A stretch of 64,000 nt of DNA from Mobula hypostoma. Its lineage: Eukaryota. The notes beneath the pieces are model-generated. The model ran no database searches. It saw nothing but the letters and a program-made list of their open reading frames with translations, and was not told the DNA's origin. Numbering within the stretch: position 1 is the first letter of the stretch; the number at the start of each line of letters is the position of its first letter. The stretch covers positions 98,582,001 to 98,646,000 of the forward strand of contig NC_086097.1 in the NCBI RefSeq assembly GCF_963921235.1. Direction: 5' to 3'. The position numbers were made by a program, and so were the translations under genes. This document shows positions 1-64,000 of the stretch, in pieces.

Positions 1-344
1 TTGCTACGGCTGTCAGAAGGCAACTTCAGCAATAGTTGGGTGGATGGTGGGTAGGTTTACTTTTGTGGTTCCAGTAACAAGTGTGGGATCCAGGGATAAA
101 GTTAATGAATTGAGTGTTGGCTGAAATGCATCTGATCATCTTGATCAAGTATATCCTCCACTTCACCTGCAGATGCCTGGCCTCCAGGCCATATAATGTT
201 GGCTTGTTCGCAGCCACTTCAGTTCAGGTAAAGTTGGAATAGATATTCTGGATAAGAATTGTGTTTGCAGCTGTGTCCAGACCTAGATCTTTAATTGATA
301 AAATTGGCTTCACTCTTATTCCGTATCTGCTAAGGTCTTGGAAG

Positions 345-450
345 TTGTGACAATCCAGGTGAAGGGAATCAACCCATAATGTCAACTGTCTATTTGCCTC
401 GACAGATGCTGCCTGACCTGCTGCTTTCCTCCAGAACACTGTGTTACATT
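345..450. mobile_element. Degenerate Penelope-like terminal repeat fragment
   Basis: acagatgctgcctgacctgctgctttcctccag motif shared with the copies at 13015-13060 and 19810-19860. Confidence 0.5.
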
Positions 451-566
451 CTTGTAATTTTAATTTGTCATGGAATGTTTAACTGACTCAGATGTAGCAT
501 AACTACTATAATAACTAGGTGTGTCTGATCAATAAAGTTTTGATACATTCTGTTTGTTTTCAACAG

Positions 567-740
567 AAGAAGAAGGAGGATAGTGAGAATGCAATGAAGA
601 GGAGGAAAGATGGCTGGAATATGTTAACACCCTCGTTAGCATCTGCCGATAACTCCAACATGTCCTCAGGAAACATGTCAGCAGATGGAGAGGAATCTTT
701 CATTAGTGTGGACTCAGCTATGCCCAGCCCTTACAGTGAG
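567..740 (+). CDS. INO80: INO80 chromatin-remodelling ATPase, internal coding exon (4th from last); gene begins upstream of the window
   Basis: Acceptor tgtttgttttcaacAG, donor GAG|GTattg, 174 nt, phase 0/0. Encodes KKKEDSENAMKRRKDGWNMLTPSLASADNSNMSSGNMSADGEESFISVDSAMPSPYSE, matching the recalled human INO80 C-terminal region (KKKEDELDGKRRKEG...SADNSNLSADGDDSFISVDSAMPSPFSE). Confidence 0.96.
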
Positions 741-917
741 GTATTGAAGGACCTATAACTAGGCTTTGCAAAGCTGGAGCATACCTCCACCACAAAAATA
801 ACCTTTATCGTATCTTAAACACGACCAAACTTGTCTCAAGATGTTTTACAAGCATGTTATGAAATAAAGTTTAAATAGACCACAAGCATGGTTAAATGAA
901 ATAAATTGTGTGGAGAC

Positions 918-997
918 GCAAACACAAGGAATTCTGCAGATGCTGGAAATTCAAGCAACACGCATCAAAGTTGCTGGCGTTCACCAGCAACTTTGAA
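918..997. mobile_element. Collapsed palindromic Penelope-like element
   Basis: aacacaaggaattctgcagatgctggaaattcaagcaacac is the reverse complement of 19855-19897. Ends in a perfect 13-bp hairpin, tcaaagttgctgg-cgttca-ccagcaactttga. Confidence 0.6.
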
Positions 998-1982
998 ATT
1001 GTGGGGAGGATTTTTTTTTAGAAATTCTGGTGTAATCAAGAGGCTAGATTAGGATAAAGTGGGGGAAAAAGGGTGATGGTAGTTACAGAATGGGTGATGC
1101 AACTAGGGATTTAATGAAAGTAGAGATTTAAAAAAAACAAGTAATTCTTTGCATAATGACCTCCACCTCAATTGATTGTCATATGTGTCACATGAAACAA
1201 AGCAGCCAAGGTAGGATGGAACATTCTATGGGAGAGAAGTTTGAAAGAAAAGCCTTCAACTCCAAGTACCAAGTGAGAGGGGTAGTTGAGGAAGAAAGCT
1301 TCTAGAACTAAATAAGCCTTATAAAATGATTATCCTCAGAAAAGAGTACAGAATCTAAATGTTTGTATTTTGACGAGCCTGAATTAGTCAAAGAATTAGG
1401 AAGAGAGGTGAATAAGTGGAACACAGGATATACAATCAATGTGGGAAGGACAGAAGGGATTATAATAAAGGAATTAATTGCTTCACATGTTTGCTCAGAT
1501 CAGGTCTGTATTGTATGTCATAGCTTTAAGAAATGAAATTGTTTCACCACAATTTCACCTGGCTTCTACAACCTTTTATTGGAAGCAGTCTTGCATTAGG
1601 TGAGTCAAGCTGATGCGTTGTTGCAGAAAGTTGAAATTAGAGGACCCACTTGGATAAATATTTTTGACCCAACTATAAAGGGCCCCTGTATGTTTATCAG
1701 AATGAAATTTGACAATCAATTGCCTGTGTTATTTTCTCTGTCCTTTTTCCATTCTTAGTTGACTTTATGAATTCTTTGCAATAGATGCACATATTTCTAT
1801 CCTATTGGCACAATGTATATATCCCTATTTGGCTGCTCAGTATAAATGATGTGCAGGAACTCTGGCATGGATAAGGCATGGATTGTTATTTACATGTGGT
1901 GGTTAAAGGGGATTTAATTGTGCACATGCATTGTTCCAAAAACACAGGTTGCCAGTGTAATCTATGATCTCCGTTCCCATAG

Positions 1983-2136
1983 ATATCAATGAGTAGTGAA
2001 CAGCACACGGGATCTATTGCACCCGATGAAAGCAGCAGTGACCTTGTCATTGTGGATGACCCAACATCAGCCTCTCAATCCAGAGCAACCAATTCTCCAG
2101 TCTCCGTTGCAGGCTCAACTTCAGATCACATGAACG
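1983..2136 (+). CDS. INO80: INO80 internal coding exon (3rd from last)
   Basis: Acceptor ccgttcccatAG, donor G|GTatgg, 154 nt, phase 0/1. Encodes ISMSSEQHTGSIAPDESSSDLVIVDDPTSASQSRATNSPVSVAGSTSDHMN; recalled human ISISSELHTGSIPLDESSSDMLVIVDDPASSAPQSRATNSP. Confidence 0.96.
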
Positions 2137-4326
2137 GTATGGCTCTGAGGCATCTTTCACAGTGTGCTATAATCTTTCCTACTAAATGTAACCGGCCAAA
2201 ACAGGGTGGTAATTTTGTAACCTTGAACTGAAACCTGGTGGTGTTGCGTGAGTTTGAGTCACCCACGATAGTGATTGTCACCCTTTCTGTTTAATTGTGC
2301 AGTTTCCTGTTTGTTTTGTTGTTCCACTCAAGCTTGTGATTATAAATAGAATTAGCAGCTGGGGATTAGTGGGAGGCAGGAGAACAATTCAGCTGTGATA
2401 TCAGTCTAAAGTGTCAATTTGTAATCTTCCCCTCAACCATTGGTGAATTGTTTTCTCATATCCTGCTGGTAATTCTTGACAAATGCCTGTGTATATGTGC
2501 CAATGTATCTGCTCGGAGAGACTGGGTGAGGGGGGCAGTCACTACCATTGAATAAATGTAGGATGGGTTAATGTGGGAAAGCCAAAAGTAAGAGCCTTTT
2601 CCATTATACATTGTATACTGAAATTAGCTTCTGACTCTGCACAGCATTGGATACCTTGTGACCAGTTCTGCTTCTTGATGTAGGTATTCAGCAAGGCAGC
2701 ATGTTAAAATCATGGACTAAATTCATTTCTGTAACTACTGATGAATTGAAAGTCACAGAACACTACACTGATGAGCTGAAAGTCATAAAACAGTACAGGA
2801 CAGAAACCAGCCCTTTGGCTCATGTAGTCCATTTTGAACTACCATTCTACACTGTCCCTTCGACCTGCACCCAAGATGTAGCTCTCCATACCCCTCCCAT
2901 CCATGTACCTGGTCCAAACTTCTCTCAAACATTGAAATCAACATCACATCTACCACTTGTGCTGACAGCTCATTCCACACTCTGGGTGAAGTTTCCCTTC
3001 GTGTTCCCCTTAAACATTTCACCTTTCATACTTAACCCAGACCTCTAGTGGTAGCCTCATGCAACCTCATGGGGGGTGGGTGGGGAGGGAGAAAGCCTGC
3101 TTGCCTTTACCCTATCTGTATCTTCCATAATTTTGTATACCTCTGTCAAATCTCCCCTCAGTCTTCAATGTTTTAGGGAATAAAGTCTTAGCCTTTTCAG
3201 CTTTTTCCTATAACTCAAGTCCTCACGTCCTTGCAACATCCTTGTAATTTTTTTCTGCACTCTTTTCAGTCATATTGATATTTTTCCTGTATGTAGGTAA
3301 CCAAAACTCCAAAATACTCCAAATTAGGCCTCACTAACATCTTCAACATAACATCCCAGCTCCTCTGCATACTTTGATTTATGATAGCCAATGTGCTAAA
3401 AGTTTTCTTTATGACCCTGACTGCATGTGACACCACTTTGAAGATCTTTTCAGATCCCTCTATTCTACCATATTCCTCGGTGCCCTACTGCGCACCGTGC
3501 AAGTCCAACCTTGGTTTGTCCTGCCAAAGTACAACACCTCACACTTGTCAATAAATTTCATCTGTCATTTTACAACCTATTTTTCCAGCTGGTCCAGATC
3601 CCACTGCAAGTCTAGATTGTCTTCCTCGCTGTCCACTACACCCCCCAATCTTCGTGTCACTACAAATTTGCTGATCCATTTTACCACATTATCATTCAGA
3701 TTATTGATATAGATGACAAGCAACAACAGACCCAGCACCGATCCCTTTGGCGCACCACTAGTCATAGGCCTCCAGTCAGAGAGGTAACCATCTGCTATCA
3801 CTCTGACTTCTCTCATGAAGCCAATTTCTGATCCAATTTACTACCTCAACTTGAATGCCACGCGACTGAACCTTCTTGACCAACTTCCCATGTGGGACCT
3901 TGTCAAAGGCCTGGCTAAAGTCCATGCAGACAACGTCCACTGCCTTGCTTTGATCAACTTCCCTGGTAACTACCTTGAAAATCTATAAGATTGGTTGGAT
4001 GTGACCTACTACACACAAGCTGCACTGACTGTTCCTAATTAATCCCTGTCTATTCAAATATTTGTATATACAGTGCCTTAGAATATCTTCCATTAGCTTT
4101 CCCACTACTGATGTCAGGCTCACTGGCCTACTGTTTCCTGGTTTAATTTTAGAGCCTTTCTTATGCAACAGAATAACATTAGCAATCCTACAGTTGTCTG
4201 GTACCTCACCCATGGTTGAGGACGTTTTAAATATCTCTGCTAGGACTCTGGCAGTTTCTGCACTAGCCTCCCACAGGGTCCAAAGGAACACTTTGTCAGG
4301 CCCTAGGGATTTATTCACTCTAATTT

Positions 4327-4465
4327 CTTGATTGGTCAGGGCATAAAGGGATATGGGGGAAAAGGCAGGAATTTGGGGCTGAGAGAAAAATTGGATCAGC
4401 CATAATGAAATGGTGGAGCAGACTCGATGGGCCAAATGGCCTAATTCTGCTTCTATATCTTATAG
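4327..4465 (+). mobile_element. Short CR1 3'-end fragment nested in the opposite orientation, 8-bp TSD TCTAATTT
   Basis: TCTAATTT at 4319-4326 and 4466-4473. The tail ...gatgggccaaatggcctaattctgcttctatatcttatag resembles 19200-19340. Confidence 0.8.
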
Positions 4466-5120
4466 TCTAATTTGCCTCAAGACAGTAAACATCTCCTCTG
4501 TAATCCGTATATAGTCCACGAGCTAACCGCTGTTTTGTCTCACTTCTAGAGACTCTGTGTCCGTCTCCAGAGTAAATACAGATGGAAAAATCCATTTAAG
4601 ATCTCCCCCATGTCTTTTGGCTCCATGCATAGGTGATCACTCTGATATCCCAGTGAATCAATTTTGTGCAGTACTATCCTTTTGCTCTTAACGTATCTGC
4701 AGATGCCCTTGGAACTCTCCTTCACCTTGTCTGCTAGAGCAGCTTTTTTCTTTTAGCTCTCCTGATTTCCTTAAGTGTTCTCTTACACTTATTGTACTCA
4801 GTATCTCATTTGCTCCCATTTGTTATGCATCTTTCTTTTTCTTAATCAGGGCCTCAATATCCCTTAAAAACCAAAGTCTCTCAACCTGTCAGCTTTGTCT
4901 TTTATTCTAAAAGAAACATACAAACTCTGTACTCTGAATTTCACTTTTGAAGGCCTTCTGCTTGACCAAGCACACCTTTGCCAGAAAACAGACCGTCCCA
5001 TTCCACATTTGCCAGATCCTTTCTCCATAATTATCTTGAAACTAATGGCATTATGACCTTTAGATGCAAAGTGTTCCCCTAAGCAAGCTTCTGTCACTTG
5101 CCCTTTCTCATTCCCTAATA

Positions 5121-5453
5121 CTTTATTGTCGCCAAACAATTGGTACTAGAACGTACAATCATCACAGCGATATTTGATTCTGCACTTCCCACTCCCTGGA
5201 TTACAAATATTAAATATTAAAGATATTAAAAATAGTTAAAATTAGTAAATATTAAAATTTTAAATTATAAATCATAAATAGAAAATAGAAAAATGGGAAG
5301 TAAGGTAGTGCAAAAAAACCAAGAGGCAGGTCCCGATATTTGGAGGGTACGGCCCAGAACCGGATCAGGATCCGTTCAGCAGTCTTATCACAGTTGGAAA
5401 GAAGCTGTTCCCAGATCTGGCCGTACGACTCTCTTGAACCTTCTCCCGGAGAA
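5121..5453 (-). mobile_element. Non-CR1 LINE 3' fragment (Rex1/Babar- or L2-like) nested in the CR1
   Basis: Interrupts CR1 sequence between ttccctaata and ggaaatctgg. Has a minus-strand AATAAA at its left end, an AT-rich 3' UTR, and an RVRPDLGTASF-like C-terminal remnant on the minus strand. Confidence 0.6.
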
Positions 5454-5610
5454 GGAAATCTGGTATCTCACTTTCTCTAGTTGGGATCTATATTTACTGA
5501 TTAAAGAAACTTTATGACAAACACTATCCTATCCAGCATTTTACAGTATGGGAGTACTAGTCAATATGTAGAAAATGAAGATCAACTACTATCATAACCT
5601 TACTTTGCAG

Positions 5611-5823
5611 GTGTTTCGCAAGACAAGTCTGGTTCCAGCATGGGCCCTTCAGGCAGGGGCAGGGGACGTCCAAAAGGATCTGGGACTACATCAAAGAGTT
5701 CAGGAAAGAATCGAGGGAGAAAGTCCACTGCTGGTAGTGCAGCAGCAATGGCAGGAGCCAGGGCAGGGGCAGCAGCCGCTTCAGCTGCTGCATATGCAGC
5801 ATATGGGTACAGTGTGTCCAAAG
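5611..5823 (+). CDS. INO80: INO80 penultimate coding exon, with an AT-hook-like RGRPKGS motif and an Ala-rich tract
   Basis: Acceptor ccttactttgcAG, donor AAG|GTaagg, 213 nt, phase 1/1. Encodes ...GRGRGRPKGSGTTSKSSGKNRGRKSTAGSAAAMAGARAGAAAASAAAYAAYGYSVSK, nearly identical to recalled human RKSTAGSAAAMAGAKAGAAAASAAAYAAYGYNVSK. Confidence 0.97.
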
Positions 5824-5924
5824 GTAAGGAACTGGCTGAACGCTTACTAGGAGCATCGTGCATGTCAGCCTGGGCTTAGTGTGACCATACTTGCCCTTAT
5901 TAATATTTAATTTGCTTTATTGAG

Positions 5925-6190
5925 ATAACAGCTCAGTACAGGCCCTTTTGGCCCTTTGAGCTACGCCACCCAGCAACCCCTGATTTAACCCTAGTCTAAT
6001 TACAGGACAATTTAATGTGACTATTTAACCCACTAACTAGTACATCTTTGGACTTTGCAAGAAGCCAGAGTTCCCAGTGAAAACCCATGCATTCCACAGG
6101 GGGGATGTACAGATGACATCAGAATTGAACTTTGAACTCCAGTCCCCCAAGTTGTAATAGCGGTGCACAAGCAGCTATGCTATATCATCA
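5925..6190 (-). mobile_element. tRNA-derived SINE with V-domain-like core and CR1-like tail
   Basis: catctttggact...gaagccagagttcccagtgaaaacccatgca core and acaggcccttttggccc tail; similar to 24590-24860. Confidence 0.75.
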
Positions 6191-7209
6191 GCCTTGAACC
6201 AGTGAGAGCAAGTTCATTTCTATTGGCTCACACAGTGTTGGGTTAGTCAACAAGTTGATCCAATAGTATACATGCATACTCTGATAATAAATGTACTTTT
6301 AACTTTGAACATGGTACTGATTTCACATCCTGGGATTAAATTATTTTCTGGAGTTGGCACTGTTACATGGAGTGCACTTTTTTTGTGCTATGTTTACTAC
6401 AATTGTGAAAAACTGACAGCACTGAGTCATATTATAGAAGGATAATTGTCATATTTGTTTTCTGAAATCAAGGACACTCCCAACATTTGATCTTATTCCC
6501 TGATGATCCCTTTGCTGCCCGATATCAAGGTATACAGAAGGACTAAAGAATCCCTACAAAGATCCCTTGCTCAGTGGAATTCATCACCTGGCTCTTTCTT
6601 CAAAAACAGAATTAATATTCTTATAAAACTGATTCAGACTCAGCAAATCTTCATAAGATAGGTGAATGAACTGCAAAATGGTTTCAGTTTAATGCAACAT
6701 GCAATACTTTGTACAGAAAATAAAACTGTAGCAGACTTTAACTCTTATAGGCAATAACTTATTATCTGTTATATCTTACATCGCTGATTCAAAGCCAACA
6801 CATAACCTTTGGGTAAATAACATTAAGGTTAAGTGGATAATATTATAGTTGTCAACAAGCCTGCACAGCAACCTTTGGTGCACTATAGACAGTAGCATTG
6901 AGGTTCTGTGGGCAACATTTGAGGTACTGAACAGCATTTGGAACTTGTGTTCGTATGTACTATAAACATAGAATTAAATCACCAATAAAACTGCTGAAGC
7001 TATTGCATGTTCTTCTCTAGTATGAGCTTGTGGTGTTTGTTTCATTCTTTGACATCTTGGTTTATGGGTTAGCATATTCCCTTTCTGAGCTATTCTTTCT
7101 GTTATTGACAGCTGGATTCCCATTGGCTGAATTCTAGCCAGTATAGGTCTCCCAGTGGCAGTCAGTTCTATCCTCAATTCTTTAATTGCTTTGCTTGAAG
7201 TAAAACAAA

Positions 7210-7756
7210 TGCACTCAGTGGCTATTTTAATACATCTGTCCTGTAATGCAAATATCTCATCAGCCAATCATGTGGCAGCAACTCATTGCAAAAAGCATGC
7301 AGACATGGTCAAGAGGTGCAGTTGTTGTTCAGGCCAAACATCAGAATGGGGAGAAATCTGATCTACTAAATAACTTTGACTGTGGAATGATTGTTGGTGC
7401 CAGAGAGGGTGGTTTGAATATTGCTGGCCTCCTGGGATTTTCACACACTACAGTCTCTAAGGATTATAGAGAATGGTACAAGAAATGAAACATCCAGTGA
7501 GCAGCTGTTCTATGGGCAAAACCACTTTGTTAATGAGAGAGGTCAGAGGAGAATGGCGAGACTGGTTCAAGCTGACAGGAAACTCAAAATAACCTTGCAT
7601 ACAATAATGGTGTGCAAAAGAGCATCTCTGAACACACAACACATTGAATTTTGAAGTGGATGGGCTACAGCAGCAGCAGAAATGCACAGTGGGTTTCACT
7701 CCTGTGTCCACTTCATTATGTGCAGGAGGTATCTAATAAAGTGCCTGCTGAGTGCA
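7210..7756 (+). mobile_element. Internally deleted Tc1/mariner DNA transposon
   Basis: Inverted ends tgcactcagtggc...gtgcctgctgagtgca. Frameshifted transposase N-terminal HTH region: KSDLLNNFDCGMIVGAREGG..LLGFSHTTVSKDYREW and ERGQRRMARLVQADRK. Confidence 0.85.
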
Positions 7757-8597
7757 GATCGTGAAATGACATATTTATACATGTTTAAAGACGAAAGCCT
7801 GAATCAAGGTGGCTTATGTTCATAATAATGTTCATTAAATGTCTCCTTTCTTGAAGGTGAGGTTGAATGCAATGTGTTGTTAATGCCTGATCCAAAATTA
7901 AGCACTTGCTATTTAGAATTTCAAACAGGAGACTGCCTGTAGGAGATAGTTCATTGTCTTACTTGGATTCAAGATCGTTCTAAACTTGCAGCACAATATT
8001 TCTTCTTAATTCTGCCTGTATAGGTTCTATTTCAAATTAGCTAGATTGCTGAAATATTACAAAGCACTTACAGTACACGAGATGATTCAGAAGATGGGAT
8101 CTATTTGAATGTTTCTCCACCCAACCTATCAGCATTTATTTCTACCCCTTTTTTCATTGTATTTGAGACACTCTAGAGAGAAAAATGCATCACAAACCTG
8201 TGTTGTACCCATGCTGAATCTACTTAATGGAAGAGCACACAGGGAGCTTTACTCTATCTGTGTTGTACTTGTCCTGGGTTGTGTTTAAAGGGACATTGCA
8301 GCACGCGCATCAGTTGAAGTATAATCTGTTTTGCACCTACCCTTGGAGTGATTGAGCAGTGTAAAAGGAACTTTACTCTGTAATTGGCCTGTGTTGTAAT
8401 GGATAGTGCAAAGGAAATTTCATTCTGAACCTGCCCTGGTGATGGAGATTTACTGTCACCCATTGGTGCCACACCTGCAAGGAAGCATTGGCACTTCCTC
8501 ATTTTGGTGAGTGAAATGTTGAGACTGAAGATCTGCATTTTAATTCTGGTTGTTTTGTCAGTGTTGAACGTTCCCATGTTTCCTCTTTACTCTCCAG

Positions 8598-8818
8598 GTA
8601 TGGCAAATAGTGGCCCAGGACAGTCTCCTCTCTCCCGGCCAACTAGCAGCAGCACATTTGGAATGATGAGCACCTCCCCCATGGGCTCACCGCACAGCAT
8701 ATCAAACAGTGTACCAGGAACACCACAAACCCCAGCCGACACTAGCACACCTGCTCTATCACCTGGCAAGAAAGGCAGCAGGGGTCTGGTTCAGCCTCCA
8801 TCGGCTGGGGGCCGGTAA
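8598..8818 (+). CDS. INO80: INO80 terminal coding exon to TAA stop
   Basis: Acceptor tttcctctttactctccAG, phase 1, in frame with the previous exon. Ser/Pro-rich tail ending PPSAGGR*; human INO80 ends ...NPSGGR* as recalled. Confidence 0.92.
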
Positions 8819-10900
8819 CCACCAGCATTAATGTAGTTGGTGGTGGGGGTGCCGGGCGAGAGGGAGGGGTGTGATTGTATTGAGAGGGAGGGGCGGTGGG
8901 GGTGTCACAAATTTCACATGTAAGGGTTTAAAATTTAAAAAGCCTAATAAGCAAAATCATGGAAAAAGCCTTTTCCTCTGAATGATGTGTACATAATGTT
9001 TACCATGAGAGCACAGATTCTTGGTTCGTTTTTTTTTTGAATGTGCTATTTTTTTATCGATGAACTTGTAAATATGTACAAAAAATGGAAAAAATCAAAC
9101 AGAAACTGCTATCTTTTACTAACCCAACAGAGGCTTGTGAGAATCCAGCTGAGTGATGAATAGTAATTTTATGAAGAGATTGTATGTGTGTGAATTTTTA
9201 CTAGTTTCCAGTGCTGAAAGGTAAACATTCTGAAGTCCTTGTGTTTAATTTGCAGAGGTATTAGCCAGTTGCCCTTGAGAACAGAAGCATCATTTGCCCT
9301 GTGTCACCCTCCATGCTGCCTCCTTTCCACAACTACATGTTACTGTTCAGTGGTGGTGCTGTTCCCTCCAGCTGCTAGGAGGGGCTTCCAAATGCATCTC
9401 TGTCTGATGTGCTGGTGGTCTCCCCTTTTCACAGACTTTACTGCTTCGATTGGAAACTCCCAGGCTGTTCACAAGTATTTGTAAATTGCTAGGACAGGCA
9501 GAACTTGGCAGCTATCAATTCACGTAGGGGTATTCCCTGACATAGCGCTGCTGCCTGGTGTTTCGATATACTTTATCACGTGTTGATTCCTGCAAATTAC
9601 CCCTCAGGTTTCTGACCTTTCCTGCATGCCATCAAGAAGAGCCCGATTGTGCACAGATAGCACTGTGACACAGCTTTAGCTCTGGTTGTGTACAGGAGTT
9701 TCTCTACCTGTTGTTTTTCCCTCTATGCCTTTGTGTGTACCCATTCCTGGACCCTCTGGCACTCAGTCCACTTTCCCTGGCATTCTGTCTGCTCTCCACT
9801 CTTTGTTCTCTGTCTCATTCTGACCCACATCAAAGGTCTTGCTGTTGTTCTCCTTTTTGCCTCCGATTTGGCTTCTTTCCCTTGTTATGAGCAAAAGAAA
9901 AATATGCAATATTTTAAATGACGTGTTTTTATGAATGTTAAAATCTGGAGCATGTGCAGTGAATGCTGCTGCTCCTCATTTGAATCTGTTGTCCTCTCAG
10001 TTGCCACCCTTGGTGTTGCCTTTCATCCCTGGTAGAACGCCAGGCTAGTTTTTCCATCCAGTGGAATGGATCTGTTGAAAGATTTAATGTATAATTCAGA
10101 AGACATCGTTCTGCTTGTACGGGCAGCTCTGTGAGATATGCTGCAACAGCCCTCATCACCACCCCTCCCCCATACAGTAGCTCTCCATTTGCTTCAAGGT
10201 AGAGTAGAACCTGAACAGAGTTAATCCTTGGAAGGCGCTTGTCTTTTAAAACATCCAGAGGACAATTGACAACAGAGGACACTAAAATTATGATGATTCT
10301 TGTCCCATACTTCAGGTTACATTCCACTTCCACCCCCAGTACGTGTCAAGTACAGAATCTTCACTGTAAGGCATCTCTGCTTTCTCATGGGCAAGCACAT
10401 GCTTTTTCCTTTTCCCTTGGCCAAGTATTGAATGGTGCCTGTTGAGGTGGGATCCTGGAGCCCTGTTCCAAATGGCCACGCTCTGTTTATTCTGGTCTGC
10501 TGATAATACACACATTATATCTCTGTGTTCCAACACTTGCATGTTCTGTTTAAGACTTTTTAAAAACTGGGCATTGAGTCAGGGAAATAGTTTTTAATTC
10601 TGTATTGGCCTGTGCAGAGATTCAGCTTGTGGCCAAGAGAACAAAGTGGGGAAGTTTTGAGGAGGATGCATGGAGGAGGGGGCCTGAAGGGTTATATGTG
10701 CAATGTATGCAGTATTAGTTCTCGGAATCAGTTCTTCCCTGCCCACCTCCACATTGTGGGTTGGTTGACTGATTTGTTTTACTGCACCCCCATAACTTAA
10801 CACAATCAGTTAATGAAATCACACATGATTTGTGTTCAACTTTAGCAAGACTGATTCAGGTACAAACTGTGTCACAATAAAATCAGTGTCTAATGAAATA
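8819..10900 (+). other. INO80: Probable INO80 3' UTR (end uncertain)
   Basis: About 2 kb with no recognisable transposon after the stop codon and A/U-rich tracts at 8930-9120. AATAAA at 10876-10881 is followed by GT-rich sequence. Confidence 0.5.
10876..10881 (+). promoter_or_regulatory. Candidate polyadenylation signal for INO80
   Basis: First canonical AATAAA I found after the stop codon, with downstream GT-rich sequence (ctggtgttcgtgcttcttg). Confidence 0.4.
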
Positions 10901-11013
10901 CTGGTGTTCGTGCTTCTTGATGTAAGCTTGGCTGTGAAATAGAGCGTTTTTTGGCAAATTCACTTAGACAGTGCATTCCCTCCAACTTTGATTCTTGGAC
11001 CAAGCACAACACC

Positions 11014-11195
11014 TACTAAATGACAATAAAAGAGGACTGCGTGTCCTCATAATCTAATAATCTAAAAACACCTGGACTAAACCAGGGCAACAGAGGGACT
11101 AAATGCATTACTAAATGACAATAAAAGAGTACTGTGTGTCCTCATAATCTAATAATCTAAAAACACCTCGGCTAAACCAGGGCAACAGAGGGACT
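11014..11195 (+). repeat. Direct tandem duplication, two ~87-bp copies with period 95
   Basis: tactaaatgacaataaaagag...ctaaaccagggcaacagagggact at 11014-11100 and 11109-11195, with a few substitutions. Confidence 0.9.
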
Positions 11196-11664
11196 GGAAC
11201 AGTCAAACTGTGCACTGAGATAAGGTTTCAGGTGGTTTCCAATTTAGTTCCTTTCTGAGTGACCCTTGCTAGAAAGAGCCTGAAAACAGGTGTGAGATGA
11301 AAGTCAAATCCAATTCCTTGTTCCCACAGTAGAACAGACAGCCAGCATTTATTTTTGAAATTTTTCATAAAGAATGGCCCCTGGGCTGAAGACTGACTCA
11401 TTCTGATTCCTGTGGTGTAGTACCTCACCAAGGACGATGTGTGGGAGCTGTGAAGTCCAGTCTGTACCGTCCATATGTTATGGAGGAAGGCGACGAGACC
11501 ACAGCAGCAAAATAATGGGAGGAAATGAATGTGTAATTGGGAGCAATAGTGTAACAGCTCTGCAATGTGAGGGAGGATATGCATGTAAAGGGAAGGTTGA
11601 GTAGCAACTGAATAATGTGAGGGAGCTGACAAATTTGGAAACCATTTGAAGGACGTGTGCCTGC

Positions 11665-12200
11665 GGCATAGAAACAAATAGGCCATTTGCCTCTTGTGCC
11701 TGTTCCACCTCTCAGTAATGTGCCTGATCTTTTTTCCCTTGGCTCCACTTTCCTGCAGTTAACCTCATTCTCATATTATCCACAAATCTCTCTGTCTTGA
11801 ACATAGTAACTCATTCATGGAGCAGAGAGTTTCAAAGTTTAGCTACCCACTGAATGAAGATTTCCCTTCTCGATTCCAAATGACCAGCCCCTATTTTGAG
11901 ACTAGGACTCATGGATCTAGGTTAGAGATACCCAGCTATAGAAAAAAATACCTGCATCTATTCTCTGAAATCCCATAAGAATTTTGTATGTTTCCATCAA
12001 GTCATCTCTCAATTTAAAAAGTGCAAGTCCAATCTACTTAATCTGCAGACACTCTCTTAGAATAATCTCCCAGCCATTACCTTAACCAATACTCAATCTT
12101 TGTTGTATTTCCTCTATCCCTTTGGATAGAGAGACAAGACCCATACATAATATTACAGTCTGAAGTCTCAGCAAGGCTGTATATAATTGCAATAAGATGT
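11665..12200 (-). mobile_element. Old CR1 3' fragment
   Basis: catagaaacaaataggccatt tail and degraded similarity to 62091-62680. Confidence 0.6.
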
Positions 12201-12924
12201 CTGACTCTAACCCTCCACACAGAATACCTGTGTCCAGTTGTATCAAATGGCAAGAGGCAGAATGTAAGTGTATAACAAAAGGTTTGTACTGTATTAATTC
12301 TTTATAGCTATGTGTGTAGGTGGTTGTAATATGAGGAGTGGTGATATCATAAATGACTGAATGACATGACTAGTCTATAATGTGAGAGCTAATGACTGTC
12401 ATGAAATTTTTTTAAACTGCGGATGCTGGATATCTGAAATTAAGCAAAATGCTGGAGACAATGCAGTAGGTCAGTCAACATCACAATTCAATAGATGTAT
12501 GCAAACACTGAATTAGTTCAGAGAAAATGAACTAATGTTTCAGGTCAGAGACCCGTTGTGGGTGTGAAGAAATGTTTTGTCAGATGCAATCCTGGCTTCA
12601 CATTATTGTTTTGACCTTTGATTCGATGCTGTAGGTAAGCTTCAGTGAAACAGCTAAATGAAATATGAGGGCAAGCATACCTATAACTTGTCAATGAATC
12701 TGTATCCATTGCATGTACAATGAGAAGCTTGTGATGTGGGATAGAAATGGAAATCAGGTAACAGTTTGTTACTGTCTTTGGCTTCCTGTTATAGAAGAAA
12801 TAGCTTTGTTCTTTGAAGTCAGTTGTCAAATACACTGTTAGTGAAGAAGTAAGAGGTATGGAAGGTTACTGTGACTAGAAGTGGTGTTGGGATTAACAGA
12901 TGCATACAGCGACCCCTGCATTAC

Positions 12925-13075
12925 AGTTACAGATACTGGAGATCTAAGCAACACACACAAATGGAGGAACTTGGCAGGACTGATGAAGGATCTTGACTGT
13001 TTACTCTTTTTCACAGATGCTGCCTGGCCTGCCGAGTTCCTCCAGCATTTTGTGTGTGTTGTCTGAATTACAGTT
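12925..13075. mobile_element. Palindromic Penelope-like remnant
   Basis: Inverted arms caacacacacaaat..ggaggaact / gagttcctccagcattttgtgtgtgttg around ctgatgaagg. Confidence 0.65.
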
Positions 13076-13394
13076 GTTGCAGTTCTGGAAATTTGCCCTT
13101 ATGGAATTCATAAATCATTACTCAACAATTCGACATGGAGAATAAATATTTCTTGCAGAATTTAGCTGGAGAAAAATTAAAAAGATTTATACAAAATGCA
13201 AAAGTAGTAACAAATCTGGTCTTTTTAAAACTCATTTCTTGATTCATGCAAAATAATGTTGCTTTTTTAAAGAATTAATTAACTTTGCTATCTAGCACAT
13301 TTTATTCTCTCTCCCCCCCCCCACCCCCGAGTCTTTCCACATTAATCACCCTCAAAGTATCTGTAATGAGGCCAGTAAGTTTAATTGAAACTTG

Positions 13395-16300
13395 TAGAAC
13401 ATAGAACATAGAATAGTACAGCACAGTACAGGCCCTTCGGCCCACAATGTTGTGCTGACCCTCAAACCCTGCATCCCATATAAGCCCCCACCTTAAATTC
13501 CTCCATATACCTGTCTAGTAGTTTCTTAACTTCACTAGTGTATCTGCCTCCACCACTGACTCAGGCAGTGCATTCCATGCACCAACCACTCTCTGAGTAA
13601 AAAAACTTTCCTCTAATATCCCCCTTGAACTTCCCACCCCTTGCCTTAAAGCCATGTCCTCTTGTATTGAGCAGTGGTGCCCTGGGGAAGAGTCGCTGGC
13701 TATCCACTCTATCTATTCCTCTTACTATCTTGTACATCTCTATCATGTCTCCTCTCATCCCCCTTCTCTCCAAAGAGTAAAGCCCTAGCTCTCTTAATCT
13801 CTGATCATAATGCATACTTTCTAAACCAGGCAGCATCCTGGTAAATCTCCTCTGTACCCTTTCCAATGCTTCCACATCTTTCCTATAGTGAGGTGACCAG
13901 AACTGGACACAGTAGTCCAAGTGTGGCCTAACCAGAGTTTTATAGAGCTGCATCATTACATCGCGACTCTTAAACTCTATCCCTCGACTTATGAAAGCTA
14001 ACACCCCATAAGCTTTTTTAACTACCCTATCCACCTGTGAAGCAACTTTCAGGGATCTGTGGACATGTACCCCAAGATCCCTCTGCTCCTCCCACTACCA
14101 AGTATCCTGCTATTTCCTTTGTACTCTGCCTTGGAGTTTGTCCTTCCAAAGTGTACCACCTCATACTTCTCCAGGTTGAACTCCATCTGCCACTTCTCAG
14201 CCCACTTTTGCATCCTATCAATGTCTCTCTGCAAGCTTTGACAATCCTCTACACTATCTACAACACCACCGACCTTTGTGTCATCTGCAAACTTGCCAAC
14301 CCACCCTTCTACCCCCACATCCAGGTCGTTAATAAAAATCACGATAAGTAGAGGTCCCAGAACAGATCCTTGTGGGACACCGCTAGTCACAATCTTCCAA
14401 TCTGAATGTACTCCCTCCACCACGACCCTCTGCCTTCTGCAGGCAAGCCAATTCTGAATCCACCTGGCCAAACTTCCCTGGATCCCATGCCTTCTGACTT
14501 TCTGAATAAGCCTACCGTGTAGAACCTTGTCAAATGCCTTACTAAAATCCGTATAGAACACATCCACTGCACTACCCTCATCTATGTGCCTGGTCACCTC
14601 CTCAAAGAACTCTTATCAGGCTTGTTAGACACGATGTGCCTTTCACAAAGCCATGCTGACTGTCCCTGATCAGACCATGATTCTCTAAATGCCCATAGAT
14701 CCTTTCTCTAAGAATCTTTTCCAACAGCTTTCCCACCACAGACGTAAGGCTCACTGGTCTATAATTACCCGGACTATCCCTACTACCTTTTTTGAACAAG
14801 GGGACAACATTTGCCTCCCTCCAATCCTCCGGTACCATTCCCGTGGACAACGAGGACATAAAGATCCTAGCCAGAGGCTCAGCAATCTCTTCTCTTGCCT
14901 TGTGGAGCAGCCTGGGGAATATTCCGTCAGGCCCTAGGGACTTATCTGCCCTAATGTATTTTAACAACTCCAACACCTCCTCTCCCTTAATATCAACATG
15001 CTCCAGAACATCAACCTCACTCATATTGTCCTCACCATCATCAAGTTCCCTCTCATTGGTGAATACCGAAGAGAAGTATTCATTGAGGACCTTGCTCACT
15101 TCCACAGCCTCCAGGCACATCTTCCCACCTTTATCTCTAATCGGTCCTACCTTCACTCCTGTCATCCTTTTTTTCTTCCCATAATTGAAGAATGCCTTGG
15201 GGTTTTCCTTTACCCTACTCACCAAGGCCTTCTCATGCCCCCTTCTTGCTCTTCTCAGCCCCTTCTTAAGCTCCTTTCTTGCTTCCCTATACGTATTTCT
15301 CAATAGACCCATTTGATCCCTGCTTCCTAAACCTCATGTATGCTGCCGCCTTCCACCTGACTAGATTTTCCACCTCACTTGTCACTCATGGTTCCTTCAC
15401 CCTACCATTCTTTATCTTCCTCACCGGGACAAATTTATCCCTAACATCCCGCAAGAGACCCCTAAACATCGACCACATGTCCATTGTACATTTCCCTGCA
15501 AAAACATCATCCCAATTCACACCCGCAAGTTCTAGCTTTATAGCCTCATAATTTGCCTTTCCCCAATTAAAAGTTTTCCTGTCCTCTCTAATTCTATCCT
15601 TTTCCATGATAATGCTGAAGGCCAGGGAGTGATGGTCACTGTCCCCCAGATGGTCACCCACTGAGAGATCTGTGACCTGACCCGGTTCATTACCTAGTAC
15701 TAGATCTAGTATGGCATTCCCCCGGTCGGCCTGTCCACATACTGTGACAGGAATTCGTCCTGGACGCACTTAACAAACTCTGCCCCATCTAAACCCTTGG
15801 AACTAATCAGGTGCCAATCAAAATTAGGGAAGTTAAAGTCACCCATGATAACAACCCTGTTATTTTTGCACCTTTCAAAAATCTGCCTCCTAATCTGCTC
15901 CTCTGTATCTCTGCTGCTACCAGGGGACCTATAGAATACCTCCAATAGAGTAACTGCTCCCTTCCTGTTCCTGACTTCCACCCATACTGAATCAAAAGAG
16001 GATCCTGCTACATTACCCACCCTTTCTGTAGCTATAATAGTATCCCTGACCAGTAATGCCACCCCTCCTACCCTTTTTCCACTCTCTCTATCCCTTTTAA
16101 AGCACTGAAATCCAGGAATATTGAGAATCCATTCCTGCCCTGGTGCTAGCCAAGTCTCTGTAATGGCCACTATATCATAATTCCATGTATGTATCCAAGC
16201 TCTCAGTTCATCACCTTTGTTCCTGATGCTTCTTGCATTGAGGTACGCACATTTCAGCCCTTCTACCTTGCTGTCTTTACACCGTTTATTCTGCTTCTCT

Positions 16301-16930
16301 TTCCTCAAAGCCTCTCTATATGTTAGATTTGGCTTTACTCCATGCACTTCTTTCACTGCTCTATCGCTCTGGGTCCCATCCCCCTTGCAAATTAGTTTAA
16401 ACCCTCCTGAACCATGCTAGCAAACCTACCTGCAAGGATATTGCTCCCCCTCAGGTTCAGGTGCAACCCATCCAATCTGTACAGGTCCCACCTTCCCCAG
16501 AAGAGATCCCAATGATCCAAATATCTAAAATCCTGCTCCCTGCACTAATTCCTCAGCCACGCATTCAACTGCCATCTCCTCCAATTCTTACCATCACTGT
16601 CACGTAGCACTGGTAGCAATCCTGAGAACACCACCCTTGACGTCCTGTTCTTCAGCCTTCTGCCTAGTTCCTGAAACTCACACTTCAGGACCTCATCCCT
16701 CTCCCTGCCTATGTCGTTGGTCCCAACATGTATCACGACTTCTGGTTGCTTTCCCTCTTGTACCAGGATGTGCACCCGGTCAGAGACATCCCGGACCCTG
16801 GCACCCGGGAGGCAACAAACCATGCAGGTGTCCTTATCACGTCCACAAAATCTCCTGTCTGCTCCCCTGATTATAGAGTCTCCAATGACGACAACTCTCC
16901 TCTTCTCTGTCCCATGCTTCTGCACCATCG
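13395..16930 (-). mobile_element. Near-full-length CR1 LINE: 3' part of ORF1 (SGNH/GDSL esterase) plus ORF2 (APE endonuclease and RT), broken by several frameshifts
   Basis: ORF1 motifs VVVIGDSIIRG, CCLPGARVRDV, VIHVGTND. APE motifs YLNARSIRNK, IVAITETWL, IMGDFNFP, DSDH. RT motifs PGNYRPVSLTS, SGVPQGSVLGP, KFADDTK, LVRPHLDYC. Tail is a (TTCTATG)n-type repeat at 13395-13415. Confidence 0.96.
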
Positions 16931-17177
16931 GGTGCACAATCATATTCATTGCAAGTTATTTCATTAAACTTAACTAGATTTCATATGTGTTCAACCATGG
17001 CTTTCCTGCCTTTTACAGCTTGTTTGGATTTAAAATCATGTTTCAGATTGAACTTGATAGCTTTCAGGCATAACAAAATTGCATTGGATTGTGATCATTC
17101 TTCCTTTAAGGCCTTTAACTATTAGTTAACCTGTTTTCATTGCACAAATTGACTGGGACTTACATACTGTAAAATGA

Positions 17178-19720
17178 CGAGATGGGATAGTTTGTCAAAT
17201 CTATTCAGTAAAATTTTCTTAATCAGTATATAGAAGTCCCAATGAGAGCGTGTGCAATACTTGATCTCTTGTGAAGGAATGAGACAGGGCAGTTGACAGA
17301 AGTTTGTGTAGGGGAACACATTGCATCTAGTGATCATAATGCCATTAGTTTCAAGGTATTTATGGAAAAGGATAGGTCTGGCCCTTGGGTTGAGATTGTA
17401 AATTGGAGAAAAGCCAATTTTGATGGCATCAGAAAAGATCTGGTAAGTGTGGGTTGGGACAGGCTATTTTCAGGCAGAGATGTGCTTGGTAAGTGGGAGA
17501 CCTCAAAAGTAAAAAGTGTATATGTGCCTGTCAGAATAAAAGATGAGAATAACAAGTTTAGGGAGCCTTAGTTTTCCAGAGATATTGAGGCCCTCATTAA
17601 GGAAAAAAAGGAGGTGCATAAGAGGTATGGACAGGTGGGAACAAATGAGGTACTTGAGTATAAGAAATGCAAGAGAACACTTAAAGAGGGCATGAGGTTG
17701 TTCTAGCAGCCGAGGTGAAGGAGAATCCTAACGGTTTCTACAGATATGTTTAAGAGTAAAAGGATTGCAAGGGACAAAATTGATCCTATGGAAGATTGGA
17801 ATGATAATCTGTGTTGAGCCAAAAGAGATGGTGGAGATCTTAAATAGATTTTTACATCTGTATTTACTTGGGAGGCAGACACAATCTATAGAGGTGAGGC
17901 AAAGCAGCAGCAAGGACGTGTACCCAATTCAGATTACAGATAAATTAGGATGGACAAATTCCCAGGGCCTGACAAGGCATTCCCTCAGACTCTGTGGGAA
18001 ACAAGTGCAGAAATTGCAGGGATCCTAGCAGAGATATTTAAATCATCCTTAGTAACAGGTGAGGTACTGGAGGATAGCTAATGCTGTAATGCTGTTTTAG
18101 AAAGGCTCTAAGAATAAACCAGGAAGTTATAGGCTGGTGTACTTGACATCAGTAGTGGATATGTTGTTGGGAGATATTCTAAGTGACTGGATTTATGAGT
18201 ATTTGTATATTTCGGATGATTAGGTGTGGTCAGCATGGCTTCATGTGTCGTAGGTTGTGTTTTACGAGGAAGTTACCAGGAAAGTTGATGAAGACAAGGC
18301 AATGGATGTTGTCTACATGGACTTTAGCAAGATTTTTGACAGTGTCCTACATGGGAGGCTGGTCAAGAAGGATCAGTTGCTTGGCATTCAAGATGAAGCA
18401 GGAAATTGGAGTAGACATTGGCTTTGCAGGAGAAGCCAGAGTGTGGTAGTGGAGAGTTGCCTCTCTGACTGGAGGCCTGTGACCAGTGGAGTGCTGCAGG
18501 GATCGGTGCTGGGTCCATTGTTGTTTGTCATCTATATCAGCACTATGAGTGATGATGTAGTTAACTCGATCAGTAAACTTGTGGATGACACCAAGATTGG
18601 GGGTGTAGTGAACATTGAGGAAGACTATAAAAGCTTGCAGTAGGATCTGGACCAACTGGGAAAATGGGCTGTAAAATAGCAGATGGAATTTAATGTAGGC
18701 AAGTGTGAGGTGTTGTACTTTGGGAGGACCAGCCAGGGTAGGTCTTGCACCCTAAATGGTAGGGCACTGATGAGAGCGGTAGAACAATGGGATCTGAAGG
18801 TCCATACTTCATTGAAAGTGGTGTCACAGATAGATAGGGTTGTAAAGAAAGCTCTTGGCACATTGGCTTTCATAGATCAAAGTACTGAGGACAGGAGTTG
18901 GGATGTTATGTTGAAGTTGTATAAGACATTGGTGAGGCCTAATTTGGAATACTGTGTGCAGCTTTGGTCACTGACCTACAGGAAAGATGTAAATAAGATT
19001 GGAAAAAGTACAGAGTAAATTTACAAGGATGAGGTTTATGAGGATGATTCCGAGAATGAATATGAATGTTTGACAGCTTTGAACAGAGGTAAGGAGGAAC
19101 TTCTTTAGCCAGAGATTAGTAAATCTGTGGAATGCTCTGCCACAGATTGCAGTGGGGGCCAAGTCCGTGTGTATATTTAAGGTGGAAGTTGATAGTTTCC
19201 TGATCGGTCAGGGCATCAAAGGATATAGCGAGAAGGCAGGTGTGTGGGGTTGAGTTGGATCTGGGATCGGCCATGATGGAACGGAGGAGCAGACTAAATG
19301 GACTGAATGGCCTAATTCTGCTCCTATGTCATATTGTCTGATGGATGTTGCTGGGACTGCAGGACCTAAGTGATGAGGAAAGATTAAATAGATTAGAACT
19401 TTATTCCCTAGAATGTTGAAGATTGGGTAAGTGCAAGCAAGCTTCTTCTGTAGTTTGTTGAGGCTACAACTAGAGATCTGGGTTAAGTGTGAAAAGTGAA
19501 ATGTTTAATGGGAACATGAGGGGAAGCTTCAGCCAGAAGGTGGTGAGAGTGTGGAATAAGCTGGCAGTGCAAGAGGTGGATGCGATTTCAATTTAGTTTG
19601 GATAGGTCTGGGGGGATATGGTCCCGGTGCCAGTTGATGGGAGTAGGAAATTTAAATTGTGAGACATGGACTTGGTGGACTGAAGGCCTGTTTTGGTGCT
19701 GTAGTTTTTTTATGAATCTA
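17178..19720 (+). mobile_element. 5'-truncated decayed CR1 LINE
   Basis: Fragments SSDHNAISF, DVVYMDFSKIFD, TSGVLQGSVLGPLLF, LVDDTKIGG, LVRPNLEYCVQLWS. CR1 tail at about 19665-19715. Confidence 0.92.
19032..19342 (+). mobile_element. Second-subfamily CR1 3' fragment nested in the host CR1, flanked by GGATG duplication
   Basis: Host tttacaaGGATG|ttgctggg is split; GGATG at 19027-19031 and 19343-19347. The guest has its own tail ...ggcctaattctgctcctatgtc. Confidence 0.75.
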
Positions 19721-19751
19721 AATTCTAGATCCAAAATAGACCGTTTCTTTG

Positions 19752-19898
19752 TTGCAACACACATAAAGTGCTGGTGGGTCTTGGCCTGAAACGTCGACTG
19801 TACTTCTTCCTATAGATGCTGCCTGGCCTGCTGCGTTCCACCAGCATTTTGTGTGTGTTGCTTGAATTTCCAGCATCTGCAGATTTCCTCATGTTTGC
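19752..19898. mobile_element. Palindromic Penelope-like remnant
   Basis: gcaacacacataaagtgctggtgg / ccaccagcattttgtgtgtgttgc inverted arms around gggtcttggcctgaaacgtcgac. Confidence 0.7.
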
Positions 19899-20254
19899 TG
19901 TTTCTTTGTTGGTTGCTCAACATACTAATCTAGAAAACTATGTAGTACCCACTCCAACATACATTAATTATCCAACATATTATTGCTGCTAATTTGGTTT
20001 GCCAAGTTTGTGCAGTATGGAGGTTAAAGTTTTCGATTTTTATTGCATTGTGCTTGTTACATGCATCTCACATCTCCTGATTTATGCTATGCATTCTGAA
20101 ATCCATTATGCCCTCCCTTCCAGAGAGACTGGTTGTCATTGTATTTCACCATCATTCTCTAGTTTTCTAAATTCTTCTACAATTTCAGTTTCTTCTTGAA
20201 ATGTCTATAGATGCATGGTGGAGGGTGTCCTAATTTGGTGCATCAGGGCTTTGT

Positions 20255-21400
20255 ATAATAAGTACTTTATTGATCCCAAGTGGGAAATTATTTTGTTACT
20301 ACAGCAACATTGAAAAACACACTTAGCAATAATAATAATAAATATAATACTAACTAATAAAGTACAGAATAATATGCACAACAATTTACCAATGTGCAAT
20401 ACTAATGTAGGAAATACAAACGTTTGTAATAAAACAGATAATATTGTACTATGATGTGTGTTCTCCTGTTGCACAGAGATGAACTGTTGTAGGTACTTAA
20501 TGCATTTGATAGGAAAGATTTTCTGTATTGATCCTTGTGACACCAGAGCTGAATGAGTCTGTTTGAAAGGGTGCTCTGCAGCTTATTCAGTAAGTCATGG
20601 AGAGGGTGTGCCTGGTTGTTCATAATGGATAACAGTTTGTTAAGTGACCTCCTCTCCACCACTAACGCAAGGATGGATCCAGGCCTTTTTGATGAGTTTA
20701 TTTAGTCTTTTTGCATCACCAGCACCTATGCTGCTCCCCAAACATAAAGCTGCAAAGAAAGCTGCACTCGCTACAACAGACTGGTAAAAGATCTCCCACA
20801 TCCTGCTGCACACATTGAAGGGTCTCAGCTTCCTTAGAAAATAGTCTGTTCATCTCCTTGTACAACAGCCTTGGTGTTGATTTTCTAGTCAAATTTATTG
20901 TTGAGGTGAACACCCAAGTATTTGTACACCACCACCACCACCGCAACAACTTCTCCCAGAATGTATGCAGGACTCATCACAGTCCTTTTCCTCCTAAAAT
21001 CAATCACCATCTCCCTGGATTTGGCCACATTCAAGAGTAGGCGATTCCTCCCTCACTACTCCACAAACTTGTCTAGCAGTCCTCTATACTTAGACTCCTG
21101 CCCATCTCTGAAACATCCAACCACTGCAGAGTCATCAGAGAATTTCTGCAAGTGACAAGACTCAGATTTGTACTGAATGTCTGAGCTGTACAGTGTGAAC
21201 AGAAACGGAGACAGGACAGTCCCTTGTGAGGTCAGATGCCACTCACCACCATCTCAAACAGCTGTACAAACTGGGGTCTCTCTGTCAGGTAGTCTGTAAT
21301 CCAGGAGATAGTGGATTTGTTTACACCCATCCTTTGTGGCTTCTCACTCAGAAGAAGTGGCTGGATTGTATTGAAGACACTAGAGAAATCAAAAAAATGT
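20255..21400 (-). mobile_element. Rex1/Babar-like LINE, 3' portion of RT
   Basis: Minus-strand remnants GTVLSPFLFTLYSSD, CHLQKFSDDSAVVG, YKYLGVHLNNK and NKLLSIMNNQAHPLH. Minus-strand AATAAA tail near 20267. Confidence 0.8.
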
Positions 21401-21419
21401 GAAGCACTATGGAAGCACT

Positions 21420-21900
21420 AATGGCCAGAAAAGAAAAGACTAAAGAAAGTGGTGGATAAAGCCCAGTCCATCATAGGCAAAGCCCTTCCTACCATTGAGA
21501 TTCCCACAAGAAAGCAACATCCATCATCATAGTTCCCCACCATCCAGGCCGTGCTATATTCTTGCTATTACCATTGGGCAGAAGGTACAGAAGCCTTGGG
21601 TCCTATACCACCAGGTTCAAGAACAGTTACTACCCTACAACCATCAAGCTCCTGAACTGGTGTGAAAACTTCATTCACCACAACACTAAACTGATTGCAT
21701 GACCAACAGACTTGCTTTCAAGGACTCAATAACTCGTATTCTCAGTATTATTTGTTTTTATAATATGCACAGTCTTCGTTTGAACATTTATCTGTCTTTG
21801 TTATACCATTTTTAAGTTCCATAGTATTTATTTTCCCATAAATGCCTGCAAGGAAATGAATCTTGTAACATATATGCACTTCTTTAATAAATTTTTTGAA
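21420..21900 (+). mobile_element. Rex1/Babar- or L2-like LINE 3' fragment
   Basis: HHPGRAIFLLLPLGRRYRSL..TTRFKNSYYP remnant, T-rich 3' UTR and aataaa tail at about 21887. Confidence 0.7.
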
Positions 21901-22289
21901 ATTTCACCTCTCCCAAATCCCACTTCAGCAAGCACTATTTAGTTTGAAGCCGTAGTTATGGCTCAAGTTGCTCAGTTTGAATGAAACCCGTCCCACTGGA
22001 GCAATGCTCTTTCCCCACTACAAGGGCCATTATATCTCACCATTTGCACGTGGCTCAAGTACTAATCCAAAGTTATTACATTTGTGGTTCTGCATGTTAA
22101 TATGGAGCTCAGCTGTTCATATTGCCTCATTTGTCTTACCTAGAGTATTTTGTTGGTTCTCACAATCCTAGCTCTGAACAACGGCTCTCAGTGGTAAAGA
22201 ACAATATTTTCACCCAACTATACTGTCCCCATCACTATAATCCTGTTCAGTCCCCAGAAATGTGAGGGGTATTATTTTGTTCATCATCT

Positions 22290-22790
22290 TTCTGTTGTAT
22301 AAAATGTTGACGAGGCTGTTGTTGGAATACTGTGCGCAGTTCTCACATTGCAGGAAGAATGTGTTTAAGCTGGAGAGGAACAGAAAAGAATCACAATTAT
22401 ATTATCTGAAATGGAGGTCTTTAGTTATTGGGAGAGATGGAGTAGGCTGGGTCTCCTCCCTGAATCAAAGGAGGCTGAGAGTTGATGTGATATAGGTATT
22501 CAAAATTAAGAGGCATAGAAGGCAATTTCGCATGGTAGGGGTGTGTAAAACTAGAGGGCATGGGTTTAAGGTGAGCAGGAGGAATTTAAAGGGAATCTAA
22601 AAGGTAGAATAGTTGGTATCTGTATTGAGATGCAAGAGGAGGCTGGAACAAAAACAACATTTATAAGCATCTGGACAGGAACTGGAACGGGTAGACCATA
22701 GCGGAATATGGAATTAATGCAGGCAAGTAGGATTAGTATAGACAGTCATAATGGTCAAAGGACCTGTTTCTATCCTCTGCAACTCTTTAG
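22290..22790 (+). mobile_element. Old CR1 3' fragment
   Basis: LYKMLTRLLLEYCAQF...RRLRVDVI remnant and aagggacctgtttctatcct tail. Confidence 0.75.
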
Positions 22791-23054
22791 GAACTGAGTA
22801 TCCTTAAAAACTGAGGGTAACTGGAATGTAGTACTCAGAATGACTGGCTTCCCTCTTACATGAAACACAGAAAATTAATGTGAAGGCAGTAAGAGCACAC
22901 AAAGTAATCTTACTGAAATTAAATAGGGTCTGGTTGAAAGCACACCTGAAGTTTGCCAAACCACAATGGGCTCCTTACTCAAAGAAATATACACATGCTG
23001 AGAGGGAGGGGGGTGGATTGTTCCAAGAGGAATTGTTAGCTCAGCATACATATA

Positions 23055-23475
23055 GCTTTAGAGAACCAACACCAAAACAGACCCTTCAGCCCAACTCTCC
23101 CATGCCGACTGAAGTGCCTGCCTGAGCTAGTCCTATCCAATGTATCCTATCCTAAATGCTTTTAAAATTATAGTTGTACTTGTCTCCACCCACCATCCGA
23201 CGTGTGGAAAAACACCCCTAGGTCCCTTTAAAATCTTGCCTCTCTCAAATTAAACCAATATTCTTTAATTTTGGGCTCTCCTACCCTGAAATAAAGACTG
23301 TAACTAGCCTATCCCATTTTATGTCCTTCACAATGTTCTAACCTTCCCTCAGGTCAGGTCACTTCTCAGCCTCTTTAACTCCAGGGAAAATTGACCCAGC
23401 TTATCCAGTCTCTCCTTGAGCCTCAAGCCCAACAGTCCAAGTAACATATCTGTGAATCTTTTCTGAATCCTCTAG
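23055..23475 (-). mobile_element. Old CR1 3' fragment
   Basis: aaacagacccttcagcccaac tail and degraded RT C-terminal similarity. Confidence 0.6.
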
Positions 23476-23661
23476 CTTGGTGAAGATGTGTAACTTTTAA
23501 GGTATTCTCAATCTGTATAGGACTTGGCCATCCACAAACCAAGAGTCCATACTACTTTATCCAGTGGTTAAACTTTCCAACCTCCCACTTGTACAACCTC
23601 CTCTGTAATGTCTCTCGCCTTGATGGTTGGGGAGGAGGTTCTGTAGCAGTGTAGTGGTTAT

Positions 23662-23902
23662 TGTTATGTTATGTAACTTCAGAAACTATAATCAAAAGAA
23701 AAACACAGGAGACGGGAGAGGCACGTATACTTAATTTTATCTTTTCTTGAGTAAGGCGCACACATATGACGTGTCGTAATGACGTATACCATTCATGTTC
23801 TTTTACATATAACCCATAATGAATTGTGTAAACAAAGAATGCTTAATCAAACAATATATTTACAATATTATCAAATATTACTAAAATATTAAATGCATTA
23901 CA
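23662..23902. mobile_element. Solo LTR (241 bp) with 5-bp TSD GTTAT
   Basis: TG...CA termini with imperfect inverted repeat TGTTATG/CATTACA. GTTAT at 23657-23661 and 23903-23907. Confidence 0.7.
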
Positions 23903-24589
23903 GTTATGGGAGCTAATAATCCAGTGAAGTATTAGTTGAGGTCCCAGCATAGCCATTCAGGAATCTGAATTACGCTTTAAAGTAATCAGCTATCAGTAAT
24001 AAGTAGCCATTGTCAATAAAATCACAAGCATGTTAGGTTTTTACTAAATCTTGTGTGGCAGTTCAGTGTGCCGATCAGGTAGGAAACCTGTGGGCTTCTT
24101 GTGTGACTTCTGTCCCGCAGCAGCAATGACTTCCTTGACCACATCATTCAGTTGGGCTATAGGAGAGGGCATTGCATAATTAAAACCATACCTTATGTTC
24201 ATAAAATTATTTACCATTTCTCCTGATCCCATTCTGTCTCTTTTCTGCCCCTCTTAGCCTTCTTTAGTGTTATAATTCCTGTGATGTCCATAGATTCAAC
24301 ATGTCACTCATGCCCCACTCCAGTGAAATTTTCCACCACATCCCAAGAATTCCACCTTCTCTGCATTCCCCTTACATTCAGTTGGAACATCTGCAGTCTA
24401 CACTCTGAGAGTCTCCAGGATGTATTTGGTATTAACCTATTGACTATTTTATCTGAAATTAGTTCTTTTCTATTCAGAGTGTTTCATTGTTCACTAATCT
24501 CACCCACGTGGAATTGTTACTGACACAGGCGCCATTGCCTTTCACACTGCATGTACGTATTCAAGACGAGCTTTTCACTGTACCTCAGT

Positions 24590-24860
24590 GATATAGCACG
24601 GAGTAGACCCCTCCACTCCGGCTCTTGAAGCCAGGACACTCCAGCAACCCCTCACCTAATCACAGGACAATTCACAATGACCAATTAACCTACTGAGCAG
24701 GTCTTTGGACTGTGGGAGAAAACCAGAGCGGCTGGGGGAAAGCCACGCATTCCATGGGGAAGACATACAGCGACTCGCACCAGAATTGAACTCTGAACTC
24801 CAGAATGCTCCAAGCTGTAATAGCATCATGCTGACCGCTACATGACCATGGCACCCCCAA
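24590..24860 (-). mobile_element. V-SINE-like element
   Basis: gacaattcacaatgaccaattaacctact..gtctttggactgtgggagaaaaccagagcggctgggggaaagccacgca core. Confidence 0.75.
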
Positions 24861-25039
24861 CATGTGACAATAATAAACCAATTCCAATTCCAATGTTCTA
24901 TTATTCCCTTACAGGCCTAGAGTTCCAGAAATCAACAAATATCCTCACTACAAATATTTCAAAGAACCATGAATATCCATTTCTAGGATGGAAAATCCCT
25001 GCTGTGAGTAGAATTTCTGTCCTGGGTCCTTGAGCTACA

Positions 25040-26085
25040 ACATCTACAAGTGGGAGAACATTGCTCGATACTTCCTAAGCCCATATCATTGGCCTCTCAT
25101 ACCTCCCCTCGCCCTTATTTACTCCTAGGTTAAAATCCAGCTTCTCCACCAGCTGAAATCCATCTTCCCAGGATCCATTGTAGTAAACCTCTTCTGCACT
25201 CTGTGGTTCTGTCTATAAGGCATTTGGACAAATACATGAATATGAAAGGTTTAGAAAGAGGCACAAGAGACTGCAGATGGTGGGATCTGGAGCAACAAAC
25301 AGTCTACATGACAAATTCAGGAAGTTGAACAGCATCTATAGGAGAAAAGGAATTGTCAATGTTTCAGGTTGAAACCCTGCTCCAGGACAGAGGGGCAAAT
25401 GGAACCATCTTGGATGGGCATTTTGATCAGCAAGGACATGTTGGTCTAGAGGGCCTGTTTCCATGCTGTATTATTCTATGACTATAAAAACTTCATCTCT
25501 AAAGTTGCTACCAGAACTCCTAATCACCAGCTTCAACCTCTCTGTGTACTCTCATATGCATTGCTAAGCACTTTATCAATAAGTTCTGTCATTTTAAAAT
25601 ATCTCTACAGATGCATATTCTTCCTTGTCAGATTGTCATTATTCAGTAACATTTTACTTCATGTGGCTCTGTATTAAATTTCACCTGCCACTTGTCTGCC
25701 CTCTCTTCCAGCCTATTGATGTCCTCCTGCAATCTATTCTCATCTTCCTCACTCTTCATTGTCCCACCAGGTTTGATGAAGTTCAGAAATTTGACCCTGC
25801 ACATATATATCTGAAAAATCAAAGGCTTGTGGTCACAGCTCTGAAATTCTGGGTATTACGACTGTCAAACATCCTGTAGTCTGAAAATTTATTGTTCTTG
25901 AGTTAATTGTTTTATTCACATTGTACTAACCCTTTATTCCAAGAGTCCAAACCAACTTGTGATGTGGAACTTTGTCAAATGCCTTCTGAAAACAGCAATA
26001 GATAGTATCCACCATATTCTATCAACCTTCTCCGCTACATTTTCAAAAACCCAATCAAGTTAGTCAAGCATAACTTACTTTTAAC
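25040..26085. mobile_element. Cluster of old CR1 fragments on both strands with a Penelope-like insert (about 25260-25390)
   Basis: gggcctgtttccatgctgta tail at 25451-25470; KLCLTNLIGF RT remnant on the minus strand; ctgcagatggtgggatctggagcaac Penelope-like end. Confidence 0.55.
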
Positions 26086-27473
26086 AGCTAGTGTGAAGGT
26101 TAATTTTTGTGTTGAATCTAATGAGAATGCCATTTTGAACTCCCACTTGCTGTATAGGCCTTTTGAATAATGTAAAGCACTTATTCCTGTCCAAATGTAG
26201 TAAAGGACAAGGCTTCCAGAAAACATGCTATCAAAAGTTTTCCCCTTCTTTCAATGCTCTCTGTACTCCATCACCTCGTCATGCTTTGTTGATTTGTCTC
26301 CAGATCTTACCTCCTGGTTGCTTCCTAATAGAACAGTGATTTGAAAGGAGGATGCATGTAGCCTTCATTTCCTTAATTTTAGATCATGGAGTCAATTGGT
26401 TCAGTTCCTGCTCTACACTGCGCCAATGAAATTGTTAATTACTGCACTCTTTCTTTTCATCAATCACTGCTGCTCACCAGCCAGCACTGAGGAATGTTCA
26501 GCTCCATGTTGTGTTCTACATAAGCTGTGATTTTTGAAGGATATTGTTTTACCAGACTCTACCCCTCATGGCCATTCCATTCTTTAATTTGTGGGTTCCT
26601 ACTAATCTACTAGAGCCATCCTCATCATCTGACATTTTCACACATCCCTCTCTGCCATATATTCTCCTTACCTGCCTTTATCTTCTGTTTTGATTCACAG
26701 AGCTGTTGGTTCTTGGCTTGCAGTCCCAGCATGGAATTTCCTACAGTCTCACAATTTGTTGCGTTGTTCTACACTCACTGTTCATCCTCCCTTTTAGCAG
26801 CTCCTCACATTTTATTCAGCTCCCTTCAGATGTGACGTTAATGTTTTCTCATAATGCTGTGAATTTTTTCCCCTCTCAATAAATGTTTGTTCAGTTCCTG
26901 GATCCTTTGAATCTAATCACCTCACTGATCTGGCTTCTATTGTTTCTCCTGGGTTTGGCCCCATTGATGGATTTTGTTTCCCAGAGGAGCAGGACTGAGG
27001 GAACTAACAGGGAGACAGAGAAAGTTCCCATTGTGAGTTTTGCATTCAACATACAGGAAGTTCTGCATCATTCTGATAAACTTAGGGTTGCTATCATGGC
27101 AATACTTGTCACAGTTTGACCCCTTTTCAAGAGTATTTATTATTTTGTAGGTCACAATTTTTATTTTACAATTATTTACGATTCTCAATGGCCTCCTGCC
27201 CTCCTGGGGCAGTGGTCAGCCCCCAGACACTGACTCCGTTCATTGAGGCAGCATTAATGCCAGTGTCTCGACTGTCCCAAGCCCCACACAACTTCTTCCC
27301 AAGTCCCTGACACAGCCCCTTCTACTAAGCTGTGCGTGCTCCCAAGCTGTAGTTGTTCCTGTACAGATGGAGGCTGGACACGCCAAGGTTCTGAGTGATG
27401 GTGAGGGTCAGGATAGGAAAGAACTCATTCCCGGTCACAGAGTTGGCAGAGGGATCCATGGAACTGAAAGAAA

Positions 27474-28176
27474 AACACACACTGATACAGATACGTCCCC
27501 ATACACAGACTGATACAGATACATCCCCACTCACACACTGATACAGATACATCCCCACTCACACACACTGATACAGATACGACCCACTCACACACACTGA
27601 TAGATACATCCCCACTGACACACTGATACAGATACATCCCCACTCACACACACTGATACAGATACATCCCCACTCACACACTGATACAGATACATCCCCA
27701 CTCACACACACTGATACAGATACATCCCCATACACAGACTGATACAGATACAACCCACTCACACACACTGATACAGATACGTCCCCATACACACACACTG
27801 ATACAGATACGACCCACTCACACACTGATACAGATACGTCCCCATACACACACTGATACAGATACGACCCACTCACACACACTGATACAGATACGTCCCC
27901 ATACACACACTGATACAGATACATCCCCACTCACACACTGATACAGATACGTCCCCACTCACACACTGATACAGATACGACCCACTCACACACACTGATA
28001 CAGATACGTCCCCATAAACACACTGATACAGATACGTCCCCACTCACACACACATACACACACCTGATACAGATACGAACCACTCACACACACACTGATA
28101 CAGATACGACCCACTCACACACACTGATACAGATACGACCCACTCACACACACACTGATACAGATACGTCCCCACT

Positions 28177-28207
<31 letters not shown>

Positions 28208-28434
28208 ATACAGATACGTCCCCACTCACACACTGATACAGATACGTCCCCACTCACACTGATACAGATACGTCCCCACTCACACACACACTGATACAGA
28301 TACAACCCACTCTCACACACTGATACAGATACGTCCCCACTCTCACACACACTGATACAGATACGACCCACTCACACACACACTGATACAGATACGTCCC
28401 CACACACACACACACACACACTGATACAGATACG

Positions 28435-28496
<62 letters not shown>

Positions 28497-29085
28497 ATAC
28501 AGGTACATCCCCCTCACACACTGATACAGATACGTCCCCACTCACACACACACTGATACAGATACGTCCCCACTCACACACACTGATACAGATACATCCC
28601 CACACACACACACACTGATACAGATACGTCCCCACTCACACACACACTGATACAGGTACATCCCCACTCACACACACACTGATACAGATACGACCCACTC
28701 ACACACACACTGATACAGATACGTCCCCACTCACACACAGACACACACACTGATACAGATACGTCCCCACTCACACACACTGATACAGATACGTCCCCAC
28801 TCACGCACACACTGATACAGATACGACCCACTCACACACACTGATACAGATACGACCCACTCACACACACACTGATACAGATACGTCCCCACTCACACAC
28901 ACACACACACACACACACTCTGATACAGATACGTCCCCACTCACACTGATACAGATATGTCCCCACTCTCACACACACTGATACAGATACAACCCACTCT
29001 CACACACTGATACAGATACGTCCCCACTCTCACACACACTGATACAGATACGACCCACTCACACACACACTGATACAGATACGTG

Positions 29086-29134
<49 letters not shown>

Positions 29135-29282
29135 ATACAGATACGTCCCACACACACACACACACGCACACACACACACTGATACAGGTACATCCCCCTC
29201 ACACACTGATACAGATACGTCCCACTCACACACACACTGATACAGATACGTCCCCACTCACACACACTGATACAGATACATC

Positions 29283-29323
<41 letters not shown>

Positions 29324-29461
29324 ATACAGATACGTCCCCACTCACACACACACTGATACAGGTACATCCCCACTCACACACACACTGATACAGATACGAC
29401 CCACTCACACACGCACTGATACAGATACGTCCCCACTCACACACACTGATACAGATACGTC

Positions 29462-29506
<45 letters not shown>

Positions 29507-32500
29507 ATACAGATACGTCCCCACTCTCACACACACTGATACAGATACGACCCACTCTCACACACTGATACAGATACGTCCCCACTCTCACACACACTGA
29601 TACAGATACGACCCACTCTCACACACTGATACAGATACGACCCACTCACACACACACTGATACAGATACGTCCCCACACACACACACTGATACAGATACG
29701 TCCCCACTCACACACACACTGATACAGATGTGACCCACTCACACACACACTGATACAGATATGTCCCCACTCGCACACACTGATACAGATACGTCCCCAC
29801 TCTCACACACTGATACAGATACGACCCACTCACACACACACTGATACAGATACATCCACACACACACTGATACAGATACATCCCCACTCACACACACTGA
29901 TACAGATACGTCCCCACTCACACACACACACTGATACAGATACGTCCCACTCACACACACTGATACAGATACGTCCCCACACTCACACACTGATACAGAT
30001 ACGACCCACTCACACACTGATACAGATACGTCCCCACACACACACACTGATACAGATACATTCCTACTGTCACACACTGATACAGATATGACCCACTCAC
30101 ACACACTGATACAGATACATCCCCACTTACACACACACTGATACAGATACGTCCCCACTCACACACACACTGATACAGATACGACCCAGTCACAATCACT
30201 GATACAGATACATCCCCACTCACAATCACTGATACAGATACGTCCCCACTCACACACACTGATACAGATACGTCCCCACAATCACACACACTGATACAGA
30301 TACGTCCCCACTCACACACTGATATAGATACGTCGCCACTCTAACACACACTGATACAGATACGTCCCACTCACACACACACTGATACAGATACGTCCCA
30401 CACACACACACTGATACAGATACGTCCCCACTCACACACACACTGATACAGATACGTCCCACACACACACACACACACACACACTGATACAGATATGTCC
30501 CCCCCCACACACACACACACACTGATACAGATACGTCCCACACACACACACACACTGATACAGGTACATCCCCACTCACACACTGATACAGATACGTCCC
30601 ACTCACACACACACTGATACAGATACGACCCCACTCTCACACACACTGATACAGATACGTCCCACTCACACACACACTGATACAGATACGTCCCACTCAC
30701 ACACACACTGATACAGATACGTTCCCACACACACACACATACACACACTAATACAGATACGTCCCCACTCACACACACTGATACAGATACTTCCCCACTC
30801 ACACACAGACACACACACTGATACAGATACGTCCCACACACACACACACTGATACAGATATGTCCCCACTCACACACTGATACAGATACGTCCCCACTCT
30901 CACACACACTGATACAGATACGACCCACTCTCACACACTGATACAGATACGACCCACTCACACACACTGATACAGATACGTCCCACTCACACACACACTG
31001 ATACAGATACGTCCCCACTCACACACACACTGATACAGATACGTCCCACACACACACACACACACACTGATACAGATATGTCCCCCCACACACACACACA
31101 CACACTGATACAGATACGTCCCACACACACACACACACTGATACAGGTACATCCCCACTCACACACTGATACAGATACGTCCCACTCACACACACACTGA
31201 TACAGATACGACCCCACTCTCACACACACTGATACAGATACGTCCCCACTCACACACACTGATACAGATACGTCCCCACTCACACACAGACACACACACT
31301 GATACAGATACGTCCCACACACACACACACTGATACAGATACGTCGCCACTCACACACTGATACAGATACGTTCCCACTCTCACACACACTGATACAGAT
31401 ATGACCCACTCTCACACACTGATACAGATACGACCCACTCACACACACTGATACAGATACGTCCCACTCACACACACACTGATACAGATACGACCCACTC
31501 ACACACACACTGATACAGATACGTCCCCACTCACACACACACTGATACAGATATGACCCACTCACACACACTGATACAGATACATCCCCACTCACACACA
31601 CACTGATACAGATACGACCCAGTCACAATCACTGATACAGATACGTCCCCACTCACACACACTGATACAGATACGTCCCCACACACACACACACACTGAT
31701 ACAGATACGTCCCCACTCACACACTGATACAGATACGTCCCCACTCTCACACACACTGATACAGATACGACCCACTCTCACACACTGATACAGATACGAC
31801 CCACTCACACACACTGATACAGATACGTCCCACTCACACACACACTGATACAGATACGTCCCCACTCACACACACACTGATACAGATACGTCCCACACAC
31901 ACACACACACACTGATACAGATATGTCTCCCCACACACACACACACACTGATACAGATACGTCCCACACACACACACACACTGATACAGGTACATCCCCA
32001 CTCACACACTGATACAGATACGTCCCACTCACACACACACTGATACAGATACGACCCCACTCTCACACACACTGATACAGATACGTCCCACTCACACACA
32101 CACTGATACAGATACGTCCCACTCACACACACACTGATACAGATACGTTCCCACGCACACACACATACACACACTAATACAGATACGTCCCCACTCACAC
32201 ACACTGATACAGATACGTCCCCACTCACACACAGACACACACACTGATACAGATACGTCCCACACACACACACACTGATACAGATACGTCCCCACTCACA
32301 CACTGATACAGATACGTCCCCACTCTCACACACACTGATACAGATACGACCCACTCTCACACACTGATACAGATACGACCCACTCACACACACTGATACA
32401 GATACGTCCCACTCACACACACACTGATACAGATACGACCCACTCACACACACACACTGATAGAGATACGTCCCCACTCACACACACACTGATACAGATA

Positions 32501-33262
32501 TGACCCACTCACACACACTGATACAGATACATCCCCACTCACACACACACTGATACAGATACGACCCAGTCACAATCACTGATACAGATACGTCCCCACT
32601 CACACACACTGATACAGATACGTCCCCACACACACACACACAGTGATACAGATACGTCCCCCCACACTCACACACACACTGATACAGATACGTCCCCACA
32701 CACACACTGATACAGATACGTCCCCACTCACACACTGATACAGATACGTCCCACACACACACACTGATACAGATACGTCCCCCCACACTCACACACACAC
32801 TGATACAGATACGTCCCCCCACACTCACACACACACTGATACGGATACGTCCCCCCACACTCACACACACACTGATACAGATACGTCCCCCCACACTCAC
32901 ACACACACTGATACGGATACGTCCCCACTCTCACACACTGATACGGATACATCCCCCCACTCACACACACTGATACAGATACGTCCCACACACACACACT
33001 GATACAGATACGTCCCCCCACACTCACACACACACTGATACGGATACGTCCCCACTCTCACACACTGATACGGATACATCCCCCCACTCACACACACTGA
33101 TACAGATACGTCCCACACACACACACTGATACAGATACGTCCCACACACACACACTGATACAGATACGACCCCACTCTCACACACACTGATACAGATACG
33201 TCCCACTCACACACACACTGATACAGATACATCCCCACACACACACTGATACGGATACATCC
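27474..33262. repeat. 5.8-kb compound minisatellite: core CTGATACAGATACGTCCCCACT plus variable (CA)n, unit mostly about 26-34 bp
   Basis: Directly visible tandem array with occasional long (CA)n expansions, e.g. 28436-28492. Confidence 0.98.
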
Positions 33263-33774
33263 TCGCCCTCCCTCTGACAAGTAAAAGAGTGTGGCATTAG
33301 CTTTGAGTTTTCAAAGAACAACAGCATTAAAGTGTTATTCCACGGTTTGCTCCATGATTCCTTCAGCAGTGCCAGGATCAGGACACCCAGAAGAAAGATC
33401 TGCTGCACTCTCCAACCCTGCACCTCAGCTATAATTGAAGGAAACATCTGGTTGGTGACCACCCACCTTATTCTGACTCCTGGATTGGAACGGGAAGAGA
33501 AATCGTTGTAATATTGATTTATGCTGGAAGGTGAATGTTTTATTTGGATGTGTTCTGTGACTTATTGCTGATTTGATCCCAAGCAAGGTCCTTTGGATCA
33601 GTATCACCTTCTCAGAAATAAAGTAATGCATGCTTGAGATGTGACCTGTGGTAGTCCTGTTTCCACATGCAGCAGCCATCAGTAAACTTCCCCACACCTC
33701 CTTCAGTTAAGGAGCCATGCTTTTAATAGAGACAACCTCACTCTGAGGATGTGCTCCGTTGAACAATAAGGGTC

Positions 33775-34090
33775 TGCGTTACGATCTCCAGCTCCTTATT
33801 TTTCCCCGGGGTTTACTATCCCGAAGCTCTTCCCATGAGTCATATCGCTGCAAGGCAACGAAGATCTGAGATCGGTGTTCCTTCTGTTCGATGAGCTGCC
33901 GACTATGGCTGACGAGCCCCATCTGCCCAAAGCGACTGGTTTTAAGCTGCCAGTAGCCTGCCTTTGCCCTTTCTCCTGGTCGGCAGAAACGGTTTCCATT
34001 GGACTGTGTAGCTAAGCCACACATGAAGGCCAGCAGCTGGACTTGGTTGTCAGAGGCTATTTGAGGTGGCCGCCATTGGGAGCTTATTCC
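33775..34090 (-). mobile_element. Probable retroelement 5' UTR fragment (RTE-like)
   Basis: CpG-retaining, GC-richer block that resembles, from memory, an RTE-type 5' region in fish genomes. No coding evidence. Confidence 0.35.
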
Positions 34091-34544
34091 CACAAACCTT
34101 ATAAGGAACCAACAATCTGACTAGTCAATTAATGTCAACAGCAAAACCCTCCTCCTGCCACATACAGGCTAAAGCAGGGCAGAGTTACAGTAATTGTGCC
34201 GTTATATCATGGTGGAATGCAACCCCCTAGTTCTGGTGTAACATATTGTAATGGTGACCTGGAATGCTGTAATGTTGATGGGGTGTTATATGTTGACAGA
34301 GTGACTGGGATGTGAAAGAGAGTTTGGGAAGTGATGTGGTTGTAATGGGAAAGGGGTATGGGCACCAAACCCATCACTTAGGAATCTCAGATTCCCATTC
34401 CTTCAGTGGGAGAATCTGGTAGACTGACCTCCTTCCACCCAGCCCACTACTGTAAATGTGGACAGGATCATTCCATTTTTAGACACAAAGCCCGTGTATC
34501 CAAAGACTGGGGTGGGGTGGTGTGTTCAGAAGCACACAATACCT

Positions 34545-34780
34545 TATGTGGGAGATACAGCCTCGCATCATAATCTCTTCTGGTCCTTTGAGCTACCTCA
34601 TCCAGCAATCCCCCAATTTATTCCCAGCTTGAACATAGGACAATTTAGAGTGATCAATCAACATCTTTGGACTGTGGGAAGAAACCCACACAGTCATGGG
34701 AGAGAATACGGAGGGAATTAAACCTAAGTTGTTTGCTCTGTGAAGAGTTGTGCTAAGCACTACACTACTGTACAGCCCTA
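34545..34780 (-). mobile_element. Degenerate V-SINE-like element
   Basis: ggacaatttagagtga..catctttggactgtgggaagaaacccacacagtcatgggagagaa core. Confidence 0.65.
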
Positions 34781-34859
34781 AATGTTGAAGGGGGCACGTG
34801 GATGTATTTTGTAAATATCTGGGGTCCAGGCACTGATCCGTGGTATCTCATAGTTGTGG

Positions 34860-36230
34860 GGTTATACAGAACAGAAATGGCCCTTCAGCCCGTCACAACC
34901 ATACCATCTGCAAATTCCATTTGCCCACTTCAGCATATCCGTCTGAGCCTTGCATGCTTATATAAATGTCATTTAAACACAGTCCCCAACTCCTCTGATA
35001 GTGAGTTCAAAATATCAACCACTCTCAATGTAAAGCAGAACTTACCCTTCAGATCCCCTATAAAACTCTTTGCTTTTGATACAGCGCCAAAGGTTCTGAC
35101 TAACTATCAACCTGTGCCTCTCTAAAACTTACATACTTTATTTCTCCCCGTAGCTTCCTTCACTCCAGAGGAAACAAGCCCAGTCTATCCACTCTCCCTC
35201 CATTACTAAAGTGCTCAAGCATCCCCCCGCCACTCCTTTCCCAAGACTCTCCCCAGCTCGTTATAGTGTTAGGCAACTGGAAACCCCTGCTCCATCACTA
35301 TGAAAATCATATAAAACTGATGAAGGGACAGTGAGAAAATGTCAACAGGATTAGACAAAGTCAGCATGGGTGCCTTCTGGTTTGACAAAACTGCCTTGTA
35401 GCTGGTAGACGGGAGAAATGGTCTGGCTGGAATTAAAGGAAACATTTTATAAGGTCTGTGTAATTAAAACACCAGTGGTTGGTGGGTTGGAGGAGGTGTT
35501 ATATTCCATCATACTGTAATTTAAGAATGTTGACAGGAAAACAGAACATAAATAAATGGTTCTCCTTTCATGTGGTGGGCAGTGACCTGTGAAGTATCAC
35601 AGACACCAGTGCTCAGGGGGTGACGGCACCTGCTCATAGTTTGATATCTGAAACTGCTGGTGTTTTGAGGAGAAGCAAGGCTGACAAATAGATTATCAGA
35701 TGTATGATTGAGGGCATCTACAGTACTTTGGTGGGAAAAACAGAGAGGCAAAAAATTATTTAACTGGCAAAACTTTGGTCTGGGTAACCTTGCTCACCAG
35801 TCACTGAAAGCAAACAGGCAGCTGCAGCAGACAATGAGGGAGGCATGTCGTATGAGGTTTTGAGTAAAGGAGCAAGCTGATATTCAGGGGCTTCACTGCG
35901 ACCACCCCTGGAGTATTTTATGGTCTTCTTATCTAGAAGATTTACTTGCCAATAATGGGAGTGCAGCCACCCGATAGGTTTTTGGCATGGCAAGGAAACA
36001 CTGGGCTCTTTCAAGCCTGTACTCACTGGAATTGAGAGGTTTGAGAGTAGATCTCATTGAAATGTACAAAATCTGGACAGAGCCCAGCTAGAGGGTCAGA
36101 ATCCAGGGTGGGGGTAAGACTGTGGCGGTTTCTACCCAGGAGGATGTCACTGAATACGGGTAAGAATGAGATGGGGGACGTGGAGAGAACAGGAACATGG
36201 TACTGTATTAAGGTAATGTCTGGAAGGAAC
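34860..36230. mobile_element. Very old CR1 fragments (minus strand about 34860-35210, plus strand about 35340-36230)
   Basis: acagaaatggcccttcagccc tail; remnants of SQHG, SEVSQTPVLR and PPLEYF; gagtagatctcattgaaatgtacaaaat. Confidence 0.5.
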
Positions 36231-36234
36231 AAGT

Positions 36235-36429
36235 AGCCCGGTGGTGGCACTGGCAACAGAGCCACCACCTCAGAGACTAACCTCGGGTTGTCTATCTGGA
36301 GTTTGCATGCTCTCCCTGGAAATGTGTGGGCCTTTGCATGTCTCAGTAAGGTGAGTTGGTCACTGTAAACTGGCCCTAGTGTGTGTAAATGAGTGGTAAA
36401 ATGTGTGTGGAGTTAATGAGAATAAAAAA
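36235..36429 (+). mobile_element. 5' and central part of a V-SINE-like element that runs directly into the satellite
   Basis: Degenerate tRNA-like head, ggagtttgcatgctctccct..gtgtggg and ttggtcactgtaaactggccctagtgtgt; reverse complement of the cores at 24660-24770 and 34640-34710. Confidence 0.75.
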
Positions 36430-39400
36430 TGTAATTGGTGTAGGGTTAGTGTCAGGAGGTGACTGATGGTAATTGGTGTAGGGTTAGTGTCAGTAGGTGA
36501 CTGGTTGTAATTGGTGTAGGGTTAGTGTCAGGAGGTGACAGGTGGTTGTAATTGGTGTAGGGTTAGTGTCAGGAGGTGACTGGTGGTTGTAATTGGTGTA
36601 GGGTTAGTGTCAGGAGGTGACTGGTTGTAATTGGTGTAGGGTTAGTGTCAGGAGGTGACTGGTTGTAATTGGTGTAGGGTTAGTGTCAGTAGGTGACTGG
36701 TTGTAATTGGTGTAGGGTTAGTATCAGGAGGTGACTGGTTGTAATTGGTGTCGGGTTAGTGTCAGGAGGTGACTGGTGGTTGTAATTGGTGTAGGGTTAG
36801 TGTCAGTAGGTGACTGGTTGTAATTGGTGTAGGGTTAGTGTCAGTAGGTGACTGGTTGTAATTGGTGTAGGGTTAGTGTGAGGAGGTGACTGGTTGTAAT
36901 TGGTGTCGGGTTAGTGTCAGTAGGTGACTGGTGGTTGTAATTGGTGTAGTTTAGTGTCAGTAGGTGACTGGTTGTAATTGGTGTAGGGTTAGTGTCAGGA
37001 GGTGACTGGTGGTTGTAATTGGTGTAGGGTTAGTGTCAGGAGGTGACTGGTTGTAATTGGTGTAGGGTTAGTGTCAGGAGGTGACTGGTTGTAATTGGTG
37101 TAGGGTTAGTGTCAGTAGGTGACTGGTTGTAATTGGTGTAGGGTTAGTATCAGGAGGTGACTGGTTGTAATTGGTGTCGGGTTAGTGTCAGGAGGTGACT
37201 GGTGGTTGTAATTGGTGTAGGGTTAGTGTCAGTAGGTGACTGGTTGTAATTGGTGTAGGGTTAGTGTCAGTAGGTGACTGGTTGTAATTGGTGTAGGGTT
37301 AGTGTGAGGAGGTGACTGGTTGTAATTGGTGTCGGGTTAGTGTCAGTAGGTGACTGGTTGTAATTGGTGTAGGGTTAGTGTCAGGAGGTGACTGGTTGTA
37401 ATTGGTGCAGGGTTAGTGTCAGGAGGTGACTGGTGGTTGTAATTGGGGTAGGGTTAGTGTCAGGAGGTGACTGGTGGTTGTAATTGGTGTAGGGTTAGTG
37501 TCAGTAGGTGACTGGTTGTAATTGGTGTAGGGTTAGTGTCAGGAGGTGACTGGTTGTAATTGGTGTAGGGTTAGTGTCAGTAGGTGACTGGTTGTAATTG
37601 GTGTAGGGTTAGTGTCAGGAGGTGACTGGTTGTAATTGGTGTCGGGTTAGTGTCAGGAGGTGACTGGTGGTTGTAATTGGTGTAGGGTTAGTGTCAGGAG
37701 GTGACTGGTGGTTGTAATTGGTGTAGGGTTAGTGTCAGTAGGTGACTGGTTGTAATTGGTGTAGGTTTAGTGTCAGTAGGTGACTGGTTGTAATTGGTGT
37801 AGGGTTAGTGTCAGGAGGTGACAGGTGGTTGTAATTGGTGTCGGGTTAGTGTCAGGAGGTGACTGGTGGTTGTAATTGGTGCAGGGTTAGTGTCAGGAGG
37901 TGACTGGTTGTAATTGGTGTAGGGTTAGTGTCAGTAGGTGACTGGTGGTTGTAATTGGTGTAGGGTTAGTGTCGGGGGTGACTGGTGGTTGTAATTGGTG
38001 TAGGGTTAGTGTCAGGAGGTGACTGGTGGTTGTAATTGGAGTAGGGTTAGTGTCAGAAGGTGACTGATGGTAATTGGTGTAGGGTTAGTGTCAGTAGGTG
38101 ACTGGTTGTAATTGGTGTAGGGTTAGTGTCAGTAGGTGACTGGTTGTAATTGGTGTCGGGTTAGTGTCAGTAGGTGACTGGTTGTAATTGGTGTAGGGTT
38201 AGTGTCAGGAAGTGACTGGTTGTAATTGGTGTAGGGTTAGTGTCAGGAGGTGACTGGTGGTTGTAATTGGTGTAGGGTTAGTGTCAGTAGGTGACTGGTT
38301 GTAAATGGTGTAGGGTTAGTGTCAGGAGGTGACTGGTTGTAATTGGTGTCGGGTTAGTGTCAGGAGGTGACTGGTGGTTGTAATTGGTGTAGGGTTAGTG
38401 TCAGGAGGTGACTGGTGGTAATTGGTGTAGGGTTAGTGTCAGTAGGTGACTGGTTGTAATTGGTATAGGGTTAGTGTCAGGAGGTGACAGGTGGTTGTAA
38501 TTGGTGTTGGGTTAGTGTCAGGAGGTGACTGGTGGTTGTAATTGGTGCAGGGTTAGTGTCAGGAGGTAACTGGTGGTTGTAATTGGTGCAGGGTTAGTGT
38601 CAGGAAGTGACTGGTTGTAATTGGTGTAGGGTTAGTGTCAGGAGGTGACTGGTGGTTGTAATTGGTGTAGGGTTAGTGTCGGGGGTGACTGGTGGTTGTA
38701 ATTGGTGTAGGGTTAGTGTCAGGAGGTGACTGGTGGTTGTAATTGGAGTAAGGTTAGTGTCAGAAGGTGACTGATGGTAATTGGTGTAGGGTTAGAGTCA
38801 GTAGGTGACTGGTTGTAATTGGTGTAGGGTTAGTGTCAGCAGGTGACTGGTTGTAATTGGTGTCGGGTTAGTGTCAGTAGGTGACTGGTTGTAATTGGTG
38901 TAGGGTTAGTGTCAGGAAGTGACTGGTTGTAATTGGTGTAGGGTTAGTGTCAGGAGGTGACTGGTGGTTGTAATTGGTGTAGGGTTAGTGTCAGTAGGTG
39001 ACTGGTTGTAAATGGTGTAGGGTTAGTGTCAGGAGGTGACTGGTTGTAATTGGTGTCGGGTTAGTGTCAGGAGGTGACTGGTGGTTGTAATTGGTGTAGG
39101 GTTAGTGTCAGGAGGTGACTGGTGGTAATTGGTGTAGGGTTAGTGTCAGTAGGTGACTGGTTGTAATTGGTATAGGGTTAGTGTCAGGAGGTGACAGGTG
39201 GTTGTAATTGGTGCAGGGTTAGTGTCAGGAGGTAACTGGTGGTTGTAATTGGTGCAGGGTTAGTGTCAGGAGGTGACAGGTGGTTGTAATTGGTGCAGGG
39301 TTAGTGTCAGGAGGTGACTGGTGGTTGTAATTAGTGCAGGGTTAGTGTCAGGAGGTGACTGGTTGTAATTGGTGTAGGGGTAGTGTCAGTAGGTGACTGG

Positions 39401-42400
39401 TTGTAATTGGTGTAGGGTTAGTGTCAGGAATTGACTGGTTGTAATTGGTGTAGGGTTAGTGTCAGGAGGTGACTGGTGGTTGTAATTGGTGTAGGGTTAG
39501 TGTCGGGGGTGACTGGTGGTTGTAATTGGTGTAGGGTTAGTGTCAGGAGGTGACTGGTGGTTGTAATTGCAGTAGGGTTAGTGTCAGGAGGTGACTGATG
39601 GTAATTGGTGTAGGGTTAGTGTCAGGAGGTGACTGGTTGTAATTGGTGTAGGGTTAGTGTCAGGAGGTGACTGGTGGTTGTAATTGGTGTAGGGTTAGTG
39701 TCAGTAGGTGACTGGTTGTAATTGGTGTCGGGTTAGTGTCAGTAGGTGACTGGTTGTAATTGGTGTAGGGTTAGTATCAGGAGGTGACTGGTTGTAATTG
39801 GTGTAGGGTTAGTGTCAGGAGGTGACTGGTGGTTGTAATTGGGGTAGGGTTAGTGTCAGGAGGTGACTGGTGGTTGTAATTGGTGTAGGGTTAGTGTCAG
39901 TAGGTGACTGGTTGTAATTGGTGTAGGGTTAGTGTCAGGAGGTGACTGGTTGTAATTGGTGTCAGGTTAGTGTCAGTAGGTGACTGGTTGTAATTGGTGT
40001 AGGGTTAGTGTCAGGAGGTGACTGGTTGTAATTGGTGTAGGGTTAGTGTCAGGAAGTGACTGGTTGTAATTGGTGTAGGGTTAGTGTCAGGAGGTGACTG
40101 GTGGTTGTAATTGGGGTAGGGTTAGTGTCAGGAGGTGACTGGTGGTTGTAATTGGTGTAGGGTTAGTGTCAGTAGGTGACTGGTTGTAATTGGTGTAGGG
40201 TTAGTGTCAGGAGGTGACTGGTTGTAATTGGTGTCGGGTTAGTGTCAGGAGGTGACTGGTGGTTGTAATTGGTGTAGGGTTAGTGTCAGTAGGTGACTGG
40301 TTGTAATTGGTGTAGGGTTAGTGTCAGGAAGTGACTGGTTGTAATTGGTGTAGGGTTAGTGTCAGGAGGTGACTGGTGGTTGTAATTGGTGTAGGGTTAG
40401 TGTCAGTAGGTGACTGGTTGTAATTGGTGTAGGGTTAGTGTCAGGAGGTGACTGGTTGTAATTGGTGTCGGGTTAGTGTCAGGAGGTGACTGGTGGTTGT
40501 AATTGGTGTAGGGTTAGTGTCAGGAGGTGACTGGTGGTAATTGGTGTAGGGTTAGTGTCAGTAGGTGACAGGTTGTAATTGGTGTAGGGTTAGTGTCAGG
40601 AGGTGACAGGTGGTTGTAATTGGTGTCGGGTTAGTGTCAGGAGGTGACAGGTGGTTGTAATTGGTGTCGGGTTAGTGTCAGGAGGTGACTGGTGGTTGTA
40701 ATTGGTGCAGGGTTAGTGTCAGGAGGTGACTGGTGGTTGTAATTGGTGCAGGGTTAGTGTCAGGAGGTGACAGGTGGTTGTAATGGGTGCAGGGTTAGTG
40801 TCAGGAGGTGACTGGTGGTTGTAATTGGTGTAGGGTTAGTGTCAGTAGGTGACTGGTTGTAATTGGTGTAGGGTTAGTGTCAGTAGGTGACTGGTTGTAA
40901 TTGGTGTAGGGTTAGTGTCAGGAGGTGACTGGTGGTTGTAATTGGTGTAGGGTTAGTGTCAGGAGGTGACTGGTGGTTGTAATTGGTGTAGGGTTAGTGT
41001 CAGGAGGTGACTGGTGGTTGTAATTGGAGTAGGGTTAGTGTCAGGAGGTGACTGATGGTAATTGGTGTAGGGTTAGTGTCAGTAGGTGACTGGTTGTAAT
41101 TGGTGTAGGGTTAGTGTCAGGAGGTGACTGGTTGTAATTGGTGTAGGGTTAGTGTCAGGAGGTGACTGGTGGTTGTAATTGGTGTAGGGTTAGTGTCAGT
41201 AGGTGACTGGTTGTAATTGGTGTCGGGTTAGTGTCAGTAGGTGACTGGTTGTAATTGGTGTAGGGTTAGTGTCTGGTTGTAATTGGTGTAGGGTTAGTGT
41301 CAGGAAGTGACTGGTTGTAATTGGTGTAGGGTTAGTGTCAGGAGGTGACTGGTGGTTGTAATTGGTGTAGGGTTAGTGTCGGGGGTGACTAGTGGTTGTA
41401 ATTGGTGTAAGGTTAGTGTCAGGAGGTGACTGGTGGTTGTAATTGGTGTAGGGTTAGTGTCAGGAGGTGACTGGTGGTTGTAATTGGTGTAGGGTTAGTG
41501 TCAGGAGGTGACTGGTTGTAATTGGTGTAGGGTTAGTGTCAGGAGGTGACTGGTTGTAATTGGTGTAGGGTTAGTGTCAGGAGGTGACTGGTGGTTGTAA
41601 TTGGGGTAGGGTTAGTGTCAGGAGGTGACTGGTGGTTGTAATTGGTGTAGGGTTAGTGTCAGTAGGTGACTGGTTGTAATTGGTGTAGGGTTAGTGTCAG
41701 GAGGTGACTGGTTGTAATTGGTGTAGGGTTAGTGTCAGGAGGTGACTGGTGGTTGTAATTGGTGTAGGGTTAGTGTCAGTAGGTGACTGGTTGTAATTGG
41801 TGTAGGGTTAGTGTCAGGAGGTGACTGGTTGTAATTGGTGTAGGGTTAGTGTCAGGAGGTGACTGGTGGTTGTAATTGGTGTAGGGTTAGTGTCAGGAGG
41901 TGACTGGTTGTAATTGGTGTAGGGTTAGTGTCAGGAGGTGACTGGTTGTAATTGGTGTCGGGTTAGTGTCAGGAGGTGACTGGTGGTTGTAATTGGTGTA
42001 GGGTTAGTGTCAGGAGGTGACTGGTGGTAATTGGTGTAGGGTTAGTGTCAGTAGGTGACAGGTTGTAATTGGTGTAGGGTTAGTGTCAGGAGGTGACAGG
42101 TGGTTGTAATTGGTGTCGGGTTAGTGTCAGGAGGTGATTGGTGGTTGTAATTGGTGCAGGGTTAGTGTCAGGAGGTGACTGGTGGTTGTAATTGGTGCAG
42201 GGTTAGTGTCAGGAGGTGACAGGTGGTTGTAATGGGTGCAGGGTTAGTGTCAGGAGGTGACTGGTGGTTGTAATTGGTGCAGGGTTAGTGTCAGGAGGTG
42301 ACTGGTTGTAATTGGTGTAGGGTTAGTGTCAGTAGGTGACTGGTTGTAATTGGTGTAGGGTTAGTGTCAGGAAGTGACTGGTTGTAATTGGTGTAGGGTT

Positions 42401-45400
42401 AGTGTCAGGAGGTGACTGGTGGTTGTAATTGGTGTAGGGTTAGTGTCGGGGGTGACTGGTGGTTGTAATTGGTGTAGGGTTAGTGTCAGGAGGTGACTGG
42501 TGGTTGTAATTGGAGTAGGGTTAGTGTCAGGAGGTGACTGATGGTAATTGGTGTAGGGTTAGTGTCAGTAGGTGACTGGTTGTAATTGGTGTAGGGTTAG
42601 TGTCAGGAGGTGACTGGTTGTAATTGGTGTAGGGTTAGTGTCAGGAGGTGACTGGTGGTTGTAATTGGTGTAGGGTTAGTGTCAGGAGGTGACTGGTTGT
42701 AATTGGTGTCGGGTTAGTGTCAGTAGGTGACTGGTTGTAATTGGTGTAGGGTTAGTGTCAGGAGGTGACTGGTGGTTGTAATTGGTGTAGGGTTAGTGTC
42801 AGGAGGTGACTGGTGGTTGTAATTGGTGTAGGGTTAGTGTCAGGAGGTGACAGGTGGTTGTAATTGGTGTAGGGTTAGTGTCAGTAGGTGACTGGTTGTA
42901 ATTGGTGTAGGGTTAGTGTCAGGAGGTGACTGGTTGTAATTGGTGTAGGGTTAGTGTCAGGAGGTGACTGGTTGTAATTGGTGTAGGGTTAGTGTCAGGA
43001 GGTGACTGGTGGTTGTAATTGGTGTAGGGTTAGTGTCAGGGGGTGACTGGTGGTTGTAATTGGTGTAGGGTTAGTGTCAGGAGGTGACTGGTGGTTGTAA
43101 TTGGTGTAGGGTTAGTGTCAGTAGGTGACTGGTTGTAATTGGTGTAGGGTTAGTGTCAGGAGGTGACTGGTTGTAATTGGTGTAGGGTTAGTGTCAGGAG
43201 GTGACTGGTGGTTGTAATTGGTGTAGGGTTAGTGTCAGGAGGTGACTGGTGGTTGTAATTGGTGTAGGGTTAGTGTCAGTAGGTGACTGGTTGTAATTGG
43301 TGTAGGGTTAGTGTCAGGAGGTGACTGGTTGTAATTGGTGTAGGGTTAGTGTCAGGAGGTGACTGGTGGTTGTAATTGGTGTAGGGTTAGTGTCAGGAGG
43401 TGACTGGTTGTAATTGGTGTAGGGTTAGTGTCAGGAGGTGACTGGTTGTAATTGGTGTAGGGTTAGTGTCAGGAGGTGACTGGTGGTTGTAATTGGTGTA
43501 GGGTTAGTGTCAGGAGGTGACTGGTGGTAATTGGTGTAGGGTTAGTGTCAGTAGGTGACTGGTTGTAATTGGTGTAGGGTTAGTGTCAGGAGGTGACAGG
43601 TGGTTGTAATTGGTGTAGGGTTAGTGTCAGGAGGTGACTGGTGGTTGTAATTGGTGTCGGGTTAGTGTCAGGAGGTGACTGGTGGTTGTAATTGGTGCAG
43701 GGCTAGTGTCAGGAGGTGACAGGTGGTTGTAATTGGTGCAGGGTTAGTGTCAGGAGGTGACTGGTTGTAATTGGGGCAGGGTTAGTGTCAGGAGGTGACT
43801 GGTGGTTGTAATTGGTGTAGGGTTAGTGTCAGTAGGTGACTGGTTGTAATTGGTGTAGGGTTAGTGTCAGGAGGTGACTGGTTGTAATTGGTGTAGGGTT
43901 AGTGTCAGGAGGTGACTGGTGGTTGTAATTGGTGTGGGTTAGTGTCAGGAGGTGACTGGTGGTTGTAATTGGTGTAGGGTTAGTGTCAGGAGGTGACTGG
44001 TGGTTGTAATTGGTGTAGGGTTAGTGTCAGGAGGTGACTGGTGGTTGTAATTGGTGTAGGGTTAGTGTCAGGAGGTGACTGGTTGTAATTGGTGTAGGGT
44101 TAGTGTCAGGAGGTGACTGGTTGTAATTGGTGTAGGGTTAGTGTCAGTAGGTGACTGGTTGTAATTGGTGTGTAGGGTTAGTGTCAGGAGGTGACTGGTT
44201 GTAATTGGTGTAGGGTTAGTGTCAGTAGGTGACTGGTGGTTGTAATTGGTGTAGGGTTAGTGTCAGTAGGTGACTGGTTGTAATTGGTGTAGGGTTAGTG
44301 TCAGGAGGTGACTGGTGGTTGTAATTGGTGTAGGGTTAGTGTCAGGAGGTGACTGGTGGTTGTAATTGGTGTAGGGTTAGTGTCAGTAGGTGACTGGTTG
44401 TAATTGGTGTAGGGTTAGTGTCAGGAGGTGACTGGTTGTAATTGGTGTCGGGTTAGTGTCAGGAGGTGACTGGTGGTTGTAATTGGTGTAGGGTTAGTGT
44501 CAGGAGGTGACTGGTGGTTGTAATTGGTGTAGGGTTAGTGTCAGTAGGTGACTGGTTGTAATTGGTGTAGGGTTAGTGTCAGGAGGTGACTGGTGGTTGT
44601 AATTGGTGTAGGGTTAGTGTCAGGAGGTGACTGGTGGTTGTAATTGGTGTAGGGTTAGTGTCAGGAGGTGACTGGTTGTAATTGGTGTAGGGTTAGTGTC
44701 AGTAGGTGACTGGTTGTAATTGGTGTAGGGTTAGTGTCAGGAGGTGACTGGTGGTTGTAATTGGTGTAGGGTTAGTGTCAGGAGGTGACTGGTGGTTGTA
44801 ATTGGTGTAGGGTTAGTGTCAGGAGGTGACTGGTGGTTGTAATTGGTGTAGGGTTAGTGTCAGGAGGTGACTGGTTGTAATTGGTGTAGGGTTAGTGTCA
44901 GGAGGTGACTGGTTGTAATTGGTGTAGGGTTAGTGTCAGGAGGTGACTGGTGGTTGTAATTGGTGTAGGGTTAGTGTCAGGAGGTGACTGGTTGTAATTG
45001 GTGTAGGGTTAGTGTCAGGAGGTGACTGGTGGTTGTAATTGGTGTAGGGTTAGTGTCAGGAGGTGACTGGTGGTTGTAATTGGTGTAGGGTTAGTGTCAG
45101 GAGGTGACAGGTGGTTGTAATGGGTGCAGGGTTAGTGTCAGGAGGTGACTGGATGTAATTGGTGTAGGGTTAGTGTCAGGAGGTGACTGGTGGTTGTAAT
45201 TGGTGCAGGGTTAGTGTCAGGAGGTGACTGGTTGTAATTGGTGTAGGGTTAGTGTCAGTAGGTGACTGGTTGTAATTGGTGTAGGGTTAGTGTCAGGAGG
45301 TGACTGGTGGTTGTAATTGGTGTAGGGTTAGTGTCAGGAGGTGACTGGTGGTTGTAATTGGTGTAGGGTTAGTGTCAGGAGGTGACTGGTGGTTGTAATT

Positions 45401-48400
45401 GGTGTAGGGTTAGTGTCAGGAGGTGACTGGTGGTTGTAATTGGTGTAGGGTTAGTGTCAGGAGGTGACTGGTGGTTGTAATTGGTGTAGGGTTAGTGTCA
45501 GGAGGTGACTGGTTGTAATTGGTGTAGGGTTAGTGTCAGGAGGTGACTGGTGGTTGTAATTGGTGTAGGGTTAGTGTCAGGAGGTGACTGGTGGTTGTAA
45601 TTGGTGTAGGGTTAGTGTCAGGAGGTGACTGGTGGTTGTAATTGGGTAGGGTTAGTGTCAGAGGTGACTGTGTTGTAATTGGTGTAGGGTTAGTGTCAGT
45701 AGGTGACTGGTTGTAATTGGTGTAGGGTTAGTGTCAGGAGGTGACTGGTTGTAATTGGTGTAGGGTTAGTGTCAGGAGGTGACTGGTGGTTGTAATTGGT
45801 GTAGGGTTAGTGTCAGGAGGTGACTGGTTGTAATTGGTGTAGGGTTAGTGTCAGGAGGTGACTGGTGGTTGTAATTGGTGTAGGGTTAGTGTCAGGAGGT
45901 GACTGGTTGTAATTGGTGTAGGGTTAGTGTCAGGAGGTGACTGGTTGTAATTGGTGTAGGGTTAGTGTCAGGAGGTGACTGGTGGTTGTAATTGGTGTAG
46001 GGTTAGTGTCAGGAGGTGACTGGTGGTTGTAATTGGTGTAGGGTTAGTGTCAGGAGGTGACTGGTTGTAATTGGTGTAGGGTTAGTGTCAGGAGGTGACA
46101 GGTGGTTGTAATTGGTGTCGGGTTAGTGTCAGGAGGTGACTGGTGGTTGTAATTGGTGCAGGGTTAGTGTCAGGAGGTGACTGGTGGTTGTAATTGGTGC
46201 AGGGTTAGTGTCAGGAGGTGACTGGTTGTAATTGGTGTAGGGTTAGTGTCAGGAGGTGACTGGTGGTTGTAATTGGTGTAGGGTTAGTGTCAGTAGGTGA
46301 CTGGTTGTAATTGGTGTAGGGTTAGTGTCAGGAGGTGACTGGTGGTTGTAATTGGTGTAGGGTTAGTGTCAGGAGGTGACTGGTGGTTGTAATTGGTGTA
46401 GGGTTAGTGTCAGTAGGTGACTGGTTGTAATTGGTGTAGGGTTAGTGTCAGGAGGTGACTGGTGGTTGTAATTGGTGTAGGGTTAGTGTCAGTAGGTGAC
46501 TGGTTGTAATTGGTGTAGGGTTAGTGTCAGGAGGTGACTGGTTGTAATTGGTGTAGGGTTAGTGTCAGGAGGTGACTGGTGGTTGTAATTGGTGTAGGGT
46601 TAGTGTCAGTAGGTGACTGGTTGTAATTGGTGTAGGGTTAGTGTCAGGAGGTGACTGGTTGTAATTGGTGTCGGGTTAGTGTCAGGAGGTGACTGGTGGT
46701 TGTAATTGGTGTAGGGTTAGTGTCAGGAGGTGACTGGTGGTTGTAATTGGTGTAGGGTTAGTGTCAGGAGGTGCCTGGTGGTTGTAATTGGTGTAGGGTT
46801 AGTGTCAGGAGGTGACTGGTGGTTGTAATTGGTGCAGGGTTAGTGTCAGGAGGTGACAGGTGGTTGTAATGGGTGCAGGGTTAGTGTCAGGAGGTGACTG
46901 GTGGTTGTAATTGGTGCAGGGTTAGTGTCAGGAGGTGACTGGTGGTTGTAATTGGTGCAGGGTTAGTGTCAGGAGGTGACTGGTGGTTGGAATTGGTGTA
47001 GGGTTAGTGTCAGTAGGTGACTGGTTGTAATTGGTGTAGGGTTAGTGTCAGGAGGTGACTGGTTGTAATTGGTGTAGGGTTAGTGTCAGGAGGTGACTGG
47101 TGGTTGTAATTGGTGTAGGGTTAGTGTCAGGAGGTGACTGGTGGTTGTAATTGGTGTAGGGTTAGTGTCAGGAGGTGACTGGTGGTTGTAATTGGTGTAG
47201 GGTTAGTGTCAGTAGGTGACTGGTTGTAATTGGTGTAGGGTTAGTGTCAGGAGGTGACTGGTTGTAATTGGTGTAGGGTTAGTGTCAGGAGGTGACTGGT
47301 GGTTGTAATTGGTGTAGGGTTAGTGTCAGTAGGTGACTGGTTGTAATTGGTGTAGGGTTAGTGTCAGTAGGTGACTGGTTGTAATTGGTGTAGGGTTAGT
47401 GTCAGGAGGTGACTGGTGGTTGTAATTGGTGTAGGGTTAGTGTCAGGAGGTGACTGGTGGTTGTAATTGGTGTAGGGTTAGTGTCGGGGGTGACTGGTGG
47501 TTGTAATTGGTGTAGGGTTAGTGTCAGGAGGTGACTGGTTGTAATTGGTGTAGGGTTAGTGTCAGGAGGTGACTGGTTGTAATTGGTGTAGGGTTAGTGT
47601 CAGTAGGTGACTGGTTGTAATTGGTGTAGGGTTAGTGTCAGGAGGTGACTGGTTGTAATTGGTGTAGGGTTAGTGTCAGGAGGTGATGGTGGTTGTAATT
47701 GGTGTAGGGTTAGTGTCAGGAGGTGACTGGTGGTTGTAATTGGTGTAGGGTTAGTGTCAGGAGGTGACTGGTGGTTGTAATTGGTGTAGGGTTAGTGTCA
47801 GTAGGTGACTGGTTGTAATTGGTGTAGGGTTAGTGTCAGGAGGTGACTGGTTGTAATTGGTGTAGGGTTAGTGTCAGGAGGTGACTGGTGGTTGTAATTG
47901 GTGTAGGGTTAGTGTCAGTAGGTGACTGGTTGTAATTGGTGTAGGGTTAGTGTCAGGAGGTGACTGGTTGTAATTGGTGTAGGGTTAGTGTCAGGAGGTG
48001 ACTGGTGGTTGTAATTGGTGTAGGGTTAGTGTCAGTAGGTGACTGGTTGTAATTGGTGTAGGGTTAGTGTCAGGAGGTGACTGGTTGTAATTGGTGTAGG
48101 GTTAGTGTCAGGAGGTGACTGGTGGTTGTAATTGGTGTAGGGTTAGTGTCAGGAGGTGACTGGTGTTGTAATTGGTGTAGGGTTAGTGTCAGTAGGTGAC
48201 TGGTTGTAATTGGTGTAGGGTTAGTGTCAGGAGGTGACAGGTGGTTGTAATTGGTGTCGGGTTAGTGTCAGGAGGTGACTGGTGGTTGTAATTGGTGTAG
48301 GGTTAGTGTCAGGAGGTGACTGGTGGTTGTAATTGGTGCAGGGTTAGTGTCAGGAGGTGACAGGTGGTTGTAATGGGTGCAGGGTTAGTGTCAGGAGGTG

Positions 48401-51400
48401 ACTGGTGGTTGTAATTGGTGTAGGGTTAGTGTCAGGAGGTGACTGGTGGTTGTAATTGGTGTAGGGTTAGTGTCAGTAGGTGACTGGTTGTAATTGGTGT
48501 AGGGTTAGTGTCAGGAGGTGACTGGTTGTAATTGGTGTAGGGTTAGTGTCAGGAGGTGACTGGTGGTTGTAATTGGTGTAGGGTTAGTGTCAGGAGGTGA
48601 CTGGTGGTTGTAATTGGTGTAGGGTTAGTGTCAGTAGGTGACTGGTTGTAATTGGTGTAGGGTTAGTGTCAGGAAGTGACTGGTTGTAATTGGTGTAGGG
48701 TTAGTGTCAGGAGGTGACTGGTGGTTGTAATTGGTGTAGGGTTAGTGTCAGGAGGTGACTGGTGGTTGTAATTGGTGTAGGGTTAGTGTCAGTAGGTGAC
48801 TGGTTGTAATTGGTGTAGGGTTAGTGTCAGGAGGTGACTGGTTGTAATTGGTGTCGGGTTAGTGTCAGGAGGTGACTGGTGGTTGTAATTGGTGTAGGGT
48901 TAGTGTCAGGAGGTGACTGGTGGTTGTAATTGGTGTAGGGTTAGTGTCAGTAGGTGACTGGTTGTAATTGGTGTAGGGTTAGTGTCAGTAGGTGACTGGT
49001 TGTAATTGGTGTAGGGTTAGTGTCAGGAGGTGACTGGTGGTTGTAATTGGTGTAGGGTTAGTGTCGGGGGTGACTGGTGGTTGTAATTGGTGTAGGGTTA
49101 GTGTCAGGAGGTGACTGGTGGTTGTAATTGGTGTAGGGTTAGTGTCAGGAGGTGACTGGTGGTAATTGGTGTAGGTTAGTGTCAGTAGGTGACTGGTTGT
49201 AATTGGTGTAGGGTTAGTGTCAGGAGGTGACTGGTGGTTGTAATTGGTGTAGGGTTAGTGTCAGGAGGTGACTGGTGGTTGTAATTGGTGTAGGGTTAGT
49301 GTCAGTAGGTGACTGGTTGTAATTGGTGTAGGGTTAGTGTCAGGAGGTGACTGGTTGTAATTGGTGTAGGGTTAGTGTCAGGAGGTGACTGGTGGTTGTA
49401 ATTGGTGTAGGGTTAGTGTCAGGAGGTGACTGGTGGTAATTGGTGTAGGTTAGTGTCAGTAGGTGACTGGTTGTAATTGGTGTAGGGTTAGTGTCAGGAA
49501 GTGACTGGTTGTAATTGGTGTAGGGTTAGTGTCAGGAGGTGACTGGTGGTTGTAATTGGTGAGAGTTAGTGTCAGGAGGTGACTGGTGGTTGTAATTGGT
49601 GTAGGGTTAGTGTCAGTAGGTGACTGGTTGTAATTGGTGTAGGGTTAGTGTCAGTAGGTGACTGGTTGTAATTGGTGTAGGGTTAGTGTCAGGAAGTGAC
49701 TGGTTGTAATTGGTGTAGGGTTAGTGTCAGGAGGTGACTGGTGGTTGTAATTGGTGTAGGGTTAGTGTCAGTAGGTGACTGGTTGTAATTGGTGTAGGGT
49801 TAGTGTCAGGAGGTGACTGGTTGTAATTGGTGTAGGGTTAGTGTCAGGAGGTGACTGGTGGTTGTAATTGGTGTAGGGTTAGTGTCAGGAGGTGACTGGT
49901 GGTAATTGGTGTAGGGTTAGTGTCAGTAGGTGACTGGTTGTAATTGGTGTAGGGTTAGTGTCAGGAGGTGACTGGTTGTAATTGGTGTAGGGTTAGTGTC
50001 AGAAGGTGACTGGTGGTTGTAATTGGGGTACGGTTAGTGTCAGGAGGTGACTGGTGGTTGTAATTGGTGTAGGGTTAGTGTCAGTAGGTGACTGGTTGTA
50101 ATTGGTGTAGGGTTAGTGTCAGGAGGTGACTGGTTGTAATTGGTGTCGGGTTAGTGTCAGGAGGTGACTGGTGGTTGTAATTGGTGTAGGGTTAGTGTCA
50201 GGAGGTGACTGGTGGTAATTGGTGTAGGGTTAGTGTCAGTAGGTGACAGGTTGTAATTGGTGTAGGGTTAGTGTCAGGAGGTGACTGGTGGTTGTAATTG
50301 GTGTCGGGTTAGTGTCAGGAGGTGACTGGTGGTTGTAATTGGTGTAGGGTTAGTGTCAGGAGGTGACTGGTTGTAATTGGTGTAGGGTTAGTGTCAGGAG
50401 GTGACTGGTGGTTGTAATTGGTGTAGGGTTAGTGTCAGGAGGTGACTGGTGGTTGTAATTGGTGTAGGGTTAGTGTCAGTAGGTGACTGGTTGTAATTGG
50501 TGTAGGGTTAGTGTCAGGAAGTGACTGGTTGTAATTGGTGTAGGGTTAGTGTCAGGAGGTGACTGGTGGTTGTAATTGGTGTAGGGTTAGTGTCAGGAGG
50601 TGACTGGTGGTTGTTATTGGTGTAGGGTTAGTGTCAGTAGGTGACTGGTTGTAATTGGTGTAGGGTTAGTGTCAGGAGGTGACTGGTTGTAATTGGTGTC
50701 GGGTTAGTGTCAGGAGGTGACTGGTGGTTGTAATTGGTGTAGGGTTAGTGTCAGGAGGTGACTGGTGGTTGTAATTGGTGTAGGGTTAGTGTCAGTAGGT
50801 GACTGGTTGTAATTGGTGTAGGGTTAGTGTCAGTAGGTGACTGGTTGTAATTGGTGTAGGGTTAGTGTCAGGAGGTACCTGGTGGTTGTAATTGGTGTAG
50901 GGTTAGTGTCGGGGGTGACTGGTGGTTGTAATTGGTGTAGAGTTAGTGTCAGGAGGTGACTGGTGGTTGTAATTGGTGTAGGGTTAGTGTCAGGAGGTGA
51001 CTGGTGGTAATTGGTGTAGGTTAGTGTCAGTAGGTGACTGGTTGTAATTGGTGTTGGGTTAGTGTCAGGAGGTGACTGGTGGTTGTAATTGGTGTCGGGT
51101 TAGTGTCAGGAGGTGACTGGTGGTTGTAATTGGTGTAGGGTTAGTGTCAGTAGGTGACTGGTTGTAATTGGTGTAGGGTTAGTGTCAGGAGGTGACTGGT
51201 GGTTGTAATTGGTGTAGGGTTAGTGTCAGGAGGTGACTGGTGGTTGTAATTGGTGTAGGGTTAGTGTCAGTAGGTGACTGGTTGTAATTGGTGTAGGGTT
51301 AGTGTCAGGAGGTGACTGGTTGTAATTGGTGTCGGGTTAGTGTCAGGAGGTGACTGGTGGTTGTAATTGGTGTAGGGTTAGTGTCAGGAGGTGACTGGTG

Positions 51401-54400
51401 GTAATTGGTGTAGGGTTAGTGTCAGTAGGTGACTGGTTGTAATTGGTGTAGGGTTAGTGTCAGGAGGTGACAGGTGGTTGTAATTGGTGTCGGGTTAGTG
51501 TCAGGAGGTGACTGGTGGTTGTAATTGGTGCAGGGTTAGTGTCAGGAGGTGACTGGTGGTTGTAATTGGTGCAGGGTTAGTGTCAGGAGGTGACTGGTGG
51601 TTGTAATTGGTGCAGGGTTAGTGTCAGGAGGTGACTGGTTGTAATTGGTGTAGGGTTAGTGTCAGTAGGTGACTAGTTGTAATTGGTGTAGGGTTAGTGT
51701 CAGGAGGTGACTGGTTGTAATTGGTGTAGGGTTAGTGTCAGGAGGTGACTGGTGGTTGTAATTGGGGTAGGGTTAGTGTCAGGAGGTGACTGGTGGTTGT
51801 TATTGGTGTAGGGTTAGTGTCAGTAGGTGACTGGTTGTAATTGGTGTAGGGTTAGTGTCAGGAGGTGACTGGTTGTAATTGGTGTCGGGTTAGTGTCAGG
51901 AGGTGACTGGTGGTTGTAATTGGTGTAGGGTTAGTGTCAGGAGGTTACTGGTGGTAATTGGTGTAGGGTTAGTGTCAGTAGGTGACTGGTTGTAATTGGT
52001 GTAGGGTTAGTGTCAGGAGGTGACAGGTGGTTGTAATTGGTGTCGGGTTAGTGTCAGGAGGTGACTGGTGGTTGTAATTGGTGCAGGGCTAGTGTCAGGA
52101 GGTGACTGGTGGTTGTAATTGGTGCAGGGTTAGTGTCAGGAGGTGACTGGTTGTAATTGGTGTAGGGTTAGTGTCAGTAGGTGACTGGTTGTAATTGGTG
52201 TAGGGTTAGTGTCAGGAAGTGACTGGTTGTAATTGGTGTAGGGTTAGTGTCAGGAGGTGACTGGTGGTTGTAATTGGTGTAGGGTTAGTGTCAGGAGGTG
52301 ACTGGTGGTTGTAATTGGTGTAGGGTTAGTGTCAGGAGGTGACTGGTGGTTGTAATTGGTGTAGGGTTAGTGTCAGGAGGTGACTGTGGTAATTGGTGTA
52401 GGGTTAGTGTCAGTAGGTGACTGGTTGTAATTGGTGTAGGGTTAGTGTCAGGAGGTGACTGGTTGTAATTGGTGTAGGGTTAGTGTCAGGAGGTGACTGG
52501 TGGTTGTAATTGGTGTAGGGTTAGTGTCAGTAGGTGACTGGTTGTAATTGGTGTAGGGTTAGTGTCAGTAGGTGACTGGTTGTAATTGGTGTAGGGTTAG
52601 TGTCAGGAGGTGACTGGTTGTAATTGGTGTAGGGTTAGTGTCAGGAGGTGACTGGTGGTTGTAATTGGTGTAGGGTTAGTGTCAGGAGGTGACTGGTGGT
52701 TGTAATTGGTGTAGGGTTAGTGTCAGTAGGTGACTGGTTGTAATTGGTGTAGGGTTAGTGTCAGGAGGTGACTGGTTGTAATTGGTGTAGGGTTAGTGTC
52801 AGGAGGTGACTGGTGGTTGTAATTGGTGTAGGGTTAGTGTCAGGAGGTGACTGGTTGTAATTGGTGTAGGGTTAGTGTCAGGAGGTGACTGGTGGTTGTA
52901 ATTGGTGTAGGGTTAGTGTCAGGAGGTGACTGGTGGTTGTAATTGGTGTAGGGTTAGTGTCAGGAGGTGACTGGTGGTTGTAATTGGTGTCGGGTTAGTG
53001 TCAGGAGGTGACTGGTGGTTGTAATTGGTGTAGGGTTAGTGTCAGTAGGTGACTGGTTGTAATTGGTGTAGGGTTAGTGTCAGGAAGTGACTGGTTGTAA
53101 TTGGTGTAGGGTTAGTGTCAGGAGGTGACTGGTGGTTGTAATTGGTGAGGGTTAGTGTCAGGAGGTGACTGGTGGTTGTAATTGGTGTAGGGTTAGTGTC
53201 AGTAGGTGACTGGTTGTAATTGGTGTAGGGTTAGTGTCAGAAGGTGACTGGTTGTAATTGGTGTCGGGTTAGTGTCAGGAGGTGACTGGTGGTTGTAATT
53301 GGTGTAGGGTTAGTGTCAGGAGGTGACTGGTGGTTGTAATTGGTGTAGGGTTAGTGTCAGTAGGTGACTGGTTGTAATTGGTGTAGGGTTAGTGTCAGTA
53401 GGTGACTGGTTGTAATTGGTGTAGGGTTAGTGTCAGGAGGTGACTGGTTGTTGTAATTGGTGTAGGGTTAGTGTCAGGAGGTGACTGGTGGTTGTAATTG
53501 GTGTAGGGTTAGTGTCAGGAGGTGACTGGTGGTTGTAATTGGTGTAGGGTTAGTGTCAGGAGGTGACTGGTGGTAATTGGTGTAGGTTAGTGTCAGTAGG
53601 TGACTGGTTGTAATTGGTGTTGGGTTAGTGTCAGGAGGTGACTGGTGGTTGTAATTGGTGTAGGGTTAGTGTCAGGAGGTGACTGGTGGTTGTAATTGGT
53701 GTAGGGTTAGTGTCAGTAGGTGACTGGTTGTAATTGGTGTAGGGTTAGTGTCAGGAGGTGACTGGTGGTTGTAATTGGTGTAGGGTTAGTGTCAGGAGGT
53801 GACTGGTGGTTGTAATTGGTGTAGGGTTAGTGTCAGTAGGTGACTGGTTGTAATTGGTGTAGGGTTAGTGTCAGGAGGTGACTGGTTGTAATTGGTGTCG
53901 GGTTAGTGTCAGGAGGTGACTGGTGGTTGTAATTGGTGTAGGGTTAGTGTCAGGAGGTGACTGGTGGTTGTAATTGGTGTAGGGTTAGTGTCAGTAGGTG
54001 ACTGGTTGTAATTGGTGTAGGGTTAGTGTCAGGAGGTGACTGGTTGTAATTGGTGTCGGGTTAGTGTCAGGAGGTGACTGGTGGTTGTAATTGGTGCAGG
54101 CCTAGTGTCAGGAGGTGACTGGTGGTTGTAATTGGGGCAGGGTTAGTGTCAGGAGGTGACTGGTGGTTGTAATTGGTGTAGGGTTAGTGTCAGGAGGTGA
54201 CTGGTTGTAATTGGTGTAGGGTTAGTGTCAGTAGGTGACTGGTTGTAATTGGTGTAGGGTTAGTGTCAGGAGGTGACTGGTTGTAATTGGTGTAGGGTTA
54301 GTGTCAGGAGGTGACTGGTGGTTGTAATTGGTGTAGGGTTAGTGTCAGGAGGTGACTGGTGGTTGTAATTGGTGTAGGGTTAGTGTCAGTAGGTGACTGG

Positions 54401-57400
54401 TTGTAATTGGTGTAGGGTTAGTGTCAGGAGGTGACTGGTTGTAATTGGTGTCGGGTTAGTGTCAGGAGGTGACTGGTGGTTGTAATTGGTGTAGGGTTAG
54501 TGTCAGGAGGTGACTGGTGGTAATTGGTGTAGGGTTAGTGTCAGTAGGTGACTGGTTGTAATTGGTGTAGGGTTAGTGTCAGGAGGTGACAGGTGGTTGT
54601 AATTGGTGTCGGGTTAGTGTCAGGAGGTGACTGGTGGTTGTAATTGGTGCAGGGCTAGTGTCAGGAGGTGACAGGTGGTTGTAATGGGTGCAGGGTTAGT
54701 GTCAGGAGGTGACTGGTTGTAATTGGTGTAGGGTTAGTGTCAGTAGGTGACTGGTTGTAATTGGTGTAGGGTTAGTGTCAGGAAGTGACTGGTTGTAATT
54801 GGTGTAGGGTTAGTGTCAGGAGGTGACTGGTGGTTGTAATTGGTGTAGGGTTAGTGTCGGGGGTGACTGGTGGTTGTAATTGGTGTAGGGTTAGTGTCAG
54901 GAGGTGACTGGTGGTTGTAATTGGAGTAGGGTTAGTGTCAGGAGGTGACTGATGGTAATTGGTGTAGGGTTAGTGTCAGTAGGTGACTGGTTGTAATTGG
55001 TGTAGGGTTAGTGTCAGGAGGTGACTGGTTGTAATTGGTGTAGGGTTAGTGTCAGGAGGTGACTGGTGGTTGTAATTGGTGTAGGGTTAGTGTCAGTAGG
55101 TGACTGGTTGTAATTGGTGTCGGGTTAGTGTCAGTAGGTGACTGGTTGTAATTGGTGTAGGGTTAGTGTCAGGAGGTGACTGGTTGTAATTGGTGTAGGG
55201 TTAGTGTCAGGAGGTGACTGGTGGTTGTAATTGGGGTAGGGTTAGTGTCAGGAGGTGACTGGTGGTTGTAATTGGTGTAGGGTTAGTGTCAGTAGGTGAC
55301 TGGTTGTAATTGGTGTAGGGTTAGTGTCAGGAGGTGACTGGTTGTAATTGGTGTCAGGTTAGTGTCAGTAGGTGACTGGTTGTAATTGGTGTAGGGTTAG
55401 TGTCAGGAGGTGACTGGTTGTAATTGGTGTAGGGTTAGTGTCAGGAGGTGACTGGTGGTTGTAATTGGGGTAGGGTTAGTGTCAGGAGGTGACTGGTGGT
55501 TGTAATTGGTGTAGGGTTAGTGTCAGGAAGTGACTGGTTGTAATTGGTGTAGGGTTAGTGTCAGGAGGTGACTGGTGGTTGTAATTGGTGTAGGGTTAGT
55601 GTCAGTAGGTGACTGGTTGTAATTGGTGTAGGGTTAGTGTCAGGAGGTGACTGGTTGTAATTGGTGTCGGGTTAGTGTCAGGAGGTGACTGGTGGTTGTA
55701 ATTGGTGTAGGGTTAGTGTCAGGAGGTGACTGGTGGTAATTGGTGTAGGGTTAGTGTCAGCAGTTGACAGGTTGTAATTGGTGTAGGGTTAGTGTCAGGA
55801 GGTGACAGGTGGTTGTAATTGGTGTCGGGTTAGTGTCAGGAGGTGACTGGTGGTTGTAATTGGTGCAGGGTTAGTGTCAGGAGGTGACTGGTGGTTGTAA
55901 TTGGTGCAGGGTTAGTGTCAGGAGGTGACTGGTGGTTGTAATTGGTGCAGGGTTAGTGTCAGGAGGTGACAGGTGGTTGTAATGGGTGCAGGGTTAGTGT
56001 CAGGAGCTGACTGGTGGTTGTAATTGGTGCAGGGTTAGTGTCAGTAGGTGACTGGTTGTAGTTGGTGTAGGGTTAGTGTCAGGAAGTGACTGGTTGTAAT
56101 TGGTGTAGGGTTAGTGTCAGGAGGTGACTGGTGGTTGTAATTGGTGAGAGTTAGTGTCAGGAGGTGACTGGTGGTTGTAATTGGTGTAGGGTTAGTGTCA
56201 GTAGGTGACTGGTTGTAATTGGTGTCGGGTTAGTGTCAGTAGGTGACTGGTTGTAATTGGTGTAGGGTTAGTGTCAGGAGGTGACTGGTGGTTGTAATTG
56301 GTGTAGGGTTAGTGTCAGGAGGTTACTGGTGGTAATTGGTGTAGGTTAGTGTCAGTAGGTGACTGGTTGTAATTGGTGTAGGGTTAGTGTCAGGAAGTGA
56401 CTGGTTGTAATTGGTGTAGGGTTAGTGTCAGGAGGTGACTGGTGGTTGTAATTGGTGTAGGGTTAGTGTCGGGGGTGACTGGTGGTTGTAATTGGTGTAG
56501 GGTTAGTGTCAGGAGGTGACTGGTGGTTGTAATTGGAGTAGGGTTAGTGTCAGGAGGTGACTGATGGTAATTGGTGTAGGGTTAGTGTCAGTAGGTGACT
56601 GGTTGTAATTGGTGTAGGGTTAGTGTCAGGAGGTGACTGGTTGTAATTGGTGTAGGGTTAGTGTCAGGAGGTGACTGGTGGTTGTAATTGGTGTAGGGTT
56701 AGTGTCAGTAGGTGACTGGTTGTAATTGGTGTAGGGTTAGTGTCAGGAGGTGACTGGTGGTTGTAATTGGTGTAGGGTTAGTGTCAGGAGGTGACTGGTG
56801 GTTGTAATTGGTGTAGGGTTAGTGTCAGTAGGTGACTGGTTGTAATTGGTGTAGGGTTAGTGTCAGGAGGTGACTGGTTGTAATTGGTGTAGGGTTAGTG
56901 TCAGGAGGTGACTGGTTGTAATTGGTGTAGGGTTAGTGTCAGGAGGTGACTGGTGGTTGTAATTGGTGTAGGGTTAGTGTCAGGAGGTGACTGGTGGTTG
57001 TAATTGGTGTAGGGTTAGTGTCAGTAGGTGACTGGTTGTAATTGGTGTAGGGTTAGTGTCAGGAGGTGACTGGTTGTAATTGGTGTCGGGTTAGTGTCAG
57101 GAGGTGACTGGTGGTTGTAATTGGTGTAGGGTTAGTGTCAGGAGGTGACTGGTGGTAATTGGTGTAGGTTAGTGTCAGTAGGTGACTGGTTGTAATTGGT
57201 GTAGGGTTAGTGTCAGGAGGTGACTGGTGGTTGTAATTGGTGTCGGGTTAGTGTCAGGAGGTGACTGGTGGTTGTAATTGGTGTAGGGTTAGTGTCAGTA
57301 GGTGACTGGTTGTAATTGGTGTAGGGTTAGTGTCAGGAGGTGACTGGTTGTAATTGGTGTCGGGTTAGTGTCAGGAGGTGACTGGTGGTTGTAATTGGTG

Positions 57401-60400
57401 TAGGGTTAGTGTCAGGAGGTGACTGGTGGTAATTGGTGTAGGTTAGTGTCAGTAGGTGACTGGTTGTAATTGGTGTAGGGTTAGTGTCAGGAAGTGACTG
57501 GTTGTAATTGGTGTAGGGTTAGTGTCAGGAGGTGACTGGTGGTTGTAATTGGTGAGAGTTAGTGTCAGGAGGTGACTGGTGGTTGTAATTGGTGTAGGGT
57601 TAGTGTCAGTAGGTGACTGGTTGTAATTGGTGTAGGGTTAGTGTCAGAAGGTGACTGGTTGTAATTGGTGTCGGGTTAGTGTCAGGAGGTGACTGGTGGT
57701 TGTAATTGGTGTAGGGTTAGTGTCAGGAGGTGACTGGTGGTTGTAATTGGTGTAGGGTTAGTGTCAGTAGGTGACTGGTTGTAATTGGTGTAGGGTTAGT
57801 GTCAGTAGGTGACTGGTTGTAATTGGTGTAGGGTTAGTGTCAGGAGGTGACTGGTGGTTGTAATTGGTGTAGGGTTAGTGTCGGGGGTGACTGGTGGTTG
57901 TAATTGGTGTAGGGTTAGTGTCAGGAGGTGACTGGTGGTTGTAATTGGTGTAGGGTTAGTGTCAGGAGGTGACTGGTGGTAATTGGTGTAGGTTAGTGTC
58001 AGTAGGTGACTGGTTGTAATTGGTGTTGGGTTAGTGTCAGGAGGTGACTGGTTGTAATTGGTGTAGGGTTAGTGTCAGGAGGTGACTGGTTGTAATTGGT
58101 GTAGGGTTAGTGTCAGGAGGTGACTGGTGGTTGTAATTGGGGTAGGGTTAGTGTCAGGAGGTGACTGGTGGTTGTAATTGGTGTAGGGTTAGTGTCAGTA
58201 GGTGACTGGTTGTAATTGGTGTAGGGTTAGTGTCAGGAGGTGACTGGTTGTAATTGGTGTCGGGTTAGTGTCAGGAGGTGACTGGTGGTTGTAATTGGTG
58301 TAGGGTTAGTGTCAGGAGGTGACTGGTGGTAATTGGTGTAGGTTAGTGTCAGTAGGTGACTGGTTGTAATTGGTGTTGGGTTAGTGTCAGGAGGTGACTG
58401 GTGGTTGTAATTGGTGTCGGGTTAGTGTCAGGAGGTGACTGGTGGTTGTAATTGGTGTAGGGTTAGTGTCAGTAGGTGACTGGTTGTAATTGGTGTAGGG
58501 TTAGTGTCAGGAGGTGACTGGTTGTAATTGGTGTCGGGTTAGTGTCAGGAGGTGACTGGTGGTTGTAATTGGTGTAGGGTTAGTGTCAGGAGGTGACTGG
58601 TGGTAATTGGTGTAGGTTAGTGTCAGTAGGTGACTGGTTGTAATTGGTGTAGGGTTAGTGTCAGGAAGTGACTGGTTGTAATTGGTGTAGGGTTAGTGTC
58701 AGGAGGTGACTGGTGGTTGTAATTGGTGTAGGGTTAGTGTCAGGAGGTGACTGGTGGTTGTAATTGGTGTAGGGTTAGTGTCAGTAGGTGACTGGTTGTA
58801 ATTGGTGTAGGGTTAGTGTCAGGAGGTGACTGGTTGTAATTGGTGTCGGGGTAGTGTCAGGAGGTGACTGGTGGTTGTAATTGGTGTAGAGTTAGTGTCA
58901 GGAGGTGACTGGTGGTTGTAATTGGTGTAGGGTTAGTGTCAGGAGGTGACTGGTGGTTGTAATTGGTGTAGGGTTAGTGTCAGGAGGTGACTGGTTGTAA
59001 TTGGTGTAGGGTTAGTGTCAGTAGGTGACTGGTTGTAATTGGTGTAGGGTTAGTGTCAGGAGGTGACTGGTTGTAATTGGTGTAGGGTTAGTGTCAGGAG
59101 GTGACTGGTTGTAATTGGTGTAGGGTTAGTGTCAGGAGGTGACTGGTGGTTGTAATTGGTGTAGGGTTAGTGTCAGGAGGTGACTGGTGGTTGTAATTGG
59201 TGTAGGGTTAGTGTCAGTAGGTGACTGGTTGTAATTGGTGTAGGGTTAGTGTCAGGAGGTGACTGGTTGTAATTGGTGTCGGGTTAGTGTCAGGAGGTGA
59301 CTGGTGGTTGTAATTGGTGTAGGGTTAGTGTCAGGAGGTGACTGGTGGTAATTGGTGTAGGTTAGTGTCAGTAGGTGACTGGTTGTAATTGGTGTTGGGT
59401 TAGTGTCAGGAGGTGACTGGTGGTTGTAATTGGTGTCGGGTTATTGTCAGGAGGTGACTGGTGGTTGTAATTGGTGTAGGGTTAGTGTCAGTAGGTGACT
59501 GGTTGTAATTGGTGTAGGGTTAGTGTCAGGAGGTGACTGGTTGTAATTGGTGTAGGGTTAGTGTCAGGAGGTGACTGGTGGTTGTAATTGGTGTAGGGTT
59601 AGTGTCAGGAGGTGACTGGTGGTAATTGGTGTAGGTTAGTGTCAGTAGGTGACTGGTTGTAATTGGTGTAGGGTTAGTGTCAGGAAGTGACTGGTTGTAA
59701 TTGGTGTAGGGTTAGTGTCAGGAGGTGACTGGTGGTTGTAATTGGTGTAGGGTTAGTGTCAGGAGGTGACTGGTGGTTGTAATTGGTGTAGGGTTAGTGT
59801 CAGTAGGTGACTGGTTGTAATTGGTGTAGGGTTAGTGTCAGGAGGTGACTGGTTGTAATTGGTGTAGGGTTAGTGTCAGGAGGTGACTGGTGGTTGTAAT
59901 TGGGGTAGGGTTAGTGTCAGGAGGTGACTGGTGGTTGTAATTGGTGTAGGGTTAGTGTCAGTAGGTGACTGGTTGTAATTGGTGTAGGGTTAGTGTCAGT
60001 AGGTGACTGGTTGTAATTGGTGTAGGGTTAGTGTCAGGAGGTGACTGGTGGTTGTAATTGGTGTAGGGTTAGTGTCGGGGGTGACTGGTGGTTGTAATTG
60101 GTGTAGGGTTAGTGTCAGGAGGTGACTGGTGGTTGTAATTGGTGTAGGGTTAGTGTCAGGAGGTGACTGGTGGTAATTGGTGTAGGGTTAGTGTCAGTAG
60201 GTGACTGGTTGTAATTGGTGTAGGGTTAGTGTCAGGAGGTGACTGGTGGTTGTAATTGGTGTAGGGTTAGTGTCAGGAGGTGACTGGTGGTTGTAATTGG
60301 TGTAGGGTTAGTGTCAGTAGGTGACTGGTTGTAATTGGTGTAGGGTTAGTGTCAGGAGGTGACTGGTTGTAATTGGTGTAGGGTTAGTGTCAGGAGGTGA

Positions 60401-63055
60401 CTGGTGGTTGTAATTGGTGTAGGGTTAGTGTCAGGAGGTTACTGGTGGTAATTGGTGTAGGTTAGTGTCAGTAGGTGACTGGTTGTAATTGGTGTAGGGT
60501 TAGTGTCAGGAAGTGACTGGTTGTAATTGGTGTAGGGTTAGTGTCAGGAGGTGACTGGTTGTAATTGGTGTAGGGTTAGTGTCAGGAGATGACTGGTGGT
60601 AATTCGTGTAGGGTTAGTGTCGGGGGTGAGTGGTGGTTGTAATTGGTGTAGGGTTAGTGTCAGGAGGTGACTGGTGGTTGTAATTGGTGTAGGGTTAGTG
60701 TCAGGAGGTGACTGGTGGTTGTAATTGGTGTAGGGTTAGTGTCAGGAGGTGACTGGTTGTAATTGGTGTAGGGTTAGTGTCAGTAGGTGACTGGTTGTAA
60801 TTGGTGTAGGGTTAGTGTCAGGAGGTGACTGGTTGTAATTGGTGTCGGGTTAGTGTCAGGAGGTGACTGGTGGTTGTAATTGGTGTAGGGTTAGTGTCAG
60901 GAGGTGACTGGTTGTAATTGGTGTAGGGTTAGTGTCAGGAGGTGACTGGTTGTAATTGGTGTAGGGTTAGTGTCAGGAGGTGACTGGTGGTTGTAATTGG
61001 TGTAGGGTTAGTGTCAGGAGGTGACTGGTGGTAATTGGTGTAGGGTTAGTGTCAGTAGGTGACTGGTTGTAATTGGTGTAGGGTTAGTGTCAGGAGGTGA
61101 CTGGTTGTAATTGGTGTAGGGTTAGTGTCAGGAGGTGACTGGTGGTTGTAATTGGTGTAGGGTTAGTGTCAGGAGGTGACTGGTGGTTGTAATTGGTGTA
61201 GGGTTAGTGTCAGTAGGTGACTGGTTGTAATTGGTGTAGGGTTAGTGTCAGTAGGTGACTGGTGGTTGTAATTGGTGTAGGGTTAGTGTCAGGAGGTGAC
61301 TGGTTGTAATTGGTGTAGGGTTAGTGTCAGGAGGTGACTGGTGGTTGTAATTGGTGTAGGGTTAGTGTCAGTAGGTGACTGGTTGTAATTGGTGTAGGGT
61401 TAGTGTCAGGAGGTGACTGGTTGTAATTGGTGTCGGGTTAGTGTCAGGAGGTGACTGGTGGTTGTAATTGGTGTAGGGTTAGTGTCAGGAGGTGACTGGT
61501 GGTTGTAATTGGTGTAGGGTTAGTGTCAGGAGGTGACTGGTGGTTGTAATTGGTGTAGGGTTAGTGTCAGGAGGTGACTGGTGGTTGTAATTGGGGTAGG
61601 GTTAGTGTCAGGAGGTGACTGGTGGTTGTAATTGGTGTAGGGTTAGTGTCAGTAGGTGACTGGTGGTAATTCGTGTAGGGTTAGTGTCGGGGTGAGTGGT
61701 GGTTGTAACTGGTGTAGGGTTAGTGTCAGGAGGTGACTGGTGGTAATTCGTGTAGGGTTAGTGTCGGGAAGTGACTGGTTGTAATTGGTGTAGGGTTAGT
61801 GTCAGGAGGAGACTGGTTGTAATTGGTGTAGGGTTAGTGTCAGGAAGTGACCGGTTGTAATTGGTGTCGGGTTAGTGTCAGGAGGAGACTGGTTGTAATT
61901 GGTATAGGGTTAGTGTCAGGAGGAGACTGGTTGTAATTGGTATAGGGTTAGTGTCAGGAGATGACTGGTGGTAATTGGTGTAGGGTTTGTGTCAGGGGTT
62001 CGTGGTGGTTGTAATTGGTGTAGGGTTGGTGTCAGGAGGTGACTGGTTGTAATTGGTGTCGGGTTTGTATCAGTAGGTGACTGGTTGTAATAGAAACATA
62101 GAAAATAGGTGCAGGAGTAGGCCATTCGGCATTTCGAGCCTGCACCGCCATTCAGTATGATCATGGCTGATCATCCAACTCAGAACCCTGCACCAGCCTT
62201 CCCTCCATACCCCCTGATCCCTTTAGCCACAAGGGCCATATCTAACTCCCTCTTAAATATAGCCAATGAACTGGCCTCAACCGTTTCCCGTGGCAGAGAA
62301 TTCCACAGATTTACCACTCTCTGTGTGAAGAAGTTTTTCCTAATCTCCGTCCTAAATTGTTTCCCCTTTATCCTCAAACTGTGACTCCTCGTTCTGGACT
62401 TCCCCAACATCGGGAACAATCTTCCTGCATCTAGCCTTTCCAATCCTTTTAGGATTTTATACGTTTCAATAAGATCCCCCCTCAATCTTCTAAATTCCAA
62501 TGAATGTAAGCCTAGTCGATCCAGTCTTTCATCATATGAAAGTCCTGCCATCCCAGGAATCAATCTGGTGAACCTTCTTTGTACTCCCTCTATGGCAAGG
62601 ATGTCTTTCCTCAGATTAGGGGACCAAAACTGCACACAATACTCCAGGTGTGGTCTCACCAAGGCCTTGTACACCTGCAGTAGTACCTCCCTGCTCCTGT
62701 TCTCGAATCCTCTTGCTATGAATGCCAGCATACCGTTCGCCTTTTTCACTGCCTGCTGTACCTGCATGCCCACTTTCAATGACTGGTGTAGGGTTAGAGT
62801 CAGGGGGTGACTGGTGGTTGTAATTGGTGTAGGGTTAGCGTCAGGAGGTGACTGGTGGTTGTAATTGGTGTAGGGTTAGTGTCAGGAGGTGACTGGTGGT
62901 AATTGGTGTAGGTTAGTGTCAGGAGGTGACTGATGGTAATTGGTGTAGGGTTAGTGTCAGGAGGTGACTGGTGGTTGTAATTGGAGTAGGGTTAGTGTCA
63001 GGGGGTGACTGGTGGTAATTGGTGTAGGGTTAGTGTCGGGGGTGACTGGTGGTTG
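36430..63055. repeat. 26.6-kb satellite array, unit 38 or 41 bp: TTGTAATTGGTGTAGGGTTAGTGTCAG(G/T)AGGTGACTGG(TGG); roughly 650 units by length
   Basis: Directly visible; for example GGGTTAG recurs at 36601 and 36639. Interrupted only by the CR1 at 62091-62790. Units are more divergent at 61650-62090. Confidence 0.99.
62091..62790 (-). mobile_element. Young 5'-truncated CR1 LINE inserted in the satellite
   Basis: Uninterrupted 199-aa ORF2 C-terminus (62180-62779; LVRPHLEYCVQFWSP, RRLRGDLIETYKIL, NFFTQRVVNLWNSLP), intact 3' UTR and a TTTCTATG-type tail. Confidence 0.96.
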
Positions 63056-63797
63056 CATGGACTGCCAGATCTCTATGAACCCACTTCTGTGTTTATGTCC
63101 ATTGACACACTGACTTGGTGTTGTGAGGCTACTCCAGTGTTGTTTTCTATTACACTCTGTTTCCTTGGACCAATTTTTTGTTGAAATATGGACGTCAGCC
63201 AGCTATTTTCCTTCAGCATCCATCAGCTTACAACTCCAATGTAAGACCTGGATGAGGCATTGCTCTCTTTCCATGGTGGATGCACAAGTTATTTTGAATT
63301 GTTGTCCCTGTGTCCTTCACTCTGCAGACTTTACAAGAGTCCTTTATTGAACCATATAACAATTACAGCACAGAAACAGGCCATCTCAGCCCTTCTAGTC
63401 TGTGCTGAACTCTTACTATCTATCCCTACTTGTGAATTATTACAGAAAGAGAACTAGAAAAATTAGAATATCGTAAAAAGTTGTCTGCATTTAATATTTT
63501 CAAGCACATGATCATCACAGCAGTATGAGAAAGCATGTGACTGCTAACGAACTTTGGTTGCCAGTTTGGCCTACAGCTGTAGGTTGGTGAGAATGCACAA
63601 GTCTTGTATTGCTATTGCTTCCACACGTGAACACAGAGAAAGCAGAACCCTCTGCAGTCAATGGCAGTCTGACCTTGACTCTGGAGGGCCACCCGTTTGA
63701 GTTTGGAGGGCGTTGTCCTGTGACGGTGAGCTGTGTGTGGCTGGAGGCAGGACCTCCACACAGGGAGGAAACCCAGCTGCTGGTAAGGGAAATGGAT

Positions 63798-63999
63798 GGC
63801 CTCGATCACAAACTGGTGCGGGTCCTCGCTGTGCAGCAGTGACGAGTCACAGCGAGTAGTCTGGGTTGTAGCCCAGATGGCCACTGCAGGCCATGATCTG
63901 TGCTGGCTCAGCCTGGTCCAGGTACAGTGGGCTGCCTGCCGTGGCTGTGTACATTGGTGGCACCCTGCCCCCCCCCCCCATCCATCCATGGAACTGTAC
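63798..63999 (-). pseudogene. CHAC1: Disrupted CHAC1-like (glutathione-specific gamma-glutamylcyclotransferase) terminal exon, continuing beyond the right edge of the window
   Basis: Frame from 63999 reads VQFHGWMGGGGRVPPMYTATAGSPLYLDQAEPAQIMACSGHLGYNPDYSL*L, then after a frameshift EDPHQFVIEA. Aligns to recalled human CHAC1 VTFY...AYVATPQNPGYLGPAPEEAIATQILACRGFSGHNLEYLLRL...QDEHLAAI. Position convergent with INO80 matches human synteny. Confidence 0.75.
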
Positions 64000-64000
64000 C

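What the first reader, a model, noticed from the sequence alone, without database searches (positions are those of the whole stretch)
36235..63080. A 26.6-kb satellite apparently grew inside a single SINE copy, pushing its two halves apart
Seen: a V-SINE-like body (36235-36429) runs without a gap into the first satellite unit. At the far end the last unit runs into gcatggact..tctctatga (63055-63078), which resembles the CR1-like tails elsewhere in the window (acatggact at about 19664; ttctatgact at about 25475). The minus-strand SINE at 5925-6190 has one unit-like sequence: the reverse complement of 5966-6003 is GTAATTAGACTAGGGTTAAATCAGGGGTTGCTGGGTGG versus satellite GTAATTGGTGTAGGGTTAGTGTCAGGAGGTGACTGGTGG, about 30 of 40 columns matching by eye. 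Inference: a ~38-bp segment of the SINE 3' region was amplified about 650-fold in place, a locus-level record of satellite birth from a SINE.
Basis: partly seen in the sequence, partly recalled or inferred. Interest (0 to 1): 0.75.

Follow-up and report, generated by a model that had tools for sequence, protein, structure and literature searches.

The report
Satellite grown inside an old SINE
A 26-kb block of about 660 copies of a 38-41-base repeat grew on the spot from a short repeat at the 3' end of an old, decayed mobile element (a SINE), and a related species still has only about three copies there; this is a clear example of a process already described in lizards and snakes.

Summary
The array is real: 659 units of mostly 38 or 41 bp at 36432-63056. 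It starts flush with a decayed V-SINE body. Growth in place is well supported. In organism D (92% identical here), one single-copy contig crosses the SINE body and about three units and runs on for about 1 kb, with no amplified unit. Organism B (98%) has an intermediate amount. In the source organism, unit depth is within about 0.75-5 times what this locus alone predicts. That the unit is SINE sequence is moderately supported: its best match in the window lies just before the tail of another V-SINE (window-wide p about 0.02), but that copy has a different body. The 'far half' is only about 25 bases and is not significant (p about 0.1), so 'two halves pushed apart' overstates it. About 19 old units sit around the LINE; 640 homogenised units lie on the 5' side. 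SINE-derived satellites of this size are published for squamates. New member of a known kind, with a useful three-species series.

The parts
36236..36431 (+). Decayed V-SINE 5' part (head remnant, V domain with an internal deletion of about 30-35 bases, body), ending in an A-rich stretch
   Evidence: V motifs at 36298-36316 and 36366-36385; nhmmer hit of a profile of three window SINEs, E=0.0007; dispersed contigs laid on 36284-36447 in all four runs. The start coordinate is approximate.
36432..61628 (+). Young, homogenised block: 640 units of mostly 38 or 41 bp, a mosaic of recurrent variants, G/T-rich on the + strand (42% G, 6% C over the main array)
   Evidence: 0.83-0.86 differences per unit; 0-9% of 31-mers seen only once
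61629..62091 (+). Old zone left of the LINE: 12 units with private changes, plus the first 4 bases of the unit that the LINE splits
   Evidence: 2.55 differences per unit (11 units tested) against 0.86, Mann-Whitney p=4e-6 with units treated as independent; 70% of 31-mers seen once; the worst 11-unit window elsewhere is 2.0
62092..62783 (-). 5'-truncated CR1-like LINE 3' end with an open ORF2 C-terminal frame, inserted into a unit with no duplication or loss of target bases
   Evidence: 187 codons without a stop; 57% identical over 155 aa to the ORF next to the RT domain of the window's LINE at 13561-16416; junctions. The CR1 label is recalled, not from a library hit.
62784..63056 (+). Right block: the rest of the split unit and 6 more units
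   Evidence: 1.83 differences per unit, 42% of 31-mers seen once
63056..63080 (+). Possible remnant of the SINE's LINE-type tail (two short motifs, the conserved middle missing); not established
   Evidence: 29 of 300 random windows score as high; not among significant matches
5915..6190 (-). Comparator only: V-SINE of a sister type whose segment 5966-6004, just before its tail, resembles the unit
   Evidence: Score 39.5, best of 2126 windows; 4 of 200 shuffled units reach it anywhere in the non-array window

Best explanation
This is a single-locus minisatellite that grew in place from a segment in the 3' part of one old V-SINE copy. Order of events: (1) the SINE inserted and decayed, losing its B box and part of the V domain (decay shown; the V-domain deletion is shared with organism D, so it is older than that split, inferred). 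(2) A 38-41-bp segment was duplicated to about three copies before the split from D (about three units in D shown; slippage or unequal exchange at a 2-bp TG overlap is inferred). (3) In the lineage to B and the source organism the seed expanded, to the order of 100 units in B (rough) and 659 here. (4) A LINE 3' end inserted into a unit near the 3' end. (5) Later growth and homogenisation happened on the 5' side, by duplication and exchange of blocks of several units, while about 19 units around the LINE stayed out of the turnover (pattern shown, mechanism inferred). I see no sign of a function; it is most likely neutral, replication- and recombination-driven repeat turnover.
For:: in organism D (runs X13 and X15, one sample) a 2,554/2,557-bp contig of single-copy depth (14 and 9.4) covers 35300-36505 in one piece with 92-93 other letters. 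It shows a single go-back joint of 33 bases and continues for about 1,013 letters. Depth on 36448-36488 is 21.2 and 15.6 in D, 1,726 in B (flank 2.8) and 42,814 in the source organism (flank 8.83). In D, other contigs add depth across 36284-36447 and into the unit (23.5 vs 14 and 18.1 vs 9.4 at 36454-36457), so the 5' part of the unit has dispersed look-alikes in a genome without an array; k=31 unitigs of this array alone predict 907-6,283 single-copy units of depth at 36466 when all unitigs are laid; 4,687 is observed; the unit's best match outside the array lies in a V-SINE, directly before its LINE-type tail; repeated blocks of up to 10 identical units (shuffles: 5-8), variants of the terminal units recur through the interior, and there is strong old/young polarity.
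Against: No consensus of the parent SINE family could be obtained. The unit matches 1 of 3 sister-type copies; the three-copy profile hits the body but neither the unit nor the right side. The tail remnant is not significant. The A-rich stretch just before unit 1 looks like the A-rich ends of frog V-SINE consensuses and could be the SINE's own end. The letters of D's contig beyond the third unit were not shown, so its join to the right flank is inferred from length only. The depth simulation depends on the tool's unknown length cut-off: with only unitigs of 35 bases or more laid, it predicts 408 or less, which would imply many more copies elsewhere. The tool warns that depth is no copy number. 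X2 may be the window's source, so it is not independent.
Confidence: 0.75

Rival explanations
1. The array grew in place, but its unit is not part of this SINE copy. The SINE ends at the A-run (about 36421-36429), and the seed was neighbouring DNA or the 3' piece of a second, sister-type SINE.
For: A-rich end at the junction, like published frog V-SINE ends; tail remnant not significant; no target-site duplication; the only significant match of the unit is to a SINE with a different body.
Against: In D, extra contigs cover the bin that holds the junction (36407-36447: 82 and 68 against 14 and 9.4) and thin out inside unit 1, though the output does not show that single contigs cross the junction. 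In the sister copy, unit-like sequence and tail start follow in the same order as here.
Confidence: 0.15
2. The common ancestor had a long array and organism D lost most of it, so D is a contraction and not the seed.
For: Only three organisms were examined and none is known to be an outgroup; tandem arrays can shrink (general knowledge).
Against: The 640-unit block is highly homogeneous, which fits recent growth. B is intermediate. One gain is simpler than an old gain plus a loss (inference).
Confidence: 0.05
3. The unit belongs to a dispersed satellite family that was brought next to the SINE from elsewhere.
For: The observed unit depth is up to about 5 times the lower simulations, and far above those with a length cut-off; 399 loose-end rows were not shown.
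Against: D has the units at this site and no amplified unit in the run; the one loose end listed at the array start in the source organism is more unit sequence.
Confidence: 0.03
4. The array length is largely an assembly artefact.
Against: 94 distinct units and no identical run longer than 10 units, so it is not a mechanically duplicated block; depth on the unit is thousands of times the flank's; the left junction is identical in a contig of the source sample up to 36459.
Confidence: 0.02

Closest known systems
SINE-derived satellites (sSat1-3) of squamate reptiles (Vassetzky, Kosushkin and Ryskov 2023, PMC10702118; parts 1-4 of 5 of the text read)
   Same: A part of a SINE repeated in tandem, with SINE sequence continuing at an end of the array; loci of up to 320, about 950 and over 1,200 units; long loci more homogeneous; locus-specific subvariants; an uncommon form with both SINE termini; unit number differs between orthologous loci.
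   Different: Unit of 38-41 bp against about 70-290; a V-SINE in what looks like a cartilaginous fish, not Squam1-3; apparently one dominant locus, like the single long Sceloporus locus, not a family of thousands; here an orthologue with about three units against 659, and an internal LINE with an old/young polarity; subtelomeric position not tested.
TE-derived minisatellites of mammals: Alu-derived minisatellites, the mouse B1-derived VNTR family, Ms6-hm and Hm-2 in MaLR LTRs (as tabulated in PMC9659126; passages read; primary papers not seen)
   Same: Locus-specific expansion of a short internal piece of a retroelement; similar unit size for the Alu-derived ones (recalled).
   Different: Different host and element; this array is much longer than typical Alu-derived minisatellites (recalled, not checked).
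V-SINE superfamily, HE1 of sharks and rays with its partner LINE HER1 (PMC4824008 and PMC3747384 passages)
   Same: V-domain motifs in the right order; LINE-type tails on sister copies in the window.
   Different: No HE1 sequence was available, so the family is not assigned; this copy lacks a B box and part of the V domain.

Membership tests
V-SINE superfamily | Conserved central V domain | tested here: met
   Two motifs from published consensuses match at 18 of 19 and 19 of 20, in order, 0 of 100 shuffles. The spacing is 49 bases against about 81 in the bichir consensus counted by eye, so the middle is deleted.
V-SINE superfamily | tRNA-derived head with A and B boxes | tested here: inconclusive
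   A B-box motif scan (recalled motif, 1 mismatch) has no hit between 36235 and 36300; an A-box-like run at about 36240-36253 by eye only; head against the three window copies p=0.19, 0.05, 0.003. No Rfam hit in the window.
V-SINE superfamily | Dispersed, multi-copy element | tested here: met
   Depth on 36284-36324 is 44-76 times the flank's in all 4 runs; two B contigs join the V core to the 3' body in order (tables 2 and 5).
V-SINE superfamily | LINE-derived 3' tail | tested here: inconclusive
   Two short motifs at 63056-63078; 29 of 300 random windows score as high.
HE1 family | Collinear match to the HE1 consensus | not testable with these tools
   No HE1 sequence in the one supplement searched; figures are not held; the original papers were not read.
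SINE-derived satellites (sSat, PMC10702118) | Repeat unit is a part of a SINE | tested here: inconclusive
   Match to 1 of 3 sister-type copies (p=0.002 locally, 4 of 200 window-wide); dispersed look-alikes of the unit's 5' part in D; parent consensus missing.
SINE-derived satellites (sSat, PMC10702118) | At least four middle monomers in tandem | tested here: met
   659 units.
SINE-derived satellites (sSat, PMC10702118) | A terminal unit runs on into the SINE sequence | tested here: met
   5' side: unit 1 is flush with the V-SINE body here and in D. The 3' side is not established.
SINE-derived satellites (sSat, PMC10702118) | High homogeneity in long loci, with locus-specific variants | tested here: met
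   Mean 97.8% identity; recurrent variants.
SINE-derived satellites (sSat, PMC10702118) | Subtelomeric preference; many loci per genome in most snakes | not testable with these tools
   No genome held. Depth is compatible with one dominant locus.

The most novel reading that the evidence does not exclude
In this lineage, single retroelement copies repeatedly seed very large (10-70 kb) locus-specific arrays. This locus keeps the whole series in living relatives (about 3 units, of the order of 100, 659), with growth running from the 5' side while a LINE insertion froze the 3' end. If so, rays offer a dated, multi-locus system for measuring what turns a three-copy duplication into a satellite. 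Two earlier notes on this genome describe like cases (e1-7814136, e1-7814003); I did not check them.
Probability: 0.35. Interest if true: 0.58.

Novelty: new member of a known kind. Interest (0 to 1): 0.38.

Why it matters
The first steps of satellite birth are usually inferred, because the seed and its flanks are lost. Here the flanks are intact, a relative appears to keep the few-copy seed, a second relative is intermediate, and a LINE insertion marks time inside the array. That makes rate and polarity of growth testable at one locus, and it extends SINE-derived satellites beyond squamates, which the 2023 paper left open. It does not reveal a new mechanism or a function.

Tried and rejected
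No genome is held for this window, so no genome-wide search was possible. Pattern scans for SINE or tail copies in the microbial collections gave nothing useful: viral contigs 1, 0 and 0 hits, metagenomes 2 hits, genomes 0 and 0. All 3 hits were read and have no SINE context. Rfam: 0 matches. No target-site duplication. G-quadruplex as a driver is not supported: mean G4Hunter score 0.74, and 1.8% of 25-base windows reach 1.2, against 3.2% in the flank. No TTAGGG and no full Chi octamer in the array (0 each), although a 9-base telomere-like word occurs 517 times (both motifs recalled). No regular higher-order repeat: no identical run of 12 or more units, longest 10. My first segmentation gave 573 pieces because of a faulty anchor and was replaced. 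Earlier findings by relatives, sequence, words and near place: nothing.

Full report
Observation. The array is real. TRF reports 36430-62091 (period 38, 652 copies) and 62784-63055 (period 41, 6.9 copies). Segmentation gives 652 units in the main block, 326 of 38 bp and 286 of 41 bp, 94 distinct sequences, and mean identity 97.8% to the nearer of two common units. The total is 659 units and 25,933 bp. The insert is the 3' end of a LINE on the minus strand: it has 187 codons without a stop and is 57% identical over 155 residues to the ORF beside the RT domain of the LINE at 13561-16416. Calling it CR1 rests on recall. It splits one unit with no target bases duplicated or lost. One paralogous contig end suggests that 7 bases at its 5' junction fit both LINE and unit, a microhomology (inferred from one contig).

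The 5' neighbour is a decayed V-SINE. Two motifs from published V-SINE consensuses (PMC6887750, supplement part 17) match at 36298-36316 and 36366-36385 with one mismatch each, uniquely in the window, with 0 of 100 shuffles matching. They are 49 bases apart, against about 81 in the bichir consensus (counted by eye), and no B box was found. The body is a dispersed repeat: many contigs pile on 36284-36447 in all four runs laid. V-SINEs include HE1 of sharks and rays (PMC4824008 and PMC3747384, passages), but I had no HE1 sequence.

Is the unit SINE sequence? The match lies directly before that SINE's LINE-type tail. Against this, the copy is of a sister type, with the unit-like segment right after the V domain, and its two sisters do not match (p=0.24, 0.44). 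A profile of the three hits the body (E=0.0007) but not the unit. In organism D, which has no array, other contigs add depth over the junction bin and into unit 1 (23.5 vs 14 and 18.1 vs 9.4 at 36454-36457), so the unit's 5' part has dispersed look-alikes. My recollection of ray SINE copies also places such a segment between this body and the tail; that comes from no call and is not counted. The supposed far half is weak: about 25 bases, scored as high by 29 of 300 random windows, with no target-site duplication. The A-run just before unit 1 could be the SINE's own end. I put SINE-internal origin at about 0.75-0.8.

Growth in place is the best-supported part. The left flank found 16 holding runs in four organisms. 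I laid 4 of the 19 listed runs on 35300-36507 at 80% likeness. In D (two runs, one sample; 92% identical) one contig of 2,554/2,557 bp covers the stretch through both units, has a single joint that goes back 33 bases, and continues for about 1,013 letters. That reads as about three units followed by unlike sequence, whose letters were not shown. Depth on 36448-36488 relative to the flank is about 1.5 in D, 616 in B (98% identical) and 4,849 in the source organism. D's contig has 47 gap letters and is 13 shorter, hence 17 inserted letters in all, too few to restore the V-domain gap; so the SINE had decayed before the split (inference). Simulated k=31 unitigs of this array alone give 907-6,283 at position 36466 when all unitigs are laid, against 4,687 observed, so this locus can account for most copies. 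With a length cut-off of 35 bases or more the simulation gives 408 or less, so other loci are not excluded. Scaling B by the same ratio gives about 90 units, an order of magnitude only; B's flank contig stops at 36317, though a contig of flank-like depth carries the first unit's variant letter at 36466. The tool warns that depth is not copy number, and X2 may be the window's source.

Internal history. The 640 units from 36432 to 61628 carry 0.83-0.86 differences each, and 0-9% of their 31-mers are unique. The units just left of the LINE carry 2.55 differences (70% unique 31-mers) and those right of it 1.83 (42%). Identical blocks of up to 10 units recur at irregular distances, against 5-8 in 30 shuffles; variants seen in the terminal units recur through the interior; one 37-bp variant is confined to the 3' half. 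This fits turnover by duplication and exchange of multi-unit blocks, active up to the SINE body, with the LINE-bearing end left behind (inference). G-quadruplex potential is not raised. Nothing points to a function.

Comparison. PMC10702118 (parts 1-4 of 5 read) describes SINE-derived satellites in 56 squamate genomes, with loci of up to 320, about 950 and over 1,200 units, an uncommon form with both SINE termini, and orthologous loci that differ in unit number; it leaves open whether such satellites are confined to squamates. PMC9659126 (passages) lists Alu-, B1- and MaLR-derived minisatellites. I saw no report for cartilaginous fishes in the listings (20 of 187 shown; 14 of 14; 20 of 43; 20 of 46; 15 of 19), nor in passages of PMC5499810, PMC6887750 and bioRxiv 10.1101/2025.06.08.657570; the last notes that tandem-repeat-rich regions are common in a stingray genome. 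Searches were listings only. The library lacks most subscription papers.

Verdict. A real, well-anchored case of a known process: new member of a known kind, interest 0.38. Its value lies in the three-organism series and the LINE time mark, not in the 'two halves' picture.

Noticed in passing
window 62092-62783 (-): LINE 3' fragment with an open frame, inserted into a satellite unit without target duplication; 7-base microhomology at the 5' junction inferred from one paralogous contig end. It gives an internal time mark for the array.
   Followed up: partly
window 27475-33246: A second large array, 5.8 kb, about 184 copies of a roughly 32-bp CA-rich unit, 81% matches, 3 kb from the SINE. Its flanks show no obvious parent element by eye.
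   Followed up: partly
window 63790-63970 (-): A frame that recalls the last exon of CHAC1 (recalled likeness) holds an in-frame TGA and drifts off after it; Pfam and PDB gave no supporting hit. It may be a decayed copy, not a working gene.
   Followed up: partly
window 8429-8818 (+): ORF whose end recalls the INO80 C-terminus (recalled likeness); no Pfam hit above cut-off.
   Followed up: partly
window 13400-17000 (-): A long LINE copy with endonuclease and RT domains in several frames and a clean tail at 13400-13443.
   Followed up: partly
window 5915-6190, 24580-24856, 34545-34775 (all -): Three decayed copies of one V-SINE type, about 69-73% alike, distinct in the 3' body from the SINE at 36236: at least two V-SINE types share this region.
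   Followed up: yes
window 11014-11195: A 95-bp direct duplication, 95% identical: a small tandem seed that has not expanded.
   Followed up: no
window 36240-36269: A 30-base imperfect inverted repeat in the SINE head remnant (self-match at 80%).
   Followed up: no

Follow-up and report, generated by a model that had tools for sequence, protein, structure and literature searches.

Does the minus strand at the far end of this window, the whole 64,000-nucleotide stretch of Mobula hypostoma DNA analysed here, hold the remains of CHAC1, and, if so, has the lineage of this ray lost the gene? CHAC1 is described as an inducible enzyme that degrades glutathione in the ATF4 stress response, as a promoter of ferroptosis and as a reported blocker of Notch1, and CHAC2 as its older paralog, of lower efficiency (PMC12756093, the part of the review available). 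An earlier note on this DNA, made from the sequence alone, described a ChaC C-terminal pattern on the minus strand, outside the open reading frame track, and the frame, the motifs and their coordinates were all found to be as it described: an open frame carrying ChaC-type motifs runs from 63999 to 63850 and meets a TGA at 63849-63847, and the ten codons of EDPHQFVIEA are located, as claimed, in another frame, the next one, at 63827-63798. The homology extends further up than had been noted, a V-x-F at 63999-63991 agreeing with two near-invariant CHAC1 columns. Codon 63951-63949 of the relic retains the Tyr of human Y143, which is counted among the active-site residues of human CHAC1 (PMC12756093, in the part of the review available), and human CHAC1 residues 143-187 align to 63951-63829 with an E value of 0.003. 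The GC content is 59-65% over the relic and about 41-44% downstream. The relic is cut by the window end, so that the catalytic Glu (human E115) falls about 30 nt past it, and the YGSL motif and exons 1-2 are also beyond. The parts of the relic and its flank are as follows.

63850..63999, minus strand: open piece of the CHAC1 last-exon relic, equal to human residues ~126-180 by profile and column comparison
63968..63979, minus strand: run of 12 G in a variable loop, two bases shorter in organism B (see below)
63901..63918, minus strand: stretch in which 12 nt, equal to four residues, are lost in frame ahead of Gln-Ile; placement within the stretch is approximate
63847..63849, minus strand: premature TGA at a conserved Arg, human R181 (Arg in 99% of the reference set)
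63828..63846, minus strand: stretch containing the frame-shifting 17-nt deficit, probably several small deletions
63798..63827, minus strand: second coding piece, which carries the near-C-terminal E-D-x-H-x-F-x-I-E motif and scores highest among 127,930 positions
63487..63797, minus strand: end of the former coding region with its 3' flank; organism D is ~90% alike up to 63792
63605..63610, minus strand: AATACA hexamer, a possible poly(A) signal variant (a weak hint from the contig ends of runs X9 and X10)

The vertebrate references against which the relic was judged were 10 metagenome loci (six vertebrate CHAC1-like, one unrelated) and then 120 listed CHAC1 proteins. A profile of these 120 proteins, run over 3648 window chunks, gave 19.1 bits on the relic (E 1.7e-4); the runner-up among the non-overlapping chunks reached 2.0 bits, and nothing else was found in the window. 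The comparison of vertebrate CHAC1 with the window by tblastn, which the earlier note had called for, made the relic the best window match for 118 of the 120 proteins, with an E value below 1e-3 for 58 of them. A matrix of the C-terminal motif independently ranked the second piece first among 127,930 window positions (28.5 versus 17.5). A chance resemblance in GC-rich DNA would account for the searches that came back empty: Pfam returned 0 families for four readings of the relic, phmmer against the PDB returned 0 matches, the Atlas search found nothing ChaC-like, and profiles of 30 and 10 bacterial ChaC proteins ranked the relic first of the 3648 chunks at E values, 0.25 and 0.28, that are not significant. 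The cut-off of PF04752, a significant match to which the earlier note had set as a test, was not reached, because the piece is short and broken, and the Pfam and bacterial results together indicate that the signal needs vertebrate references. A word-indexed protein search gave five candidates, none with E ≤ 10, and viral contigs scanned for ChaC yielded no relative. Against chance stand the two pieces, which were scored separately, are each the best in the window and follow one another in the correct order, 43 nt apart, as well as the syntenic place, which is the one expected, and nucleotide alignments that exceeded all 200 shuffles for five of six vertebrate exons. Coincidence therefore retains next to no probability, and it is as good as certain that the minus strand from 63999 to 63798 is a CHAC1 relic. 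As a separate observation on the bacterial set, 10 of the 30 proteobacterial ChaC proteins (among L085-L096) have motifs far nearer to those of the eukaryotic enzymes than to those of E. coli ChaC.

CHAC2 has the family and the motif skeleton in common with the relic. Profiles built from 10 proteins each, the CHAC2 set being chosen for its similarity to the solved human structures 6K95, 6KY0 and 6KY1, gave 16.0 bits for CHAC1 and 4.4 bits for CHAC2, and at nine columns diagnostic of the two paralogs the relic codon was nearer to CHAC1 in seven and to CHAC2 in one, with one tie. CHAC2 sits in a different block from the relic, ERLEC1-CHAC2-ASB3, which is conserved in sharks and rays (PMC9808068, the parts of the source available). 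Judged on its codons, the relic is of CHAC1 type and not CHAC2; a CHAC2 pseudogene was rejected on the scores of 16.0 versus 4.4 bits and the CHAC1-type state of 7 of the 9 columns. With vertebrate CHAC1 (glutathione-specific gamma-glutamylcyclotransferase 1, also called Botch; PF04752; for example coelacanth P0052 and human P0271) the relic shares the collinear motifs of the last exon, the conserved residue at 21 of 32 near-invariant columns, a Tyr at the Y143 position, CHAC1-specific residues and a tail-to-tail INO80 neighbour. It differs in that vertebrate CHAC1 is intact, whereas the relic, with its premature stop, losses of 12 and 17 nt and ten further replacements at near-invariant positions, cannot encode the fold.

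The lesions that the earlier note had pointed out were borne out by spacing and by column comparison. Leu-to-Gln spacing is 21 nt in the relic versus 33 in vertebrate CHAC1, an in-frame loss of 12 nt that corresponds to the roughly four residues said to be missing before QI, and Asn-to-Asp spacing is 43 nt versus 60, a frame-shifting loss of 17 nt that matches the figure given for the deletion before the D-x-H motif. The TGA does replace a conserved Arg and would cut off the last 42 of 222 residues in human numbering; CGA>TGA is its likely origin, as proposed, though AGA>TGA would need no more than one step either. Among 32 near-invariant codons (columns at least 95% conserved in the reference set), 21 are intact and 11 are changed, each of the changed ones being a single base away from the conserved residue, although one of these columns (Ala->Pro beside the 12-nt gap) hinges on where the gap is placed; random codons would all be one base off about once in 100,000 trials (~1e-5). 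Working CHAC1 proteins are far more constrained at these columns: 97 of the 120 have no change, 18 have one, one has two and four have four. The relic has 11 changes over 73 replacement sites, a decay of 0.15 (95% interval 0.08-0.25), a figure in which a few of the changes may predate the death of the gene, the comparison having been made without a shark sequence. Eleven changed codons out of 32 fit a long neutral decay, of about 15%, and the one-base changes at invariant codons indicate that the loss is not recent. From the codons, purifying selection is judged to be lost at the relic, and a complete open frame for the cyclotransferase fold is absent.

Lesions of this kind could come from a faulty assembly, or from a null allele or a recent loss confined to this individual or species. 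The contigs of 4 of 24 sequencing runs were compared with the window at a likeness threshold of 80%, and all of the 80 window words sampled were present in four runs that may be the source of the assembly. In organism B, a second species about 2.4% apart, one contig covers 63388-64000; it differs by 15 substitutions and has just two gaps, one of 1 nt at 63939, in the region of the Y-x-A-T motif, and one of 2 nt in the G run. Since these are its only gaps, both deletions are common to B, which has a further local frameshift besides, although its 1-nt loss was seen at a depth of 5.3 and could be an error. Between the window and organism B the relic differs by 4.5% and its flank by 1.6% (p 0.03), assuming that nine unlisted substitutions of B lie beyond 63799; the divergence would thus give no sign of constraint. 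Run X9, which bears the same species label and comes from another study, yielded a 260-nt contig (63604-63863) with no difference from the window, TGA included, the stop standing 14 letters from the contig end; outside the source sample this is the only confirmation of the stop, a point in favour of error or private loss. Against these stand the presence of all sampled words in the four source runs, the deletions held in common with B, by which assembly error was rejected, and the 11 one-base changes at invariant codons, which cannot be recent. An error or a private loss is accordingly held to be highly improbable.

Two further organisms reach the flank. A 200-nt contig of organism C lies at 63608-63807, and one of organism D agrees with 63487-63792 at 90%, beyond which its remaining 613 letters are unmatched. 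Because the decay of 0.15 exceeds the roughly 0.05 per lineage accumulated since the split from D, the gene was probably dead at or before that split, even if the GC-rich exon has evolved at a faster rate. Organism D has a TGA at 63756-63758, 23 codons into the second frame, where the window has TGG; it comes just after F-L-P, which may equal the C-terminal L-P of CHAC1, and this TGA could be the original stop of the gene, no longer present in the Mobula window. The contigs of X9 and X10 end at 63604 and 63608, at most four bases apart, at the AATACA hexamer. This hints weakly that a 3' RNA end survives there and that low-level transcription of the dead 3' end may persist, although taking X9 for RNA is a guess. 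These two small runs, from different studies, cover only the 63604-63863 part of the unique sequence. Runs X21 and X22, from the study of X9, contain next to none of the window words and have no bearing on expression. The tail of a high-copy repeat is inserted in the 3' flank of the relic (63350-63417); thousands of contigs stack there in all four runs compared, and it accounts for the small shares of window words in several runs.

The position of the relic relative to INO80 can be read from two exons on the opposite strand.

5611..5823, plus strand: INO80 exon near the 3' end, the synteny anchor (human INO80 1417-1489, E ~1e-20; splice sites read)
8598..8818, plus strand: probable last coding exon of INO80 (splice phase and stop from the sequence; identity inferred)

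The INO80 exons are on the plus strand, the probable last one ending at 8818, and the relic is on the minus strand, so the 3' end of INO80 faces that of the relic, in agreement with the tail-to-tail arrangement that the earlier note gives for human, where CHAC1 and INO80 are also in opposite orientation. In the mouse the order is Dll4-Chac1-Ino80 (a table in PMC3435402, a source available in part). The 3' ends of INO80 and the relic are 55 kb apart, and no gene was recognised between them among the nine frames scanned. On this evidence of position, the relic is at the place of the ortholog on the visible side, that of INO80, and DLL4 would lie beyond the window on its other side. The bit scores, the lesions and the INO80 exon together uphold the reading of a broken CHAC1 last exon next to INO80. 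A single satellite makes up 25.7 kb of the interval (36430-62091 and 62784-63055; a 38-bp unit, ~652 copies, 92% matches); each unit contains GGGTTAG (617 times), TTAGGG is absent, and a LINE-like fragment at ~62092-62783 separates the satellite from a short tail of seven copies. With a second array at 27475-33246 (a CA-rich 32-bp unit, ~184 copies), tandem repeats make up more than half of the INO80-CHAC1 interval. Elsewhere, a croaker gene model of 722 residues (P0348) has Delta-like 4 domains fused with a ChaC domain. Two genes were probably merged in the annotation, which shows that DLL4 and chac1 are adjacent and co-oriented in a teleost.

Other vertebrates indicate what should be expected at this place. 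CHAC1 is kept in lamprey (a CHAC1-like protein), bony fishes and tetrapods. In a set of 37 chordates, which includes four sharks, one chimaera and no ray and in which some models come from homology-based annotation, ChaC proteins fall into two orthogroups: CHAC2, present in all 37, and another, present in 35 (PMC8455134, the tables available). The table attaches no human name to the latter, which by elimination should be CHAC1; on that condition, at least three of the five sharks and chimaera have a member (PMC8455134, same tables), and a loss in all cartilaginous fishes was rejected on this count. In the little skate, identifiers follow position, and chp1, exd1, ino80 and dll4 are LEUER_G0005633-5636, leaving no gene number between ino80 (5635) and dll4 (5636), while the CHAC2 block is present (psme4 5073, erlec1 5075, chac2 5076, asb3 5077); chac2, dll4 and ino80 are all in the list of mouse-skate-chicken one-to-one orthologs (PMC9605692, the files available). 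The name chac1 had 0 matches in eight supplement files of that paper, evidence that amounts to absence from one annotation, 89.1% BUSCO-complete, and not to a search of the DNA. Among the selected genes listed in the available part of another skate paper (PMC10115646), Chac2 is present and chac1 has 0 matches; the supplements of a paper on the stingray kidney (PMC9396271) gave 0 matches. No CHAC1 protein with a shark or ray name occurred among the 120 listed of 243 matches, the 120 listed of 945 or the 20 clusters, and, in the same partial lists, 49 unnamed matches were 66-99% identical to other matches, none standing apart as a separate lineage; this is not taken as evidence of absence.

The earlier note had left open whether the ortholog is lost or the relic is a dead tandem duplicate. 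The second of these would place an intact CHAC1 just past 64000, between the relic and DLL4, with the relic as its decayed spare; the window does end inside the relic, and a true loss is less expected for a gene that is so widely kept and whose knockdown in zebrafish embryos is described as lethal (PMC12756093, in the part of the review available). No second contig over the core of the relic was found at 80% likeness in the runs of B (flat depth, one contig) or D (no contig), a threshold below which an intact copy could fall if it were about 20% diverged and carried two gaps. Other ChaC-like pieces, N- or C-terminal, were not found in the 64-kb window either (best E 0.61 with an N-terminal profile). 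Because the skate annotation holds no gene between ino80 and dll4 and no second contig was found over the core in these two runs, loss of the ortholog is favoured and the duplicate is considered unlikely. A copy of CHAC1, perhaps a retrocopy, might instead have reached a different chromosome and the parent at INO80 have died, so that the enzyme would still be made. This relocation would explain how the locus can be dead and the skate interval empty although the gene matters in other animals; yet chac1 is missing from the one-to-one ortholog list of the skate that contains chac2 (PMC9605692, as far as available), and none of the CHAC1 matches in the partial lists bears a shark or ray name, which leaves relocation quite doubtful. 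We consider it likely that the relic is a unitary pseudogene, the remnant of the single ancestral CHAC1 between INO80 and, presumably, DLL4, and an intact copy is probably absent elsewhere in the genome. As sharks apparently keep the gene, the skate annotation is without it and this ray has an old relic, a single early loss in batoids is the simplest history, and we lean slightly towards one old loss near the root of rays and skates, with the gene kept by sharks and chimaeras; it may instead have died independently in skates and in the line of this ray.

The loss of noggin1 (PMC10869764, the part available) resembles this case in that a conserved gene is gone from a conserved block of cartilaginous fishes while its paralogs are kept, and that of TLR15 (PMC9808068, likewise in part) in being defined by synteny, in a cartilaginous lineage and with paralogs kept. 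Those losses span sharks and rays together, whereas CHAC1 was apparently kept by most sharks (as far as these sources and the orthogroup tables are available), and, unlike in those cases, a readable remnant survives, so that its lesions and their timing are open to study. Gene loss itself is ordinary, and what is of interest is the gene and the lineage, no report of CHAC1 loss in rays having been found in the literature, as judged from titles and the first lines of abstracts with few subscription papers covered.

The locus makes no enzyme, having probably been inactivated long ago and having changed freely since. The breakdown of cytosolic glutathione would most likely be left to CHAC2 and other glutathione-degrading routes, and, by analogy with mammals and zebrafish, two activities of CHAC1, the glutathione degradation that surges under stress and the reported block of Notch1 maturation, would be either absent or taken over. 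Mice with inactive CHAC1 are reportedly viable, which makes it plausible that the gene can be dispensed with. If the loss was a single one near the root of rays and skates, batoids would be natural CHAC1 knockouts that develop normally with CHAC2 alone, and an old Delta-ChaC-INO80 trio would be broken in its middle. As both flanking genes remain together in the skate, it becomes testable whether CHAC1 or something else holds the linkage of DLL4 and INO80, and a vertebrate lineage without CHAC1 would show that the roles of this gene are dispensable or have been assumed by CHAC2.
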